From a virus: a stretch of DNA of 64,000 nt. Every line of letters starts with the position of its first letter. Within the stretch, counting starts at the first letter, position 1. This document shows positions 1 through 64,000 of this stretch, piece after piece. The position numbers were made by a program, and so were the translations under genes. The notes beneath the pieces are model-generated. The model was given only the letters and a program-made list of their open reading frames with translations. It had not been told where the DNA came from and ran no database searches. The stretch covers positions 1-64,000 of the IMG/VR virus record IMGVR_UViG_3300002141_000152; one strand, 5' to 3'.

Positions 1-735
1 GGTCCTTGATCGCCTTGAGCTCCAGTAGAACCCTGCGTACCTTGTGTACCCTGTGCTCCAGTAGAACCTTGAGTACCTTGTGGTCCTTGATCGCCTTGAG
101 CTCCAGTAGAACCTTGAGGTCCTTGAGCACCCTGAGCTCCAGTAGAACCCTGAGCACCCTGTGCTCCAGTAGAACCTTGAGTACCTTGTGGTCCTTGATC
201 GCCTTGTGTACCTTGTGGTCCTTGAGCACCCTGTGCTCCAGTAGAACCCTGAGCACCCTGTGCTCCAGTAGAACCTTGTGGTCCTTGATCGCCTTGTGTA
301 CCTTGAGGTCCTTGAGCACCCTGAGCTCCAGTAGAACCTTGTGTACCTTGTGTACCCTGAGCTCCAGTAGAACCTTGAGTACCTTGCGGTCCAGTAGAAC
401 CTTGTGTACCTTGTGTACCCTGAGCTCCAGTAGAACCCTGCGTACCTTGTGTACCCTGAGCTCCAGTAGAACCTTGTGCTCCAGTAGACCCTTGAGCACC
501 CTGAGCTCCAGTAGAACCTTGAGTACCTTGAGGTCCAGTAGAACCCTGTGTACCTTGAGCTCCAGTAGAACCTTGAGTACCCTGAGCTCCAGTAGAACCC
601 TGTGTACCCTGAGCTCCAGTAGAACCTTGTGGTCCAGTAGAACCTTGAGTACCTTGTGGTCCAGTAGAACCCTGAGCTCCAGTAGAACCTTGTGTACCTT
701 GAGTACCTTGAGGTCCTTGTGTCCCTTGAGCTCCA
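1..735 (-). repeat. 9-bp-unit tandem repeat encoding collagen triplets (GST, GAQ, GTQ, GPQ, GDQ)
   Basis: Recurrent plus-strand units such as ccagtagaa, ccttgagta, ccctgagct, ccttgtgta. Confidence 0.95.
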
Positions 736-881
736 ACACCACCAACCAAAATACCTCCCGCAGTTGCTCCATCTCCCTTATAAATACTTCCGTTTGTCGT
801 ATCATATACTAATTCACCAACTCCCATAGTTAATGAAGATCGATCAACAGTTGTAATTCTTGGTATTTTAATTTGTCCCAT
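1..881 (-). CDS. Collagen-like (Gly-X-Y) fibre protein with Mtd_N-like N-terminal domain; runs off the window start (3' partial)
   Basis: Manual minus-strand translation from ATG at 881: MGQIKIPRITTVDRSSLTMGVGELVYDTTNGSIYKGDGATAGGILVGGVGAQGTQGPQGTQGTQGSTGAQG..., with no stop seen to base 1. The GELVYDT..GDG.T.GG motif is typical of phage fibre N-termini. Absent from the ORF track because there is no stop codon in the window. Confidence 0.9.
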   Translation of the reverse strand, partial: MGQIKIPRITTVDRSSLTMGVGELVYDTTNGSIYKGDGATAGGILVGGVGAQGTQGPQGTQGTQGSTGAQGSTGPQGTQGSTGPQGSTGAQGTQGSTGAQGTQGSTGAQGTQGSTGPQGTQGSTGAQGAQGSTGAQGSTGAQGTQGTQGSTGAQGTQGTQGSTGPQGTQGSTGAQGTQGTQGSTGAQGAQGPQGTQGDQGPQGSTGAQGAQGSTGAQGAQGPQGTQGDQGPQGTQGSTGAQGAQGSTGAQGAQGPQGSTGAQGDQGPQGTQGSTGAQGTQGTQGSTGAQGDQG

Positions 882-891
882 ACTTTATTAT

Positions 892-1137
892 TTATATTCT
901 TAAACCTAAATCAAAAATTTCATTTCCAGTCATTCTATCTCCCAAGTCAATGATTTCTCCACTACCTCCACCGCCACCGCCTGTACCTTCAATAACAGTA
1001 ATGGTTCCAAAGTGATCCATTTTAGAGAGATATCCCAAATTATTTGAGTCAAACCCTATTAAAAATGCACCAATTGGAATTTTATCGTAATCGACTGATG
1101 GAAAATCAATAATTGGATATATGAAGCTTACCGACAC
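892..1137 (-). CDS. Small hypothetical protein with Gly-rich linker, probably virion/fibre-associated
   Basis: ORF track; co-oriented directly upstream of the collagen gene and preceded by a GATAAATA motif. Confidence 0.6.
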   Translation of the reverse strand: MSVSFIYPIIDFPSVDYDKIPIGAFLIGFDSNNLGYLSKMDHFGTITVIEGTGGGGGGSGEIIDLGDRMTGNEIFDLGLRI

Positions 1138-1176
1138 GATTCAACAATTCTTTATTATATTTATCTAAAGCATAAA

Positions 1177-1204
1177 AAACTTTATTTCACTTATTTTGTA
1201 TAAG
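1177..1204 (+). promoter_or_regulatory. Putative early/middle promoter AAAC-N18-TATAAG
   Basis: One instance of a bipartite motif that recurs upstream of about 10 genes in the window. Confidence 0.55.
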
Positions 1205-1220
1205 AACTAAAACTGTTATT

Positions 1221-2084
1221 ATGAAGGTATATCAAGCCGCTACTTTTTCAGAGTTATATTACTCTAGCTTAACTGACTTGATGCAAAATCCAGAATATGA
1301 AACACGTCCTCGTGAATTTAAAATAAAGGAGAATACAAATGTTGCGTTAATCCTAGAAAATCCGCTATCTTGTCTTTTTTCAAGTGAAACTCGATCTTCT
1401 CAAAAGAAGTATATTGCTGCTGAATTACTATGGTATTTTATGGGCAGAAATGATGTTGAATTTATTAAAAAGTATGCTAAATTCTGGGAGTCAATCCAGA
1501 ACGATGACGGGACTGTTAACTCTTCATATGGTTACTTATTATTTAATCAGAAAAATAGCTTTGGGCTCACCCAATACGATTGGGCATATGCCTCCTTAAT
1601 AAAGGATAAAGACTCACGTCAAGCAATAATACATTTCAATTTACCGCAACATCAATATCCTACAAATAAGGATTTTGTATGCACAATGTATGGTATTTTC
1701 CAGATTCGTGATAATAAACTTAATTTTACTATTTCAATGCGAAGTAACGATGTTGTTTGGGGATTACCCACAGATATTGCATTCTTTGCAATCTTACAAA
1801 GCCAATTACATAGACATCTGATGGAAGTTTATCCAGATTTAAAATTAGGAACATACACGCATATTGCAAATTCATTCCACGTATATGAACACCATTTTGA
1901 TATGGTCAATAAACTATTAGACTCACAATTTGTTGCTGAAGAGATTCCTGCAGTTGAGACTTCTTTAATTTCATACACTGGACAGCCAACTGTTGACTTT
2001 GTTGAATTATTTGATTGTACAACTAACTCTACAAATCAGTGGGAAGATAAACTATTTACCTGGATTTTAAAAAATATTAACTAA
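1221..2084 (+). CDS. Thymidylate synthase-fold enzyme, probably a dCMP hydroxymethylase/methylase
   Basis: DSRQA, DFVCT (catalytic Cys154), MRSNDVVWGLPTD, SFHVYE motifs; Asp185 at the position of E. coli ThyA Asn177. Confidence 0.8.
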   Translation: MKVYQAATFSELYYSSLTDLMQNPEYETRPREFKIKENTNVALILENPLSCLFSSETRSSQKKYIAAELLWYFMGRNDVEFIKKYAKFWESIQNDDGTVNSSYGYLLFNQKNSFGLTQYDWAYASLIKDKDSRQAIIHFNLPQHQYPTNKDFVCTMYGIFQIRDNKLNFTISMRSNDVVWGLPTDIAFFAILQSQLHRHLMEVYPDLKLGTYTHIANSFHVYEHHFDMVNKLLDSQFVAEEIPAVETSLISYTGQPTVDFVELFDCTTNSTNQWEDKLFTWILKNIN

Positions 2085-2311
2085 TGAAAAAGATTATTAC
2101 ATCGACTCTTGTAAAAGTTACGACTATTTTACTTACTGCTATTGTGTGTTCTGTTTTATATTATGTAACAGATCTTATTTCTCTGTTTGGAGTAAATATA
2201 ACTTTTTTACAGTGGATCGGAATCACAATTATCAGCTATTTACTATTTTCAAACACAATTACACCTAATTCTCCTAACAAAAATGACACCAAAGGACCTA
2301 AAATATCATAA
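2084..2311 (+). CDS. Small membrane protein
   Basis: Two hydrophobic segments; translationally coupled to neighbouring genes. Confidence 0.6.
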   Translation: MKKIITSTLVKVTTILLTAIVCSVLYYVTDLISLFGVNITFLQWIGITIISYLLFSNTITPNSPNKNDTKGPKIS

Positions 2312-2702
2312 GACATACTTAAAGATGGCCACTGAATGGTCAAGTCTTTCATGTTGTAGTAGAAAGAAAGTTGGTGCTCTAATTGTAAAAGATGGTGCAA
2401 TTATTTCAGATGGGTTCAATGGAACACCTAAGGGATTTCCAAATGAGTGTGAAGATGCAAATGGAAACACTTATTGGTATGTCCTACATGCTGAGGCAAA
2501 CGCTATCTTAAAAGTATCAAAATCTTCACAGAGTACTGATGGTGCAGTTCTTTATGTTACATATTCTCCGTGCAAAGAATGTTCAAAGCTTATTATTCAG
2601 TCAGGAATTAAAAGAGTCTTCTATAATGAAGAGTATCGAGATATTGCTGGATTAAAAATATTACGCGAAGCTGGCATAGATATCCTAAAACTTGATTTAT
2701 AA
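2283..2702 (+). CDS. dCMP deaminase
   Basis: HAEANA and SPCKEC zinc motifs; GFNG motif. Confidence 0.92.
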   Translation: MTPKDLKYHKTYLKMATEWSSLSCCSRKKVGALIVKDGAIISDGFNGTPKGFPNECEDANGNTYWYVLHAEANAILKVSKSSQSTDGAVLYVTYSPCKECSKLIIQSGIKRVFYNEEYRDIAGLKILREAGIDILKLDL

Positions 2703-2705
2703 TAT

Positions 2706-3098
2706 ATGGAAGAGAGACACGTTTCAATAATCTTTGTTAAAGAATATAAAAATTTTATTAGCGCTTTTGAAAGAAAGAGCAAAGAAGATTATGTATTAAA
2801 CGTGAGCAAAATAATCAAAGACAAATTCAATACGAAATTTATTGTGCCAAACAAGGTACAATCATTCTTGCTGAATTATGAGATTAAAAAGCTACTCGAT
2901 AAAGCTATTAATATTAAAAATAAGAAGTACACCAGAGTTGTCTATCTAAATTCAAATCTTTCGGCATCAATTATTATGAATACTATGGCTTTTGTAGATG
3001 AAGAGTATACTGAATTAAAATTTTCATATTTTCTAGTTGAATCTAAGTCCCTATCTGATGATCCAATTGGTAATATTGAAGGACTCAGCAAAATATAA
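2706..3098 (+). CDS. Hypothetical protein
   Basis: ORF track; last gene before a terminator. Confidence 0.65.
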   Translation: MEERHVSIIFVKEYKNFISAFERKSKEDYVLNVSKIIKDKFNTKFIVPNKVQSFLLNYEIKKLLDKAINIKNKKYTRVVYLNSNLSASIIMNTMAFVDEEYTELKFSYFLVESKSLSDDPIGNIEGLSKI

Positions 3099-3116
3099 AA
3101 ATTGTATTTTATACAC

Positions 3117-3145
3117 AAAAAAGGCACTATAATTAGTGCCTTTTT
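3117..3145. terminator. Bidirectional intrinsic terminator
   Basis: aaaaaaggcacta-taat-tagtgccttttt between convergent genes. Confidence 0.85.
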
Positions 3146-3165
3146 AAGTTTTAATCTATAAATAA

Positions 3166-4035
3166 TTAATATTCTTCGTCTTCATCATCATAGTCTTCAT
3201 CTCCTGTTTCAAATGATCTTAATAGTGCTTCTTCATCAGCAACATCGTTTGATTCCGGTTCAGTAAATTCGTCTTCTGGTTCATTAAAGTCATCGTCTGA
3301 TTTATAATAATTAGAATCTTCCTCCTCCTCTTCCTCTTCTTTTTCTAATTCAGTATTATAACGATCAGTTGCAGGTAGTTCAGTATACTGTTCATCGTCT
3401 AATGATATTTCATCTTCTTCTGGTGCAATAGGATCCGCAATAGTTGCTGCATCTGGCATAATATAAAGTTTTCTACTTGGAATATCAACATACGCAACTA
3501 AATCACCATCTGCATCTACGTAATCTACTCGAGATCCGTTTCCACTTTTAGAGAAATCTTGCCAATCGATTTTTGCAGCGTCTAATTTGTCTTCAGCATC
3601 GCCGATTGCATCAAGATCAGTCTTTCCGCGTAGTGCTACTTTTTGTTCCTCTGCCGGATTTGCTCCATAGTACATTTCATTGACAAAACTAGAGAATGTC
3701 GGACACGATTTTCCTTCTTTCATTGCAATATTCGTTACCGGAATTGCAGTAATATATGGATCTCGGTATTCCACTTTGCATTTTTTCTTCTCTTGTTTAT
3801 ATACAAGATCATGAGTCATAGCTTTGTAAGTAGAGTCATAGTGTTTTCCAGCAAATATCGGATCGCGTTCTACAGTTCTTTGAAAACCTGCAAGTTTTGG
3901 TTCCTTATTTACTTTATTGCCTTTTGCATCACGATATAATTTAGCAGAATTAGGACCTCCAAAACCAGGTTTCTTAAGATCCATATAATTGTCAAAATTT
4001 AGGATATCGCGACGATGTACATCAAACATTTCCAT
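3166..4035 (-). CDS. Hypothetical protein with very acidic C-terminus (probable start 4035)
   Basis: The ORF track start at 4095 overlaps the tail tube gene; the in-frame ATG at 4035 (MEMFDVH) avoids that overlap; D/E-rich tail. Confidence 0.65.
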   Translation of the reverse strand: MEMFDVHRRDILNFDNYMDLKKPGFGGPNSAKLYRDAKGNKVNKEPKLAGFQRTVERDPIFAGKHYDSTYKAMTHDLVYKQEKKKCKVEYRDPYITAIPVTNIAMKEGKSCPTFSSFVNEMYYGANPAEEQKVALRGKTDLDAIGDAEDKLDAAKIDWQDFSKSGNGSRVDYVDADGDLVAYVDIPSRKLYIMPDAATIADPIAPEEDEISLDDEQYTELPATDRYNTELEKEEEEEEEDSNYYKSDDDFNEPEDEFTEPESNDVADEEALLRSFETGDEDYDDEDEEY

Positions 4036-4054
4036 GTGTAGTTTAATTCTTTTT

Positions 4055-4624
4055 TTAAACGCGGATTTCTCCAATACGGGTTTCTTTATACGCATCTGCT
4101 CTAAATTTAGCAGTTACTTCATATAGTGTTGCTGAAACATAGTCTAGTGTCATTGGAGTTAATGCGCCCATTGGAATTACTGGTGTAAATCTAAATTCGC
4201 GGAAAATATCTCCAGCTTTATTGAAAATGGCTACATAAATCTGGCCATAATAGTCTCTTTTCAAACCCTGACGACCAGTTAATGGATCGTATGCTAAATC
4301 TGCCCAACCCCTAAGGATATTGTAGATATACATATCATTTTCTTCATTTAAGTTGACCGTGAATTTAATATCCAAGTCAGCTGTTGTCTTTTCAGGAACT
4401 GCTCCAGCAAAAGACCGGCTTGCAAACTTATATTTTTGTTCAACTACTCCAGTTGGAGTTAATTCAGGTAATCCTGATATAGATACTACGTGTTCAACAA
4501 GTAAATCTACGTTTGCTGAAATAATTGCCGGCGGTGTAATAACGACTTCAAACTGATTTAAGAAAAGCGGTTCGTAATAATTAGTTGCTGCTCTAGAATT
4601 ATCCCAATGTGGTAACCCTGCCAT
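4055..4624 (-). CDS. Tail tube protein (T4 gp19-like)
   Basis: 189 aa; EP..LNQFEV, SISGLP, SRSFAG, W.DL.YDP.TG..GLK.DY pattern typical of gp19-family tubes. Confidence 0.8.
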   Translation of the reverse strand: MAGLPHWDNSRAATNYYEPLFLNQFEVVITPPAIISANVDLLVEHVVSISGLPELTPTGVVEQKYKFASRSFAGAVPEKTTADLDIKFTVNLNEENDMYIYNILRGWADLAYDPLTGRQGLKRDYYGQIYVAIFNKAGDIFREFRFTPVIPMGALTPMTLDYVSATLYEVTAKFRADAYKETRIGEIRV

Positions 4625-4656
4625 TTTATTGTGATTATTTTATTTTATTTATTTAT

Positions 4657-5454
4657 TTACGTAGTAAGTTGTTTTAGTGAAGTAGTATCTGTGATATTGA
4701 ATAAATCATCATAGTCTAGTATTATACCTGCTGAAACTTGTGCAGAGCGATTTGAATAAGTATCAATAGCAACAGAGTCACCGGCAAACGCTAGAATTAG
4801 TGATGGAATAATCGTTCTAAAGATTAAATCATCAACATTTTCAATAGCATCTCTTTCTTTTATTGCTGAAATTGGTTCTGGACTAGTATTAGTTATTAGT
4901 AATGGGGTTGTTCCATCTACCTTTAATGAAAAGCTATTCCAGCTTTCTACTGGATTTCCATCTAGTGTATCTACCATTCCGGTTGATACTTTTAAAGTAA
5001 TCTTTGGACTTCCTGAATTAAGACCGCTTGTTGAAACCTCCCTAAGCACTATTTTATTTGTGCTCAAAGTAGCTTCAAAATAAGTATTCTTGAAGTATTT
5101 TTGGTTTAACTCTTTTATTTTGCCTTGGCCTGCATTTCCAGAAAGTTGTATAACTTCTTGTGCATATTCAGGTCTGAGTTTCTTTTTGAGTGCTTCACTT
5201 GCAAGTTCAAACTTTCTTTTAAGAATGTTTACTTCACTAAGTATAACATATGTTGATGTTGCATGTCCGTTTTTAAACTTCATATCGGGAAATAGATCGA
5301 CTTGATGTAGCGTACAATTGATTTTTTTAGGATCAATTTTTGTCTCGCCATCTTCAATTTCCCATTTCACTTCATGACTAACTATAGCTTGAAAGACGAA
5401 ACCTCCGTCTTTTGCGCTAGCCTCATCTCCATATTTTTCAAATAGTTTTGACAT
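4657..5454 (-). CDS. Hypothetical protein (late operon)
   Basis: ORF track; coupled to 5454..5711. Confidence 0.65.
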   Translation of the reverse strand: MSKLFEKYGDEASAKDGGFVFQAIVSHEVKWEIEDGETKIDPKKINCTLHQVDLFPDMKFKNGHATSTYVILSEVNILKRKFELASEALKKKLRPEYAQEVIQLSGNAGQGKIKELNQKYFKNTYFEATLSTNKIVLREVSTSGLNSGSPKITLKVSTGMVDTLDGNPVESWNSFSLKVDGTTPLLITNTSPEPISAIKERDAIENVDDLIFRTIIPSLILAFAGDSVAIDTYSNRSAQVSAGIILDYDDLFNITDTTSLKQLTT

Positions 5455-5711
5455 TAGTCTTTTCTACGATCTCGGGTTCTTTTGTAGTTCTTCCAGACTT
5501 CGTTGTAAATATTACAAGAAGCTCCTAAGAAATTGATGATACCTACATACTTTTTCTTGTCCTCACCATCCATGTTCGCAATTTTAACTCCTAGTTTCTT
5601 TGCGTCATTGATTGTAAGTTCTTCGTCCTCTTCCTTACCGACTAATTTCTTTAAGTCTCCCTTTTTTTCTAATAGAGCAAACTTATGAAAGCTCGCAATT
5701 GCCTTTTCCAT
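5454..5711 (-). CDS. Small hypothetical protein, possible internal head protein
   Basis: N-terminal IASFHKFALLE resembles a capsid-targeting sequence. Confidence 0.6.
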   Translation of the reverse strand: MEKAIASFHKFALLEKKGDLKKLVGKEEDEELTINDAKKLGVKIANMDGEDKKKYVGIINFLGASCNIYNEVWKNYKRTRDRRKD

Positions 5712-5722
5712 CGATTTTTAGA

Positions 5723-5953
5723 TTATTTAGAACGAACAATATTCTTCTTCTTTACCGTGCCTAAATACTGTTTAGTGTATTTGTCAATGTGTGATGTGCC
5801 TTTGCCTTTAACCGGCCCTTCAGCTAATTCTTGCTTTACTTTTGCAGTTCCAGTAGCATCATCATTTTTAATGTTGCCTTTTCCGTTATAACCAGCAACA
5901 GCTTTTTTGAAAGCTGACATGAATTGGTTGTAGTTCATTACAGGATTACTCAT
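5723..5953 (-). CDS. Small basic hypothetical protein, possible internal head protein
   Basis: Lys-rich; VMNYNQFM N-terminus; late motif at 5970-5981. Confidence 0.6.
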   Translation of the reverse strand: MSNPVMNYNQFMSAFKKAVAGYNGKGNIKNDDATGTAKVKQELAEGPVKGKGTSHIDKYTKQYLGTVKKKNIVRSK

Positions 5954-6038
5954 TTTTATCCAGATTTTTTTATTATTTATCTTTATTCTTCGATATTTTT
6001 TTAGTATTGTTTATCAGAGATAACTCTATTTTAATCAA

Positions 6039-6821
6039 ATGCCCGAACTAGCAGAAATAAAGATAATGGCTGAATACATCAATAATGTATGTCATGGCGA
6101 AGATTTTACAAGTTTTTCTGTCTCACCAGAGGTTGCTAAACGACTTTCGTTAGTTCAACCGACTGAATTACAAATATTTGACATTTCGGCAGAGTCTAGA
6201 GGTAAAGAGCTGTGTTTAACCCTCTCTTCAGGAATACATAAATATCAGCTCTCTGTCTCCATGGGCATGTCCGGCCACTGGGTCTTTTGGGACTCAGGCA
6301 TTTCACCAAAACATACTCATCTTAAATTCAATACAGTAAATGGCCGGTGTTTATGTCTAGTAGATGCTCGTCGTTTTGCTAAGTGGAAATGGAGCACTGG
6401 CTGGTCCCAAAATCGAGGCCCATGTCCAGTTACACAATTTAATCACTTTAAGGAAAATATATTTAATTCATTTAAGCGAAAGGAATTCGATAAGCCAATT
6501 CATCTCGTGCTCATGAATCAACTATATTTTAATGGTATAGGAAACTACTTGCGTGCCGAGATAATGTACAGAGCATCTCAGGATCCCTTCGAGGAGGCTC
6601 GAATAGCTCTTACTAAGAATCCAAAATTACTTGAACTATGTGAGACTGTTCCATTTGAAGCATATCTTATTGGCGGCGGTCAGTTGAAAGACTGGAAAAA
6701 CCCATTTGATATTCCAGAGAATGGCTTCTCTGATTGGCTTACATGTTATGGAAAATCAGAGTGTTCCCTGATTGATGCAAATGGACGAAAATTATGGTAT
6801 TTTAAAAAACAATTACAATGA
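6039..6821 (+). CDS. Fpg/Nei family DNA glycosylase (NEIL1-like; no canonical 4-Cys zinc finger)
   Basis: N-terminal MPELAE, RGKEL, MGMSG, D.RRF and H2TH motif FNGIGNYLRAEI. Confidence 0.9.
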   Translation: MPELAEIKIMAEYINNVCHGEDFTSFSVSPEVAKRLSLVQPTELQIFDISAESRGKELCLTLSSGIHKYQLSVSMGMSGHWVFWDSGISPKHTHLKFNTVNGRCLCLVDARRFAKWKWSTGWSQNRGPCPVTQFNHFKENIFNSFKRKEFDKPIHLVLMNQLYFNGIGNYLRAEIMYRASQDPFEEARIALTKNPKLLELCETVPFEAYLIGGGQLKDWKNPFDIPENGFSDWLTCYGKSECSLIDANGRKLWYFKKQLQ

Positions 6822-7198
6822 AAAAACTAGACAATTTCTTAGAAACCGCAGCCTATTGGCAACTTTTTATAATATTTGAGATATTGTGTCTCATAATGGT
6901 TAAAATATGCTATCAATTTATTTTACCGGAGGTTGGCTGGTATATTATTAGTGGCGTGGCAACACTATTATCTCTTTTTCTATTAGCTGCAATATATTTT
7001 GCTAGCGTTGCAAAGTATCTACATAAATACTGTAATGAATTTGAAGAAAAAGTACATAGTGCAACAACCAGAGAAGAACTTGAAGAATTATTAAAAAATG
7101 ATTTTACAGAGCTAGTAAAACTATCATTTACTAGGCACCAATCATATCGATTAAAAGAACTTTATACTATTCTAAAAACTAAATATCAATATTTATGA
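6818..7198 (+). CDS. Membrane protein
   Basis: Two N-terminal hydrophobic helices; overlapping stop/start. Confidence 0.6.
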   Translation: MKKLDNFLETAAYWQLFIIFEILCLIMVKICYQFILPEVGWYIISGVATLLSLFLLAAIYFASVAKYLHKYCNEFEEKVHSATTREELEELLKNDFTELVKLSFTRHQSYRLKELYTILKTKYQYL

Positions 7199-7470
7199 TA
7201 AAACGAACAAAACGTGAAGCCTTTGCACTTAGTGCAGTTCACAAGCAGCTTGAAATAGCTGGGGTCGATAAGTCCGTCCTAGAAACTGATCATGACTCAT
7301 GGTTCTCAAACAATACGATAACTGAAGAACAGCATGCTGTCTGGAAAGCCTGGTTTATCGGTGAAGCTCGACGAATTTTTCACATGACCAAAAAATCAGC
7401 AGAAAAGGAATTTTCTTTCTTTGATTTAGGTTATGGATTACGCGTCGCTGACTCAGAAAAGGTCAAGTAA
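7195..7470 (+). CDS. Hypothetical protein
   Basis: ORF track; ATGA coupling. Confidence 0.6.
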   Translation: MIKRTKREAFALSAVHKQLEIAGVDKSVLETDHDSWFSNNTITEEQHAVWKAWFIGEARRIFHMTKKSAEKEFSFFDLGYGLRVADSEKVK

Positions 7471-7510
7471 ATCAAAACTACTTTCGATAAGAGTAGTAAA
7501 TAATCAATAT

Positions 7511-9103
7511 ATGGCAGAAATTAAGTTGGAGTTTACTCCACGAGAACAGCAGACCGCAATACTTGATTTCGTTAAGGAGTCTGTTGCTTCTAACAAAAAA
7601 TTCATAATGATTGACGCACCAACCGGTGTCGGTAAATCATATGCTGCAATCATGATCGCAGAGTGGTATCGTCGTGAGGTCAATAAGAAGGCAAAGATGG
7701 ATATTGTAACAAATACCAAACTTCTACAAGACCAATACATCAGAGACTTTGATTTTATCGCTAATCTCAAGGGCAAAAACAATTATTGGTGTAAAAAACA
7801 GAATATGGGCTGCGGCGACTCACAAATCCTAAATAAAGCTGCCGGTAAAAAATGTGAAGCGTGTGGATATAAAATTGCTCAAGGGTATTTTATTCGAAAT
7901 CCACTGAGTCTTACTAATTTTCATCTTATTACATCATATGCAATGTATTCTCCAGATTTACTAGCAGAGAGAAATTCGAAACTGCTAATAATTGATGAGG
8001 CTCACTCTTTTGAAGAAGCATTTTGTGATTTTATTTCTTCTTCTTTTTCAGAACGCAGTCTAAAGATACTAAACATCTGGCAGCCATGGATGGAACGGGA
8101 CCTCGACGGAATCTCTAATCTGACAGAATTATCAGAATATGCAGCAACTATTCTGGTTCCATTGCTGGCCTCAGAAGCTGCTACTCTACTCGATGAAGCA
8201 AAAGACACTAGAAGTCGTACTAAAAAATTAGACCTTATCAAGAAAGCTGATCACGTTGATAAATCAATGTGTAAGATAAACAGATTTGTGAACGACAAAG
8301 AGAATTACGCTGCAAATTGGACATTTGAAAAGGATTTAGATCAGTATGGTAAAACTAAAATTCTAGTTGAACCGATTTGGGGTAATATCTACCTTACTGA
8401 AATGTTTTGGGACCACTATGACCATGTTATTTTTATGTCAGGTACTCTACTTGATAGATCACTTTTTTCATTCTTAATGGGAATAAGTACAGATGACTCA
8501 ACATATCTTGCCCTACCATGTCCATTCGAGTCGACTAACCGCCCAGTAATTTATCTAAAGTTTGGTAAAATGTCTTATTATAACAAACAAGAATCATTTA
8601 CTCGAGCAATTCCAATTCTACAAAAAATATTGGAGAAGAATAAAGAGAACAAGGGTATTATTCATACATCAACTTATGAATTCAGTAATTGGATAAAAAG
8701 TACAGTCAAGGATGACCGACTTATTTTCCACGATTCACTAACTCGAGAAAAATCTTTAGAAAAACATTTAAGTTCTCAATTTAAAACTGTATTAGTATCT
8801 CCATCGATGATTAATGGTGTTGATTTAAAAGATGACTATTCTCGCTTTCAAATAATCCTAAAAGTACCTTTTCCTAATTTAGTTAGTACAAAAATAAAGA
8901 AGAGATTAGAGACTCGCCCAGATTGGTATAATTGGAAGACCCTAATTGATCTTCTTCAAGCATATGGTAGATCTATTAGAAACGATGATGATTGGGCAGA
9001 GACATATATCTTAGATGAATGCTTCGATCAGATATTAAATAATAAAGCAGTGCCTCAATATTTTTTAGATGCACTAAATATAAAAAAGTTAGCAAAGAAA
9101 TAA
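7511..9103 (+). CDS. DinG/Rad3-like SF2 helicase (probable start 7511)
   Basis: PREQQ Q-motif, APTGVGKS, IIDEAH, MSGT, GVDL, QAYGRSIR. Confidence 0.88.
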   Translation: MAEIKLEFTPREQQTAILDFVKESVASNKKFIMIDAPTGVGKSYAAIMIAEWYRREVNKKAKMDIVTNTKLLQDQYIRDFDFIANLKGKNNYWCKKQNMGCGDSQILNKAAGKKCEACGYKIAQGYFIRNPLSLTNFHLITSYAMYSPDLLAERNSKLLIIDEAHSFEEAFCDFISSSFSERSLKILNIWQPWMERDLDGISNLTELSEYAATILVPLLASEAATLLDEAKDTRSRTKKLDLIKKADHVDKSMCKINRFVNDKENYAANWTFEKDLDQYGKTKILVEPIWGNIYLTEMFWDHYDHVIFMSGTLLDRSLFSFLMGISTDDSTYLALPCPFESTNRPVIYLKFGKMSYYNKQESFTRAIPILQKILEKNKENKGIIHTSTYEFSNWIKSTVKDDRLIFHDSLTREKSLEKHLSSQFKTVLVSPSMINGVDLKDDYSRFQIILKVPFPNLVSTKIKKRLETRPDWYNWKTLIDLLQAYGRSIRNDDDWAETYILDECFDQILNNKAVPQYFLDALNIKKLAKK

Positions 9104-10987
9104 ATGGCTAAACAAAAAGGAATAGAACAAAAATATCAAAAGCTAACAGACATTGAGCATGTATTGCTTCGTCCGGTTATGTATATTGGCTCAATCTCTC
9201 CACACACTGGAGAACAATATCTATTTGATGGAGAGAAAGTGTGGAACGAAGAAGTAACCTACAATCCAGGATTTCTAAAATTATTTGATGAAATTATTTC
9301 AAACTCAGTTGATGAGCATCGCCGTAACCTAAAACTAAATGAAATCAGAGTCACAATTAACAGAGACACAAATACTCTGTCAATTTGGGATAATGGTGGA
9401 ATTCCAGTAGAGAAGCATCCAGTCCATAAAGAGTGGATTCCCGAAATGATTTTCTCTAATCTTAAAGCCGGTTCAAATTTTGATGATACTGAACAGCGAA
9501 CTGTTGCTGGAACAAATGGTGTAGGTTCTACATTAACAAATATCTTCAGTAAAAAGTTTTCAGTTTCAACTTGCGATGGAAAAAACAGATTTGATCAAGA
9601 GTTTACTGATAACATGCACAAGAGAAGTAAGGCAGTAATTACTTCAGCCAAGAGAGGATTTACGGAAATTACATATATCCCTGACCTTGAGCGATTTAAA
9701 ATGAACTCGATCGATACTATCTCGTTTCAAATAATGTTTAAGCGATGCCTAGATGTTGCTGCCTGCAATAATCGACTCACAGTTAAGTTTACAAGCATCT
9801 ATCAAGGTAAGAAGAGCGAACATACTCTTCGTTTTAAGACATTTGAAGAATATATCAAGCTCTACACTCAAGAATTTTTCTATGAAGAGTCAAAAGATTG
9901 GAAAATTGCATTTGCAAAATCAGAAAATGGATTTTGTAATATAAGTTTTGTAAATTCAGTACACACAAAAGATGGCGGAACTCACGTAGAGTATATTGTT
10001 AATCAATTAATTGCGCAATTACGTGAAATGATTAAGAAGAAGCACCGAGTTGAAGTCAAACCGAGTGATATTCGTAATTACTTGTCACTATTTATTGACT
10101 GTACAGTAATGAACCCTGCATTTAGTTCTCAAACCAAAGAGAAACTAATAACTGAACAGAAAGAGTTTGCAACTCGACATGAACTTACTGAAAAGTTAGC
10201 AAAAACAATATTCAAATCTGAAATAATAGCTTCAGTACTTGATTGGATTGAGAAAAAAGCGCTAGCGCAGGAACGTGCTGAACTTAGAAAGCTAAATAGT
10301 GCTCTAGACAAGACAAAAATATTAAAATTAATTGATGCTCAACGTAAAGGCGATCGCGGAATCTGTATTTTAGGTATTTATGAAGGACTAAGTGCAATTT
10401 CAGCAGTACGTCAGTTCAGAGACACTCAAACAATCGGTGCATTTCCACTTAAAGGTAAATTTATCAATGTAAGTGAGATGAAAAGCTCTGAAATTATCAA
10501 AAATGATGAAGCTGTGCAGCTAATGGCGTCACTTGGTCTAAAACTTGGTGAAGAACCTAAAGGATTACGGTATGGTAGGGTTTATATCTACACAGATGCT
10601 GATCCAGACGGAAACCATATCGCCGCTTCCTTAATTAATTTCTTCAATCGATTCTGGCCAGAATTATTTGACCAAGGTAGGATCTATAAAGTGATGACTC
10701 CACTAGTTGTCGCTAAAAAAGGCAAAGATTCGCTTAGTTTTTATACAAATGACGAATTTGATAAGTGGCAGACTAGGAATAAAGTCGCTGGATGGAATGT
10801 CGAGTATAAGAAAGGACTTGCCGCATTGGAATCGGCAGAATATTCAGAAATAATTAGAAATCCAAAGTTAGTACAAATTAAAAATGACATACATTACAAA
10901 GAATCTTTAGATGCATGGTTCGGGTCTGACTCGGCTCCTAGAAAAGAAAGAATACTTAACTTAAACAAGGACTCGCTAGATAAATAA
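9104..10987 (+). CDS. Type IIA DNA topoisomerase large subunit (T4 gp39+gp60 fused, ATPase+TOPRIM)
   Basis: EIISNSVDE, DNGGIP, GTNGVG, EGLSA, PLKGK, DADPDG, YKKGLA. Confidence 0.95.
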   Translation: MAKQKGIEQKYQKLTDIEHVLLRPVMYIGSISPHTGEQYLFDGEKVWNEEVTYNPGFLKLFDEIISNSVDEHRRNLKLNEIRVTINRDTNTLSIWDNGGIPVEKHPVHKEWIPEMIFSNLKAGSNFDDTEQRTVAGTNGVGSTLTNIFSKKFSVSTCDGKNRFDQEFTDNMHKRSKAVITSAKRGFTEITYIPDLERFKMNSIDTISFQIMFKRCLDVAACNNRLTVKFTSIYQGKKSEHTLRFKTFEEYIKLYTQEFFYEESKDWKIAFAKSENGFCNISFVNSVHTKDGGTHVEYIVNQLIAQLREMIKKKHRVEVKPSDIRNYLSLFIDCTVMNPAFSSQTKEKLITEQKEFATRHELTEKLAKTIFKSEIIASVLDWIEKKALAQERAELRKLNSALDKTKILKLIDAQRKGDRGICILGIYEGLSAISAVRQFRDTQTIGAFPLKGKFINVSEMKSSEIIKNDEAVQLMASLGLKLGEEPKGLRYGRVYIYTDADPDGNHIAASLINFFNRFWPELFDQGRIYKVMTPLVVAKKGKDSLSFYTNDEFDKWQTRNKVAGWNVEYKKGLAALESAEYSEIIRNPKLVQIKNDIHYKESLDAWFGSDSAPRKERILNLNKDSLDK

Positions 10988-10998
10988 TAATAAACATA

Positions 10999-11772
10999 AT
11001 GCCGCAAAGCCCTAAACGAGTACGAGGAAAGCCGTTAACTAACGATATAATTTTAGAAAGATTTAAAGCTGTTCATGGTGAAATTTATGATTATTCAAAA
11101 GTCATTTTTAAAACAAATAATGATCCAGTAATTATTATTTGTACCCGCCATGGAGAATATTTATGTTCGCCTAAACGCCATAGTTTAGGAAGTAGATGTC
11201 GTAAATGTTATTTAGAAGATGTAAATGGAAAGTTTATGCAAAAGCCTGAGTATAGACAATGGGCAAGTGAAAATATGAAAAAGCCATCAACTCAACTAAA
11301 ATTAAAATCCGGAATGAATAAAAAATATGGAGTAGATAATGCATCACAAGTAGAACAAGTACGAATTAAAAAAAAGAAAATATTTCTATCTAGATATGGT
11401 GTAGATCATCCGTTTAAAATAGATATTGAAGCCAGAATTAAAAAAACAAAGGATACTCGGATTTTAATAGGAACACAGATTTCAGATGAAAACCACAAAC
11501 CATTTCTTTTATATAAAAGAGAAGTATGGAAACATACATATTTTTCAATAGGCTATTATGATGCATACTGGTTATTGGAAAATAGATCACGGTCTGGAAA
11601 TCACATCGATCATATATACTCTATACATGAAGGATTTATTAATACTATTCCTACGAAAATTATAGGATCTATAATTAATTTACAATCACTTCCATCTAAA
11701 GAAAATAGAAGTAAAGGTACAGTATGTTGGATAACAAAAGACGAATTATGTGAACAGTATAATAATTTATAA
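10999..11772 (+). mobile_element. Free-standing HNH-type homing endonuclease-like gene
   Basis: YDYSKV/C..HG..C..C N-terminal module, KYGVDN repeats, HIDHIYS...NLQ.L...EN.SK C-terminal nuclease; inserted between the topoisomerase subunit genes. Confidence 0.75.
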
Positions 11773-11819
11773 GAATTTTAAATAAGCCTAAAAATATCGA
11801 AAGTTAATAAAATATAAAT

Positions 11820-12131
11820 ATGAGCATACATAAAATTGAATACGGGGACGGCTGTTATGGGCCAATTGTATCTATTGACGGAGAATCTCTACATCTTGAT
11901 GAATATGATACTAGAACGGCTGATGCTGTTGATAAAATCAAACTTGATGTTGTGTCTGAGCTTTCTAAAATACATGCTTCACTAGATCAGCGAGATTGGT
12001 TAGCGATCCTTGAAATAATTACTTCACGTGGTGCTTGGAAAGTTAATGAGGCAGTTCAAAAGGAACCTTCTACTTGCGAACAGTGTGGTAATTATAATTG
12101 GATGCATACATTTAATAAATCAGAAGAATAA
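11820..12131 (+). CDS. Hypothetical protein with C-terminal CxxC
   Basis: ORF track; CEQCG. Confidence 0.6.
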   Translation: MSIHKIEYGDGCYGPIVSIDGESLHLDEYDTRTADAVDKIKLDVVSELSKIHASLDQRDWLAILEIITSRGAWKVNEAVQKEPSTCEQCGNYNWMHTFNKSEE

Positions 12132-12676
12132 TGGCAAATAATACCGAAATAAAAACAGTGACTCAATATCTTGATCAAGATTATCGAGAGTACGCAGTCT
12201 ATGTTGTAGAAGAACGTGCAATTCCATCCGTAATTGATGGATTTAAACCGACTCAACGTAAAGTAATCTTTGTTGCAGACAGGGTTTGGCGAAACGGTAG
12301 CGAAAAACCGCTTAAAATATTTCAACTTGCCGGTAAAGTTGCAGCTGATGCACACTATCATCATGGCGATTGTCTTGATCCAGACACCGAAATACTTTTA
12401 AGTGATGGAGCATACATTACACTCCAAGACTGGTTTGATAAATATAAAAATGTTAAACTTAAGGTTGTTGCATATGATGAATCTTCTTCAAAATTTGTAG
12501 AAGCAATTGGCCACTCTCCTAGAATTGGACAAATTACTGATGTTGAATATGAAATTCAAATGGAAAATGGAAGTATTTTCAAATGTACAGGCAATCATCC
12601 TTTCTTGACTGCCAGGGGATGGATCGAAGCTAAAGATTTAAAAGAAGATGACGATATTTTAAATTTAAAATCATAA
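12131..12676 (+). CDS. Topoisomerase II small subunit (gp52/GyrA-like) N-terminal 80 aa fused to split intein N-part
   Basis: RAIPSVIDGFKPTQRK...YHHGD followed by intein block A CLDPDTEILLSDG and block B CTGNHPFLT..GW..AKDL. Confidence 0.95.
   Translation: MANNTEIKTVTQYLDQDYREYAVYVVEERAIPSVIDGFKPTQRKVIFVADRVWRNGSEKPLKIFQLAGKVAADAHYHHGDCLDPDTEILLSDGAYITLQDWFDKYKNVKLKVVAYDESSSKFVEAIGHSPRIGQITDVEYEIQMENGSIFKCTGNHPFLTARGWIEAKDLKEDDDILNLKS
12371..12673 (+). mobile_element. Split intein N-fragment (IntN, 101 aa)
   Basis: Starts at Cys codon 12371; Hint-domain blocks A and B; ends at stop codon. Confidence 0.93.
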
Positions 12677-12727
12677 TTTATCTCCATGGTGATATTTAGC
12701 GTAATAAATAAAATAAAGCGCGAAGTT

Positions 12728-13660
12728 ATGAATACTTGTAAATTGTGTAAAAGTAGTTTTGTGAATAGTAAATATCTAAATATAAAAAAAATAAAGGAAG
12801 ATCCTATCCGATATTTAGAAACCTGTCAAGATTGCAGAAAAATACGAAATTGTGAAAATTGTAAAACCCAATTTAAACACCATCAAAATAGAACATGTTC
12901 AATAAATTGTGCTAAAGAATTAACTCAAAAAACTCTTATTCAAACTCAAGGAGCAATTCATAATTTCTGCAAGGACTCATTATCTAGGCAAAATTTTGAA
13001 AATAGGATGGTTGAGATGCATGGTGTGTCTAATGTTTTTCAAAGGAGTGACGTTAAAGAGTCAATAAAGAAAACTATACTGAGTCGATATTCAGTAGATA
13101 ATATATCAAAATGCGAAATAATAAAAAATAAAAAAAGAAAAACTCTAACTAAAACGCTAATCGATAATCCAGAAATATTAAAAAATAAATGGTGGATTAA
13201 ACATAATGAATTTATTAATACGTTAGGATATGACCCACGATTAGGAATATTTGGAAAGGCGTCATTTGAGTCATTAAAGGTTTTTGAACCAATTGTTCAA
13301 TTTTGTAAAGATCAAAATATTTTAGATTTGGACATATATATCGGTATTGATGAAAAGTCTGAATTTTTCATTAGTTCAAATAAAAAAATATATTTTTATG
13401 ATTTATGTATTAGATCTAAAAAAATAATAATTGAGTTCCATGGAGTAGGTTTTCATGCAAACCCAAATTGGGACCTTGCTAAATTAAATGAATGGCGATC
13501 GGCTTTCACTGGAGAAACCAGCAAAGAAAATATAAGAAAGACTACACTTAAAAATAATTCCGCTCTTAGAAAAGGCTTTAAACTATTGGAAATTTGGAGT
13601 GATGTTCCTCCGGAAGAAAATATCAAACTTTGTAAAAAATTTATAATTAATAATCTTTAA
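12728..13660 (+). mobile_element. Free-standing endonuclease (Vsr/PD-(D/E)XK-like) between the split intein halves (probable start 12728)
   Basis: Cys-rich N-terminus, HGVSNVFQ/YSVDNISK repeats, FYDL.I...IIIEFHG..FH, GFKLLEIW; ATAAATA motif at 12704. Confidence 0.8.
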
Positions 13661-13661
13661 T

Positions 13662-13781
13662 ATGAAAATTAAGTCAATAAAAATAAATAAATTAACCGCT
13701 CCAAAAAAATATTATGATATTACAGTTGATACGCATCATAACTTTGTAATAGGATCTTCTGCAAAGATTGTAACTCATAAT
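13662..13781 (+). mobile_element. Split intein C-fragment (IntC, 40 aa)
   Basis: Block F YDITV..HNF and block G THN followed by Ser+1. Confidence 0.93.
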
Positions 13782-14906
13782 TCATCATTGAGTGGTGCAA
13801 TTATTGGAATGGCTCAGAAATTTAAAAATTCAATGCCAGTTCTCGAAGAAATAGGACAGTTTGGTTCTCTTCGTTCTCCTGAAGCTGGTGCACCTAGATA
13901 TATCTCTACTAAACTACATAAGAACTTTAGATTGTTATATATGGATTTTGATCTACTTACTTCACGATATGAAGAGGGTAATGAAATTGAACCTCAATTT
14001 TTCTTACCTATTATTCCAACTGTGCTCTTAAATGGCGGTAGTGGAATTGCTGTAGGTTTTGCAACAAATATCTTAAATCGTAATCCGCTTGATCTAATTG
14101 ATGCCTGTATCAAAGAATTAGATGGAAAGAAATATAGTGAACCCGCTCCATGGTACTATGGATTTAGTGGCAGCTGTACACAGGACCCAGAAAATCACCT
14201 GGCCTGGGCATTTAGAGGTAAATATGAAATTAAAAATACTTCTACTATAGACATAAGTGAACTACCACCATCTGCTACATATGAAAAGTTTGATTTATTA
14301 CTTAGCACATTAGAAGATACTCGACGTCTTGCCAGCTATGACAATAATTGTCGATCCAATATCAATTACGTTCTTAAATTTAGACGTGAAGATCTTAAAT
14401 TATTAATTGATTCTAATAGATTAGACCGAACTTTAAAAATGGAAGAAAGACAGTCTGAAAATTTTACAGTACTTGATGAAAATGGTAATCTTAAGATTTT
14501 TAATAGTGTAACTGAGATAATTCAATATTTTGTCAAATTTAGATTGGCGTATTATATCAAGCGTAAGGAGTTTCTAATTAATCGATTGACGCACGAGATG
14601 ATGGTGCTTACAAATAAAGCGGAATTTATTAAGGCAATCATTAGCGGTAAATTAAAGATTAATAATGTACCTAAAAAAGAGATTATCCTGTTTCTCCAAG
14701 TTGCTAATTTTGAAGAAATAAATGGTTCATATTCATATCTTCTCGCAATGCCAATTCATACCCTAACCAAAGAGACATATGAAGATTTATTGGGTGATTG
14801 CTTTGCTAAAGAGAAAGAATTAGAAGAAATCAAGAAGCGGGAACATACTCAAATGTACAGAGAAGATCTTCAGGAACTTCGTAAAGCTTTAGTTAAAACA
14901 TATTAA
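13662..14906 (+). CDS. Split intein C-part fused to topoisomerase II small subunit C-terminal 374 aa
   Basis: MKIKSIK...YYDITVDTHHNF...VTHN|S then GQFGS, APRYI (catalytic Tyr), LLNGGSGIAVGFATNI. Confidence 0.95.
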   Translation: MKIKSIKINKLTAPKKYYDITVDTHHNFVIGSSAKIVTHNSSLSGAIIGMAQKFKNSMPVLEEIGQFGSLRSPEAGAPRYISTKLHKNFRLLYMDFDLLTSRYEEGNEIEPQFFLPIIPTVLLNGGSGIAVGFATNILNRNPLDLIDACIKELDGKKYSEPAPWYYGFSGSCTQDPENHLAWAFRGKYEIKNTSTIDISELPPSATYEKFDLLLSTLEDTRRLASYDNNCRSNINYVLKFRREDLKLLIDSNRLDRTLKMEERQSENFTVLDENGNLKIFNSVTEIIQYFVKFRLAYYIKRKEFLINRLTHEMMVLTNKAEFIKAIISGKLKINNVPKKEIILFLQVANFEEINGSYSYLLAMPIHTLTKETYEDLLGDCFAKEKELEEIKKREHTQMYREDLQELRKALVKTY

Positions 14907-14998
14907 CGATTTACGATACCTGCATAAAAATAATTACTACATAATATACACTTAACCTCGACTATTTAGTATAATAATTATCTAAAAACAAATAACAT

Positions 14999-15244
14999 AT
15001 GGCAGAATTTTCAAAACAATACTGTGACCTACACGATGAATTTATACCCGATTTTGATATCGTTGAAATTGCAGATGGATTACAACCCGAACACTACACC
15101 ACAATTATCTGTGAAGGATTTGGCTTTACTGCAATCGCAAAAGATGCAGATGGTAATATTCTCTTGGCTATGCCGACTGGTGCCGAGGCAAATGATGATG
15201 GAATTGAAGTTACTTGGAAAAAATATGAAGAAGTAGTAAAATAA
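14999..15244 (+). CDS. Small acidic hypothetical protein
   Basis: ORF track; upstream ACAC-N18-TATAAT and A-rich leader. Confidence 0.65.
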   Translation: MAEFSKQYCDLHDEFIPDFDIVEIADGLQPEHYTTIICEGFGFTAIAKDADGNILLAMPTGAEANDDGIEVTWKKYEEVVK

Positions 15245-15305
15245 AAAATATGCCAATTGCGCAATCTCTAAAAGAGAAAACAAAGTTACTATATTCTAAT
15301 CTTTT

Positions 15306-15521
15306 TTATTGAAAATACCTTTCGATTCTTTGACTTAACCTTACTCGAGGATCGTCGTTAGTTCGGCCTAACTCTTCGTATTTTAAGATAAAACCAAAAC
15401 TTAAAAATATTCTGCGTGATTTAAAAGGATCTGTCCAGTGTTTGTACAGGGCCTGCTCCTCGATCTGCTTTCTAATTGCTAATTGTTCTGGGCTCTCTGA
15501 ACCCCAATTGATAAATGACAT
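15306..15521 (-). CDS. Small hypothetical protein (possibly a remnant)
   Basis: ORF track; directly downstream of the ferritin-like gene. Confidence 0.4.
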   Translation of the reverse strand: MSFINWGSESPEQLAIRKQIEEQALYKHWTDPFKSRRIFLSFGFILKYEELGRTNDDPRVRLSQRIERYFQ

Positions 15522-15530
15522 TTAGGTTAG

Positions 15531-15899
15531 TTATTTTAATGTTAATAGATATTTAAGCTTGTTAAGTTCACCAAGCATCTCGTCCCTGAGGTTTAATAGA
15601 TCGCTGTCTCGTTGTTCGTTTAATTTGTTATTAAAGGACAATAGGAACTCAGTAAGAGTTTCAAGATAGGTTCCCATGTTAACCTCGCCAATATTACTTA
15701 ACTGAATAGAATCTTCTTCTCCTTCAAGAGCAACTCTTCCGTATTTTCCCATGTATATTTCCATGAAACGGTCGGTTAACCCATCGAATTCTTCATAGAT
15801 ACTACCAAATGCTTGGTGTTTAGCATATGAGCCTGTTTGCCAGTGAAATACTTTAAACTGAGCTTGAATTCCTAAAAAAGTTGACGTAATTGTTGCCAT
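15531..15899 (-). CDS. Ferritin/Dps-like four-helix protein
   Basis: HWQT..YAKH.A...YE.....D.F.E pattern; late motif at 15913-15924. Confidence 0.75.
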   Translation of the reverse strand: MATITSTFLGIQAQFKVFHWQTGSYAKHQAFGSIYEEFDGLTDRFMEIYMGKYGRVALEGEEDSIQLSNIGEVNMGTYLETLTEFLLSFNNKLNEQRDSDLLNLRDEMLGELNKLKYLLTLK

Positions 15900-15933
15900 T
15901 AATTAAATGTTTTTATTATTTATCTCCTTAAAC

Positions 15934-15961
15934 AAAAAAAGAGGATCCGAAGATCCTCTTT
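15934..15961 (-). terminator. Intrinsic terminator after the major capsid gene (cUUCGg loop)
   Basis: Minus strand gaggatc-ttcg-gatcctc-ttttttt. Confidence 0.92.
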
Positions 15962-15982
15962 CTAAACTATATACTAATTTAA

Positions 15983-17629
15983 TTAGCTTAAGTTGTTTGG
16001 TGCAACACTACCAGTAAGAACTCCAACGTCACCGATGATGTTCATGCTTAAGTATTGAGTTTCAGGATGCCATCCAGCTTCTGTGATAGCATAACGAGAC
16101 TTCATACCAATTTTTGGAGAGAATGTTCCCTCTGAAATTGTTTGAAGTGACTCAGCCATGATATACGGCATGAATTTTACTCCTGGCTCTTCGTCAGCAC
16201 CTTTACGTCCAAGCGTAATACGTGTATCTCCCCAACGTAAGTTAGGATCTACATAAACTTGAACTCCGTAAACTTTACCAGCTGGGTAAAGGTTACCTGC
16301 AGTTCCAGCCATATCAGTTGGAACTTGAGCGATTGAATAACCAGCTACATCAGCAAGTGCAGATGCAATACGACCATTTGTTACAATGAAAGTAGCAGCA
16401 CCAAAACGACCTCTGTGGTAGATTAAGTTAGCAAGCTCAAGAATTTTTGTTACTAAACGACGTTGTAATGTAGAAACGTTTTCGAATCCACCTGTACCGC
16501 CATTAAGATCTAAATCAGTGATTCCAGCACCTTCTACCAAACCAACTTCAGTTGTGTGAGCGTCTCCCATTGTGAAGATACGATCAGTTATACGTTTGTT
16601 GATTGATTGAGCGATGTCGTTAACTGCAACATTCTCTAACATAGAGATAACGTCGTAGTTCCATACACGGTTTAAATCTTGGATTTGCTCTACAGTTGCA
16701 GAGATAGAAACTTGGTCACCTTCTGCTTCTACGAACTTAGTGAACATTCTAAGACCCATTTGACGGAATTTAGATTGTTCAGCTACATCTCTCTTCATTG
16801 ATCCCGGTACCGATCCAGTTGATGGAAGGAATGGGCCATTAAATGCTGTTCCAGCATAAGCAGCATCAGATACTGAAGTGAAACCAGAAATATGGTTTTC
16901 AAGTGCAGATACTAATTGTACTTGTGTATCTGCAAGTACAACTGCTCCAACTGTTAAAATACCACCGATATCGGTAATAGTTCCAACTAGGTCAGAAGCA
17001 ACAGATGTTGTAGCACCGTCAGTTAATACTCTTAAGATAAGATTACCATCTACTCTTGAATATCCTACGAAATCATAACCTGCAGTTTCAGCAGTGTGGT
17101 TTAATACATCTCCTGGAGTTAAGTCTCCTGCGAAATCATTTGCAGTTACACCAGTGATTTTAACCATAAATGGTTCGAATTCGCTGTCTAGTCTACCACC
17201 AGTATAAAGATAATCTAAATACGGAAGGAATCCTACTGGAGAATCCATTGGGATAACTGGAACTAAGTCAAATCCAATTGTCTTAGCTGCAACTTGAATA
17301 GCTACAGGAAGCAATGATGGAAATTTATCACCAGAACCGTTTGCATCTGGTGCAAAACTGTTTTTTGATCCATTAGTGAATGGAGTCATCGCATTAGATG
17401 GTGCTTGTGCTGCTCCCATATAACCGCCTAAAGAAGCTGGTTGTTGGAAGAATAAGCCTGGAGCTTGTTCAAATAAAGGAGTTGCATTATCGAAGATTGC
17501 ATGGTTGTGAGCGTATTCCGCTAACCATGGTGTTCTAGTCATATCTGCACCATATCCTTCAAGAACAGGTTTCCAAGTTGATGCTAAGCGAGCATCGCTT
17601 GAGCGTTTGAAAATTTTTGTACGTGCCAT
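15983..17629 (-). CDS. Major capsid protein (T4 gp23-like)
   Basis: W.PVLEG, DLVPVIPMDSPVG, EQIQDL, VYVDP, FMPYI, F.PKIGMKSRY motifs; strong codon bias; strong terminator. Confidence 0.93.
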   Translation of the reverse strand: MARTKIFKRSSDARLASTWKPVLEGYGADMTRTPWLAEYAHNHAIFDNATPLFEQAPGLFFQQPASLGGYMGAAQAPSNAMTPFTNGSKNSFAPDANGSGDKFPSLLPVAIQVAAKTIGFDLVPVIPMDSPVGFLPYLDYLYTGGRLDSEFEPFMVKITGVTANDFAGDLTPGDVLNHTAETAGYDFVGYSRVDGNLILRVLTDGATTSVASDLVGTITDIGGILTVGAVVLADTQVQLVSALENHISGFTSVSDAAYAGTAFNGPFLPSTGSVPGSMKRDVAEQSKFRQMGLRMFTKFVEAEGDQVSISATVEQIQDLNRVWNYDVISMLENVAVNDIAQSINKRITDRIFTMGDAHTTEVGLVEGAGITDLDLNGGTGGFENVSTLQRRLVTKILELANLIYHRGRFGAATFIVTNGRIASALADVAGYSIAQVPTDMAGTAGNLYPAGKVYGVQVYVDPNLRWGDTRITLGRKGADEEPGVKFMPYIMAESLQTISEGTFSPKIGMKSRYAITEAGWHPETQYLSMNIIGDVGVLTGSVAPNNLS

Positions 17630-17661
17630 TGTGTTAAATTGATTTTTTTTTGAATTATTGA

Positions 17662-19629
17662 TTATTTGCGATAATCAGCTTGGCGCTGAATCATCTCAAT
17701 ATAACCTTGAGAGTAACCTCTCTGCATCTCAACCACCTGATTTACAGGTACTAGGCCTTCTGTACTTTGACTTTCGTTGAGTTGTGCTTTTATTTTTGTG
17801 TTATTTTTTGCTATTTCAATTCTTTCGTTCATGCCTCTAAGATCTAAATCGTCCCAGAAATATTTAGCTTGATACGGAGTTTTTATGTTATATAGGTCTG
17901 ATTTTGCTGCAACTTTTGCTTTTTCATTCACAGTCATCGATTCGAATGCTTGCTTGTATTCAGCTGGCATAAATTTGATGTATGCTGGAACCTTTGCATT
18001 TTTGTGAGTAATTACTGCTTCCATAATGTTTACAACATCTGCTTCACTAAACCAAACTGATGCATTAATTGTTTCAACAATTGAGTGCTTTGTCTCAGAG
18101 TCAAGAGCATAAAATGCTTTTCGTTTAGCTTCAGTTATTACTTTTAAGAATGGATATTTACCTTCTAGAACTGCTTTTGCTGATTTATCATTTACTTCAG
18201 TGATAACTTTATCAATTTTAGAAACTAGTGAATCGACTGTAGTTGATTCGTTAATTTTAGAAACTGATCCAAGAACATTACGTTTTTGAGTAGCGGTACC
18301 ACCATCATTTAATGATTCAGCAAGGTATTCAGTGTAACCAATAGTTTGACTTAATTTCTCAGCAACATATTGTTGATACTCACGATTTAGGTTAATATTC
18401 TCAGCTAAGTGCTCAGCATATTCAATTCCTTTGTTTGAACCATTTGCAACATACTCAGTATACTGTAATCCTTTGTCTAACTCTTCAGCTAGGTAGTTTT
18501 GGTATTTAAGTGAATTGTTTAAGTTTTCTTTAATATACTCTGCGTAATTAATCGATTGATTTAATTTCTCAGTCATATAATCTTGGTGATTAATGCTTTG
18601 ATTTAATTTCTCACCAACATAATTAGTGTATTCAATACTGTTGTTCGAAGTTTCTGCAACATGCTCAGTATATTTAATTGACTCATTAAGCTTATTAGAA
18701 ATATAATCAGCATAATTAATAACTCCTTCAAGTTGTTCTGCTAAATAATTAACGAAACCTGCAAGTTTTAATTCACGAGTACCAGAATCAGCAGACTCAA
18801 GTACTACTTTATGTGCGCTTAATTCTTTTTTAATACCAGAAAACTGATTTTTTAAGACTTCTGAGTACTGATCCATTTGTTCTCTTGTTACAAAATCGGC
18901 CATTGTTGTGCTATTTTTTTGTGTTTTTGGAGTCGACTGGAAGATGCTTCCTAACTCTTTATTTGAATTATTTATCTTATAAACTTTGAAATTATCTGCA
19001 AAATTTAAACTTTCAGATACATCAACTAAATTTTTAGCAGAAATAAATGAAACTTCTTTTAGGTGACTATAACTTTCAGTAATCATTTGGAATTCGCTTT
19101 TCAACGATTCGCTTACTGTTTGTTTTAAAATAGCTTCAGTGAAACCCGGCTCACCAACTAGGTCATATGTAAATATTCTTTGTAATGTAACACGACCACT
19201 TTCATTCACTGTTCCTGCTGCTCTTGAAGAGATTGATAATTGTACTCCACCATCAATTAGAGCTTTTGCAATTTTTCCAGTAGGAGTGTTTTCTAGGATC
19301 CTAAGTTTAATAAAGACTCGGTTATCACCATCATAGTTTAGTTTTTCAATAATATGTGATGCTTCTGTTAACTTTGGTTCAAAATGTTGTGGGTGGTCGA
19401 GTGTCCCAACTAACTGCTTCTTAGTAATCTTTTCATTAAGATATCCAAGATGTGGCAAGTATTCGTTCTTTTCATAAACTCTACGATTGTTATTCATTTC
19501 ACCGAATACTGCGCAAACTCCTTCTAAAACGGTACCGGTTTGTCCACTGGTTTGTACTTGAAGTGCCTGACCGACATTCTCAATGATAAGGACAACTGGA
19601 TCACTTAACTTATTTTTTGAATTTAGCAA
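17662..19629 (-). CDS. Prohead protease (gp21-like) fused to a scaffolding/core domain
   Basis: N.NRRVY, GTLDHP, SHII, ISSRAAG, YDLV.EPGF protease motifs; C-terminal helical 14-aa repeats; upstream of the capsid gene. Confidence 0.88.
   Translation of the reverse strand: MLNSKNKLSDPVVLIIENVGQALQVQTSGQTGTVLEGVCAVFGEMNNNRRVYEKNEYLPHLGYLNEKITKKQLVGTLDHPQHFEPKLTEASHIIEKLNYDGDNRVFIKLRILENTPTGKIAKALIDGGVQLSISSRAAGTVNESGRVTLQRIFTYDLVGEPGFTEAILKQTVSESLKSEFQMITESYSHLKEVSFISAKNLVDVSESLNFADNFKVYKINNSNKELGSIFQSTPKTQKNSTTMADFVTREQMDQYSEVLKNQFSGIKKELSAHKVVLESADSGTRELKLAGFVNYLAEQLEGVINYADYISNKLNESIKYTEHVAETSNNSIEYTNYVGEKLNQSINHQDYMTEKLNQSINYAEYIKENLNNSLKYQNYLAEELDKGLQYTEYVANGSNKGIEYAEHLAENINLNREYQQYVAEKLSQTIGYTEYLAESLNDGGTATQKRNVLGSVSKINESTTVDSLVSKIDKVITEVNDKSAKAVLEGKYPFLKVITEAKRKAFYALDSETKHSIVETINASVWFSEADVVNIMEAVITHKNAKVPAYIKFMPAEYKQAFESMTVNEKAKVAAKSDLYNIKTPYQAKYFWDDLDLRGMNERIEIAKNNTKIKAQLNESQSTEGLVPVNQVVEMQRGYSQGYIEMIQRQADYRK
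18967..18976 (-). promoter_or_regulatory. Late-promoter-like motif inside the protease gene, upstream of an in-frame ATG at 18903
   Basis: GATAAATAAT matches the motif found upstream of structural genes. Confidence 0.5.
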
Positions 19630-19643
19630 AGTCTTAAATTTTT

Positions 19644-19654
19644 TTATTATTTAT
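19644..19654 (-). promoter_or_regulatory. Late-promoter-like motif ATAAATAATAA for the head operon
   Basis: Same motif recurs before more than 10 late genes; resembles T4 late TATAAATA. Confidence 0.7.
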
Positions 19655-19686
19655 TAAGGCTTATATTAAAAAATTCATAGGCACTA

Positions 19687-20679
19687 TTAAATAGTGCTTA
19701 ATAAGGATAAGAATGTTTCTTTTTCTTCTTTATTTAATTTGGTTGGATCTGGTGTAATTATATCAAACTTAATGAGATAGTCTCCAAGTATGCCAGCGGC
19801 ATTGAGTATTCCTTCTGACGGTAATATGAACTTAAGATCAGTTAAGCTTCTCGGCTGATTTATTTCAGCATCATATTTTTTATTAAGGATAGTTTCAATA
19901 CGAATTTTTGAGTCTTTTGTAACAACTTTATAGAGCGGAATTTCAACACGATGTACAATTGTATTGTCAACTATTTCAATATTTTCTGGAACATCAAATC
20001 CAATCTCAACATAAAGATCTCCAAAAATTGGAACCTGTTCAATATCACCCCAAATATTTCGACGAGTATGCACATCTTCATTTCCAAGTTTGGTTACTCG
20101 AACTTTTGCAAAGTATTTAGAACCTTCTCGTTTGATTTGAAGATAAGTCTTACGTAAACTTAATTGAATACTAATCTCCTTCTCTTCATCTTCTCTAATA
20201 TAAGTAATAAGTTCACCGGCCTGTCCACTATATCGTATCTTTTTTCGAGTATATGACAATTCAATCTTCTTTCCAAGTATTGCATCAGATAGCGCACTTA
20301 TATCATTCACAGTTATGTCTAAATATGCTGTACTTGGCGGCGGAGTATGCTGTTTACCCTGAGATGCACGGCTTCGACTATTACTTGTTTCGTGAGATTG
20401 TCTAAACTGACTTGATGAAAACTGTCCGCCATATGATTTGACGAATTCATCATAGTTATAGGTAGTATGTGTACTCTGTTTTGGCAAATCATAGTGTTTT
20501 CTCTTTGTTTCATCACTGAGAACTTCGTATGCTTCTACAATAGATTTGAATTTATCCTCTGCTGCTTTATCCTCTGGATTCTTATCAGGGTGATGTTTTA
20601 AAGCCAGCGAACGATATGCTTTTTTAATTTCAGCCGATGTTGCTGTTTTTGGAATACCTAATATCGAATAATAATCCAT
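19687..20679 (-). CDS. dnaJ: DnaJ-family co-chaperone
   Basis: MDYYSILG...EIKKAYR.LA.KHHPDKN J-domain and DnaJ C-terminal GDLYV pattern. Confidence 0.85.
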
Positions 20680-20685
20680 TTGTCT

Positions 20686-20713
20686 AAACTTTTTGTCATC
20701 TATATTGTATAAA
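20686..20713 (+). promoter_or_regulatory. Putative promoter AAAC-N18-TATAAA of the glycan island
   Basis: Instance of the recurring bipartite motif. Confidence 0.55.
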
Positions 20714-20735
20714 AAAAAAAGAAAAAGTTCTACCT

Positions 20736-21356
20736 GTGTCAGTTTTAATTAAAAATTTACGAGAATTTATCGGTATACACAAAGGTGAAAATATTGTAGT
20801 ATGTGGCTGTGGCATGTCTCTACTTCCATTCAAGGCTGTTCACTCTAAATATATTACAATCGGCGTAAATGACGTGCCTGCACTATTTCAACCAACCTAT
20901 TTAGTCGTTACTGATCATCCAAACCGGTTTGGTGTAGATCGACGGCGTAAGCTAGTCAATGAATCAACCGCAAAATACCTTTTTACTTGTGCAAAAGGCT
21001 GGCGGCATAAAAATTTAGTAAATTTTGAGCTTGGTTCAAAGGCAATCAAACATCTTGATGATCCAAATCGAATCGACCATTTTGTTAATTCACCCTATAC
21101 TGCAATTGGGCTTGCATATAAGCTTGGTGCAAAGAATATTGGATTAATTGGCGTCGATTTTACAAATGGACACTTCTATAATCCAAAAGATGGAGCCCAT
21201 CCGGTAATTCAAATAAATTATCTTAAAAAAGTAAATTCTGCCTATTTTAGTTTAAAACTTGAACTTGAAAAACGTGGAGTTTCGTTATATAATCTTAGCC
21301 AGCAAAGTCTGGTTGACCTACCAAAAATAACTCTCGATCAATTCGATAAACTATGA
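20736..21356 (+). CDS. Maf/DUF115-like protein (putative nonulosonic acid transferase)
   Basis: [42 protein letters not shown] pattern. Confidence 0.7.
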
Positions 21357-22000
21357 AAATAATTATTCCAGCAAGACTTGGATCGAAGGGGTTACCTCTT
21401 AAAAATCGTACTCTTTTTGAACATACTGCTAAAACTATACCTGAAAACTTAATAAGTTCAGTTATTGTAACAACTGATGACCCAATAATTAGTGTGCAGG
21501 CAAAAGATTATGGATTTACTGTTATTCGTCGACCGGATGAACTGGCAGAAGATAATACTTCTGTTCGAGATGTTCTTATGCATGTGATTAATTCAATCCA
21601 TACTAAACCGGAAGAATTAATTGTGACGCTCTACCTAACCTATCCTCAGCGTACTTGGGAGGATATTGAATCAGCTATTAATTTCTTCCTAGAGTATTAT
21701 CACCGCGGATTAACTGATTCACTGCTGTGTAAAAAAGAAGCACCGGTACATCCATATCTTTGTCTTTGTGAACATGGAGTAGATGGAATATTTGGACGAC
21801 AACTTGTCACACATGACCTATATCGACGTCAAGATTATCCAAAGGTCTTTGAAATAAGTCATTTTATTTCAATATTTATCGCAGGTAAAACATATAATCT
21901 AAATAGTAATCTCTACTGCGATACTACGGTATTTTATCCAATATCTAACACAATTGATGTTGACACTCAAAAAGAACTAGACCAATTTAATGAACATTAA
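21353..22000 (+). CDS. neuA: Acylneuraminate cytidylyltransferase (CMP-nonulosonate synthetase)
   Basis: IIPARLGSKGLPLKN, VTTDD, RP.ELA.D, RRQD, IDVDT..D. Confidence 0.88.
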   Translation: MKIIIPARLGSKGLPLKNRTLFEHTAKTIPENLISSVIVTTDDPIISVQAKDYGFTVIRRPDELAEDNTSVRDVLMHVINSIHTKPEELIVTLYLTYPQRTWEDIESAINFFLEYYHRGLTDSLLCKKEAPVHPYLCLCEHGVDGIFGRQLVTHDLYRRQDYPKVFEISHFISIFIAGKTYNLNSNLYCDTTVFYPISNTIDVDTQKELDQFNEH

Positions 22001-23498
22001 TATTGCAACTGAAATTAGTGATACCTCGTTTCATTTTACTCGAACGAGCGTTTTTAGCTTTATTGAAACAAATAAGTGGTTTAACGGTACGATATATCTT
22101 ATATCTCATCAGAGTTTGCCGGTATCTGATCGAAACATTGAGATAATTCGATCGATTTATCCAAAGGTCGAAGTCCTCGATGTTACTGGAGATCCAGTCT
22201 TTGCAAAATATTTGAATGTTTCATCTCGTCAAAATACTAGTGCTGAACTCTATTCAGATTTGCGATTCGCTCTATTTAATTTAGAACTATCTAATATATT
22301 GTTCTTTTCAAGTTCAAGTATCTTTTTTAGTGCCGTAACCGACATTCTTTCAGCAAATACATTTACTGCCTCACGCGATCTAAATTTATTTTATTTAGCC
22401 AGACCTCTAACTATTTCAAAATTCTTAGCTTCCGGCGAGTTAAAGAAATATATTTTAGATCAAGCTGTTGATTCTACCGGCATCTCATATATGTCTTCAG
22501 AATTTATTGATTCAAAATTTCATCAGTTAACTGGGAAATTAGCCGGGGCGCAATTTATAACATTTGACACATTTGGCTCAACCGCACAAAAATATACTAG
22601 AATAAACCTGGTATGGTTACATAAAAATCATATTATTTCTCAGAAACTATTAAGGCCAAGTTCATTTACTAAAATCAGCCCACCGACTATTCCACCGAGT
22701 CGTAAAGATGAACCATATCGTAAAAAGCAACTGGATCTTAAAACGCAACTAGATCGTAAAGAGAAACCGCTGCCTCTTTCAACTCGTAGTGGAGTGCCGC
22801 TTGATGGAATCAGTATAATTATTCCTGCACATAAAGCGAGTGACTATATTGAAGCTTGTCTAGATTCTATGAGATGTTTAACAATACCGACTGAAATATT
22901 AGTTGGAGTCGATAATTGTGACTCTACTCTAATTAAATTAACTCAAATTCAAGAAAAATATCTAAATTTAAAAATATTTAGAACGAATAAGTCAGTTGGA
23001 CCCTATATTATTCGAAATAGTTTAGTCGAGCATATCAACTATTCAAATATCTTATTTTTTGATGCTGATGATATTATGAAAGACTCACTGTTTACCATGC
23101 TTTCAACACACAATAATGGATCTTCTCAAATAAGATTCAAATACACAAATTTTAAGAATAATGCCGATCCAAGTAGGTCAATTAATATAAATTCAAAGGT
23201 TGCACATGGAGTCTTCTTCATACCTGCAGCAACGTTTAAAAAAGTAGGTGGGTTTCAGCCTTGGATATGCGGTGCTGATACTGAATTTATTAAACGGAGT
23301 CTCGCGAATAACCTGCACACTATTGAAATTAATCACTGCCTATTCTATCGTCGAATCCATGCAGAGAGCCTAACTAACACTTCAAGGACAGGGTATGGCT
23401 CAGGTCTTAGAAAAGCAAATAGTGCATGGATTAAAGCAAATAAAAATTGGAAAATTCCAATTATTAAGAAAACAACTCCATTAGAAAAAATAAATTAA
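21990..23498 (+). CDS. Two-domain glycosyltransferase (degenerate GT-A N-terminus, GT2 C-terminus)
   Basis: C-terminal ISIIIPAH, GVDNC, GPYIIRN, FFDADD, GADTEF. Confidence 0.75.
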   Translation: MNINIATEISDTSFHFTRTSVFSFIETNKWFNGTIYLISHQSLPVSDRNIEIIRSIYPKVEVLDVTGDPVFAKYLNVSSRQNTSAELYSDLRFALFNLELSNILFFSSSSIFFSAVTDILSANTFTASRDLNLFYLARPLTISKFLASGELKKYILDQAVDSTGISYMSSEFIDSKFHQLTGKLAGAQFITFDTFGSTAQKYTRINLVWLHKNHIISQKLLRPSSFTKISPPTIPPSRKDEPYRKKQLDLKTQLDRKEKPLPLSTRSGVPLDGISIIIPAHKASDYIEACLDSMRCLTIPTEILVGVDNCDSTLIKLTQIQEKYLNLKIFRTNKSVGPYIIRNSLVEHINYSNILFFDADDIMKDSLFTMLSTHNNGSSQIRFKYTNFKNNADPSRSININSKVAHGVFFIPAATFKKVGGFQPWICGADTEFIKRSLANNLHTIEINHCLFYRRIHAESLTNTSRTGYGSGLRKANSAWIKANKNWKIPIIKKTTPLEKIN

Positions 23499-23511
23499 AA
23501 AAAATAAATTA

Positions 23512-24123
23512 ATGATGAATCATATTATTGTAACAAAATTGAATTTTAAAGATCGTGTGCTTCTTAATAAGTATTTGGAAATTACAAAGGCTGTCCTAAT
23601 TCCTGCATTAAAGTCACAAAAACAAAAGAATTTTACTTGGGTGTTACTTACGAATCGAGCAGATACTGAATACTTACAAAAGGAACTCGATTTTCCATTT
23701 GTTCCAATTTATGGAGTTGCTTCGCTATTACAATATTGTATTGAGCACAAGTGTCATATACAAACTCGACATGATTGTGATGATTGGATGTCACAGGAGT
23801 ATGTCGCTGCAATACAAAAGGAGTATGTAAAAAACATAACCATGCATAACACATTTATTATACATACTCAGCCAATTAGAGTCGCATATTCGACTGGTGC
23901 AGAATCAACATTGTCTAGGTATCATAATACTCGATGTTCCATGTTCCTAAGTCTATGTCAAAAAAATGTCATACATCATGTTCTTGTAAAACAGCATGGT
24001 CAAATGTATGAACTTGCAAATTCAGTAATTAATTTAGGTACAGGTTATAATAAATGGATTATTCATGGAAATAATTTATCAATTGTACGAAGTCGACTCA
24101 AAAAAATATTAAGAAATAAATGA
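23512..24123 (+). CDS. Putative glycosyltransferase (rhamnosyltransferase-like GT-A)
   Basis: IP.LKSQ..KNFTW, TRHDCDD, W.IHG.N.S. Confidence 0.6.
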   Translation: MMNHIIVTKLNFKDRVLLNKYLEITKAVLIPALKSQKQKNFTWVLLTNRADTEYLQKELDFPFVPIYGVASLLQYCIEHKCHIQTRHDCDDWMSQEYVAAIQKEYVKNITMHNTFIIHTQPIRVAYSTGAESTLSRYHNTRCSMFLSLCQKNVIHHVLVKQHGQMYELANSVINLGTGYNKWIIHGNNLSIVRSRLKKILRNK

Positions 24124-24857
24124 TGAATTCTAAAACAGTAGATATATGTGTAGTTACTTACAATAGGCTTGAATATCTTAAGCTGTGTGTATGGTCAATA
24201 TTGGCGTCGACTAAAATTCCATATCGACTGTTTGTAATATCTGATAATTCTACCGATGGTACAAATGAATGGCTACTTAAAATGAAAAAGTTAGGTAAAA
24301 TCGATGAAGTCATAATTAACTCTGAAAACCTAGGAAGTGCTGAATCATTCAATAAAATAATCAGAGAAACTTCTTCTGAATATTTTGTGATGGCGTGTGA
24401 TGATATTTGGTTTCATAGGGGATGGGATACTGCCTCACTTAGTATTTTAAATAAATTTAACGACTGTGGAATAGTTACTTTTTTTAACATTCCTCAATTA
24501 AAAAGTTACGATCAATCGACTAAGATCGATGAAACGACGCATAGGATACGGGCAACAGGGCTTGGCGCTAGTATAGTTAGTCGAAAATTGTACGATGCTG
24601 CCGGAAAGTTTAGTCTTCCGGCTAACCTAAAAATGGGATATTTCGCTGGGCCATTCTGTGGTAAAGCAAATAAAACAAAGTTGGTTCGAAGGAACCAGTA
24701 TGTTACTGTTCCTGAATATGCAGTTCAAATGGATCGATATAATCCTGGTGGAAAAGGCAGACCTCCGTTGCACCAAGAATATCTTTATTTAGACTATAAT
24801 TCAAGAAGAAGCATTGAAAAAAAGAAGCACATCGCGCATAACCATCAAAAAAAGTAA
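24120..24857 (+). CDS. GT2 glycosyltransferase
   Basis: VVTYNRLEY, DNSTDGT, NLG, ACDD. Confidence 0.85.
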   Translation: MMNSKTVDICVVTYNRLEYLKLCVWSILASTKIPYRLFVISDNSTDGTNEWLLKMKKLGKIDEVIINSENLGSAESFNKIIRETSSEYFVMACDDIWFHRGWDTASLSILNKFNDCGIVTFFNIPQLKSYDQSTKIDETTHRIRATGLGASIVSRKLYDAAGKFSLPANLKMGYFAGPFCGKANKTKLVRRNQYVTVPEYAVQMDRYNPGGKGRPPLHQEYLYLDYNSRRSIEKKKHIAHNHQKK

Positions 24858-24862
24858 GTAAA

Positions 24863-25585
24863 GTGAAAAAGGTAAATAATAAAAGTAAAATAAGCATAAT
24901 AATTTCAGCATTTGCGGCTGACTTGTATATTAAGGAATGCTTAGTCTCAATAGACAACCAGACATATTTTAAAGAGTTTAACGATTATGAAATATTAGTT
25001 GGAATAGATGGCTGTCCATCTACTTTAGCTGAAGTTAGTAAGTTTAAGGACACTATTCGAAATTTAAAAGTAATATGGTTTCCTACTAACTCTGGCCCAT
25101 ATCTAGTCTTCAACACCTTGATATCACTGAGTAAGTTTCAATCGATTTCTATATTTGGAGCAGATGACATAATGGAAGAAAACTTCATTGAACATAATTT
25201 AAGTCTATTAGAAAATAATTCTTGTGTTTTTGCTATGGGCTGTAACTTTACTCATCCATACAGAGAAGAAAAGCAAAAAACCTATAACCCAGACGGCGGT
25301 ATCATATTTAATAAATCTAATTTTGTATCAATTAATGGTTTTGAACAATGGCGATGTGGAGCAGACAGTGATCTTAAAATTAGATTTAAACTACTTGGCT
25401 TAACTTTAATAGATGCTGACCTCCCTACGTATCTACGTAGATTACATAAAAATAGTTTGACGGCCGGTGCCACCACATATGGGTTCGGCGGAGAGTATAG
25501 AACAAATGTACAAAAAATAGTTAGATCTAGGGATACTCCTAATATAGAAAAATACTGTGTTCTTGCTGATTATAAAATAATTTAA
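24863..25585 (+). CDS. GT2 glycosyltransferase (similar to the C-terminal domain of 21990..23498)
   Basis: SIIISAF, GIDGC, GPYLVFN, GADD, GADSD, RR.H..SLT. Confidence 0.8.
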   Translation: MKKVNNKSKISIIISAFAADLYIKECLVSIDNQTYFKEFNDYEILVGIDGCPSTLAEVSKFKDTIRNLKVIWFPTNSGPYLVFNTLISLSKFQSISIFGADDIMEENFIEHNLSLLENNSCVFAMGCNFTHPYREEKQKTYNPDGGIIFNKSNFVSINGFEQWRCGADSDLKIRFKLLGLTLIDADLPTYLRRLHKNSLTAGATTYGFGGEYRTNVQKIVRSRDTPNIEKYCVLADYKII

Positions 25586-25590
25586 CATAA

Positions 25591-26325
25591 ATGAAGTCTA
25601 AAATAAAGCCTAAAATAATATTTTTAACTTGTACTTGGAATAGACCAAATATCACTAAAATTTTTAGAGATAATCTACTAGATATACAAAATAAAACCCA
25701 AGATTTATTTGAGTTTATTAACATCGTAATCGATAGTGATAATAGCAATTATGACATATTTAAAGATCACAGCTCCTTTATTTATCATAATTATGACAAT
25801 TTACCATTATCAAATAAATGGAATTATGGTAGTTCTCTATGCAGCTCTATAGACTTTGATTATATTATAATAATTGGCTCAGATGATATATTAGATGAAT
25901 CAATATTAACTAAATATTATGAATATATGATCGCAGGATATGACTTTATCGGACTATTAGATCTGTATGTTTATAATATGCCTACTGATAAATTATATTA
26001 TTGGCCAGGATACTCTGAGCCTACTCGAAAAGGAGAAACTATTGGATTAGGTAGGTGTTTATCTAATCACCTTGTCAAAAAATTAAAATATAATCTATGG
26101 CTTGATAATAAAAATAGTGTCCTTGATTCTAGTATGAATAAAAAAATTAATAAGGTGTCGAATATTAAAAAGATCACATTCTATTCTAAAGATATTGGGA
26201 TCTGTTGCGATATTAAAAGTAAAACTAATATCACTTCATTTTCTAAACTAAGTAAAAAGATGGATGAGATTGATCAAACTACTGTTAAATATAAAAAATT
26301 AAAATCAATGATTTATGAAAACTGA
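25591..26325 (+). CDS. GT-A fold glycosyltransferase
   Basis: TWNR, N.PLSNKWN, GSDD motif. Confidence 0.65.
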   Translation: MKSKIKPKIIFLTCTWNRPNITKIFRDNLLDIQNKTQDLFEFINIVIDSDNSNYDIFKDHSSFIYHNYDNLPLSNKWNYGSSLCSSIDFDYIIIIGSDDILDESILTKYYEYMIAGYDFIGLLDLYVYNMPTDKLYYWPGYSEPTRKGETIGLGRCLSNHLVKKLKYNLWLDNKNSVLDSSMNKKINKVSNIKKITFYSKDIGICCDIKSKTNITSFSKLSKKMDEIDQTTVKYKKLKSMIYEN

Positions 26326-27079
26326 GATTAAAATAACCGTTGCCCTTCCCTTATACAATATGGGAAAAATAGTTGAGCTCGCTCTACATGGTCTAGCTAA
26401 TCAAGAGACGATATATCCTTGGGAGTTAATAATATGCGAGGAAAATTTAGGAGATTATTATGGTCTTAAAAAATTCATGTCTTGGGAAAAAGATTTAAAG
26501 TCTAATGGATGTGTTAAGATACATTACATTAAATTGAAAGAATGGGTCCCACTCGGACAAAAATGGAAAATTTTAGCGCAAGCGGCATCAGATACTACGT
26601 GTTTTATTCTTCAAGCTGGCGATTGTCTACCACATAGTAAAAGGCTTCAGGAGACATGTGATGCTTTTGAAAAGATTAACTGTAATTATTATGATGAACA
26701 GCAAGGATACTTTTATTCGTATGCATTGAATAAAACGATTATCTTTAATCCTACTGAACTCTATAAACACCCATGTCGCTTAAACATGGCATGGTCGACT
26801 CAATTGATAAAGACACTGCCAGATAATACTATGAAAAGAAACGTTGATGGTTTCCTATGTTCTGAGCTTTCTAAAAAAGAGAAAATAATTAAATTTAGAA
26901 ATAATAGTTTCCACAATGATGGAGTAGACACAGATGGATATAATAATATTTCACGTCGATCAAGATTTTTTATGGAAAAATCTCAAATATTTCAGTCAAC
27001 TAACATTGATTTAATTAATGCGATCCCAATCTTGAATAAATTTAAAGGCTTGGAACTTACTAAAAATAAAATAAAATAA
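26315..27079 (+). CDS. GT-A fold glycosyltransferase-like protein
   Basis: VALPLYN, LANQ, ELIICE, QAGD. Confidence 0.55.
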   Translation: MKTEIKITVALPLYNMGKIVELALHGLANQETIYPWELIICEENLGDYYGLKKFMSWEKDLKSNGCVKIHYIKLKEWVPLGQKWKILAQAASDTTCFILQAGDCLPHSKRLQETCDAFEKINCNYYDEQQGYFYSYALNKTIIFNPTELYKHPCRLNMAWSTQLIKTLPDNTMKRNVDGFLCSELSKKEKIIKFRNNSFHNDGVDTDGYNNISRRSRFFMEKSQIFQSTNIDLINAIPILNKFKGLELTKNKIK

Positions 27080-27081
27080 TA

Positions 27082-27864
27082 ATGGTGATAAAACAAGCAA
27101 GAGTTTCGTCAACCTTAGAGAAATATTTTGGGAACGAGTTTAGAAGTAAATGGAAATTAGAGAAGTATTATGATCCGAACTTGCCGGCTATATTCTTGGG
27201 TCTATATAAGAATGAAGATTTTAATGCTTTCCTTTCCCATAAATCATTTAGATTATTTGTTTTAGGCGGATCTGATATGACTCCTAAAAATCTTTTAAGA
27301 TTACGTGAAGTAATAAATGACGGCAGAACTTTTACTTGTAATCCACCTGGTGAAATATCTGAAACTCTATCTAAAAATAACATTCCTCATAAGCATGTGT
27401 ATATTCAGATTAAGGACTATTCCAAATTTAAACCTGTTCCATTGGGCGATAAGATATATGTCTATTTTGGTGCTTCTAGACAAGACTTATCTTACTATAA
27501 GTGGGAAGAAATAGTAGAGCCGCTAATCTCACATTATGGTAAAGATAAGATACTCTTCACAAAAAACCAAACATCAGACTGCTTAATTAACTCAATATAT
27601 CCGCAAGCCTTTGTTTATATTAAGCCAACGGTTGCTGGAGGAGCCACTACAATGTGGGAACTTGGCCATATGGGAATCAGAACATTAGGCAACGGTGACC
27701 TTCGTCCTCCTAATTTTACTCAATATTTTAATGTTGATCATTTAATCTCATTGATAACAAAAGAAGAAAAATACATCGGTAAAACTAGAGTCGATGTTGC
27801 AAATGATGTTAGAGAACTTTTTGAAACTTCTAAAAATTGGCTTAATTTAGATTTTTGGAAATAA
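27082..27864 (+). CDS. Uncharacterised glycan-island protein (paralog of 30701..31435), possibly GT-B-like
   Basis: Shares Q..VS...YF...W.L..Y.DPN.P..F.G, PLG.K..VY, ELG.MGIRT and W.N.DFW with 30701..31435. Confidence 0.6.
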   Translation: MVIKQARVSSTLEKYFGNEFRSKWKLEKYYDPNLPAIFLGLYKNEDFNAFLSHKSFRLFVLGGSDMTPKNLLRLREVINDGRTFTCNPPGEISETLSKNNIPHKHVYIQIKDYSKFKPVPLGDKIYVYFGASRQDLSYYKWEEIVEPLISHYGKDKILFTKNQTSDCLINSIYPQAFVYIKPTVAGGATTMWELGHMGIRTLGNGDLRPPNFTQYFNVDHLISLITKEEKYIGKTRVDVANDVRELFETSKNWLNLDFWK

Positions 27865-27877
27865 TAAAAATACAAAT

Positions 27878-28666
27878 ATGGATAATATACAAACTAATGA
27901 ATTAGAAATTGGAAAAAACGTAATTATTTCTCCAAGTGCAATCATTCGAGGACTAAATGGTCCTGCAAAAAGAATAAAAATAGGTGATAACACGTACATT
28001 GGAGACAATGTACAAATAATAGTCGACGACTTAGAGATAGGCGACTATTGTAAAATTCACCATCACTGCAATTTACATGGATATAAACCATTGCGGATTG
28101 GTCACAATGCATGGATTGGACAATATACTATAATTGATAGCATTGGAGGAACAACAATTGGTGATAATTGCGGAATCGGCGCGCATTCTCAGTTATGGTC
28201 TCATATTTTATATGGGGATGATCTTGAAGGATGCAACTATAACTCCAGAAAAGAGCTCATAATTGGTAAAGACTGCTGGTTTGTCGGCCACTGTATCGTT
28301 TCTCCAATTATAGCAAAAGATAAATCTATGGCACTAGTAGGTTCAGTAATAACAAAAGATATGGAAGAAAATCATATTTATGGCGGATCTCCAGCAAAGG
28401 ATCTTACTGGAAAAATTCCATCACAATTTAAAAAAATAACATTAGATGAAAAATATGAAAAAATGAAAAATCATTATATGAGTTTCGGATCTCCTGAAAA
28501 TATTAAAATTATAACAGAAATTTCAGAAATTCAAGATGAAAATATTTCATATTTTAATGTTAGCGATAGAACGTACACTAAAAGACTTTCTGAAAATGAA
28601 ATATCATTTATGAAATATTTGCTTCCAACTAAAGCTAAATTTACTCCACTTAAAAAAATCAAATAA
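27878..28666 (+). CDS. Hexapeptide-repeat (left-handed beta-helix) acyltransferase
   Basis: Repeated IG.N..I hexapeptides; GSVITKD, GGSPAK. Confidence 0.85.
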   Translation: MDNIQTNELEIGKNVIISPSAIIRGLNGPAKRIKIGDNTYIGDNVQIIVDDLEIGDYCKIHHHCNLHGYKPLRIGHNAWIGQYTIIDSIGGTTIGDNCGIGAHSQLWSHILYGDDLEGCNYNSRKELIIGKDCWFVGHCIVSPIIAKDKSMALVGSVITKDMEENHIYGGSPAKDLTGKIPSQFKKITLDEKYEKMKNHYMSFGSPENIKIITEISEIQDENISYFNVSDRTYTKRLSENEISFMKYLLPTKAKFTPLKKIK

Positions 28667-28668
28667 TT

Positions 28669-29304
28669 ATGCCAATTAAAAAACACAATCCCTACAAAAT
28701 AGTTCAAATGTTTGAGGAAGAACTTGCACTTTATACAGGTGCACAATACGCAGTATCTGTAGATAGCTGTACAAATGCACTATTTCTTTGCTGTACATAT
28801 TTAAAAGTTAAAGAAGCAATTATTCCATCAAAAACCTATTTGTCAGTGCCGATGAGTATCGCTCAAGCTGGAGGAGAAGTAATTTTTGACACACGACATA
28901 CAACAAATCATTGGACTGGAATTTATCAAATTAAACCATATCCAATATATGATTCAGCTAAAAGACTTACATCAAATATGTATATTCCAGGATCATTTAT
29001 GTGTCTTTCATTTCATATTAAAAAACAATTAGGAATAGGTAAAGGCGGAATGATACTCACTGATGATTTAGCTGCAGTTGACTGGTTTAAGCGTGCTCGA
29101 TATGAAGGCCGAAGCGAACGCTTCTATAAAGAAGATGATATTACATCGTTCGGCTGGAATATGTATATGACTCCACAGGAAGCTGCACAGGGACTGTGTC
29201 TATTACAAAATTATCCAGAACATGTCGCAGATCAGGGAGAAGTAAATGGATATCGAGACCTTACTGAATTTTCTATTTTTAAAAGCAATAGAACCATCAA
29301 GTAA
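28669..29304 (+). CDS. Short DegT/DnrJ/EryC1/StrS sugar aminotransferase
   Basis: FEEELA.YTG..YAVSVDSCTNAL, DSA, SFH.KK.L..GKGG, G.N.YM; only 211 aa. Confidence 0.8.
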   Translation: MPIKKHNPYKIVQMFEEELALYTGAQYAVSVDSCTNALFLCCTYLKVKEAIIPSKTYLSVPMSIAQAGGEVIFDTRHTTNHWTGIYQIKPYPIYDSAKRLTSNMYIPGSFMCLSFHIKKQLGIGKGGMILTDDLAAVDWFKRARYEGRSERFYKEDDITSFGWNMYMTPQEAAQGLCLLQNYPEHVADQGEVNGYRDLTEFSIFKSNRTIK

Positions 29305-29357
29305 TAAAACTTGAAGTATCACATATCGTATTAGATGTAGTCTAATAACGCTAAAGG

Positions 29358-30059
29358 ATGAAACTTGCAGTAATAATACCTACATATTGGAAAAATGACG
29401 GTAGCACTCGTGCACATCTTGAGAAGGCGCTTAACTCCGTTGCTGATCAGACACACAAAGACTATAAAGTCTTTTTAATTGGTGATGCATATTCAGATTC
29501 TACTGAATTTATTGAGGTATCTAAAATAATTGACTCTAATAAAATATATGTTGAAAATCTTGAAGTTCCAGGAGAAAGACATAAGTATTTCAGCTATCCA
29601 CTTTGGGTATGTGGTGGAGTTGCCGCATCAAATACTGGAATTCGCGCAGCAATTGCCGCCGGTTTTGATTACATATGTCATCTAGACCACGATGATTGGT
29701 ACTTTCCAAATCATCTTAAATTACTTTCTGAAACGATTGAGTTAACTGGAACTAACTTTGTAACCACTAGGTGTGGTGCTGACTGGCCAGCCATTGCTTC
29801 AACTGAATACTTAATGAAATATCGACCTCTACCTTGTAAAATATTTAAAGTCACAACCTGCGTGAACTATAAATATTTTAATATTGTTTTTAGAAACATG
29901 ATTGAAGAATGTGGCACTGTTTATCCAAGTGATGCTGACTTATGGGCTAGAATAAATGAACTTCTAATTAATAAAAATGAGTGGGGTTATCTAATTAATG
30001 AATCAACCTGCGGTCATGGACCTGAGCAAACAGTTATTCACAATCCAACTATAATCTAA
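29358..30059 (+). CDS. GT2 glycosyltransferase
   Basis: VIIPTY, S..DQT, HLDHDD, DADLW; own AAAC-N18-TATTAG motif at 29307. Confidence 0.8.
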   Translation: MKLAVIIPTYWKNDGSTRAHLEKALNSVADQTHKDYKVFLIGDAYSDSTEFIEVSKIIDSNKIYVENLEVPGERHKYFSYPLWVCGGVAASNTGIRAAIAAGFDYICHLDHDDWYFPNHLKLLSETIELTGTNFVTTRCGADWPAIASTEYLMKYRPLPCKIFKVTTCVNYKYFNIVFRNMIEECGTVYPSDADLWARINELLINKNEWGYLINESTCGHGPEQTVIHNPTII

Positions 30060-30064
30060 AAAAG

Positions 30065-30700
30065 ATGGCAAACGGAATCTATAAAATAACAGAAGACTTT
30101 GAAAAAGAGCTTGGTGACTATACAGGTTCACCCTATGTAATCACAGTCGATAATCAAAGCAATGCACTATTCTTAGCATTAATGTATGAAAAAGTTACAG
30201 GTCAGGAGATTACAATTCCTGCAAGAACATATCCATCGGTTCCCTGTGAAATTATACATGCTGGAGCAAAGGTAAACTTTAGACCGGTTGAAGGAAAAAC
30301 AATTAAGGGGGCATATCAATTAGAACCTACAAATGTCTGGGATTCAGCACTATGCTTTACGGCAGATATGTATAAACCTGGAACACATATGTGTATCTCT
30401 TTTACTGGACCATATAAACATTTTAAATTAAGTAAAGGCGGTGCAATCTTAACTGATAATCATGATGCATATTTATGGTTTAAAAGAGCTAGATATAGCG
30501 GACGTCGTGAGTGTTCATATCATGATGATTATTTTGATATGGTAGGTTGGAATTTTTATATGATGCCTGAATTAGCTGCTCGCGGACTACTATTAATGAA
30601 CCAATTCTATAATATTGATGGTACTAAAAAGACCAATGCTGATTTAGAATTGCCTTATCCAGATTTATCTAAATTTGAAATTTATCAAAAAAATAAATAG
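30065..30700 (+). CDS. Short DegT/DnrJ/EryC1/StrS sugar aminotransferase (second copy)
   Basis: FEKEL..YTG, SNALFL, DSA, SF...YK...SKGG, GWNFYM; 211 aa. Confidence 0.8.
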   Translation: MANGIYKITEDFEKELGDYTGSPYVITVDNQSNALFLALMYEKVTGQEITIPARTYPSVPCEIIHAGAKVNFRPVEGKTIKGAYQLEPTNVWDSALCFTADMYKPGTHMCISFTGPYKHFKLSKGGAILTDNHDAYLWFKRARYSGRRECSYHDDYFDMVGWNFYMMPELAARGLLLMNQFYNIDGTKKTNADLELPYPDLSKFEIYQKNK

Positions 30701-31435
30701 GTGATGAAAATATCACAAGTGTCTGTTTCACAGGCAGCGACATATTTCAAAACAGGATTAAAAGAACGCTGGGGATTATCTGACTACTCTGACCCCAATG
30801 CTCCATGCCTATTTTTTGGAGTTTCAGATCAAGTTGATTTAATTAATAAGCATAAAGGATATAAATTACTTTATTTTATAGATAAGTACGACACATATCC
30901 TGCCAACATATCTTCGCATAATGTCATATGTTTTGCTAATCCATATTCAAAGATACCTGCACATATTAAAACTAAACCTGGATGGTTTGAAACTAGGGTA
31001 AATACTATACTTACTCCAGCCCCATTAGGTAATAAAGTTTTTGTATATCTTAGAAATCCAACATATGCAAGTTTTCATGGTTCAAATCAAATACCAATAC
31101 TTCAAAAATTAATAAATTATGAAATACTTCCGCTGTCTCCAAGTCAGCCTATCCCATTCTCAGATGTAGTAGATAATTATTATCGAAAGTGTTTTGTATC
31201 TGTGAATTTTACAGAAACTGAAGGATTAACATCGGTTTGTGATTTGGGACTTATTGGAATCAGGACAATTATGAATACTAAAATAGATTTAGCAAGTCTA
31301 TTAAAATGTAATACGTTTGAAGAAGTACCGCAATTAATAAAAAATGAATCTGTAAAAATTGGAAGTATTCAACCGATCATTAATAATTATACCATAAATC
31401 CTCATTGGCAAAATATTGATTTTTGGCTAACTTAA
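30701..31435 (+). CDS. Uncharacterised glycan-island protein (paralog of 27082..27864)
   Basis: Shared N- and C-terminal motifs with 27082..27864. Confidence 0.6.
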   Translation: MMKISQVSVSQAATYFKTGLKERWGLSDYSDPNAPCLFFGVSDQVDLINKHKGYKLLYFIDKYDTYPANISSHNVICFANPYSKIPAHIKTKPGWFETRVNTILTPAPLGNKVFVYLRNPTYASFHGSNQIPILQKLINYEILPLSPSQPIPFSDVVDNYYRKCFVSVNFTETEGLTSVCDLGLIGIRTIMNTKIDLASLLKCNTFEEVPQLIKNESVKIGSIQPIINNYTINPHWQNIDFWLT

Positions 31436-31452
31436 TTATAATTAATAAAAAT

Positions 31453-32049
31453 ATGAAAAAAGCAATAATTGGCGCTGGCGGATTTGGCCGTGAAGTTTTT
31501 TGGAGTTTATCACCAATAGAAAGAATAGGCTCTGTATTTTTTGTAGATGATGTATATTGGAAAGACAACACAGATAATGTCTATCCGCTATCTAAATTTA
31601 ATCCAGAAGAATATGAAGTTATTATTGCAGTTGGCTCGCCAGAGGCTAGAGCGAAGATTGTCGAGGCGTTACCTAAGTCGACTCGATTTTTTACACATAT
31701 TCATAAAAGCGCACAGTTACTTGCTCCAGATATTGAGATAGGTGAGGGTAGTATTATTTGTGCAAATTCAATCATTACGACTAGTGTAAAAATAGGTAAA
31801 CACTGTCACCTAAACTTAGGTTCAACGATTGGCCATGATACTGTAATTGGAGACTTTTTTACAACTGCTCCAGGAGCAAAAATTTCAGGCAACTGTGAAA
31901 TCGGAGACCGTGTATATTTTGGTACGAACTCATCAGTCAAAGAAAAAATAGAAATTTGTAGTGATGTAACGATTGGTTTAAATTCAGGTGTTGTAAAAAA
32001 TATTTACTTCCGTGGAGTATATGTTGGGCTGCCTGCTAAAAAAATATAA
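31453..32049 (+). CDS. NeuD/PglD-family sugar acetyltransferase (probable start 31453)
   Basis: IIGAGGFGRE, FVDD, IAVG...R, IGHD hexapeptide repeats, G.PAK. Confidence 0.88.
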   Translation: MKKAIIGAGGFGREVFWSLSPIERIGSVFFVDDVYWKDNTDNVYPLSKFNPEEYEVIIAVGSPEARAKIVEALPKSTRFFTHIHKSAQLLAPDIEIGEGSIICANSIITTSVKIGKHCHLNLGSTIGHDTVIGDFFTTAPGAKISGNCEIGDRVYFGTNSSVKEKIEICSDVTIGLNSGVVKNIYFRGVYVGLPAKKI

Positions 32050-32051
32050 TA

Positions 32052-32885
32052 ATGAAACTTAGTGTATCATATATTGTATTTGATGGAGTTGAATTGCTAG
32101 AACACTCAATTCGTCAAATTAGAAAGCATGCTAACCACATCAGCGTAATTTATCAGAATTTTTCATGGTTTGGAAAGAAATTATCTGCTGCTGATCTGAT
32201 CATACTTAAATCTCTTGCACGTTCTGGACAAATTGATGAACTAATACTCTTTACTTCATTTGTGCCACTTCGAAACAAGACACAATCTTCAATTCTTACT
32301 GCAAAGAGTTATGAGCGAGCTAAGAGACAGGTCGGTCTTTCTGCGGCTCTACGTAATTCATGTACTCACTATTTATGTATGGATGTAGACGAATTCTATA
32401 CTTCTGATCAATTTGCAACCGCTAAAAATCTAATTAAGACTAGTGGATTTGAGTCAACTGCTGTTCGCTTAATTAATTATGTAAATATCCCAACTGTACA
32501 TCGTGGATATGATTCAACTCGTGTCCCATTTATCTGTAAAATTTCAAATGCGTCAAAGATGAGTACCTCATTTTTTGTAAAATGTGATCCTACTCGAGGA
32601 ATTTATCCAGTATCAGCTAAACGCCATGAATTTGCTCCAAATATTATTACTATGCATCACATGGAAACAGTACGCAAAGATATATTATTGAAGTATGATT
32701 CAACTACTCGAATGATATTCAACCGTGAAAGAACACACGAGCTAATAAATAGTATAAAATCAGTAAATGAAAAAAGTAAATCAGTCAACTTTAAAAAAAT
32801 AATATTTCCTGGGTTAAATCAAGTTACATTAACTACTTGTAAAAACATATTTGGAATACCTTACACTACATGGAAAAAACAATAA
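32052..32885 (+). CDS. GT-A-like protein
   Basis: YIVFDGVELL..SI, E..KR..GL, MDVDEFY. Confidence 0.55.
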   Translation: MKLSVSYIVFDGVELLEHSIRQIRKHANHISVIYQNFSWFGKKLSAADLIILKSLARSGQIDELILFTSFVPLRNKTQSSILTAKSYERAKRQVGLSAALRNSCTHYLCMDVDEFYTSDQFATAKNLIKTSGFESTAVRLINYVNIPTVHRGYDSTRVPFICKISNASKMSTSFFVKCDPTRGIYPVSAKRHEFAPNIITMHHMETVRKDILLKYDSTTRMIFNRERTHELINSIKSVNEKSKSVNFKKIIFPGLNQVTLTTCKNIFGIPYTTWKKQ

Positions 32886-33757
32886 TTATTGCAGAGGTAG
32901 GGCTGAATTATGCCTATGGAACAGATCAATCGAAGTTCATAGAAAACGCAAAAGCTCTAATTGATGTTGCCGCTGTTTCTGGTGCAGATTATGTAAAATT
33001 CCAAAAACGGACGCCCGAACTATGTATACCTCTTGCCGAACGAGAAAAAATAAAGTCTGTTCCGTGGAGAAAAGAGGAAACTACTTATTTTCAATATAAG
33101 TTAGATATTGAATTTACAAAGGATCAATATCGAGAGATTGACGATTACTGTACTTCAAAGGGAATAAAATGGTTTGCTTCAGTATGGGATAAGGGAGCAG
33201 TTGATTTTATGCGAGGTTTCGAAACAATACTGCCAAACGGAAAATGGGGCACCATGACTAAAATACCTTCAGCCTTAATTAATGATTTAGAATTAGTCGA
33301 CTACGCTAGAAGCAGTGCAGAGTTTTTGCTTATCTCTACTGGGATGAGTACTCAAAAAGAAATTGATTCTGCGATTCAAGTCGGCTTGCCAGATGTTGTA
33401 TTTCATACAAATTCAACATATCCTGCACCAATAGAAGAATTAAATTTAGAGTATATAACATATCTTAAACATATTTCTATAGAATTTGAAAATAAATTTA
33501 AAATAGGATATTCGTCTCATGAAAGATCAATTGTTACTTGTGCTTCATCTATTTTATATGGAGCAACTTGGGTAGAGCGACATATCACTCTAGATAGAAA
33601 TTTATGGGGAAGCGATCAGTTAAGTTCATCTGATCTTCCTGAATTTGCATTGCTAATTAAAAACATTAGAGAAATTGAATCATCTAGAGGTACGTACGGA
33701 TTACGAAAAGTATTAAAATCTGAATTAGCAAAGAGAAAAACACTTAGAGGAAAATGA
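32870..33757 (+). CDS. neuB: N-acetylneuraminate/nonulosonate synthase family (no C-terminal SAF domain)
   Basis: IIAEVGLN, AD.VKFQK, ISTGMST, H..STYP, GYSSHE, ERHITLD...GSD. Confidence 0.92.
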   Translation: MEKTIIIAEVGLNYAYGTDQSKFIENAKALIDVAAVSGADYVKFQKRTPELCIPLAEREKIKSVPWRKEETTYFQYKLDIEFTKDQYREIDDYCTSKGIKWFASVWDKGAVDFMRGFETILPNGKWGTMTKIPSALINDLELVDYARSSAEFLLISTGMSTQKEIDSAIQVGLPDVVFHTNSTYPAPIEELNLEYITYLKHISIEFENKFKIGYSSHERSIVTCASSILYGATWVERHITLDRNLWGSDQLSSSDLPEFALLIKNIREIESSRGTYGLRKVLKSELAKRKTLRGK

Positions 33758-34056
33758 AGATCACACCAACAAAAATCTTTCAATTTATTGAAGGTAACCT
33801 CAAGATGCTTGGAGATAAAATGCATCTTCTACCAAAACACGAACGTGAACAAGTTCTATATCGGTCAATTGTCTGTAAAGATGATTGTATGGAATATGGA
33901 TACTGCGCCTACTGTGGATGTTCTGTTCCAGGTAAAATGTATGTGAAAGAGTCCTGTAATAACGGTGACCGCTTTCCAAATCTTATGAGTGCTCCAGATT
34001 GGGAGAAATTTAAACTTGAAAAAAATATTGAAATCGAAGGTGATATATTACATTGA
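33754..34056 (+). CDS. Small Cys-rich hypothetical protein
   Basis: C...C.....C..CGC...C pattern; ATGA coupling to neuB. Confidence 0.6.
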   Translation: MKITPTKIFQFIEGNLKMLGDKMHLLPKHEREQVLYRSIVCKDDCMEYGYCAYCGCSVPGKMYVKESCNNGDRFPNLMSAPDWEKFKLEKNIEIEGDILH

Positions 34057-34345
34057 TATTGACGATACTATTTGTACATTAGGCAGGACACTGGACTACT
34101 CAACTGCAATACCAAATCTTACTGCAATTGCTAAGGTCAACCTACTATACTCAGAAGGTCACCGCATCGTTTTCTGGACTGCTCGGGGCACTGGTTCTGG
34201 TCTGGATTGGAGACAATTAACTGAAGATCAACTCCTCTCTTGGGGCGTCCAGTATGATGAATTAAAGTTTGGAAAGCCAATATATGATGTATTTATTGAT
34301 GATAAAAATATGAATGCTGAGGATTGGTTAAATGAAGAAGACTAG
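33989..34345 (+). CDS. Short HAD phosphatase (capsule-biosynthesis phosphatase-like); true start probably about 34028-34040
   Basis: DIDDTIC, FWTARG, GKP, FIDDK. Confidence 0.82.
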   Translation: MLQIGRNLNLKKILKSKVIYYIDIDDTICTLGRTLDYSTAIPNLTAIAKVNLLYSEGHRIVFWTARGTGSGLDWRQLTEDQLLSWGVQYDELKFGKPIYDVFIDDKNMNAEDWLNEED

Positions 34346-34943
34346 AGTTCTTGTTTTAGGAAACGATCCACAAATTAATCAAATAGCTTTTGATAAACTT
34401 GCACTAGACGTTATTACGATCGGTGTAAATCGAATTTGGTTAAAGCATATCCCAAACTATTTTTTCTTTAATGATTATGATATTGTTGAAGACTTGGATG
34501 CTGCTCCAGAAATAAGAGCTAACCTTATTCAAAAGTCTAGCATTTTTGCAAGTGACTGGCTGCGACCTAGTGCTAAAAAGAGAAATGCGAATATTCCAAG
34601 TTGGGTGAAAGTATTTGAGAGAGCAGATAAATTACAATTTCCAGATGCAGTGTCTACTGGACTTCAGATTTTTTCTAGAGAATACAGCCAACAGACCAAT
34701 TGTATCTTCTATATTGCTGGCGTTTCTTTGACTTGGCAAGAACCAAGTCACTTTTGGAAAACATCAGACCACCGAACACGAAATAAGCATGGAGGTGATT
34801 GGTATACTCCAAGATTCGATAAAATGATCAATAATTTTAGAAGATTAAAGGGCCTAGGCTATACGATGGTCTCAGTCAACCCAACCTCTGCCCTAAATAA
34901 ATTTATCCGATATGAGAATATTGGAAATCTCTACCGTAAGTAA
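34332..34943 (+). CDS. Second Maf/DUF115-like protein
   Basis: VLVLGNDP, TIGVNR, YFFFND, YIAGV, HFW; same architecture as 20736..21356. Confidence 0.55.
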   Translation: MKKTRVLVLGNDPQINQIAFDKLALDVITIGVNRIWLKHIPNYFFFNDYDIVEDLDAAPEIRANLIQKSSIFASDWLRPSAKKRNANIPSWVKVFERADKLQFPDAVSTGLQIFSREYSQQTNCIFYIAGVSLTWQEPSHFWKTSDHRTRNKHGGDWYTPRFDKMINNFRRLKGLGYTMVSVNPTSALNKFIRYENIGNLYRK

Positions 34944-35735
34944 TTACAACGATACTTTTACTGTCTTTGAAAGCGTACCTTCTTTGAAGGTGTTCACAAC
35001 TGCTGAAATCGCACCTGGAGTAGGTGGAAATTTTCCATCAATTGCACTGGCCATTGCAGTCAGTAATAGAAATAGGTTATCTCCTAATACCGCTGGTCCG
35101 GTTACTGGATTGTGGCCTACTTTTACGAAATTTCCGTTTATCCAAATATCATTTGATGCAGCTTCAATTTCGCTGCCAGAGGTCATCTCGATTCTAGAGT
35201 TGGCGTGCATTGTAATATTTCCGCCACGTAATTCAATAACTGATTGTGTTTGATCGTGCTCAATTGTAATTGCTTTATCACGACCGATATTTACCTTGGA
35301 ACCCTTTAGTTGCATTGTAATACCTTTGCTGATAGAGAACCATATTTTTAGTTCTTCATCTCCATCAAATAGAACAATATGTGAACCTAAATATTCTCCA
35401 TCTTTTCCAAGTTCTTCTCGAACATCGTCTCCGATTTCGTGTAAGGAATAGTATTCTGGTGAATATTGATTTCCATTATCAAAACGAACTGCCACTACTG
35501 ATCCCTTCTTTGGAACAGAAAGCGATCCTCCAAGACCACCTTTACCAAAGAATGCAGATTTTTGTTTAGGATATGCCCATGGTAAATCTTCAACTGCAAT
35601 ATCATCAAAGATACTAATCACCCGGATCTTTGCTCTGCCCTCTTTTCTAGGGTCATTTGGATCTTCAACAATTCCTAGAAATTGTTTATCAATTAAATCG
35701 CTTGCTCTTCTGTTTATATCGTGATTGCTTTCCAT
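34944..35735 (-). CDS. Baseplate hub/spike protein, gp5-like N-terminal OB fold (no lysozyme domain)
   Basis: G.VED.NDP...GR.KIRV, LPWA.P, VP..GS.V.V.F, beta-helix-like repeats. Confidence 0.8.
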   Translation of the reverse strand: MESNHDINRRASDLIDKQFLGIVEDPNDPRKEGRAKIRVISIFDDIAVEDLPWAYPKQKSAFFGKGGLGGSLSVPKKGSVVAVRFDNGNQYSPEYYSLHEIGDDVREELGKDGEYLGSHIVLFDGDEELKIWFSISKGITMQLKGSKVNIGRDKAITIEHDQTQSVIELRGGNITMHANSRIEMTSGSEIEAASNDIWINGNFVKVGHNPVTGPAVLGDNLFLLLTAMASAIDGKFPPTPGAISAVVNTFKEGTLSKTVKVSL

Positions 35736-35766
35736 ATTAGATTATATCTTAAAACGGTGATTTGGT

Positions 35767-36825
35767 TTATTCGCCATACACATTTCCTAAATCTGTTACT
35801 GGCGGTTCTAGAAAATTACTCGCTGCTCCCAGTGCTGGATTAATTAATCCGCCGACTGTAGCTAGGGCATTCTGTATTTTTTGACTCTCCTGTTGAATAT
35901 TGTTACCGATTACTGGTAATCCAGAAAGAAATGATGCTGCGTTTTGTGCCAGAGTACCAACATTTCGTGCACTCCATGGGTTATGTATGCTTGATTTTAT
36001 TGCATCATCATATAATTTACTGCCATCTGCATATTTGCTTTCTTCTTCAAAGTAACCAATATTGATTTTGAACGAATTTGTTGCTGGTGTATTTTTTGGA
36101 GTAACATCGAGTTTAGCTCCTCCAGCAAAGGTATCAGAAAAATCAAATTCACACTGGCTACACTTAAATTTAATATAACCATACTGTTCTAATACATTAG
36201 ATAGGATATTTCCACCACCAACAATATTTCCAATCGCTCCAGTATTAACTCCTAGCAGAGTTGCGACATTTTGCCCAACTCCTGGAATTCGATATCGAAT
36301 ATTTCTAGCTTCTGCAACATATATGTCCATTGAGAACCATCTTAAATTATCCGGAACTCGTTCACGCATATATACTTTATCATACACTGCATTACGATAG
36401 ATATCTGCTAATTCGTTTATTCTTAAGTCAACTGCTTCAAGAGTAGAGACTGTTAGAGTTGCGGTCTTTCCTTTCCAACCCGTCTGCATATCAGTTGCGC
36501 CCTTCCACATTGCACCAAGTCCTTCAATACTTTGAAAATACCATGGTGCATCAAATGTTAGGAAGCGTAGGACATTCTTAAATACTTTTATGCCATGCGC
36601 TTTATCTTCATGGCCTCTATTTTTAAGAAAGGTAACCATACTGTCCTCCCTTTCGCCAAATAGTGGAGATACTGCAAGATGAGTTGAGTCATATACTATT
36701 TCTGCATCATCAAAATTAAAATCTAACGCAAATGTCAAGTAGGTAGGCTCATCATATGGATCGATGAAGGTGCCTTTTCTAAAATTGTCTACTTTATTTT
36801 TTATTCCATAAAAATTATGTGGCAT
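35767..36825 (-). CDS. Probable baseplate/tail structural protein
   Basis: Position within the baseplate operon; no specific motif recognised. Confidence 0.5.
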   Translation of the reverse strand: MPHNFYGIKNKVDNFRKGTFIDPYDEPTYLTFALDFNFDDAEIVYDSTHLAVSPLFGEREDSMVTFLKNRGHEDKAHGIKVFKNVLRFLTFDAPWYFQSIEGLGAMWKGATDMQTGWKGKTATLTVSTLEAVDLRINELADIYRNAVYDKVYMRERVPDNLRWFSMDIYVAEARNIRYRIPGVGQNVATLLGVNTGAIGNIVGGGNILSNVLEQYGYIKFKCSQCEFDFSDTFAGGAKLDVTPKNTPATNSFKINIGYFEEESKYADGSKLYDDAIKSSIHNPWSARNVGTLAQNAASFLSGLPVIGNNIQQESQKIQNALATVGGLINPALGAASNFLEPPVTDLGNVYGE

Positions 36826-36827
36826 TG

Positions 36828-38321
36828 TTAACTAGTTTTTTTAGATGGTGTCCATTCACGTCTTGATAAAAATAATTCTGTGTATAGACCGGCATGGTGC
36901 ATCGCATCATAGTGATATTTCGCTCCCGATACATAATAATATCCACTCAATTGGCTATCGACAGTCTGCCGATTTAATTTTTCATCATTTGGATCTTTTG
37001 GTTTCTGAGTTTCAGTCGGATCTGTTGCTTTCATCACTTTCTCTGCCTGCTGGATTGAAACCATTACTGGAATCGTAAATCCTCGAGCCACTTGAAAATT
37101 AATATTATCAACTGTTACTTTAAGACGAATTTTATCTAATTCTTTTAAATTATGTGAGTTTACTAAGCGCGCAGCATTCCATTCTGGATGATTATTTCCA
37201 TAATCAATATTCATCCACTTTTTAATTTCATTATTCGCTAAACTTAGTTCCGTTGGGACCAAATATTGATCTTGTGAACGATCAATACTTTTAATTGGGC
37301 TCATAAAGAAATCTTTTAACTTCTCGCCGGGTTTCTTTGTTGCCTTTAAGTGATCGTAATAGAAAATATGTTTTTTATATCCATGACTCTTAATAATTTG
37401 TCCCTGGTCTGAAAGTAAATTCATGGAGACAATATAATTCGGCTTGCCCTTATATTCTAATTCAGTTGTCAAATAATTAATCGTTGTTTCTTCTTCAAGT
37501 TGATCTCTAGTTGCAGAATCTTTTACATTTTGATTTATTCCGCTTGCTAGTGGATTTGCAGCAGTTAAAAAGGTTTTTTGAGCCTCTTCGACCTTTAATT
37601 GCTTATTTACTTCAATATAATTCAAATAGTAATACTTATCAATGAATGCCATAAAGAATGAATCATCATCCTGATAGGCGTGCTCTGCAATCGTCTGCAT
37701 AAATTGCAAAGTACCCATATTTGTATTAATCCAGGTCATCTTATCATTTGGCGTGCTTTCATTTTCAGCAAAACCTAAACCAATATTATCGCAGATCTTT
37801 TTAAGTGCATCTTTTGAATTTAGGTTAGGATAGCTCTTTGAAATATTCATATAGATCGTTGGAATATACAATTCGCCACGTACCATATATGTTATACCAA
37901 TTGAGACTCCGCTTCTTTCACCAGTGTATTTTGGTGGAATTGATTTGACTCCAGTAATTAAGAAGTCACAGCGAATAGGCTTAAGTTTTTCAGTACCGAC
38001 TTTTAAATACGCACTTAGTATAAGATCTGTCTTTGGAAAATATTCTCCAGCAAATTCTCCAAACTGATCAGTAAACGTTAATTGAATAGTTGGAATAAAA
38101 CCGGTCTCATCGATCGTCATGGTTTCAATATCCTTTACGATTTGTCCTCCGATTTTAATATAAGGAGCAGTTGATCCAGTTTTTTCTGCAGCGCTTGGTA
38201 AAGATTTTGGTGCTTTATATCCAGCCGGTGTTGTAGAATTAGCAGATGTGTCCTCTTCAAATAACGTCTTTAGCGGTACTTTCGGCAAGAGTGTTCCTTT
38301 TATAATTTGTCCAAATGACAT
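36828..38321 (-). CDS. Probable baseplate hub protein (gp27-like)
   Basis: P.I.L.F.D, D.M.W, F.D....LNY, LSG.Y.V..., L.RREW pattern; near gp5- and gp53-like genes. Confidence 0.55.
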   Translation of the reverse strand: MSFGQIIKGTLLPKVPLKTLFEEDTSANSTTPAGYKAPKSLPSAAEKTGSTAPYIKIGGQIVKDIETMTIDETGFIPTIQLTFTDQFGEFAGEYFPKTDLILSAYLKVGTEKLKPIRCDFLITGVKSIPPKYTGERSGVSIGITYMVRGELYIPTIYMNISKSYPNLNSKDALKKICDNIGLGFAENESTPNDKMTWINTNMGTLQFMQTIAEHAYQDDDSFFMAFIDKYYYLNYIEVNKQLKVEEAQKTFLTAANPLASGINQNVKDSATRDQLEEETTINYLTTELEYKGKPNYIVSMNLLSDQGQIIKSHGYKKHIFYYDHLKATKKPGEKLKDFFMSPIKSIDRSQDQYLVPTELSLANNEIKKWMNIDYGNNHPEWNAARLVNSHNLKELDKIRLKVTVDNINFQVARGFTIPVMVSIQQAEKVMKATDPTETQKPKDPNDEKLNRQTVDSQLSGYYYVSGAKYHYDAMHHAGLYTELFLSRREWTPSKKTS

Positions 38322-38908
38322 TAAAATAGATTTGCTTTAGTTAATTGCTGAATTAGTCTTGCTCTAGAAATAGGTACTGGGCAATTATCTTTTTTCACCT
38401 GAGTTACGTCTTCTCCAAAGATAACTTTACCATCTTTTACTTTCACATTCTTGTTTCCACCAGTATTTACATTTGGTGGAACTATTTCTTTTACTCTATC
38501 TTTTAGAGCCTCTAATCTCTTCTTATCTTTAACTGTTTTTGGATTAAGAAGTTTAGACTCATTACTGTCTTTCTTCTGTGCACCCTTATCTACTACCTGT
38601 TTAGGCGATACTAACATTGCTTCTAAACTTTTAAATTGTGGAGTAAGTAGAAGATCTCCTTCGTCTAGTGAAAATGGATTTGAAATTCCATTATATTTCA
38701 ATAGAGCTTCATAATATTGCTGATCTGCATAGAGTCTAATCGACAATAGGTCAGGACGCATTATTTCTTCTTCCTTTACTCGAATAATACCTTCAGAGAT
38801 ACCTGAGTCCTTTTCAAAATCAAATGATGAACTAATTAAGTCAATAATTCGATCTCCGACTGGAGTTGTAAAAATATTCTTTAATCTAAGTAGTCTAGTT
38901 ATTAACAT
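38321..38908 (-). CDS. Baseplate wedge protein (gp53/LysM-like)
   Basis: RPDLLS..LY......LLKYNGISNPF.L.EGD.L..P. Confidence 0.72.
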   Translation of the reverse strand: MLITRLLRLKNIFTTPVGDRIIDLISSSFDFEKDSGISEGIIRVKEEEIMRPDLLSIRLYADQQYYEALLKYNGISNPFSLDEGDLLLTPQFKSLEAMLVSPKQVVDKGAQKKDSNESKLLNPKTVKDKKRLEALKDRVKEIVPPNVNTGGNKNVKVKDGKVIFGEDVTQVKKDNCPVPISRARLIQQLTKANLF

Positions 38909-38909
38909 A

Positions 38910-40826
38910 TTAGTCTTTTGTTTTTAGCTGTCTAAAGTAATCAGGTAGTGAGGGTGACTCTGCAAATTTTGTACCGTATGCTCTAGCAACCTTTGATTTA
39001 AAATAGCTTGCCAATTGATCTGCATTCTTAGTGCTTAACATTCCTTCAATTTCTTTACCAGTTTCAGTATTGACTTCAAATATTTGAGCACTTGATTGCG
39101 CTTGAGTAGGTGCTTGGCTTGCTGGAGTAGCAACATCACTCCTTCCTAGTCTTGCGTTATTTGCGGTGATACTATTGCGTTCTCCATAAGAGTTATATGA
39201 GGCCGATGATTGCGGCAATGCTGTGAATGCCATAGATCCACCACCAAAATTAAACATTGATTCAATATCCTGTTTTGCTCTAGGTCTACCGTGATCTAGT
39301 ATTACTGTGAATGTAACCTCGGTTGGAAAATCATCTAGGCCTAATGAATCTGAAAATTCAATTTTTGTGCTGGTCATGCATAAGTTTCCAATAACAGCCA
39401 GTGGATTCATTGGATTTCCAATAGTTAGGTGCCATTCGCCAACTGCTCTGCCGTCTAAGAATGAACGCATAAGCAGTGGAGTTGCCATTAATTGACTTAC
39501 CCAAGATCCAGCAATATTCTGTGCTGCTCGCGATTTTTGTACAGTAGCTAATACTCCACCCAAGTCTTTATCCGCTACTCCTTGTGCCATACTGCCGACT
39601 GCTTTTGTAAGCTCGGCTGCTTTTCCTTGCAATTGACTTAGCATATATTGAATAACCTCCTGGATTCCGCCAATAAAATCTCCCTCTTCAAATTTCTTAC
39701 TTGGTATTCCAGGAAGAATAAATCCAGTTTTTTGAAAGTATCGGATTCCTCCACCCCAAAATTCTGCTTTGTTATAGGTCAGCGATAAGAAGTTCGTAAT
39801 TAAGTCAAGCATCGCAATTCGAGGATTAATATTTGAAAAAGATCTTAATTTATATGCAAACCTCATAGTAATAGGATGTTTATATGTAAATCCTTGAGTA
39901 CGAATCTTGGTTGTATTAATCACGTTTAGTGGACCTCGAACACGATTCCAATACTGTCCTTCATCACCGTATGAGTCTTTAATCCACTGCTGTATCTTTG
40001 TATCATATCCAGTTGCAGCATATGGATTATCATTATTATTAAACATTGTCGCTAGTAGTATTGCGCGAAGATTTGGATTCTCTGCTTGTGTTATTCCACC
40101 AACATCTAGTATTGCTTCTGCGCCAATTTCATTTCCAGTGACATCTTGTACTTTCGCTGACTTGTCTGCCCAAGTCCACCCATACTCAATTCCAAGTAGG
40201 CTTGATAGTTTATTACCAGTCTCTCCGCCCCACCAAGTTACTGCCTGTGCAATAGGAATTAGCGGCGCTTTTGATTCAGCAATATGAACACTGTCTTCTA
40301 CTGGAATCGGATATCTGCGTAGAGTTAGCAGACGGTTATTTGGTATTTTTCCATACCATTTACACCATAAGAAGTCATTCCATTGATATGGAAGTGCACC
40401 GACTATTGTGTCTCCTTTATTTTGATCTCCACTTGCTGCTGCCCATTCAATTATCTTACCAGCTGTTGGATTTTCAGAGTATGCTTTGTGTTCTTGTATC
40501 GTTTTAACAGGACCTTTTGCACCTGCTTCCGCTTGATTTGCACTACTTATGTCATTTAGATCACGATGATATTCTGGAGAATAGTCTGCACCTCCAATTG
40601 ACCCATACTTTGCATATCTAAATACGTAAAATGGGTTGAATGCAGAATCTGTACCCTGAATAGGATGTGCCTCTCCTCCAGCACCGTCTACTGCTCCATA
40701 TACTTTAGCAGCATATGTGTCCTTCAGCTGAGGCAACGCATCAGTTATGCTAAGTAAATTATCAGTTGACTGTCCTGCTTCACCAGTGTTTGAGCTTCCT
40801 CCAAGTAAGAAATTACCTATAGACAT
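38910..40826 (-). CDS. Probable baseplate/tail-tube initiator protein
   Basis: C-terminal WHLTIGNP.NP...IGNL.......F...LG.DDFP...V.L resembles tube-fold baseplate proteins; late motif at 40842-40852. Confidence 0.5.
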   Translation of the reverse strand: MSIGNFLLGGSSNTGEAGQSTDNLLSITDALPQLKDTYAAKVYGAVDGAGGEAHPIQGTDSAFNPFYVFRYAKYGSIGGADYSPEYHRDLNDISSANQAEAGAKGPVKTIQEHKAYSENPTAGKIIEWAAASGDQNKGDTIVGALPYQWNDFLWCKWYGKIPNNRLLTLRRYPIPVEDSVHIAESKAPLIPIAQAVTWWGGETGNKLSSLLGIEYGWTWADKSAKVQDVTGNEIGAEAILDVGGITQAENPNLRAILLATMFNNNDNPYAATGYDTKIQQWIKDSYGDEGQYWNRVRGPLNVINTTKIRTQGFTYKHPITMRFAYKLRSFSNINPRIAMLDLITNFLSLTYNKAEFWGGGIRYFQKTGFILPGIPSKKFEEGDFIGGIQEVIQYMLSQLQGKAAELTKAVGSMAQGVADKDLGGVLATVQKSRAAQNIAGSWVSQLMATPLLMRSFLDGRAVGEWHLTIGNPMNPLAVIGNLCMTSTKIEFSDSLGLDDFPTEVTFTVILDHGRPRAKQDIESMFNFGGGSMAFTALPQSSASYNSYGERNSITANNARLGRSDVATPASQAPTQAQSSAQIFEVNTETGKEIEGMLSTKNADQLASYFKSKVARAYGTKFAESPSLPDYFRQLKTKD

Positions 40827-40881
40827 TTGTTATATTTCTTTTTATTATTTATTGTGATTAAAAAAAGTATGCAAGTATTAC

Positions 40882-42603
40882 TTACTTACGTTGCATAAAA
40901 TCTGAAAAACTCGAAACTCTACTATTTACCACAGGTTTAGTCGACTTCTTTTTCTTCTTTTTAGTTGCCTTCTTAGTCGTCAACTTTCTACCTGGACCAA
41001 GAAGTGAAAGGGTGTCCATATCGCCAGCCAGACTTCCTGGAGTTTGCATCGTTTGTCCTGGTGATTCAGGATTTACTATTGCTCCTCCAGCGTCGCCTAA
41101 CCCGACCATATCTTCTTTAATCTGTTTCTTATCACCTCCAGGAACGATATTTGCTGTTTTCTCAGCATAATCTCTACCTGCCTGCTTACCGCCAATTGCT
41201 CCGACCGTTCCTCGAACAATTGAGTTAATTCCATTAAATACTGCAATATTTCTTTTACGTGCTTTTTGTGCATTTGCTTCATTACCTTTATCTGGAATAG
41301 CGCCAAGCATACCGGAAATAATTTGGCCTAAACCCTTAAGCACATTTCTAAGCGGGCTCTCCTTCTTACGATCCGCATCAGTTACTGGAAGAGGTACTCT
41401 AACATGCAAAGGTAGACGTATTTCTGGTTTTAATTGAAGTCCACTAAAATTACCAAGATTAAAATCTCTAGAAAGATAGTAGCTCTTAATCTCTTTTTCT
41501 TTTTCTGCGGTAACTGTTGCCAGACGTGCAATATAATTAGTTTCTTCCTTTTCTGCTAATTCGCCGTCTACTGCTCCTTTGATATAACTTAGTGTCCATG
41601 AATTATTCGCCATTAAGTAGGTAAGCTGATCTTCTTCTTTTGGGCTTTCTGTAACTCGGCCATTCGCCTCAAATTCTTTTGCTCTGGTCGCATCTCCTTT
41701 AAATACATATCGTTCAAGCGCAAGAGTCATCCATGGTAAATTCTTCTTTTCAAGAGTCTTGAACATTCTGAATAGTTCACCAGGAGTTTCAATAATATCA
41801 TTTGAGATTGTTGGTAATTTGGCATATTGAATACCTTTAATTAGTCTGCTATCTATAATACGCTTCTTTCTTTTAGTACTTACGCTTTCTTTTTTCTCAA
41901 CGACATCAATCTTTTTTTCTTTTGCATCAATCTTTTCTTTTAAGAATGTCGCAAGTCCAAGAAAATCCATTAGGTCTTTATATCGAAAAAATTTATCAGC
42001 GCCTTCTTCGGTTTCTGGAATATTATCAATCGTAGTACCTTCTGCAGATAATAATTTATCAAAATCAGCAGTTGCTCCAGATTTACATGTCACTATAATT
42101 TTGTCGATTTTTGTCTTGACGCTAGGGTCAACTGTTACTGATTCATTAGTTACCTCAGTTTGTCCAGTAAGTAATCGGTATATTTTTAAGAGTCTCTCAG
42201 TCACAGTTGTATATGATTTAAGTAGAGAGATAAATTTCATCTGATCACGGTCACGATCAATTGATGCTAGTGTATTAACAATACCTTCAGCGGCAGTCTT
42301 TTCTCTTTCTGCAAATTTATTTAAGAAATCAATACGTTTAGCATCAACTACAAGTATAAAGAAATCCTCCAGATGAGCATTTGTATTCTTTTCTAAATAG
42401 TCTAATGGAACAGCATCAAAAGCTTTCTCAAGTCCTTCAAATGATGTATCAATCGCATTTTTGCTATCGATATCACCACCGACGTTTGCTTCAATCTGAT
42501 TTTTAATTGAATTAAAGTCGATTACTGGCGAAGCGGCTACGACTGCTTCGTAGAGTGCTCTGTTTTTATTTAAAGTTAGGTATAAGTATTGAGAAAATCC
42601 CAT
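40882..42603 (-). CDS. Hypothetical late protein (probable start 42603)
   Basis: The ORF track start at 42633 lies within terminator/late-promoter sequence; in-frame ATG at 42603. Confidence 0.6.
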   Translation of the reverse strand: MGFSQYLYLTLNKNRALYEAVVAASPVIDFNSIKNQIEANVGGDIDSKNAIDTSFEGLEKAFDAVPLDYLEKNTNAHLEDFFILVVDAKRIDFLNKFAEREKTAAEGIVNTLASIDRDRDQMKFISLLKSYTTVTERLLKIYRLLTGQTEVTNESVTVDPSVKTKIDKIIVTCKSGATADFDKLLSAEGTTIDNIPETEEGADKFFRYKDLMDFLGLATFLKEKIDAKEKKIDVVEKKESVSTKRKKRIIDSRLIKGIQYAKLPTISNDIIETPGELFRMFKTLEKKNLPWMTLALERYVFKGDATRAKEFEANGRVTESPKEEDQLTYLMANNSWTLSYIKGAVDGELAEKEETNYIARLATVTAEKEKEIKSYYLSRDFNLGNFSGLQLKPEIRLPLHVRVPLPVTDADRKKESPLRNVLKGLGQIISGMLGAIPDKGNEANAQKARKRNIAVFNGINSIVRGTVGAIGGKQAGRDYAEKTANIVPGGDKKQIKEDMVGLGDAGGAIVNPESPGQTMQTPGSLAGDMDTLSLLGPGRKLTTKKATKKKKKKSTKPVVNSRVSSFSDFMQRK

Positions 42604-42631
42604 TTTTACTGAAGTATTTTGATTATTTATC

Positions 42632-42669
42632 AAAAAAAAGAAAGGCGATTAGTTACCGCCTTTTCTTTT
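42632..42669 (-). terminator. Intrinsic terminator
   Basis: Minus strand aaaagaaaaggcg-gtaactaat-cgcctttctttttttt. Confidence 0.7.
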
Positions 42670-42843
42670 GAATTTTGAATATGGTATTACCCACAGCTTT
42701 CGATTTATGTTCTTTTTCACATAATCAAAGATTGAGGTCGCCGGATCGTCTTCTGGGTGCTGCATTACGGAATGTCGTAAGGGTTCTTTACCTTTACGAT
42801 AATTTTCCAAGTTCTTCCAGCTTTCTGGTTTTTCTTTTTTCAC
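42649..42843 (-). CDS. Small basic hypothetical protein
   Basis: ORF track; fills the gap between co-oriented genes. Confidence 0.5.
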   Translation of the reverse strand: MKKEKPESWKNLENYRKGKEPLRHSVMQHPEDDPATSIFDYVKKNINRKLWVIPYSKFKRKGGN

Positions 42844-42853
42844 TGCATTGTAA

Positions 42854-44425
42854 TTATTTTAAAGTTGTATATTCTCCTCGAATAAAGTTAATGTGTTGAG
42901 CCTTTCCATCTTTATGGATAATTACGTGTGACTGTAACCAGCCACTCGCTCCTCTATTATATCCTATTCTAAGATGAGTAGTCGTACCGACTGCAATAGC
43001 TCCGTCTTTTCTTCCAGGAGAGTGATAGTGGCCTACTATTATTTTAGTATTTAATTTTCTGAATTGTAGTAGCGATCCGCGAGTTCCACTGGTTCCAATA
43101 TCTCCATGCTGACCTAATTCCCAACCATTTACGATATAACTATCGTCTCGACCTAGGGTCGTAAATTGTGGAAACTTCTGGTTTATTACAAATGGAATTA
43201 CTCCATTCTTTGCCTCTCCACCTAAAATTGCTGCAGCATACTGCATATATTCTAGTGAATTCTTAGGAGTAACTGCCTTGCGCCAATCTGTGTCCTTCAA
43301 CCATCGGTCTACAAAATCATCATGATTACTTCGAACAATTACTACATTATAGTCTTGGAATTCTTCAAGTCCAACAAGCATCTCGTCAATTTCTTTCTTT
43401 AACGAATTTGTGCCAGACATCTCCTTTTCATATTGAATAAATGGATCCTTTATTTCATGGTGATTTATTGAAGTTCCATCAAATATATCATGTAGGACTA
43501 CATGGTCTGGATGTAGCTTTGCCATCAAGTCAAATGTTGAATCTAACACTCGTGGATCGTGCTTGCCATAGTGTATGTCTCCCCAAACTATTGCAGATAT
43601 TGTATCAGCTCTTGAGATAGTTGATTCCTTTGTCTCTTTATTATATTCTACTCGAGTATATAAGTCACTAAAGTTTCCATCGTCTGTAGCAGTTACTTGA
43701 CGCATGAAAAAAGTTTCGTCGTCTTTTATTTCAACTATTACAAAACCTAAAGTATGATGAAACTCTCCTTTTTTACCTGCTTTAGAATCAGTATAATTTC
43801 GAACAGTACACGCTCCAGTGGTCATCATCATCTTAGGTAGATTACCTTCAAGAACAGGTATTGTTTCCATCTGTACTCTCGGTGAACCAAATACGCATGA
43901 ATTAATACCACTCATTCCTTGTAAACCAGTCATTGGGTCTACTGCCGTTGGCTGAATTTTAACATCTGATAGGATTGAAAGATATTTATGCACATCATGA
44001 CGATTTGCATCTAAATATGGTTCAATTCTTTCTGCCCAATAGTCATAATCTTTATCTATATTTACAGAGGTTGGATTTTTATATCGACCGGCAATCACGT
44101 GAATATCAGCATCATATTCTTCTGCTAATTTTTCAATATTTGCGATAAGTGGCTCATGAACATCAGTATTATTTTGTGCCCAAGTAATAATAAATCTCAT
44201 CTTAGTAAGGTTGATCTCCTTGGTTTTAGCTCGAATAAGCTGTGGCGAGTCTTCTACCTGTTTTGTACTATATCCAAGTTTTGCAATCCAGTGTTGAATT
44301 GTTCGTACAGATCTTTTAAATTTTTGAGAAAGCTGATTTAACCGCTCATCCCACGATATTGATTTGTTAAAGTAAACTTCAGCAATGTGTTCAATATCTT
44401 CTTCTTCTAATTCAGTAAACTTCAT
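42854..44425 (-). CDS. Calcineurin-like metallophosphoesterase with N-terminal HTH (T5 A1-like)
   Basis: GDIH, HDIFDG, SNHD, HGD, GHYHS; AQNNT and KAG.K.EFHH resemble T5 A1-family proteins; N-terminal F.RSVRTIQ.W HTH. Confidence 0.75.
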   Translation of the reverse strand: MKFTELEEEDIEHIAEVYFNKSISWDERLNQLSQKFKRSVRTIQHWIAKLGYSTKQVEDSPQLIRAKTKEINLTKMRFIITWAQNNTDVHEPLIANIEKLAEEYDADIHVIAGRYKNPTSVNIDKDYDYWAERIEPYLDANRHDVHKYLSILSDVKIQPTAVDPMTGLQGMSGINSCVFGSPRVQMETIPVLEGNLPKMMMTTGACTVRNYTDSKAGKKGEFHHTLGFVIVEIKDDETFFMRQVTATDDGNFSDLYTRVEYNKETKESTISRADTISAIVWGDIHYGKHDPRVLDSTFDLMAKLHPDHVVLHDIFDGTSINHHEIKDPFIQYEKEMSGTNSLKKEIDEMLVGLEEFQDYNVVIVRSNHDDFVDRWLKDTDWRKAVTPKNSLEYMQYAAAILGGEAKNGVIPFVINQKFPQFTTLGRDDSYIVNGWELGQHGDIGTSGTRGSLLQFRKLNTKIIVGHYHSPGRKDGAIAVGTTTHLRIGYNRGASGWLQSHVIIHKDGKAQHINFIRGEYTTLK

Positions 44426-44474
44426 CTTTTAGATTATGAATTTGTATATTATATTTGGTTACGAATATCTGGTT

Positions 44475-46406
44475 TTAAATAGTAGGCGTGTCAAGATCTT
44501 CCTCTTTTAGTTTTGGGTCTATTACTTCTGCCGTTACTTCCTCACCTTCAAAAATTGCACTAAATTTTGAAACCGGTTTAGTTTCTTTTTCAGATACATC
44601 AGCTTTAAGTTCTTTTTGTAAATTAAAAAATTCAGAAGCAATTGACTTTGGTACTAGTTTTTTAAACTCAGTAAAATCTGATCTCTTAAGTGAATCAATA
44701 ACTTCATCTGATTTTACAAAACTCGGTAATTCTACCAATTTGAATTCTTTTTCTAAACGTAGTGGAATACTCTTTTTCTTAATATAGTCTAATTGTAAGA
44801 CATAGTCTTTAAGTCGACGCTCGGATGTTCCCCAAAGAGTTGGTGCATACAGAGGTTGAATCGATCCAAGAATTTCTTCAATTTGTCCAGATGCAATTAA
44901 TCTAACATCGATAATTAACTCAGGATATTCTTGTTGAACTTTTTCAAGCATTATTCTAGTCTCCTTCATTGAGAATGGAGATTTCTGATTTTTTTCTTCT
45001 GATTTAAGTGCAACGAAAACTACTTTATTTCCGTTCTTTTCTTTTAATTTCTGAGCTGCTTTAATATGGCCCATCGTTACTGGTTGAAAATTTCCAATTA
45101 ATAAGTTAACTGCAATTGTTTCAGGTTTTTTATGTTTACCTTCAGCTACTTCTCTTTCACTAAGTATTGAGTCATCTGCTGGCGTTCCGATAAATTCACT
45201 GAAACTTGGGAATAAACTTTCATACACTTGATCACCCATAATAATTTTTCTAATTTTAGTAACAATTAGGTTAAGTTGAGTTAGCAAGTCAGCCGTAAAG
45301 AAACCGGAGGATGAGCTCTTTCTGTTACGCCTAAAGAAATTCAGCAGAATTTTATAGATCTCAGCGTAAGTTTCATCTTTAAGTAATTTAATTATCTTTG
45401 GATCGTTAATTAGTGCAGCATCTAATTCGAATTCAGGACGCTTTAAGTAGTCTGGAACTTCTAATCTTAATCCCTCATATTTTCCAGAGTATTCTTTGAT
45501 AAAATCTTTGAACATTGAATTAATTAGTGCAACATATTTCTCATCAAACGTGTCTCCTTTTTCACACATTGTCTCCAATTCAGAAATATCATACATTTCA
45601 AAGAAATTCATTAGGTCAATTACAATCAACCAAATATAATCTTGCGATTTATTTTCTCTAGGCTGAGTTACTTTAGTGTGATTGAATAGTGGGTCTACTA
45701 TCTTTGCTAAAAAGACATTTGTCTCAGACCCATCGTTTGATTCATCATAAAATCTAAAGACAATTGTATCAACACTACCCGTTAAATCACTCTTTAGAAA
45801 AGATGATTCCTGTTGATCGTTAAGAATTGAGATAATATATTTCGTAAATGAACGAGTTTTAAATTTAGTGAAGAGCTCTTCGGATGGTGCATAAACAAAT
45901 TCTAAGATTGATGTTTTTTGTTCATCTGTTAAATTTCCTTCAAAAATAATCGGTGTATGCTCTACTCCTAAATAGTCTGCCCATTTATTAAGTTGCTCTT
46001 TGTTCTGAACTGTCGAAATTACTTTACCTGCATCATCTAATTTATGAATGTAAGAAATAACCAAATTATTTTTTGGAAGACGATCATACTTGTGACTTAA
46101 ATTGTCACCATTTGTAAAATATTCAAATCCAAAATAGAAGTTAGATGGAATACGATTTCTCTTATCATCTGAAAGATTTTCAAAATGTGAAATCGCAGTA
46201 TTATAATATTTCATCAATACTCGGTCAACATAACTAATCTCTCCAGACTTCTTGAAGTATCTAAACTTATCGTCCTTGTTCTTCTTTACTCCAAAGAAAG
46301 TTCCATCTACTTTTTCATTGATTATGACATAGTTATTGAGAAGACTTGTTAAAAATTCTTCACCTCGCTTTTCATATACTTCCTTTAAGTTATTAATTCC
46401 TGCCAT
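44475..46406 (-). CDS. RNA-ligase-like (KxDG) domain fused to a HIGH-type nucleotidyltransferase domain
   Basis: NEKVDGT motif I and FEY at the N-terminus; GNFQPVTMGH...SPF in the C-terminal domain. Confidence 0.65.
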   Translation of the reverse strand: MAGINNLKEVYEKRGEEFLTSLLNNYVIINEKVDGTFFGVKKNKDDKFRYFKKSGEISYVDRVLMKYYNTAISHFENLSDDKRNRIPSNFYFGFEYFTNGDNLSHKYDRLPKNNLVISYIHKLDDAGKVISTVQNKEQLNKWADYLGVEHTPIIFEGNLTDEQKTSILEFVYAPSEELFTKFKTRSFTKYIISILNDQQESSFLKSDLTGSVDTIVFRFYDESNDGSETNVFLAKIVDPLFNHTKVTQPRENKSQDYIWLIVIDLMNFFEMYDISELETMCEKGDTFDEKYVALINSMFKDFIKEYSGKYEGLRLEVPDYLKRPEFELDAALINDPKIIKLLKDETYAEIYKILLNFFRRNRKSSSSGFFTADLLTQLNLIVTKIRKIIMGDQVYESLFPSFSEFIGTPADDSILSEREVAEGKHKKPETIAVNLLIGNFQPVTMGHIKAAQKLKEKNGNKVVFVALKSEEKNQKSPFSMKETRIMLEKVQQEYPELIIDVRLIASGQIEEILGSIQPLYAPTLWGTSERRLKDYVLQLDYIKKKSIPLRLEKEFKLVELPSFVKSDEVIDSLKRSDFTEFKKLVPKSIASEFFNLQKELKADVSEKETKPVSKFSAIFEGEEVTAEVIDPKLKEEDLDTPTI

Positions 46407-46408
46407 AA

Positions 46409-46948
46409 TTATTGGTTCGCTGGGGATTCGTCAGTTGATTCTTTTTCAGGAGAATCTTCGGCTTGTGTATTTAATGCTTTTCTAATACTTTCCGCATCCA
46501 TACTAATTGAAATGCTTCGAACATTATCTGAATCTTCCGCGTTTTGAGTAAAATATTCAATTATTTTTTTTAAATTCATATTTAACTTCTCTTCACCGAA
46601 TCCACCAGCTTCTTCGATCTTTTTCTTTAAGTTAGTAGTTGCTTTCCAGCTACCGTTGTAACTAATTGACCAACAATAGAATCGAACATCCTCACCTTTA
46701 CTTTCATAATAGTGCTGCATGTCTTTAATCTTTTGGATTGCTCCATTTGCATCACGATAGGTAGTTGCTCTACCTAATGTATCTGAAGGAACTCCAAACC
46801 GAACAGCATCTGCTAGTATTTCCATCAATTCGGCAATTCGATCAATTATCTGGTCTGCTGTGTAGCCTTTTAACGGACGCTCAATATTACCTGTGCGCTC
46901 CTCTTCTTCTTTAAGGTATTGTAGGAAGGGCTTAATTTCTTTTGCCAT
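46409..46948 (-). CDS. Hypothetical protein, possible internal head protein
   Basis: IKPFLQYLKEE N-terminus; late motif at 46963-46973. Confidence 0.6.
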   Translation of the reverse strand: MAKEIKPFLQYLKEEEERTGNIERPLKGYTADQIIDRIAELMEILADAVRFGVPSDTLGRATTYRDANGAIQKIKDMQHYYESKGEDVRFYCWSISYNGSWKATTNLKKKIEEAGGFGEEKLNMNLKKIIEYFTQNAEDSDNVRSISISMDAESIRKALNTQAEDSPEKESTDESPANQ

Positions 46949-46965
46949 TTTAAAATGGTTTTTTA

Positions 46966-47577
46966 TTATTTATTAAGAATCGGAGTCACCGAAGATAGAC
47001 CGTTAATAAGTTCACAGAATTCTGTGACGCTAGTGGCATCAAACTTATTCATATAGTTGATAAAATGATTGCTCTTTGGCGGCTGGCTAATATATTTACC
47101 GAATTTATCTAATACTTCTTCAAATATCTTTTTTTCTGCTAAATAATTCTCAAAATTACCAAAATAATCTTTTTCTTGCCTAGTTGGTGCGGGCATGTCT
47201 TTTCTAGTCGCATATAACAGCACACAATTTTGATATAACTCTCCAGTTAGAACTTTTTCAAATTCATCGAGCAATCTAGTCTTATCCATTCTTTCACGAT
47301 AGATTGACCATACATATGCTGAAAAAATCGAACGATCAAAGATCAATATCTTATCTTTTAGGATTGTCCGGTTTAGTTCAAGAATAGTTAGGACATTTGC
47401 AATACTAAAGTAGTGCACTCCTGGGCCAGTTTCCTGGTCTCTCATTCCAAGGTCTTCTATGTACTTTGCAAATGCAAATTTATAGTACATGACATCTGGA
47501 TTGGTATTTTGTTTAAAAAATTCATCAAGCAGGAACGTTTTACCGACTGCCCTAGGTCCTTCGATGAATACTATCAT
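46966..47577 (-). CDS. P-loop nucleotide monophosphate kinase (dNMP/thymidylate kinase-like)
   Basis: IEGPRAVGKT Walker A; IFDRS motif. Confidence 0.75.
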   Translation of the reverse strand: MIVFIEGPRAVGKTFLLDEFFKQNTNPDVMYYKFAFAKYIEDLGMRDQETGPGVHYFSIANVLTILELNRTILKDKILIFDRSIFSAYVWSIYRERMDKTRLLDEFEKVLTGELYQNCVLLYATRKDMPAPTRQEKDYFGNFENYLAEKKIFEEVLDKFGKYISQPPKSNHFINYMNKFDATSVTEFCELINGLSSVTPILNK

Positions 47578-48164
47578 ATTAAGTTTATTCGGGTTGATTC
47601 TGAAAGTTTAAAATTTTCAATACGATACATTTTTGACTTATCGACAATGTATAGTTTAATATTTAGATATGGAACTGATCCAATAGGTCGCGTCAGGTAC
47701 CTTGAAGTATTAAGTCTTTCAAAAAAGTCCTGATACTTGCCTAACTGTTCGATTGAATCTTCAAAAACTTGAATTTCTTCAACCTCTGGCCACATTTTTT
47801 CAAATACTTCTTGTAAAGTAGTCGTTTTATTTGACTTTCTTCCTAGAAAGAACATCTCGTCAAACGATATTCCTCGTTTATCAAGGAGTGCAGTAACAGT
47901 TTCCCGTAGTTCTTCAATACGATGCGTTATTAATATTGATCGAGTTGTGTCAGAGGCTTTACCTTCTTTCCAAGCAGCATACACTGGCTCAATAAGCTGA
48001 ATATAATGTGCTTCTTCAGAAATCGATAGCTGATGATCGTAGAAGTCATATGGCGTATCAAATTTTAGAGTATCTGTTTCTACACAAAGTTTGCCAGTGT
48101 AGCTTGGCATTCTAAAAAAAGTTTCGTCAAGGTCAAATACCTGAAGTATCTTTACTTTGTTCAT
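47574..48164 (-). CDS. HAD-superfamily phosphatase (Swiss-army-knife RNA-repair-like)
   Basis: FDLDET, LITHR, K, FEDS motifs. Confidence 0.7.
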   Translation of the reverse strand: MNKVKILQVFDLDETFFRMPSYTGKLCVETDTLKFDTPYDFYDHQLSISEEAHYIQLIEPVYAAWKEGKASDTTRSILITHRIEELRETVTALLDKRGISFDEMFFLGRKSNKTTTLQEVFEKMWPEVEEIQVFEDSIEQLGKYQDFFERLNTSRYLTRPIGSVPYLNIKLYIVDKSKMYRIENFKLSESTRINLI

Positions 48165-48218
48165 GGTTGTATGTTTACAATATCTTTTATTGATAAATAA
48201 TAAAAAGTTTTAATCTAG

Positions 48219-48692
48219 GTGAAACAAAAGTTCATAAAACTATTCGAAGAACACACAGCAGACACTGCTCCAACCTGGACAGATATTCGCGATACTATTC
48301 AAATGAAACGTCCATTTGTCATCATTGTTTTTAGAACAGTTGCTAGTTTTAAAGAGGCAGTAGCATCATATTTTAGCGAAACTAGTTATATTAAACAGAC
48401 CGCGATTATTAACAATAACGGAGAGGCTACTAAATATCCAAGTATATTTCTAGCGTTTGACCGAGATAAAGATTATCGATCTGAAGTTAAGAGCATATAT
48501 GAAAAATTCGATATTAAACAAATAATTGTTGGTAAATCTGGTGCTGAATATTCTACGCTATATGCACAAGACGGAACCTCAAGCGATTTTGGAAACGAAA
48601 TTGTCTCAACATTAAGCTCAGACGAATTTAGTACTGAGGACCAATTTAAGATCGGTTCAACTTATTACCATTTTATCGAGTTCGAAGGATAA
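48219..48692 (+). CDS. Hypothetical protein
   Basis: ORF track; late motif at 48192-48203. Confidence 0.6.
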   Translation: MKQKFIKLFEEHTADTAPTWTDIRDTIQMKRPFVIIVFRTVASFKEAVASYFSETSYIKQTAIINNNGEATKYPSIFLAFDRDKDYRSEVKSIYEKFDIKQIIVGKSGAEYSTLYAQDGTSSDFGNEIVSTLSSDEFSTEDQFKIGSTYYHFIEFEG

Positions 48693-48734
48693 ACTTTAGC
48701 TTCTTTTTGAGTATAATACTTTAAAGTTTATAAC

Positions 48735-49181
48735 ATGAGCGAGACAACAGCTAAAGAGACTAAATCTAATATATCCGATAAGTTTCAAAAGAGACGCACT
48801 GAAGTCTCTAAGGACATTTATACAAATATTAGTAATCTTTCAAATCTTAAAACTTTAAAAGAAGCACAAGTTAATATGTTGTCCCTAAGACAACGTTTAC
48901 TTGAGGACAGTCACGGTCTTCTTGAACATATTACTCTATTACGTAAACGGTTTAGAGATGAGAAAGCAGATGCCATGGAAACTATCTCTAAAAACATGCA
49001 ATTGCGTTACCAGGCAAACGAAAAGAATATTGTAATTGATGGTAAAACCTCAACAACTAAGGAATATCTTGAAATCTTCGAAAATCAAGTCTCATTCTAT
49101 AACGAATCTATCAAAACAATTGATAGCGTCATCTTTGGTATAAAAACTCGTCTTGACATCGAGAAAACTCTAGGACTCTAA
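48735..49181 (+). CDS. UvsY-like recombination mediator
   Basis: 148-aa helical protein, EK...IDG and I.TID...F.IK..LD.EK C-terminus; directly upstream of UvsW. Confidence 0.6.
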   Translation: MSETTAKETKSNISDKFQKRRTEVSKDIYTNISNLSNLKTLKEAQVNMLSLRQRLLEDSHGLLEHITLLRKRFRDEKADAMETISKNMQLRYQANEKNIVIDGKTSTTKEYLEIFENQVSFYNESIKTIDSVIFGIKTRLDIEKTLGL

Positions 49182-49197
49182 AAAAATCTGCCATGGA

Positions 49198-50769
49198 TTG
49201 TTACTCTTTTCTCTTACTCCAGATAAAAAATTTATTAAGCTAGTTGATTTTAGTTTAAATTCAGAGCGCAGTGACCTATTCAAATTCTTCAAACGTAAGT
49301 CTAAAAAGGCCGCATTCAATGTTTTAGTAGAGCGTGGTATCTGGGACGGACTTGACCCGTTTATCACAAAGGATGGACTTATCGCAGTCGGTCTTTGGAA
49401 AGAAATCTATAATTTTGCAAATCGATACGGCTATGATTGTCAAATCGAAGGAATTGACGAAATGATAAGTCTAGGACTTGACCGTGACAAATATATTAAG
49501 TATGTAAATCGACTATTAGATGGAGTAGTAGATGAAAAAGGACTTCCAATTGTTCCTAGAGATTATCAACTCGAAGGAGCATATCGTGCTATTAAATATA
49601 AGTTCTGTACACAGGAACTTGCAACCTCTTCTGGTAAAACTCTTATTTTCTATATCTTTAATTCATTTTTACGTGATGCCAAGAAAGTAGACGCAATACA
49701 TAAATCACTACTTATTGTTCCAAATATCTCACTAGTCGGTCAGACTGCTGAAAAATTTGAATTATATTCAGTTGGCCGAACTCCATGGAAAATCTGTACA
49801 ATCGGTGGAGATGATAGATTTAATCAAAAGGATTTCGATAATGCCGAGATAGTTATTTCAACCTATCAAAGTTTACAAAACCTAGATCCTGCAATATTTA
49901 AGAACTTTATTACAGTATGTGTCGATGAAACACATAAGAGCCGTGGCAACGTTATTCGAGAGATATTAATTAATTGTACTGAATGGAAATATCGACTAGG
50001 TCTTTCAGGAACTGTGAAAATTGAAGAGCAGTTTTCTGATTTCTTTAGGGTTCAGGAAAATGTTGGCCCACTAGTGATGATTCTTTCAGCAAAGCACTTA
50101 ATTGACCATGGATATTCTCCAAATATTGAAATTCAAATTGTCAAACTCCAATATAATAGAGCTGATGAATACCTGCAAAAGTATTGGGCATTGAAGAAAG
50201 ATGGCAGATCGATGTATAAAGATGCCAAAGACTATGGCCGAGACATGCTAGCTATTGAAAAGGGTTTTATCTTTGAAAGCAAAGAGAGACTCAATTATAT
50301 TAATGATCTCGTCAAAAGTTTCGGTAAAAACACGCTAATCCTTTTTTCTGACGTTAAAAATGGCTACGGTAAAAAGATTCAAGAAAAATTATTAGAATGG
50401 AATCCAAATACCTTCTATATTGATGGTGGAGTCGAGTCTTCAAATAGGGACATATTTAAAGATACAATGGAAGAAAAACATGATGTCGTAATAGTTGCAA
50501 GTTTTGGATGTTTTTCCACAGGGATCGACCTAAAAAATGTCCATCATCTTATTCTAGCCGAATCAACCAAAGCTGAGATAACAATTCGCCAATCTATTGG
50601 TCGAGGTATGCGTAAACTTGCTGAAAAGCTCAAAGTTACCGTCTGGGATCTAGTTGATCAGTTAGATGGATATGTTGTGAAGCATGGAGCTGATCGAGCA
50701 GCCATTTATCGAGACCAGGAATTTAAAATCGTCGAAATCAAAGTAGATTTAACAAAAAAGGCAGACTAG
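49198..50769 (+). CDS. uvsW: UvsW-like SF2 DNA helicase
   Basis: WDG, PRDYQ, ATSSGKT, VDETH, GLSGT, FSTGID, QSIGRGMR. Confidence 0.9.
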   Translation: MLLFSLTPDKKFIKLVDFSLNSERSDLFKFFKRKSKKAAFNVLVERGIWDGLDPFITKDGLIAVGLWKEIYNFANRYGYDCQIEGIDEMISLGLDRDKYIKYVNRLLDGVVDEKGLPIVPRDYQLEGAYRAIKYKFCTQELATSSGKTLIFYIFNSFLRDAKKVDAIHKSLLIVPNISLVGQTAEKFELYSVGRTPWKICTIGGDDRFNQKDFDNAEIVISTYQSLQNLDPAIFKNFITVCVDETHKSRGNVIREILINCTEWKYRLGLSGTVKIEEQFSDFFRVQENVGPLVMILSAKHLIDHGYSPNIEIQIVKLQYNRADEYLQKYWALKKDGRSMYKDAKDYGRDMLAIEKGFIFESKERLNYINDLVKSFGKNTLILFSDVKNGYGKKIQEKLLEWNPNTFYIDGGVESSNRDIFKDTMEEKHDVVIVASFGCFSTGIDLKNVHHLILAESTKAEITIRQSIGRGMRKLAEKLKVTVWDLVDQLDGYVVKHGADRAAIYRDQEFKIVEIKVDLTKKAD

Positions 50770-50781
50770 TGCTGCCTTTTT
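50754..50781. terminator. Bidirectional intrinsic terminator
   Basis: aaaaaaggcag-actagtg-ctgccttttt between convergent uvsW and phoH. Confidence 0.85.
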
Positions 50782-51549
50782 CTATTTTCCATTTAGTTTT
50801 TCAGACTCTTCAATACTATCAAAGATATCTTCAAGCTTTTTAATAATTGGGTGTCGAACAATATCCTCTCGACCCAATTTGACAATTCCTATTTCAGGAA
50901 TATTGTTAAAATGCTCTATTAGAATTTCAAGAGCACTTTTCTCTCTTTTATTAACTGACTTCTGTTTGATATCACCTAGGAAAATCATTTTTGAGTTGTT
51001 TCCTATTCGAGTGATTAGAGTTCGTAGGTTGTCTTTTGATATTTGCTGAGCTTCATCTACTATTATTATCGAGTCATCTAAGGTTACGCCTAGTGCAAAT
51101 TTAATGGGTAAAATTTCAATTATTCCTGAACTCTTCAGCTGTTCAGTTGCCGCTTTTCCAATAACCTTATGAAAGTTACTGATGAATGGGTACATGTACA
51201 TCTCCATCTTTTCTTCTAGCGTACCTTTTAGGTAACCAATCTCCTCGTCCTTTGGCACATTCACCGACTTAATTAAGACGATTTTGCGATAGGTTATCGA
51301 TTCTTCTTTAATAAATTTCAATGCTTTTGCACATGAAAGATAGGTTTTACCTGTTCCTGGAGGGCCAATTATTACTGAAATTACTTTTTCATCAATTGCT
51401 CGAAGAACTTCCTTTTGTGCATTAGATCTACACTTAATTTCAATTCTACTGGACATAATCTTTGCCGAAAGTAAATTCGTGCGCTCACTGTCCCAAACAG
51501 AAAAATCTTCATTTTCCTCTCTAGATAATTTTTTTCTGGTTTTTGCCAT
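50782..51549 (-). CDS. phoH: PhoH-family ATPase
   Basis: GPPGTGKT, IGYLKG..EEK, DEAQQ, TRIG, GD..Q, DIVRHP. Confidence 0.92.
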   Translation of the reverse strand: MAKTRKKLSREENEDFSVWDSERTNLLSAKIMSSRIEIKCRSNAQKEVLRAIDEKVISVIIGPPGTGKTYLSCAKALKFIKEESITYRKIVLIKSVNVPKDEEIGYLKGTLEEKMEMYMYPFISNFHKVIGKAATEQLKSSGIIEILPIKFALGVTLDDSIIIVDEAQQISKDNLRTLITRIGNNSKMIFLGDIKQKSVNKREKSALEILIEHFNNIPEIGIVKLGREDIVRHPIIKKLEDIFDSIEESEKLNGK

Positions 51550-51553
51550 CTTA

Positions 51554-52198
51554 TCAGTATATTTTAGCTGCGATCACTATACCAAGTATTATTTTAGCAT
51601 AGTGTAATTTAAAATTTAAAAAAGACTTCAGTATTTCTTTCTGTTTTGAGGTAAGCTGAGATTCGCGTAATTGAGTGAAACTTAATTTTTGTATTGCTAA
51701 TAAATGTGATGTAGAAAAAGTAATATTGTAGATTTCACACATGTCTTGTAGCACTTCGATAAATGGCGAATCACTAAGGTTACTTAATTCTAATAGATCG
51801 ATGAATTTTCTACTCTTTTTGATAGCGACAATTTTATCTTTTATTAGATCGCTCTGTAGACTTCCATCTAAGCATTCTCGAACTGAGTTTAATATTTTAA
51901 TTTTATGGGAAATATCTTCAATATCGAAGATGTCATCTCTATCAAATACTATCTGAATTTCAGCGTCGTTTTCAGTGTAATAAAAGGTCAGACTACACTG
52001 TGTTCCTAGGGTGCCTAACGCTTTCAGTAGCATTGGCGCTACTCCTGGTTCTGAATCGTCTTCTTCCAGCGTTATTTTATACTCAGTAAATGGAAATGAT
52101 TCCATAAATGGAAGTATATTATATAACTCTGAAGTTTTATCCAGTGAACTTTTTTCACTCATACAAAACCTGTTTTTATTATATATTTCGAAGGCCAA
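51554..52198 (-). CDS. Hypothetical protein
   Basis: ORF track; start uncertain. Confidence 0.55.
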   Translation of the reverse strand: MAFEIYNKNRFCMSEKSSLDKTSELYNILPFMESFPFTEYKITLEEDDSEPGVAPMLLKALGTLGTQCSLTFYYTENDAEIQIVFDRDDIFDIEDISHKIKILNSVRECLDGSLQSDLIKDKIVAIKKSRKFIDLLELSNLSDSPFIEVLQDMCEIYNITFSTSHLLAIQKLSFTQLRESQLTSKQKEILKSFLNFKLHYAKIILGIVIAAKIY

Positions 52199-52272
52199 AG
52201 ATTCACGTATAGATTTAGAAGAAATACTTTTATTTTTTCAAAAATATTGGTGTATTTAATATACAGGTAATA

Positions 52273-53856
52273 TTAGTAAACTAGATTCATCCCATACTTA
52301 AGATTTCCAGAATCATATATTCTAATTAGTCCTAACTCCATAAGCAGGTTATCTGTGCTCTTAGTAGGATCACATGCATATTTAGTAAGTAGTTTCTTTC
52401 TAGTGTAATTAAAACGATGTTCTCGAGTGTCTCCGTTTACATACCAAAAATTAGGAGCAGTCTTCGTTATTTCTTTAAATCCTAGAGTCTTGTATATCTT
52501 TCCAGTGGACCATCTGCGGTCAGCATATGATAATATGTATTTAGGTTTTACTGAATTAATAAAAAATTTTAATAGTTTACTTGCCCCACCGACCACACTT
52601 ATTTCTTTTTTATTACAGAATCTGTACATTTCATATTCGCCAGACTTTGCTCTTGACCCCAAGGATATCCTTAACGCTCCAAATGTCATTACTGAAACTA
52701 ATTCAGTATCAAAAAATAAACCATATCTTTTGCTTGATGGAATATTTCCTTGTATATGATTATTATCTATGAAGTTTTTGGCTACCTCTGAACTTATTTC
52801 TAGGACCACACATTTTCTAGCAAATATTCTACGCTTATTTTTATTAACCAAGTTTAATATTCTAGATAAGACTATTTCTCTTCGGTAAATCCATTCATCT
52901 TCAAATATGTGAATCAACTGAATTCCTAAAGATTCACATGAATTTGTCTTATCTACATGATATTTAGGCTCTTTAAAATTGATAGAGTGCCAATAAAGTC
53001 CATCTAATTCTATTGCTATATTATGTTCAGGTAAATAAAAATCTAATTCAAACGGGCAAAGAACTGTCCTGTCTCGTTCAACAAAAGATATATTATTTGT
53101 CATTAAGAAGTCAGATAGTTCAGTTTGCCATTTAGTAGAATTAAAACTTCCTATTGGATTACATACTGTGCATAATTCGATATTGTGCATATTACGCAGA
53201 TATGCCTGCCACTTGGTTATTTGAAACGTGTGACCACACTTATCTTTTTTAAATGTGCATATTCCAAATTTTTCATATGAATATTCAATAACCTGTAGAT
53301 CTACATATTTTTCTTCAAATGCAGCTTTATTATTTGCCTTCTTTGTTACATCCGCACTTCCTCCATTAGATAATGCCCAGCGCCTACCGGTTTTCTTTAA
53401 TGATCGCGCAATCATCTCATTTTTAATCTTACTTGAGTGCATAGGATTGTCTACTCCGTGCCTTACTAAATTCGTCGCTCTTATCTTCTTAATTATTTCA
53501 GTAGATTGATATGGATTTTCTACTCCATACTTATCTAATGATGCTTGTATTTTTTTATTTTTTACAACAGAATCGCTATTTGAGCATTTTGATGAACAGT
53601 ATGCGCTAAATCCAGTGAGTAGCCCTAAGAAAGTCTTCTTATTGTAACATTTTTCTTTCTTACATGTTACCGTGCCAGTTACATTATTTAGATAATACCA
53701 GACCTTTTCTACAAATCTATTTGTAGAAATATTATTATCTTCAATAAATTTGTTTATCTCAGCATACTTATCTGGTAGATGAGATTCCATCCACGAGCCT
53801 CTCAGTTTCATTGAATTTACTCTTCCGTATTCATTTAAGAAATCACTAAGTATCAT
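52273..53856 (-). mobile_element. Homing-endonuclease-like protein (Vsr/PD-(D/E)XK domain) with C-terminal GNAT/Mom-like domain
   Basis: KYGVENP repeats; ELDFYLPE.NIAIE.DGLYWHS; C-terminal NHIQG, E..RFC, GGASKL, SYADRRWS.G.IY..LGF. Confidence 0.72.
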
Positions 53857-53938
53857 AATCTTTTTCTTTTATTTATATATTACTACGCACCTTACTTTTA
53901 GTTTAAACTTATGTCAAATATTTAGTATGATATTACAT

Positions 53939-55369
53939 ATGGAAGATACGACACGCCAAATTAAAAAACTTGATCTTAAGCAAAATGCAATAAAGATCTT
54001 AATCAACAGTATATATGGTGCATTTGGAAATAAGTGGTTCTACTTTTATAATCCGGATATTGCTCAGTCAATTACTCTTCAAGGCCAAGACCTAATTAAA
54101 TTTTCAATTAAGGCAGTAAATCACTATTTTCAAGAAAAGTGGCACTTAGATACTGAATTGCACAAGACTTTAGGTATTGATCAATATGTTATTCACCAGG
54201 TCACAGAAGAGTCTGCAATCTACACAGATACTGACTCAATATATGTTCAATTTGATTCTGCGCTTAGTTCAATAGAGGGCATCACGTTAACTCGAGATGA
54301 ATCATTGAAATTATGTGTCGCAATTGACCATCATCGACTTTCTAACTATTTTGATGTGTGTTTTGAAAAATATGGTCGAGTATTTAATACCAAGAATCGT
54401 CTTAAGTTCAAGCTTGAAAATCTATCTGAGTATGGTATTTGGTTGAAGAAGAAAAACTATGCAATTAAAGTAGCATACGACCCAAATCCAGCAATGGAAC
54501 TAATGACTCATGAAAAGAGATACTTAGTCATAAAGGGATTAGATTCAATTAAAGGTTCATATCCAATCTGGGCAAGAAAAAAACTTGTTGCTCTTACTGA
54601 ATATGTCATGGAGATAGGAAAGACTCTAGATCTTGAACGCGATATTCTTCCTAAACTAAAGAAATTAAAAGAAGAATTTAATGGTCTATCAATAGATGAG
54701 GTTGCTCTAAACTTTAAAATTACAGTATTTGATAAGTATATTGATAATATTGAAACCTGTTCTTTAAGAAAAGGAATATCGATATTTGCAAGATCTGCTG
54801 CATATTATAATCATCTTCTTATTAAGACTGGTTTAAATGTAAAGTATGCTCCGCTCAGAGAAAAGGACAAGATCAAATTTTATCACTGTGCACCAAATGA
54901 ACATAATTTTGATATATTTGCCTACTCTCCTGCAAGTTTTCCAGCAGAGCTTGCCGTACCGATCGACATGAACCATCAGTTCTTTATGTTAATTATTGAA
55001 CCTGTAAATAAGTTACTTGCTGCCATGAAAGTTGGTGCAATAGACATACATCTAAAACGTAGTATCGATGTAATAACCGTAAAGAGTAAAAAACCATTAA
55101 CTGACGATCAGATATATCCTCTTTATGTAGTTGACCAGGAGTCACTAGCATCAGTAGAAGTTCCAGAAAAGTTTTGGAAGATTATTGGTAACCCTGATGC
55201 AGATATTCCAGAAAGCGATTTTGCTGAGTACTTATCGTTAATAACTACCTATGGTCTAAATTCAATAATAGTTCCAAAGTTTGAACTTGAAAAATATCTC
55301 AAGCGTATAACTAAAAAGAAAGCAGTTTCTCTTAGTAAACTCGAAGAGGCTGACGAAACCGAAGATTAA
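53939..55369 (+). CDS. Family B DNA polymerase, C-terminal half only (split gp43-like; probable start 53939)
   Basis: Begins just before KILINSIYG (region III); YTDTDS, KKNYA, KGL; no exonuclease domain or region II. Confidence 0.88.
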   Translation: MEDTTRQIKKLDLKQNAIKILINSIYGAFGNKWFYFYNPDIAQSITLQGQDLIKFSIKAVNHYFQEKWHLDTELHKTLGIDQYVIHQVTEESAIYTDTDSIYVQFDSALSSIEGITLTRDESLKLCVAIDHHRLSNYFDVCFEKYGRVFNTKNRLKFKLENLSEYGIWLKKKNYAIKVAYDPNPAMELMTHEKRYLVIKGLDSIKGSYPIWARKKLVALTEYVMEIGKTLDLERDILPKLKKLKEEFNGLSIDEVALNFKITVFDKYIDNIETCSLRKGISIFARSAAYYNHLLIKTGLNVKYAPLREKDKIKFYHCAPNEHNFDIFAYSPASFPAELAVPIDMNHQFFMLIIEPVNKLLAAMKVGAIDIHLKRSIDVITVKSKKPLTDDQIYPLYVVDQESLASVEVPEKFWKIIGNPDADIPESDFAEYLSLITTYGLNSIIVPKFELEKYLKRITKKKAVSLSKLEEADETED

Positions 55370-56511
55370 TGTTTAACTTGGAAACGGCATATTCGGTAAC
55401 TGACTTCTGCCAAGACGTTCTTAAAAAACGTTTTCCTGGAGACGTGATTCGCCAGCAGATAAATGACACCGACTCTGATAAGCTTAATTTTGCGTGTCCC
55501 TATTGCGGTGACTCAGAACGTGACCCAAATAAAAAACGTGGAAATCTATACCTGTCTACCCAAACATATAAATGCTTCAATGATGGCTGCGCAGTTTGGA
55601 TTAAACTTGAAAAATTTATATCTAATTTTGCACAAAAATATCAACTTGGTGTTCCTGGAGTAAGCACCAAACGACTTGAATATAAACCGGTTACTTCAAC
55701 AAAGAAGCGAGGATTTTTAATTGAATTTCTAATTAATCGAGAAGTTGGTCAAAAACTGCTAGTCTTCAATGACTTAATTCGTCGATTTGCACTTAGTCCA
55801 TGTTCAGGAGCTGATCCTGGAAGTCCAATTGGATTATTTGTTGACAAACGAAAGATTAATCACCTTCCAGTATTTGAACAGAGTTGCTATTATGATTCAC
55901 GAGAAGATAAAATTTATCTTTTTAATCTTGACCTTAAGTCAGGTAGGGTACTTGGCTTTGCCATTCGATACATTGATGATAACTATCCTGGACCAAAATA
56001 TAATATCAAAAATTACACTGATTTTAAGAAGACTGGTCTGCTTAGTGATTTAGAAGACGAGTTCATAACTGAAGTCAATTCAATAAATAACTATTTTAAT
56101 ATCCTAAATATTAATTTCACTCAAATAATTACAATCACTGAGGGACAAATTGATGCAATGTTTGTTCGAAACTGCTTAGCAACAACTGGCGTAACCAAAA
56201 GCAAACAATTGTTGGCCAGCCTAGTAACTAAGAAGAACTCACGAATCTTATTTGATAATGATAAAGCCGGAAAGGAACAAAGTCTTGAATTATTAATGAA
56301 AGGATATACTGTATTCTTATGGTGTAAAATAACGCATGACTTGCGTAAAACATACCCGACCGCTGCTAAAATTATTCGCGATGAGCTCAAAGATATTAAT
56401 GACCTATATCGATTCTTACTTATTCGCGATTCTGCGCTCACATTTGACTCGTTTAATGACTTTCTGGATAAATACTTTTCAAATTCTGCATTCGATCTAA
56501 TGCTTGTTTAA
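55369..56511 (+). CDS. DNA primase (T4 gp61-like)
   Basis: CPYCGDS...KRG, YKCFN.GC zinc finger; TEGQIDAMF and FDND.AG TOPRIM. Confidence 0.88.
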   Translation: MFNLETAYSVTDFCQDVLKKRFPGDVIRQQINDTDSDKLNFACPYCGDSERDPNKKRGNLYLSTQTYKCFNDGCAVWIKLEKFISNFAQKYQLGVPGVSTKRLEYKPVTSTKKRGFLIEFLINREVGQKLLVFNDLIRRFALSPCSGADPGSPIGLFVDKRKINHLPVFEQSCYYDSREDKIYLFNLDLKSGRVLGFAIRYIDDNYPGPKYNIKNYTDFKKTGLLSDLEDEFITEVNSINNYFNILNINFTQIITITEGQIDAMFVRNCLATTGVTKSKQLLASLVTKKNSRILFDNDKAGKEQSLELLMKGYTVFLWCKITHDLRKTYPTAAKIIRDELKDINDLYRFLLIRDSALTFDSFNDFLDKYFSNSAFDLMLV

Positions 56512-56537
56512 TAAATAATAAAAATATTAGACAAATC

Positions 56538-56870
56538 ATGAAAAGAATCATGTCACTTAACGAATTTTCAAATTGCAATACAAGTGGCGCGAATCCAGCG
56601 GATGATTCAGTACTTGATGAATTAAATCTTGATGAAACTATGCTTGATGCGTTAGTTGAACTTGTTGGTTCTGAAGAAGAAGTTGCAGAAGCTGCAGAAG
56701 CATCATTTAATGACTTAACCAATTCTTTTGAAAAGAATGAGCTTGAAATGACAGAAGAAGATGTTCCTGAAAAACTTGCAATCGCCGCACTAATCGTTAA
56801 ATTAGTTGAACTTGGTAAAATTGGTCCAGAAGAAGCAGATCAGTTTATTTCAGATCACTTAGAAGATTAA
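56538..56870 (+). CDS. Small acidic hypothetical protein, possible internal head protein
   Basis: MKRIMSLNEF N-terminus; late motif at 56511-56521; own terminator. Confidence 0.65.
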   Translation: MKRIMSLNEFSNCNTSGANPADDSVLDELNLDETMLDALVELVGSEEEVAEAAEASFNDLTNSFEKNELEMTEEDVPEKLAIAALIVKLVELGKIGPEEADQFISDHLED

Positions 56871-56903
56871 GTGTTATTTTCTCTTGCCACTGGGTATAGA
56901 GCC

Positions 56904-56930
56904 AAAAGGAGCCAACTCAGCTCCTTTTTT
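56904..56930 (+). terminator. Intrinsic terminator
   Basis: aaaaggagc-caactca-gctcctttttt. Confidence 0.8.
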
Positions 56931-56945
56931 AATATATAATAATAT

Positions 56946-57449
56946 ATGGCAAAAACGGAAAGAGACATACACGACTTTTTAAAACCTCAGAATGGTCGAG
57001 TCAAGCAAGGGTATTTTACTCCGCGCAACCCACACAAATATAGAGGAGATCTCAGTAAAATAATATATCGTTCAAGTTGGGAACTTAAATTCTTAAGCTA
57101 TTGTGATCAGAACGACGCAGTAATTGAATATGCATCAGAACCAGTAGGCATAAAATATGCGAATCCAATTCTAAAGAAGGAAAGTACTTACTGGATTGAC
57201 TGCTATATGAAAACTAAGAATCATGACGGGTCTTTTACTAAGTGGTTAATAGAAGTCAAACCAAACAAGTATTTGACTCCACCGGAACCCCCAAAGCGAC
57301 TTACTGAGAAACAGACACTAAACTATGCTCGTCATGCAAAAGCATATATTATCAATAATGCAAAGTTCGCAGCTGCTAGACTCTATGCAGGTAAAAACGC
57401 AATGCGCTTCGGGATAATAACCGAAAACTTTTTATTCAATAAGGTGTAA
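56946..57449 (+). CDS. Head completion nuclease (T4 gp4-like, TnsA-type)
   Basis: G.F.P.NP.KY.GD...IIYRSSWE..F..YCD, SEP, IEVKP, N.AK..AA, IITE. Confidence 0.88.
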   Translation: MAKTERDIHDFLKPQNGRVKQGYFTPRNPHKYRGDLSKIIYRSSWELKFLSYCDQNDAVIEYASEPVGIKYANPILKKESTYWIDCYMKTKNHDGSFTKWLIEVKPNKYLTPPEPPKRLTEKQTLNYARHAKAYIINNAKFAAARLYAGKNAMRFGIITENFLFNKV

Positions 57450-57469
57450 AATATCTAAAGTTTAGCAGT

Positions 57470-58087
57470 TTGAAGAAATTTGAAGAAATAGAGAAAAATA
57501 ATGGTCAATTTGATCTAACTCAAGTTGCAGAAACTTTTGGAGTCATTCAGCGTCGTAACCAATTTATACCTGGTAGATTTTATTCTCTTAATATTGTCAG
57601 TAATGTTCCTAACTTAACAGAAGAAATAGTTCCTCAGCTTTCTAGCGGCAAACCATACTATGATTTACGTCCATGTGGATTAGTTCTATTCCATGATAAT
57701 TGGAAAGAAACTACGCTTATTCTTAATTTAAGAACAATGCCAATTCCAGTTAGTGCAAAACTGTTAGAGGCATACTATGAATTTTCTGCAAAGAACGGAT
57801 TTCAGAACTTGTATCGAGATGGTAAACTTATGCCATTGACTGACCGACAATTAATAGATCAGCGCTTCTATTTAGTGAACACGACTATTCTGAGCCAGAC
57901 TATTGGTTTTTCTAACTTAAACTATTCAATAAATAAATATAATATAGATGATATCGCAGAAGCTCGATTAATAGATTGGGATAATTTTGGAATGATGGTT
58001 CGACCTAGGTTTTCCCAGGTCGGGCTTTTCCCAGATAACCTTAGCATGGAACGAGTTTTCGAAGAGTTTATAGCAAATTCAATATAA
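57470..58087 (+). CDS. DNA end protector-like protein (T4 gp2-like)
   Basis: PGRFY, PYYD..P, LNL..MP pattern; adjacent to gp4-like gene. Confidence 0.55.
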   Translation: MKKFEEIEKNNGQFDLTQVAETFGVIQRRNQFIPGRFYSLNIVSNVPNLTEEIVPQLSSGKPYYDLRPCGLVLFHDNWKETTLILNLRTMPIPVSAKLLEAYYEFSAKNGFQNLYRDGKLMPLTDRQLIDQRFYLVNTTILSQTIGFSNLNYSINKYNIDDIAEARLIDWDNFGMMVRPRFSQVGLFPDNLSMERVFEEFIANSI

Positions 58088-58100
58088 TAATTAATAACAT

Positions 58101-59807
58101 ATGAGTGGATTTTTAGACACACCAAGAGGGCGATCTAGTGGTAAATTAGCTGGACTAAGTAAATTCGGTACAAAATACGAAGACTTACTTCTTAAAAACT
58201 CGCAAGCAATTGGTTTCATTGAGAGCCAAATTGCATCTCGATCAACTCGACTAGGTCCTGGTGATGATTTACTTAAATTCTCAATGGCAATTGCCGATAC
58301 TACTTCACAGCTTCGATCAAAGGCAATTGCCTTCTTTCAGTTGGATTACGTAGTAAAACGTGAACGTCTTCGTGATGTTGCATCAAATGGTGAAATAGAA
58401 TTTATCCTTGAAACAATCGTAGATGATATGATTGTAAACGATGATGAAAATCGTTTTTGTTATGCGACTGACTTAACTGGAAAAATCATGTATCGTGGAT
58501 CTACTAAAGAGGAACGACTTAATTTCCAAGAGAAAGTAGTAAAGAGACACGTTGATAATTTCGACAAGATGTATAATGCTTGGGGATTTAGTGGCGGTAT
58601 TTCTGCATGGCAGTATGCATTCCAATTCCTAGTAGAAGGTCACCTGTGTTTTGAAATCATATATAACGATTTACAGAAACCAACTGAAATTATTGGTTTT
58701 AAAGAACTTGACCCTGCAAGTATTGCACCACAGTTACAAAAAGATGCAAAAGGCAAGCTTTTCTTACAGTGGTTACAATATGACCAATCAAATGGAGGAA
58801 CTAGAGTATTAAATGACTCGCAAGTCATCTATATTTCATATGCAAATCACTTTAGAACAAAACGTGTTTCATTTGTTGAACGGCTGATTCGGTCGTTTAA
58901 CTTACTTCGGGTTATTGAACATAGTAAAGTTATTTGGCACGTAATGAATGCGCCAATTCGTTTGACTACAACTGTTCCAGTAGGTTCTAAGAGTTTACAA
59001 AAGAGTCAAGAAGACGTTCGTGAATTTATGAACTTATTAAAAGAAGATATAGGATTTAATGGAGATACTGGTGAATTAACAGTTGATGGTAAACCAAATA
59101 TTTTATTTTATAAGAATTATGTTCTACCTCAAAATGATCAAAATCAATCTGTAAAAATAGAACCGCTACAGATGCCTGGACCAAACTTGTCTGGTTCTGA
59201 ATTACTAAATTACTTCTATAAGAAATTAAAAATGGATTCGAAAATCCCATATTCTCGTTGGGAAGGTCAAAGTGGCATGGGAGCATTTACGCTTAATTCC
59301 GAAGGTATTAGTCGTGAGGAAATTCGTTACCAAAAATTTATTAAACGATTACGTTCTGCATTCTCAGAATTGATGATTAAACCGTGGTACTTACAAATGT
59401 GTTTAGATTTTCCCGAATTAGCTGATGACCATAAATTCGTAAATGCAATCGGTATTACTTATCATAATGATAATGTATTTGAAGAAATTAAAGAAAATGA
59501 AATTGAAGCGAAACGTATAGCATCGTTTACTGCTAAGAAAGGAATCACTAAAGATGACGGAACACCATTCTTCTCAACTGAGTACTTGATTCGTAAAGAA
59601 CTTAAAATGACTGAATCTGAAATTGAAGCAAATCAACAGTGGTTTGATTCAAAAGAGGAAGATGAACCAGATGCAGTTGCTGGTCCAGCAGGCGGTGGAG
59701 CAGCAGGCGGTGGAGGAGCAGCAGGCGGAGCAGCCGCAAGTGCTCCAGCAGAAGGTGGTTCTGAAACGATTGAAGGTGGAGAAACAAAAGGCACAGGTCA
59801 ACTCTAA
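58101..59807 (+). CDS. Portal protein (T4 gp20-like)
   Basis: EI...L..IVDD.IV, ELDP, N.LR.IE...VIW...AP, YF.KKL....KIP.SR, I.REE.RY.KFI.RLR..F. Confidence 0.92.
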   Translation: MSGFLDTPRGRSSGKLAGLSKFGTKYEDLLLKNSQAIGFIESQIASRSTRLGPGDDLLKFSMAIADTTSQLRSKAIAFFQLDYVVKRERLRDVASNGEIEFILETIVDDMIVNDDENRFCYATDLTGKIMYRGSTKEERLNFQEKVVKRHVDNFDKMYNAWGFSGGISAWQYAFQFLVEGHLCFEIIYNDLQKPTEIIGFKELDPASIAPQLQKDAKGKLFLQWLQYDQSNGGTRVLNDSQVIYISYANHFRTKRVSFVERLIRSFNLLRVIEHSKVIWHVMNAPIRLTTTVPVGSKSLQKSQEDVREFMNLLKEDIGFNGDTGELTVDGKPNILFYKNYVLPQNDQNQSVKIEPLQMPGPNLSGSELLNYFYKKLKMDSKIPYSRWEGQSGMGAFTLNSEGISREEIRYQKFIKRLRSAFSELMIKPWYLQMCLDFPELADDHKFVNAIGITYHNDNVFEEIKENEIEAKRIASFTAKKGITKDDGTPFFSTEYLIRKELKMTESEIEANQQWFDSKEEDEPDAVAGPAGGGAAGGGGAAGGAAASAPAEGGSETIEGGETKGTGQL

Positions 59808-59838
59808 ATAACCGATTTACTTACTCTTATTAAACAGC

Positions 59839-59864
59839 AAAATCCCCAATTGGGGATTTTTTTT
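59839..59864. terminator. Intrinsic terminator between convergent portal and gp25-like genes
   Basis: aaaatcccca-at-tggggatttttttt. Confidence 0.8.
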
Positions 59865-59866
59865 GT

Positions 59867-60244
59867 TTAATCGTAGAAGATTGAGAGTGGATTTTTAAGC
59901 TCCGGTACATCTATAAGTAGGACAAATATTTCACGGCCGGCTCGATCATCTGAATAGGATGCTGGACGAACTCCAATATTTCTTTTTCTAGCTTCGCCAA
60001 CATACTTGTTAATTTGTCCGCCTGCTTCTTTAGTAAGAGCAAACGGATCAATTGTAAATTCAAATAGGTACTTTTCGACATCGAGTCCAAAATCAGGTTC
60101 TCCAAGAACTTCTCCTTTTTTAGTGAATAGAGTCATCTTAATCTGCTGTAGAGCAGACTCAAGGTCCTCGTGCACTTCGAGTTGTTCTGGTCGATATGCT
60201 GGGTCAGTTTCAGGTCTAAGATAAAAATCTCTAAGTTGCGACAT
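59867..60244 (-). CDS. Baseplate wedge protein (T4 gp25-like)
   Basis: QIKM.LFT.KGE....PDFG....YLFE. Confidence 0.85.
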   Translation of the reverse strand: MSQLRDFYLRPETDPAYRPEQLEVHEDLESALQQIKMTLFTKKGEVLGEPDFGLDVEKYLFEFTIDPFALTKEAGGQINKYVGEARKRNIGVRPASYSDDRAGREIFVLLIDVPELKNPLSIFYD

Positions 60245-60246
60245 AG

Positions 60247-61242
60247 TTAATATATTTTCAAAGAATATTTAAGTCCTTTTTTAAGAACTGCTTCTTTTTT
60301 ATTATTTATTTGAGTGTCCTTTTTTACAGTGTATGTTGACTTTACTTCAATTACTCTATTTTCAGAAATAATGTAGATATCTGGATAATATCTGTGAGTC
60401 TTTCCATTTACATCATACAATATACTTCCAATCTGCTCGGATATTTCAACGTTCCCGACAACTATATCTTCTTCTTTATATTCGTTTAACAAAAGTTCAT
60501 CTATACCTTTCCACTCGTAACCTTGAACATGAACTATCTTACCTGATGGAAAAATGTAAGGTTTACGTTTATACATTCTACTTTCAAATACTTTTTCATT
60601 TTGCATTGGATGAGGTACTCCATATTTTTCTATAGATGAAGATATTGCAGCATCCTTAAATTTTTTGGTTTTACAGAATGAATTTACTCCATATTTTTCA
60701 ATACATGTCTTTCTTCTTTTTTCATTTATCTTTTCTTTATTTTTAGAAAGTGATGCACGCACTGCATCAATTAAATTAACCGATTGTGTATTCCATTTAA
60801 CTCCTCTTCTTTCCAAGTTAGTCGCTTGAACTTTTTCTCTCCATTCTGGCGTTTGTGATATATTTTTTACTCCATGCTTCTTCATTACTCCATCCTCAGT
60901 CTTAATCAAATTATGCTTTTTCTTACACTCAATACTTGAACACGTAGTTATGTAGTGTCCTTGTAATTTAGGATTAATATGTGAACTTACGATTCTAGCG
61001 TTCCGTTCCTTAACTGATCTAGGTTTTCCACAATATCCACATGTTAAAACATAATCTATTTGATTTATATAATGATATAACCGCTGATTTGTCGTAATTT
61101 CAGAATAATATTCATCTAAAAATGAAGTTGCTTCCAATAATTCATCCAACATTCCGTCTTTATTTTTCTTCAGCATTAATATTGCAGAAGTAGGTCTACT
61201 TGGATTAAATTGGGTTTTTAAATATTGCGATAGATGTGACAT
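60247..61242 (-). mobile_element. Homing-endonuclease-like protein (PD-(D/E)XK)
   Basis: C..CG, KHGVKN/KYGV repeats, QGYE, YYPDIY......IEVKS; inserted between neck and gp25-like genes. Confidence 0.75.
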
Positions 61243-61300
61243 ATATTTGTCTTTTAATTATATATCTCAATACACTGTTAGAAAATACACCAGAGTGTAA

Positions 61301-62035
61301 TTATTGATGAACTAACAGCATCCAATCGGGAGTGTTTTCTCCCTTCATCATTGCTTTAACCTCTTCCATCTCCTTTTCAGCAGTAGTTGTGATATTCTGA
61401 TAATTTACAGTAACGTCTCCAGGCAAAGTATAATTGAATGTTTGTAACATATGCGCAAGTCTTACTTTTGAGTGAGCACGAACATATCTTTGAAACACCT
61501 CATCCTCATATAATTTATCTGGTTCAAGTTTTTTATAAACTCGAAGAACTGCATTAGCCGGTGGAGTTCTACCTAAAACTCCAAGCATTTTAGTGTTCTT
61601 ATTATAATCATATGCAATAGAGTCAATCATAAAACTTTTAGTAAGATCTAAGAATGAGAAAAGAACAGTACGATATACTAAACTTTCTCCAACAAATGGA
61701 GTCAAGTAGATTTCAGATCCAATAAATTTTTGTTCACCAAAATCTCGATCAATTGTTCCAAACATTGAAACTCCGCGTGCTTCTTTAAAATCAACTACAA
61801 ATTGTACACAGTCTGGTAACTGAATCTGTCTAAACTTTTTGAATGTTGCATTTTTAAACAGCTCAAGAGGTAATAATAAGTATCTGCTCTCTACTGCATG
61901 TCTCCAATTATCCCAAAAATATCGACAGTCATTTTCGATGATACGCTTAATCTCTTTTTCTGGAAGAGAATATGGTAATGCACCAGAGAAGGTGATTTCA
62001 TTATTAATATCTTCTATAAGTTCTTTTTCGCTCAT
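61301..62035 (-). CDS. Neck/head-tail adaptor protein (T4 gp13-like; probable start 62035)
   Basis: LP..V..V, Y.YN..T..L, LY.D..F.RY..A......F...LPG.V.VN pattern. Confidence 0.7.
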   Translation of the reverse strand: MSEKELIEDINNEITFSGALPYSLPEKEIKRIIENDCRYFWDNWRHAVESRYLLLPLELFKNATFKKFRQIQLPDCVQFVVDFKEARGVSMFGTIDRDFGEQKFIGSEIYLTPFVGESLVYRTVLFSFLDLTKSFMIDSIAYDYNKNTKMLGVLGRTPPANAVLRVYKKLEPDKLYEDEVFQRYVRAHSKVRLAHMLQTFNYTLPGDVTVNYQNITTTAEKEMEEVKAMMKGENTPDWMLLVHQ

Positions 62036-62042
62036 CGTTAGT

Positions 62043-62489
62043 TTATTGATTTGATCCCGGCCCGCCACCTGAGCCATCGTCACTGAATCTAACACTAGAT
62101 TTATCAACATCGACTGTAAAGCCTTTGTCTCCTAGCATTCTACCCATTGCCCGCTGGTTCTTTTTTGCAATAACTGCATCCTGTTTACCTGCACGTTCCA
62201 TTGATTTATGCATCATCTGGCCAAGTGCTTTTTGTTTTAATTTCTTTTTCCAGTCACTATGAAAAATAAGATTCATAGCTCTGGTAATATCGATATCCTC
62301 AATGGTTCCAGTATATCTACCAGGATTTCGAGCAGCTTTTTCATTTGCAAGTTCCTGTGCGATTGCCATTACTGAAGTATAGACTCCAGCTAGAGCGCTT
62401 TGTACCATGCCAGTAAAGTTAGTCGGGTAAACGACTTCTTTTGTTGCCTCATTAATGAATTCCTGGTATGATTTTAATCTATTTTCCAT
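62043..62489 (-). CDS. Probable internal head protein with capsid-targeting-like sequence
   Basis: LKSYQEFINE closely matches the T4 IPII/IPIII targeting sequence MKTYQEFIAE. Confidence 0.65.
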   Translation of the reverse strand: MENRLKSYQEFINEATKEVVYPTNFTGMVQSALAGVYTSVMAIAQELANEKAARNPGRYTGTIEDIDITRAMNLIFHSDWKKKLKQKALGQMMHKSMERAGKQDAVIAKKNQRAMGRMLGDKGFTVDVDKSSVRFSDDGSGGGPGSNQ

Positions 62490-62821
62490 TATGCTGTAGT
62501 GACAGGCGCAGCAGCTTTTGCAGCTTCTGCTTTTTGTTGTTCTTCTTGCTGTTTGGTAGAAGCGGCAGCATCATATGCAGTCTGTAACTTATTAAGTTCA
62601 TCCTGTTTCATAACTGTCTGCTTTTGTAAAGTCAATAATTCATTCTTCTTTAGTTGAAGAGCATCATATTGAGTTCTTAGTGCTGGATCATTTGGAATAG
62701 GGTCAGTTGCACCTTCTTCTTGGACCATTTGTGGATTTGCGCCAATCTTTAATTCAGGAGCAGCCTCTTTTTCTGCGGTTTTCATGAACTTCTTAAAACT
62801 TGAAACATATGATGCTGCCAT
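62489..62821 (-). CDS. Small coiled-coil protein, possible internal head protein
   Basis: VSSFKKFMK N-terminus; late motif at 62836-62846. Confidence 0.6.
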   Translation of the reverse strand: MAASYVSSFKKFMKTAEKEAAPELKIGANPQMVQEEGATDPIPNDPALRTQYDALQLKKNELLTLQKQTVMKQDELNKLQTAYDAAASTKQQEEQQKAEAAKAAAPVTTA

Positions 62822-62842
62822 TTAATTGTATATTTTTATTAT

Positions 62843-63124
62843 TTATTTTGAAAAATGCTTTGCCGCTTTTCTAAAATCATGGTACGATAATACATTCTTC
62901 TTCTTAATCTTCTTTGGGTTTAATCCGAAGGCGCTGGTTAATCTTCCGCCGCTTAGGAAAGGTGAATTATTCCAGTGTGCTGGAATAGATCCAGATGATC
63001 CTGCATAAAACATCATTGCGCTTGCACGATCGGTAGCTGGGCTCATAATAATATCTGCTGGATCTCGTTCCATTGAATCAGTTCCCATTACTTCAACTAT
63101 ATAGTTTGCAAAGCCACTAACCAT
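62843..63124 (-). CDS. Small hypothetical protein
   Basis: ORF track; GFANYIVE and VLSYHDF motifs. Confidence 0.6.
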   Translation of the reverse strand: MVSGFANYIVEVMGTDSMERDPADIIMSPATDRASAMMFYAGSSGSIPAHWNNSPFLSGGRLTSAFGLNPKKIKKKNVLSYHDFRKAAKHFSK

Positions 63125-63125
63125 C

Positions 63126-63578
63126 TTATCCTGGAAAATTTAGAGAATCTTGTGATTGATCTAATGAAAAAGGTTGTACTGGAGTAGGAGGAGCAACCTG
63201 TGCATCTTGCGGAGCAACTGCTGCTGAAAATGTTAAATCATGATCATCCGGTTGATTCATATTAGACATTGCGTGATCTCCAAACATACTTTGATTCTTT
63301 TCAATATATAATTCAAGTCCCATTGCTACCAATGGATCATTCTCTTTACATTTGTTGATGAAATCGCCAACAGTCATTGTCATTGGATCAACTGGAGCAG
63401 ATGCTTGACCTTCTGCTGGAAGTGCAAGCTGTTGTGCTGGATAATCGATTGGCATTTCTGGAGTTTCTGGAGCTGCTGGTTGAAGTCCTAGTTCTGTCGT
63501 TGCATCTGGATTGATTGCTGCAGGCGGTGCTGCTTGTTCAAGAAGTCGTCTAATGCTTTTAAAATTTTTCATTCTCAT
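63126..63578 (-). CDS. Pro/Ala/Gln-rich hypothetical protein
   Basis: ORF track; first gene of a late operon. Confidence 0.6.
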   Translation of the reverse strand: MRMKNFKSIRRLLEQAAPPAAINPDATTELGLQPAAPETPEMPIDYPAQQLALPAEGQASAPVDPMTMTVGDFINKCKENDPLVAMGLELYIEKNQSMFGDHAMSNMNQPDDHDLTFSAAVAPQDAQVAPPTPVQPFSLDQSQDSLNFPG

Positions 63579-63658
63579 GTTATATTATTTTAATAAGATG
63601 TGATCTTTAGTTTATTTATTTAGAAACCAAACGATATTTCGTAATATAAAAGTAATGT

Positions 63659-63904
63659 ATGACAAAAATAAATGATGAACTAATAGTTAAGTCACAGGCA
63701 ATTCGTAAAGAATTAGAAACAGCGATTTTATTGAAGTTGGGACAAATTAAAGAAAAGATCCTAATACATAGTTATAAAACAATTGGCGAAGAGATTCAAA
63801 CTCTTTCGATAGTTCACGATGATTTAGATGATGTTCTATTAAATTGGGAGATTAGTAGTATAAGTATCTTTCCAACACAATTAGCTGATATTGACGAAGA
63901 CTAG
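63659..63904 (+). CDS. Small hypothetical protein
   Basis: ORF track; AAAC-N17-TATAAA at 63624-63650. Confidence 0.55.
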   Translation: MTKINDELIVKSQAIRKELETAILLKLGQIKEKILIHSYKTIGEEIQTLSIVHDDLDDVLLNWEISSISIFPTQLADIDED

Positions 63905-64000
63905 CCCTTGCATATCATGCAATTGCTTGTGTGGTATACTGCGTATGCGGTGGGATTCTGAGCCAATTGTATAAATTCAAATTAGTTTTTAACTAATTTC

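Follow-up and report, generated by a model that had tools for sequence, protein, structure and literature searches.

A jumbo-phage record of IMG/VR (IMGVR_UViG_3300002141_000152) carries a conserved, internally hypervariable glycosylation block that belongs to a clade of uncultured T4-like jumbo phages with estimated genomes of about 250 kb. Taken as a whole and with the mechanism proposed below, this explanation has in our view an even chance of being right. The block occupies positions 20736-34943 of the window, which is the whole 64,000-nucleotide stretch of DNA that was analysed. The ORF listing places 20 open reading frames (o01 to o20) in it, whereas the initial annotation counted 19. 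Its description of a tightly packed, co-oriented plus-strand block between head and baseplate genes agrees with the listing and with the annotation of the flanks.

19687-20679, minus strand: DnaJ-domain gene, left neighbour of the island
20680..20735, no strand: divergent, A-rich intergenic region between the DnaJ-domain gene and o01
20736..21356, plus strand: o01, minimal DUF115/Maf-like, CstII-like (GT42-fold) candidate nonulosonate transferase, 206 aa, left end of the frame
21353..22000, plus strand: o02, NeuA-type CMP-nonulosonate synthetase (cytidylyltransferase), 215 aa, PF02348 E 7.7e-10
21990..23498, plus strand: o03, 502 aa with a C-terminal GT2 (GT-A) glycosyltransferase, PF00535 at residues 275-370, E 1.2e-9
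23512..24123, plus strand: o04, putative rhamnosyltransferase-like glycosyltransferase, 203 aa, PF11316 24.2 bits (cut-off 23)
24120..24857, plus strand: o05, GT2 glycosyltransferase, 245 aa, PF00535 E 1.3e-17
24863..25585, plus strand: o06, GT2 glycosyltransferase, 240 aa, PF00535 E 4.3e-11
25591..26325, plus strand: o07, tentatively a probable GT-A, 244 aa, PF00535 below threshold (E 0.018, profile positions 5-114)
26315..27079, plus strand: o08, tentatively a probable GT-A, 254 aa, PF00535 below threshold (E 0.014, profile positions 1-108)
27082..27864, plus strand: o09, compact two-domain GT-B (GT4-like) by predicted structure, 260 aa, first gene of module A
27878..28666, plus strand: o10, left-handed beta-helix (hexapeptide) acyltransferase, WcaF-like, 262 aa, module A, PF00132 E 8.8e-11, NF007797 E 1.2e-17
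28669..29304, plus strand: o11, mini-DegT aminotransferase, 211 aa, module A, PF01041 E 1.5e-21
29358..30059, plus strand: o12, GT2 glycosyltransferase, 233 aa, PF00535 E 2.9e-10
30065..30700, plus strand: o13, mini-DegT aminotransferase, 211 aa, module B, PF01041 E 2.1e-15
30701..31435, plus strand: o14, compact GT-B, 244 aa, module B, paralog of o09 (26% identity, E 3e-17)
31423..32049, plus strand: o15, NeuD/PglD-family sugar N-acetyltransferase, 208 aa, module B, TIGR03570 175.7 bits (cut-off 160.8), PglD_N and hexapeptide domains; translation probably begins at 31453 (ATG)
32052..32885, plus strand: o16, conserved frame gene with a D-x-D-E motif (invariant D111, D113, E114), 277 aa
32870..33757, plus strand: o17, NeuB-family nonulosonate (phosphate) synthase, 295 aa, PF03102 E 9.5e-52
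33754..34056, plus strand: o18, Cys-rich protein by its translation, 100 aa, between the NeuB and HAD genes
33989..34345, plus strand: o19, capless mini-HAD sugar-phosphate phosphatase, up to 118 aa, motifs DxDxT, T, K and DD
34332..34943, plus strand: o20, CstII-like (GT42-fold) candidate nonulosonate transferase, 203 aa, right end of the frame and direct neighbour of the baseplate-hub gene

Profile matches, motifs and translations bear out the components that had been named earlier, namely NeuB, NeuA, two DegT proteins, two hexapeptide transferases, a HAD protein and a Cys-rich protein. The o17 synthase has no C-terminal SAF domain; TIGR03569 aligns over positions 1-276 of 329, and the score is far under the NeuB and PseI equivalog cut-offs. 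Across 19 phage copies its metal-binding His and its Lys/Glu columns do not vary. The o19 protein shows HAD motifs I-IV in its translation and matches PDB entries 9iqw (E 1.1e-10) and 1xpj (E 0.0046) and, weakly, TIGR01689; its real start may lie downstream of the annotated one. The mini-HAD gene adjoins or overlaps NeuB in many distant phages, including some that otherwise have no island genes. The initial annotation drew no connection between the two. In the sugar pathway of RB69, DLP3 and HY126, a terminal sugar phosphate is taken off by this same small HAD family (PMC13326640). The o18 gene is kept in most relatives (dN/dS 0.05-0.07), and its Atlas matches are viral hypothetical-protein clusters only. 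The o02 protein has the N-terminal IPARxGSKG motif and aligns with TIGR03584 (PseF) over residues 4-207, under the equivalog cut-off. Together NeuB, HAD and NeuA suggest a route of three enzymes with a 9-phosphate intermediate; such a route would account for the absent epimerase. In some relatives an SDR dehydratase/epimerase adjoins NeuB, and this fits a Pse/Leg-type route, not Kdn/Neu5Ac.

The proteins at the two ends, judged from the modelled structure of o20 and a profile comparison of o01, are likely candidate transferases for the nonulosonic acid. The AF2 model of o20 (pLDDT 95) has CstII and CstI as its best Foldseek matches (VIA Z 13.2, 194 residues, rmsd 3.8); the protein has 146 homologs and no Pfam match. 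Profile-profile comparison joins o01 to the o20 family (91.9%, E 7e-7, 186 columns). The o01 protein also matches the MptE-like PF01973 below threshold (E 0.0029), stays beside NeuA in relatives and has a dN/dS of 0.08-0.12. Neither sequence is similar to any solved sialyltransferase. At 203-206 aa, against about 290 aa in CstII, both are missing the C-terminal membrane-association segment (chain_range end near 231). The earlier label of Maf/DUF115-like ends holds for the shared sialyltransferase/DUF115-like fold; each protein itself is a minimal CstII-like domain, some 205 aa long, and not a full-length Maf. The CstII sialyltransferase fold of o20 and its linkage to NeuB are new here.

Up to 12 proteins of the island are transferase-like. 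Four PF00535 matches and one PF11316 match lie above cut-off and two GT2 matches below threshold, in line with the earlier estimate of about seven GT-A/GT2 proteins. The N-terminal 270 aa of o03 have no Pfam match, and its C-terminal part is paralogous to o06 (33% identity, E 1.5e-23). The previously uncharacterised pair o09 and o14 was rightly called paralogous, and both are assigned as compact GT-B proteins, o09 by structure prediction and o14 as its paralog, which is new here. The AF2 model of o09 (pLDDT 88.6; 23 homologs, no Pfam match for o09) gives VIA Z 16.4-16.8 over 244-247 residues with GT4 enzymes, 14.4 with the phage HY126 DNA glycosyltransferase (9iqz), 12.2 with T4 beta-GT and 10.8 with NeuC. 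The o16 protein is possibly a GT-A: its Atlas neighbours carry GT17 (75%) or GT2 (13%), a lead only. The family has at least 149 homologs, each about 275 aa long and all lacking a Pfam match, and neither the PDB nor the hhalign search supported a fold.

Both amino-sugar modules contain a 211-aa DegT protein that is, by sequence, a member of a large, real mini-aminotransferase family, which is also recognised here for the first time. Most members have about 200-220 aa, and fusions with GNAT or with GT-B plus FkbM occur. The SF..K lysine of o11 (dN/dS 0.07-0.09) lines up with the catalytic Lys of perosamine synthetase; o13 is 43% identical to o11 and retains this Lys (dN/dS 0.06). A keto-sugar-forming enzyme for the amino-sugar branch was not found in the 109 kb of the record, nor were PseB/LegB or recognisable PseG/LegG/NeuC families; relatives have an SDR enzyme inside the island or elsewhere in the genome. 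The near-complete pathway of the initial annotation stands for the nonulosonate branch only if synthesis runs via a phosphorylated intermediate, and does not stand for the amino-sugar branch.

The same block occupies the same slot in more than 25 independent viral contigs from different samples. In relatives the frame is fixed: GT42/Maf-like o01 and NeuA form its left side, and o16, SAF-less NeuB, o18, mini-HAD and o20 its right side, with shuffled cassettes between the two. Of the loci found through o20, 29/29 have NeuB upstream of o20 and also contain HAD/o18, and in 41/44 the hub gene follows downstream. Mosaic cassettes are 79-96% identical between phages, whereas frame genes reach only 50-62%. 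In L160 and L163, where the frame shows this lower identity, copies of o06 are 79-82% and of o08 88-89% identical; a copy of o07 in L191 is 87% identical. The GT-A, GT-B and sugar-tailoring genes are exchanged between phages, and o06-o08-o09 form a recently exchanged cassette. Alternative cassette genes in relatives include methyltransferases, GT10-like, STELLO, SDR and GFO/IDH/MocA genes. Dead enzymes, the possibility that the initial annotation had raised against itself, are unlikely because catalytic residues are retained in NeuB, NeuA, the HAD protein, PglD and both mini-DegT proteins and because dN/dS is 0.05-0.27 in the 18 genes tested, which is purifying selection.

The proposed mechanism begins with NeuB, which would join PEP to a host hexose 6-phosphate, the simplest candidates being mannose-6-P and ManNAc-6-P. 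The mini-HAD would then strip the 9-phosphate, NeuA would yield the CMP-nonulosonate, and CstII-fold o01 and o20 would transfer it. The two three-gene modules (mini-DegT, hexapeptide N-acyltransferase and compact GT-B) may add N-acyl amino sugars from a keto-sugar nucleotide supplied by the host or by the unsequenced part of the genome, and five to eight GT-A enzymes would assemble the remaining oligosaccharide. All island products are predicted to be soluble, and the acceptor would be cytoplasmic. Virion structural proteins are favoured, which would give the particle a strain-variable acidic glycan coat. This scheme of synthesis, activation, transfer and tailoring, with its favoured target, is about as likely to be correct as not. 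The virion target is suggested by the position of the island between the head and baseplate operons, like that of mycobacteriophage glycosyltransferase genes beside structural genes. Structural genes of the phage, for a major head protein, a prohead protease and a gp5-like hub, make up the flanks. Against the virion target, a collagen-like fibre as acceptor lacks conservation among five relatives that carry the island. The recurrent promoter-like word of the phage, ATAAATAATAAAA, precedes protease, head and baseplate genes and was not found in 20680-20735 ahead of the island; the phage-type promoter that had been placed at 20686 is not supported, and late co-expression with virion genes lacks promoter support.

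The missing late-promoter word also suits a serious rival, unlikely as we judge it, in which all or part of the island glycosylates 5-hydroxymethylcytosine of the phage genome, as in the T-even, RB69/DLP3 and metaviromic systems (Pyle et al.); type IV restriction and DNA glycosylases would then drive the cassette shuffling. What keeps it serious is an hmdCMP-synthase-type enzyme encoded by the clade, together with the lack of any recognisable glycosyltransferase gene beyond the island. The thymidylate-synthase homolog at 1221-2084 is nearest to CMP/dCMP hydroxymethylases (5e-24, 4e-21, against 1e-10 for thymidylate synthase), bears the L143D, D169, N177D signature by the criteria of PMC13326640, adjoins a dCMP deaminase gene and is present in 5/5 long relatives. 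In six records, of which one is 81% complete, every recognisable glycosyltransferase gene lies inside an island, and T4 beta-GT, GT1 and GT4 Pfam matches outside the islands are absent from these six; the 57% of the genome that is unsequenced and the many unassigned ORFs could, however, conceal a DNA glycosyltransferase. The o19 family serves the arabinosyl-DNA pathway (PMC13326640), o09 resembles 9iqz, which we infer from that account of HY126 to be an arabinosyl-DNA transferase, and phage GT-A and GT-B enzymes acting on DNA are known (10.1101/2023.12.21.572611). On the other side, up to 12 transferase-like proteins far exceed the 1-3 sugars known on DNA (PMC13326640), and at the conserved core stands a pathway to an acidic nine-carbon sugar, together with sialyltransferase-fold enzymes; the extra negative charge of such a sugar would be unfavourable on packaged DNA. 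The thymidylate-synthase homolog is also 19 kb off, whereas it lies inside the cluster in DLP3/RB69 (PMC13326640), and an RB69-type sugar-1-P kinase or nucleotidyltransferase is absent.

Soluble enzymes might instead modify lipid-linked or surface glycans of the host (LPS, capsule, O-glycoproteins) during infection, so that superinfection is blocked or progeny are kept from sticking to cell debris. A peripheral location with no transmembrane helix is established for CstII and for many O-antigen GT2/GT4 enzymes of bacteria, and the island is hypervariable like O-antigen loci. LPS/capsule-type genes including neuA in environmental lytic phage genomes have been interpreted in this way (PMC5332604). 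This is quite unlikely here: among 22 islands (279 ORFs) there is no Wzx/Wzy, ABC transporter, membrane protein or priming glycosyltransferase, and flippase, polymerase, ABC exporter, priming transferase and ligase score 0/22. The CstII membrane-association segment is missing from o01 and o20, and the locus keeps a strictly conserved position within the morphogenesis region; we disfavour the view that the island could by itself export a glycan to the host surface. An assembly chimera, or functionless passenger bacterial capsule or flagellin-glycosylation DNA, would account for NeuB, NeuA, PglD and GT2 being typically bacterial families on a metagenomic contig. We give it almost no credence. 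The chimera is refuted by synteny, as the same phage genes flank the block in the contigs counted above. Island GC (0.31-0.35) equals flank GC, cellular NeuB is at most 48% identical, the genes tested are under purifying selection, and the o16, o18 and o20 families are nearly all viral or unannotated. The initial annotation had already argued for a phage-encoded locus from the gap-free junction at 34943/34944, which is real: o20 and the baseplate-hub gene meet there convergently. Adjacent island ORFs mostly overlap or are at most 13 nt apart, and the widest gap is 53 nt (29304/29358).

The cytoplasmic O-glycosylation logic proposed for the phage is that of the flagellin islands of Campylobacter, Helicobacter, Aeromonas and Caulobacter (Pse/Leg genes plus Maf or FlmG). 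Both have a NeuB-type synthase, CMP-synthetase, DegT, PglD/NeuD, DUF115/GT42-fold transferases and strain-variable gene content, and lack export genes. Unlike them, the phage locus sits in a lytic-type phage with many extra GT-A enzymes, its transferases are bare domains without the flagellin-binding domains of Maf, and its SAF-less NeuB is coupled to a HAD phosphatase, with PseB/LegB and recognisable PseG/LegG/NeuC absent from the record. Bacteroides uses KDN-9-P synthase, KDN-9-P phosphatase and CMP-Kdn synthetase, and animals use NANS, NANP and CMAS; this 9-phosphate trio of NeuB-family synthase, HAD and cytidylyltransferase needs only a host hexose 6-phosphate, PEP and CTP. It is this trio that distant phages have in common, with a capless 1xpj/TIGR01689-like HAD in place of the KdsC-like C0 type and with a SAF-less synthase.

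Fibril glycan clusters of Mimivirus and Megavirus encode a sugar aminotransferase, an N-acetyltransferase and glycosyltransferases; they are host-independent, vary between related viruses and are thought to coat the particle. The phage island likewise combines virus-encoded nucleotide-sugar tailoring with glycosyltransferases that vary among relatives. No nonulosonate pathway is known in the eukaryote-infecting giant viruses, and the island differs in its tailed-phage setting, NulO core and sialyltransferase-fold enzymes. Mycobacteriophage glycosyltransferases, encoded near structural genes, reportedly modify capsid and tail proteins in the cytoplasm, with one or two such enzymes said to use host sugar nucleotides; the 20-gene island includes its own sugar synthesis, and the virion is its proposed target.

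The clusters that hypermodify DNA with arabinosyl-5-hydroxycytosine or glycosyl-5hmC (RB69, DLP3 and HY126: PMC13326640; Pyle et al. 10.1101/2023.12.21.572611) also occur in T4-like phages and share with the island phage the small HAD family, GT-B, GT-A, a genomic thymidylate-synthase homolog and diversifying gene content. They hold that homolog, a kinase and a UDP-sugar pyrophosphorylase within the cluster and add 1-3 neutral sugars, whereas the island is NulO-centred. The sugar island of Flavobacterium phage vB_FspM_immuto (MW353175, genes 90-102) is not between head and baseplate genes and has no annotated NeuB, NeuA, HAD or GT42-like frame. It does contain glycosyltransferases, an epimerase and a 214-aa mini-DegT followed by a PglD-like "pilin glycosylation protein", and o13 has 75% nucleotide identity to its gene 99.

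The locus is virus-encoded glycosylation in a new form, with several new minimal enzyme families. Established cases of glycosylation by virus-encoded enzymes are those of giant viruses, a few mycobacteriophages and DNA bases. A literature search, which was not exhaustive, returned no tailed-phage locus described as making and transferring its own sialic-acid-like sugar. A neuA gene has been found among the LPS-like genes of one marine viral genome (PMC5332604), and a large lineage of aquatic phages has core glycosyltransferases (PMC12619734).

The source record is 108,970 bp long, and the window is its first 64 kb. CheckV places the record at 43% completeness, from which a genome of about 250 kb can be estimated. 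The island at 20736-34943 comprises 20 plus strand ORFs, o01 to o20, that either overlap or are separated by a few bases (ORF listing). To its left, on the opposite strand, are a DnaJ-domain gene, the prohead protease and the major head protein; to its right, with zero spacer, is a gp5-like baseplate hub gene followed by more baseplate and tail genes. GC content is equal within and outside the island. The families confirmed by profile are NeuB, a NeuA-type cytidylyltransferase, a NeuD/PglD acetyltransferase, a WcaF-like hexapeptide transferase and two DegT-family proteins. Profiles also match four GT2 proteins and one rhamnosyltransferase-like protein, with two more GT2 proteins below threshold, and up to 12 of the 20 genes look like glycosyltransferases. 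The ORF listing and the profiles confirm the packed, co-oriented block of sugar genes that the initial annotation had seen between head and baseplate genes, although it counted 19 of them. Its reading was right in kind; its route to the sugar, which would be HAD-coupled, its end proteins, which look minimal and CstII-like, and its promoter need correcting. Two start codons in the mechanical ORF list deserve comment. That of o15 is likely mis-set, the probable start being ATG 31453 (MKKAIIGAGG...) and not 31423. From GTG 33989, o19 overlaps o18 by 68 nt, and its start may instead lie near 34040. One neighbor of the island keeps its position in relatives:

19687-20679, minus strand, 330-aa protein that begins with a DnaJ-like J-domain and separates the prohead protease from the island

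The locus is widespread, with 146 clusters of the o20 family and about 100 IMG/VR loci. A NeuB search gave 59 of these loci and an o20-family search listed 59, and about 100 were fetched over both. Throughout the close clade the block is flanked by the protease/DnaJ genes on one side and the baseplate hub on the other. Its frame is fixed, with o01-NeuA at the left and o16-NeuB-o18-HAD-o20 at the right, and encloses a variable middle. NeuB and HAD/o18 are upstream of o20 in all 29 loci with enough sequence, and the hub is downstream of o20 in 41 of 44. These counts rule out an assembly chimera, which the initial annotation had named as a way in which its reading could fail: the same block occupies the same phage slot throughout the close clade of IMG/VR loci. 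The middle is exchanged as cassettes. Two contigs share o06-o08-o09 at 79-90% identity, while their frame genes reach only 50-62%; another contig has o07 at 87% identity, and o11 (96%) and o13 (92%) find their counterparts in others. The middles of relatives contain FkbM/SAM methyltransferases, GT2, STELLO-like, DUF5672 and GT10-like proteins, a third DUF115-like protein, an SDR epimerase/dehydratase and a GFO/IDH/MocA oxidoreductase. The 18 of 20 genes that were testable for selection have dN/dS values of 0.05-0.27. Since the slot in the morphogenesis region is fixed while cassettes are exchanged, the locus points to a glycan that is strain-specific and selectable.

The islands of some relatives carry insertions (L004:10917-11882 and L029:7122-8522 / L164:5282-7390). 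One is a gene with DUF7487 and DUF559 (endonuclease-like) domains that sits between NeuB and o18; in the island of another phage, a gene for a histidine-kinase-type ATPase and an ORF resembling a lipoprotein are inserted. The o13 gene has 75% DNA identity to a gene of Flavobacterium phage immuto. This phage has a 13-gene sugar island of its own (MW353175, 41735-72357), which includes a full-length WecE-like aminotransferase and a 214-aa mini-DegT protein. Phage immuto is reported to carry 7-deazaguanine DNA modifications (bioRxiv 10.1101/2023.04.13.536721).

The right frame contains the synthase. The NeuB domain of o17 scores 176.3 bits against a Pfam gathering cut-off of 22.1 (PF03102, E 9.5e-52), and 19 phage copies show no change at H217, H238, K43, K131, E9, E236 or D249. 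The invariant positions, among them the metal-binding His pair and the PEP/substrate Lys, Glu and Ser, line up with SDH and EKH motifs in PseI. The alignment of o17 stops at model position 276 of 329 (TIGR03569), so it lacks the C-terminal SAF (antifreeze-like) domain of characterised NeuB, PseI and LegI proteins. Its scores are below equivalog level (155 bits vs 399.65 for TIGR03569, 117 vs 340 for PseI), and neither NCBIfam nor PDB similarity assigns a substrate type. SAF-less NeuB forms are also found in cellular genomes, the best cellular match being at most 48% identical. Proteins of this form (about 275-310 aa, motif [DN]YVKFQKR) occur in many cellular genomes and MAGs (L062-L141), including Dyadobacter, Hirschia, Nitrosomonas, Caulobacter and Pelagibacteraceae, often with NeuA directly downstream. 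One Pacearchaeota MAG contig in this set (L062), which may be viral, carries NeuA, NeuB, HAD and an o01-like gene.

The cytidylyltransferase domain of o02 scores 39.4 bits against a cut-off of 22.6 (PF02348), and the N-terminal PxRxGSKG loop is present in its translation. With the PseF model, o02 stays below the equivalog cut-off. The o19 translation contains all four HAD motifs, I (DxDxT), II (T/S), III (K) and IV (DD). It reaches only 19.7 bits with TIGR01689 (cut-off 162) and aligns with 1xpj and with the 134-aa structure 9iqw (E 1.1e-10), which we take from its entry series to be the HY126 enzyme. A small HAD, placed in the family of o19, strips the terminal phosphate off a sugar bisphosphate in RB69, DLP3 and HY126 (PMC13326640). 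DLP3 gp81 matches 1xpj, as o19 does. NeuA, NeuB and the small HAD are kept together even in phages with no other part of the island, NeuB and HAD often overlapping. The 109-kb record contains no SDR dehydratase or epimerase, no PseB/PglF-type enzyme and no NeuC-type epimerase. Kdo, the Kdn of Bacteroides and the Neu5Ac of animals are known to be made by such a trio of synthase, phosphatase and cytidylyltransferase. From the conserved trio, the absent epimerases and the precedent of the HAD family in RB69, DLP3 and HY126, we infer a three-enzyme 9-phosphate route. NeuB would convert a hexose-6-P and PEP to the 9-phosphate of a nonulosonic acid (NulO-9-P), the HAD would release NulO, and NeuA would then activate it to CMP-NulO. 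Such a route would draw only on host central metabolites, which would explain the 'missing' epimerase. In two relatives an SDR adjoins NeuB, so a Pse/Leg-type precursor is possible in some members.

The two ends of the island are formed by o01 and o20. Homologs of o20, about 200 aa long, fall into 146 clusters, none of them annotated, and o20 has no Pfam match even at E 10. Its AlphaFold model (pLDDT 95) finds the sialyltransferases CstII and CstI as first Foldseek matches, with a probability of 1.0. Superposed on CstII (VIA), the model aligns 194 of its 203 residues with Z 13.2 and an rmsd of 3.8, the next unrelated fold class having Z of 10 or less. The predicted structure has the CstII-type single Rossmann-like fold across the whole catalytic domain (the GT42 fold). 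Profiles of the o20 and o01 families detect no solved sialyltransferase in the PDB by sequence. The two families align with each other profile to profile (91.9%, E 7e-7), and there are a near-invariant His (H140 in o20, H146 in o01) and Tyr/Arg columns, which may correspond to the catalytic His base and phosphate-binding Tyr residues of GT42 enzymes. The initial annotation had called both end proteins Maf/DUF115-like. A weak DUF115/MptE match does exist for o01 (PF01973, 17.9 bits vs a cut-off of 34.6, over 22 residues only), but both proteins look minimal and CstII-like. With PF01973 under its cut-off and lengths of 203-206 aa, not the multi-domain ~600 aa, full Maf factors were rejected for o01 and o20. 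With NeuB and HAD/o18 upstream in 29 of 29 loci, the CstII-fold protein o20 is tied to the nonulosonic acid genes.

Two other frame genes are conserved. The o16 protein, with at least 149 homologs, carries a DxDE motif that is invariant; it has no relatives in the PDB profile search, and since hhalign against the island GT2 proteins was negative, its GT-A assignment is a lead from the Atlas alone. For the conserved, Cys-rich o18, the Atlas returns only clusters of viral hypothetical proteins.

The middle of the island contains two amino-sugar modules. Module A consists of the GT-B protein o09, the acyltransferase o10 and the mini-DegT protein o11, and module B of the mini-DegT protein o13, the GT-B protein o14 and the PglD protein o15; similar triads recur as groups in relatives. 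Both o11 and o13 (211 aa each) match the DegT Pfam domain (77.5 and 57.3 bits) and retain the PLP lysine, which aligns with K186 of perosamine synthetase. They depart from the ~370-aa fold-type I enzymes in missing about 45 central residues and the entire C-terminal small domain. A search of 1.84 billion representatives gave 1874 matches, 147 of them at E <=1e-30, and most of the proteins are 200-220 aa long. Judged by sequence, the mini-DegT proteins are a genuine large family with the short form as the norm. Some members are fused, according to Pfam, to GNAT acetyltransferases, to an HNH endonuclease, or to a GT-B protein and an FkbM methyltransferase (P0288, P0294, P0295, P0301). The last of these fusions is 866 aa long, and its DegT part is 71% identical to o13. 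No fusion partner has a BLAST match to o09, o10 or o14. The fusions to GNAT and GT-B partners support an order of amination, N-acylation and transfer. The acetyltransferase o15 scores 175.7 bits with TIGR03570 (curated cut-off 160.8) and contains PF17836 (PglD_N) and the hexapeptide PF00132. A keto-sugar donor enzyme is not encoded in the 109-kb record; in relatives an SDR lies within the island or about 30 kb away.

The initial annotation was correct that two proteins of the island, which it called uncharacterised, are paralogs (o09 and o14, 26% identical). The model of o09 (pLDDT 88.6) is a compact two-domain GT-B protein. It matches GT4 enzymes with Z 16.4-16.8 over 244-247 of 260 residues, the two Rossmann-like domains superposing, and phage DNA glycosyltransferases with Z 14.4 (HY126), 12.2 (T4 beta-GT) and 12.0 (T4 alpha-GT). 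As modelled, o09 is a compact GT4-like GT-B protein; no Pfam or PDB match places it there by sequence. We also considered o09 and o14 as PseG/NeuC-like hydrolases that would complete a Pse/Leg route. GT4 transferases (Z 14-16.4) outrank NeuC, which is at rank 50 with Z 10.8, and PseG is not among the best 50 structural matches, leaving the hydrolase reading a minority possibility. Several families of the locus are tractable: a sialyltransferase-fold protein of 200 aa that resembles no known one in sequence, a minimal GT-B of 260 aa, a minimal DegT aminotransferase of 205 aa, and a SAF-less NeuB with the 100-aa HAD phosphatase to which it is coupled.

The T4 late promoter TATAAATA is not enriched (6 matches vs 10.6 expected). 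The word ATAAATAATAAAA has 17 sites in the window at no more than one mismatch, against 1.8 expected, and nine of them are exact. It precedes, by about 10-20 nt, the start codons of genes that include the prohead protease, the head operon and baseplate genes, and is probably the late-type promoter of the phage. Examples of its sites are:

15911-15923, minus strand, ATAAATAATAAAA site
19642-19654, minus strand, ATAAATAATAAAA site
40840-40852, minus strand, ATAAATAATAAAA site
48193-48205, plus strand, ATAAATAATAAAA site
56511-56523, plus strand, ATAAATAATAAAA site

The word is absent in front of the island, and the phage-type promoter formerly placed at 20686 finds no support. Two one-mismatch copies inside the island are no argument for promoters, because both are in coding sequence and very near start codons. 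A generic scan for sigma-70 promoters and terminators was uninformative.

Where the glycan goes can be narrowed by what the island does not encode. None of its 20 proteins has a hydrophobic or membrane helix. The 279 ORFs of 22 islands include no flippase, no polymerase, no ABC exporter and no priming transferase; only 3 of them have a hydrophobic helix, and none of these is a transporter. Bacterial capsule and O-antigen loci (Wzx/Wzy or ABC), in contrast, carry a membrane flippase, polymerase or exporter and a priming transferase. The missing helices, exporters and priming transferases argue for a cytoplasmic target or for the use of host intermediates, and we consider the host envelope quite unlikely as the destination. 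For a virion protein, the chance seems close to even. Counting for it are the fixed position that the locus holds in the morphogenesis region and its large, varied set of transferases, and by analogy flagellin islands, giant-virus clusters and glycosylated mycobacteriophages would also favor it. The lack of ATAAATAATAAAA before the island, when the word precedes the protease, head and baseplate operons, is neutral or disfavors it, as does the poor conservation, in five relatives, of the collagen-like fibre at the window start. A glycan on virions would bear on adsorption, environmental stability and recognition of the phage.

Glycosylation of DNA by the island is unlikely, with several observations in its favor. 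Two genes near the start of the window are relevant:

1221-2084, plus strand, thymidylate-synthase (TS) homolog with an hmdCMP-synthase signature
2283-2702, plus strand, dCMP/cytidine deaminase gene, after the TS homolog

The TS homolog is present in all five long relatives, at 48-65% identity. It is nearest to CMP/dCMP hydroxymethylases and has D in place of L143 and of N177 as well as D169, from which synthesis of 5-hydroxymethyl-dCMP is predicted. In six records, one of them 81% complete, no GT2, GT1/GT4 or T4 beta-GT family match lies outside the islands, and DNA glycosylation is a known activity of phage GT-A and GT-B enzymes (10.1101/2023.12.21.572611). A dCTPase (PF08761) was not found in the 109-kb record. 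The island shares small HAD and GT-B features with DNA sugar clusters of the RB69/DLP3 type. Those clusters, however, hold the TS homolog, a sugar kinase and an NDP-sugar pyrophosphorylase together with the glycosyltransferases, whereas here the TS homolog is 19 kb away and the 20 genes include neither a kinase nor a sugar-1-P nucleotidyltransferase. It is highly improbable that the 5-hydroxymethylcytosine DNA of this clade carries an island-made oligosaccharide capped by a sialic-acid-like nonulosonic acid. The glycan, if on DNA, would be new anti-restriction chemistry; the capped form would be the first acidic nine-carbon sugar on DNA, and cassette exchange would then produce 'DNA serotypes' evading modification-dependent nucleases.

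A collagen-like fibre was considered as a conserved acceptor and set aside, with only two weak matches among five relatives. The fibre gene itself is real, and a one-mismatch copy of ATAAATAATAAAA lies just upstream of it. It and a phage-encoded DNA glycosylase gene, unusual beside a base-modification gene, are located as follows:

6039-6821, plus strand, Fpg/Nei-type DNA glycosylase with PF01149, H2TH and Neil1 DNA-binding domains
3-881, minus strand, collagen-like fibre truncated by the start of the contig, containing 80 or more Gly-X-Y triplets (GST, GAQ, GTQ, GPQ)
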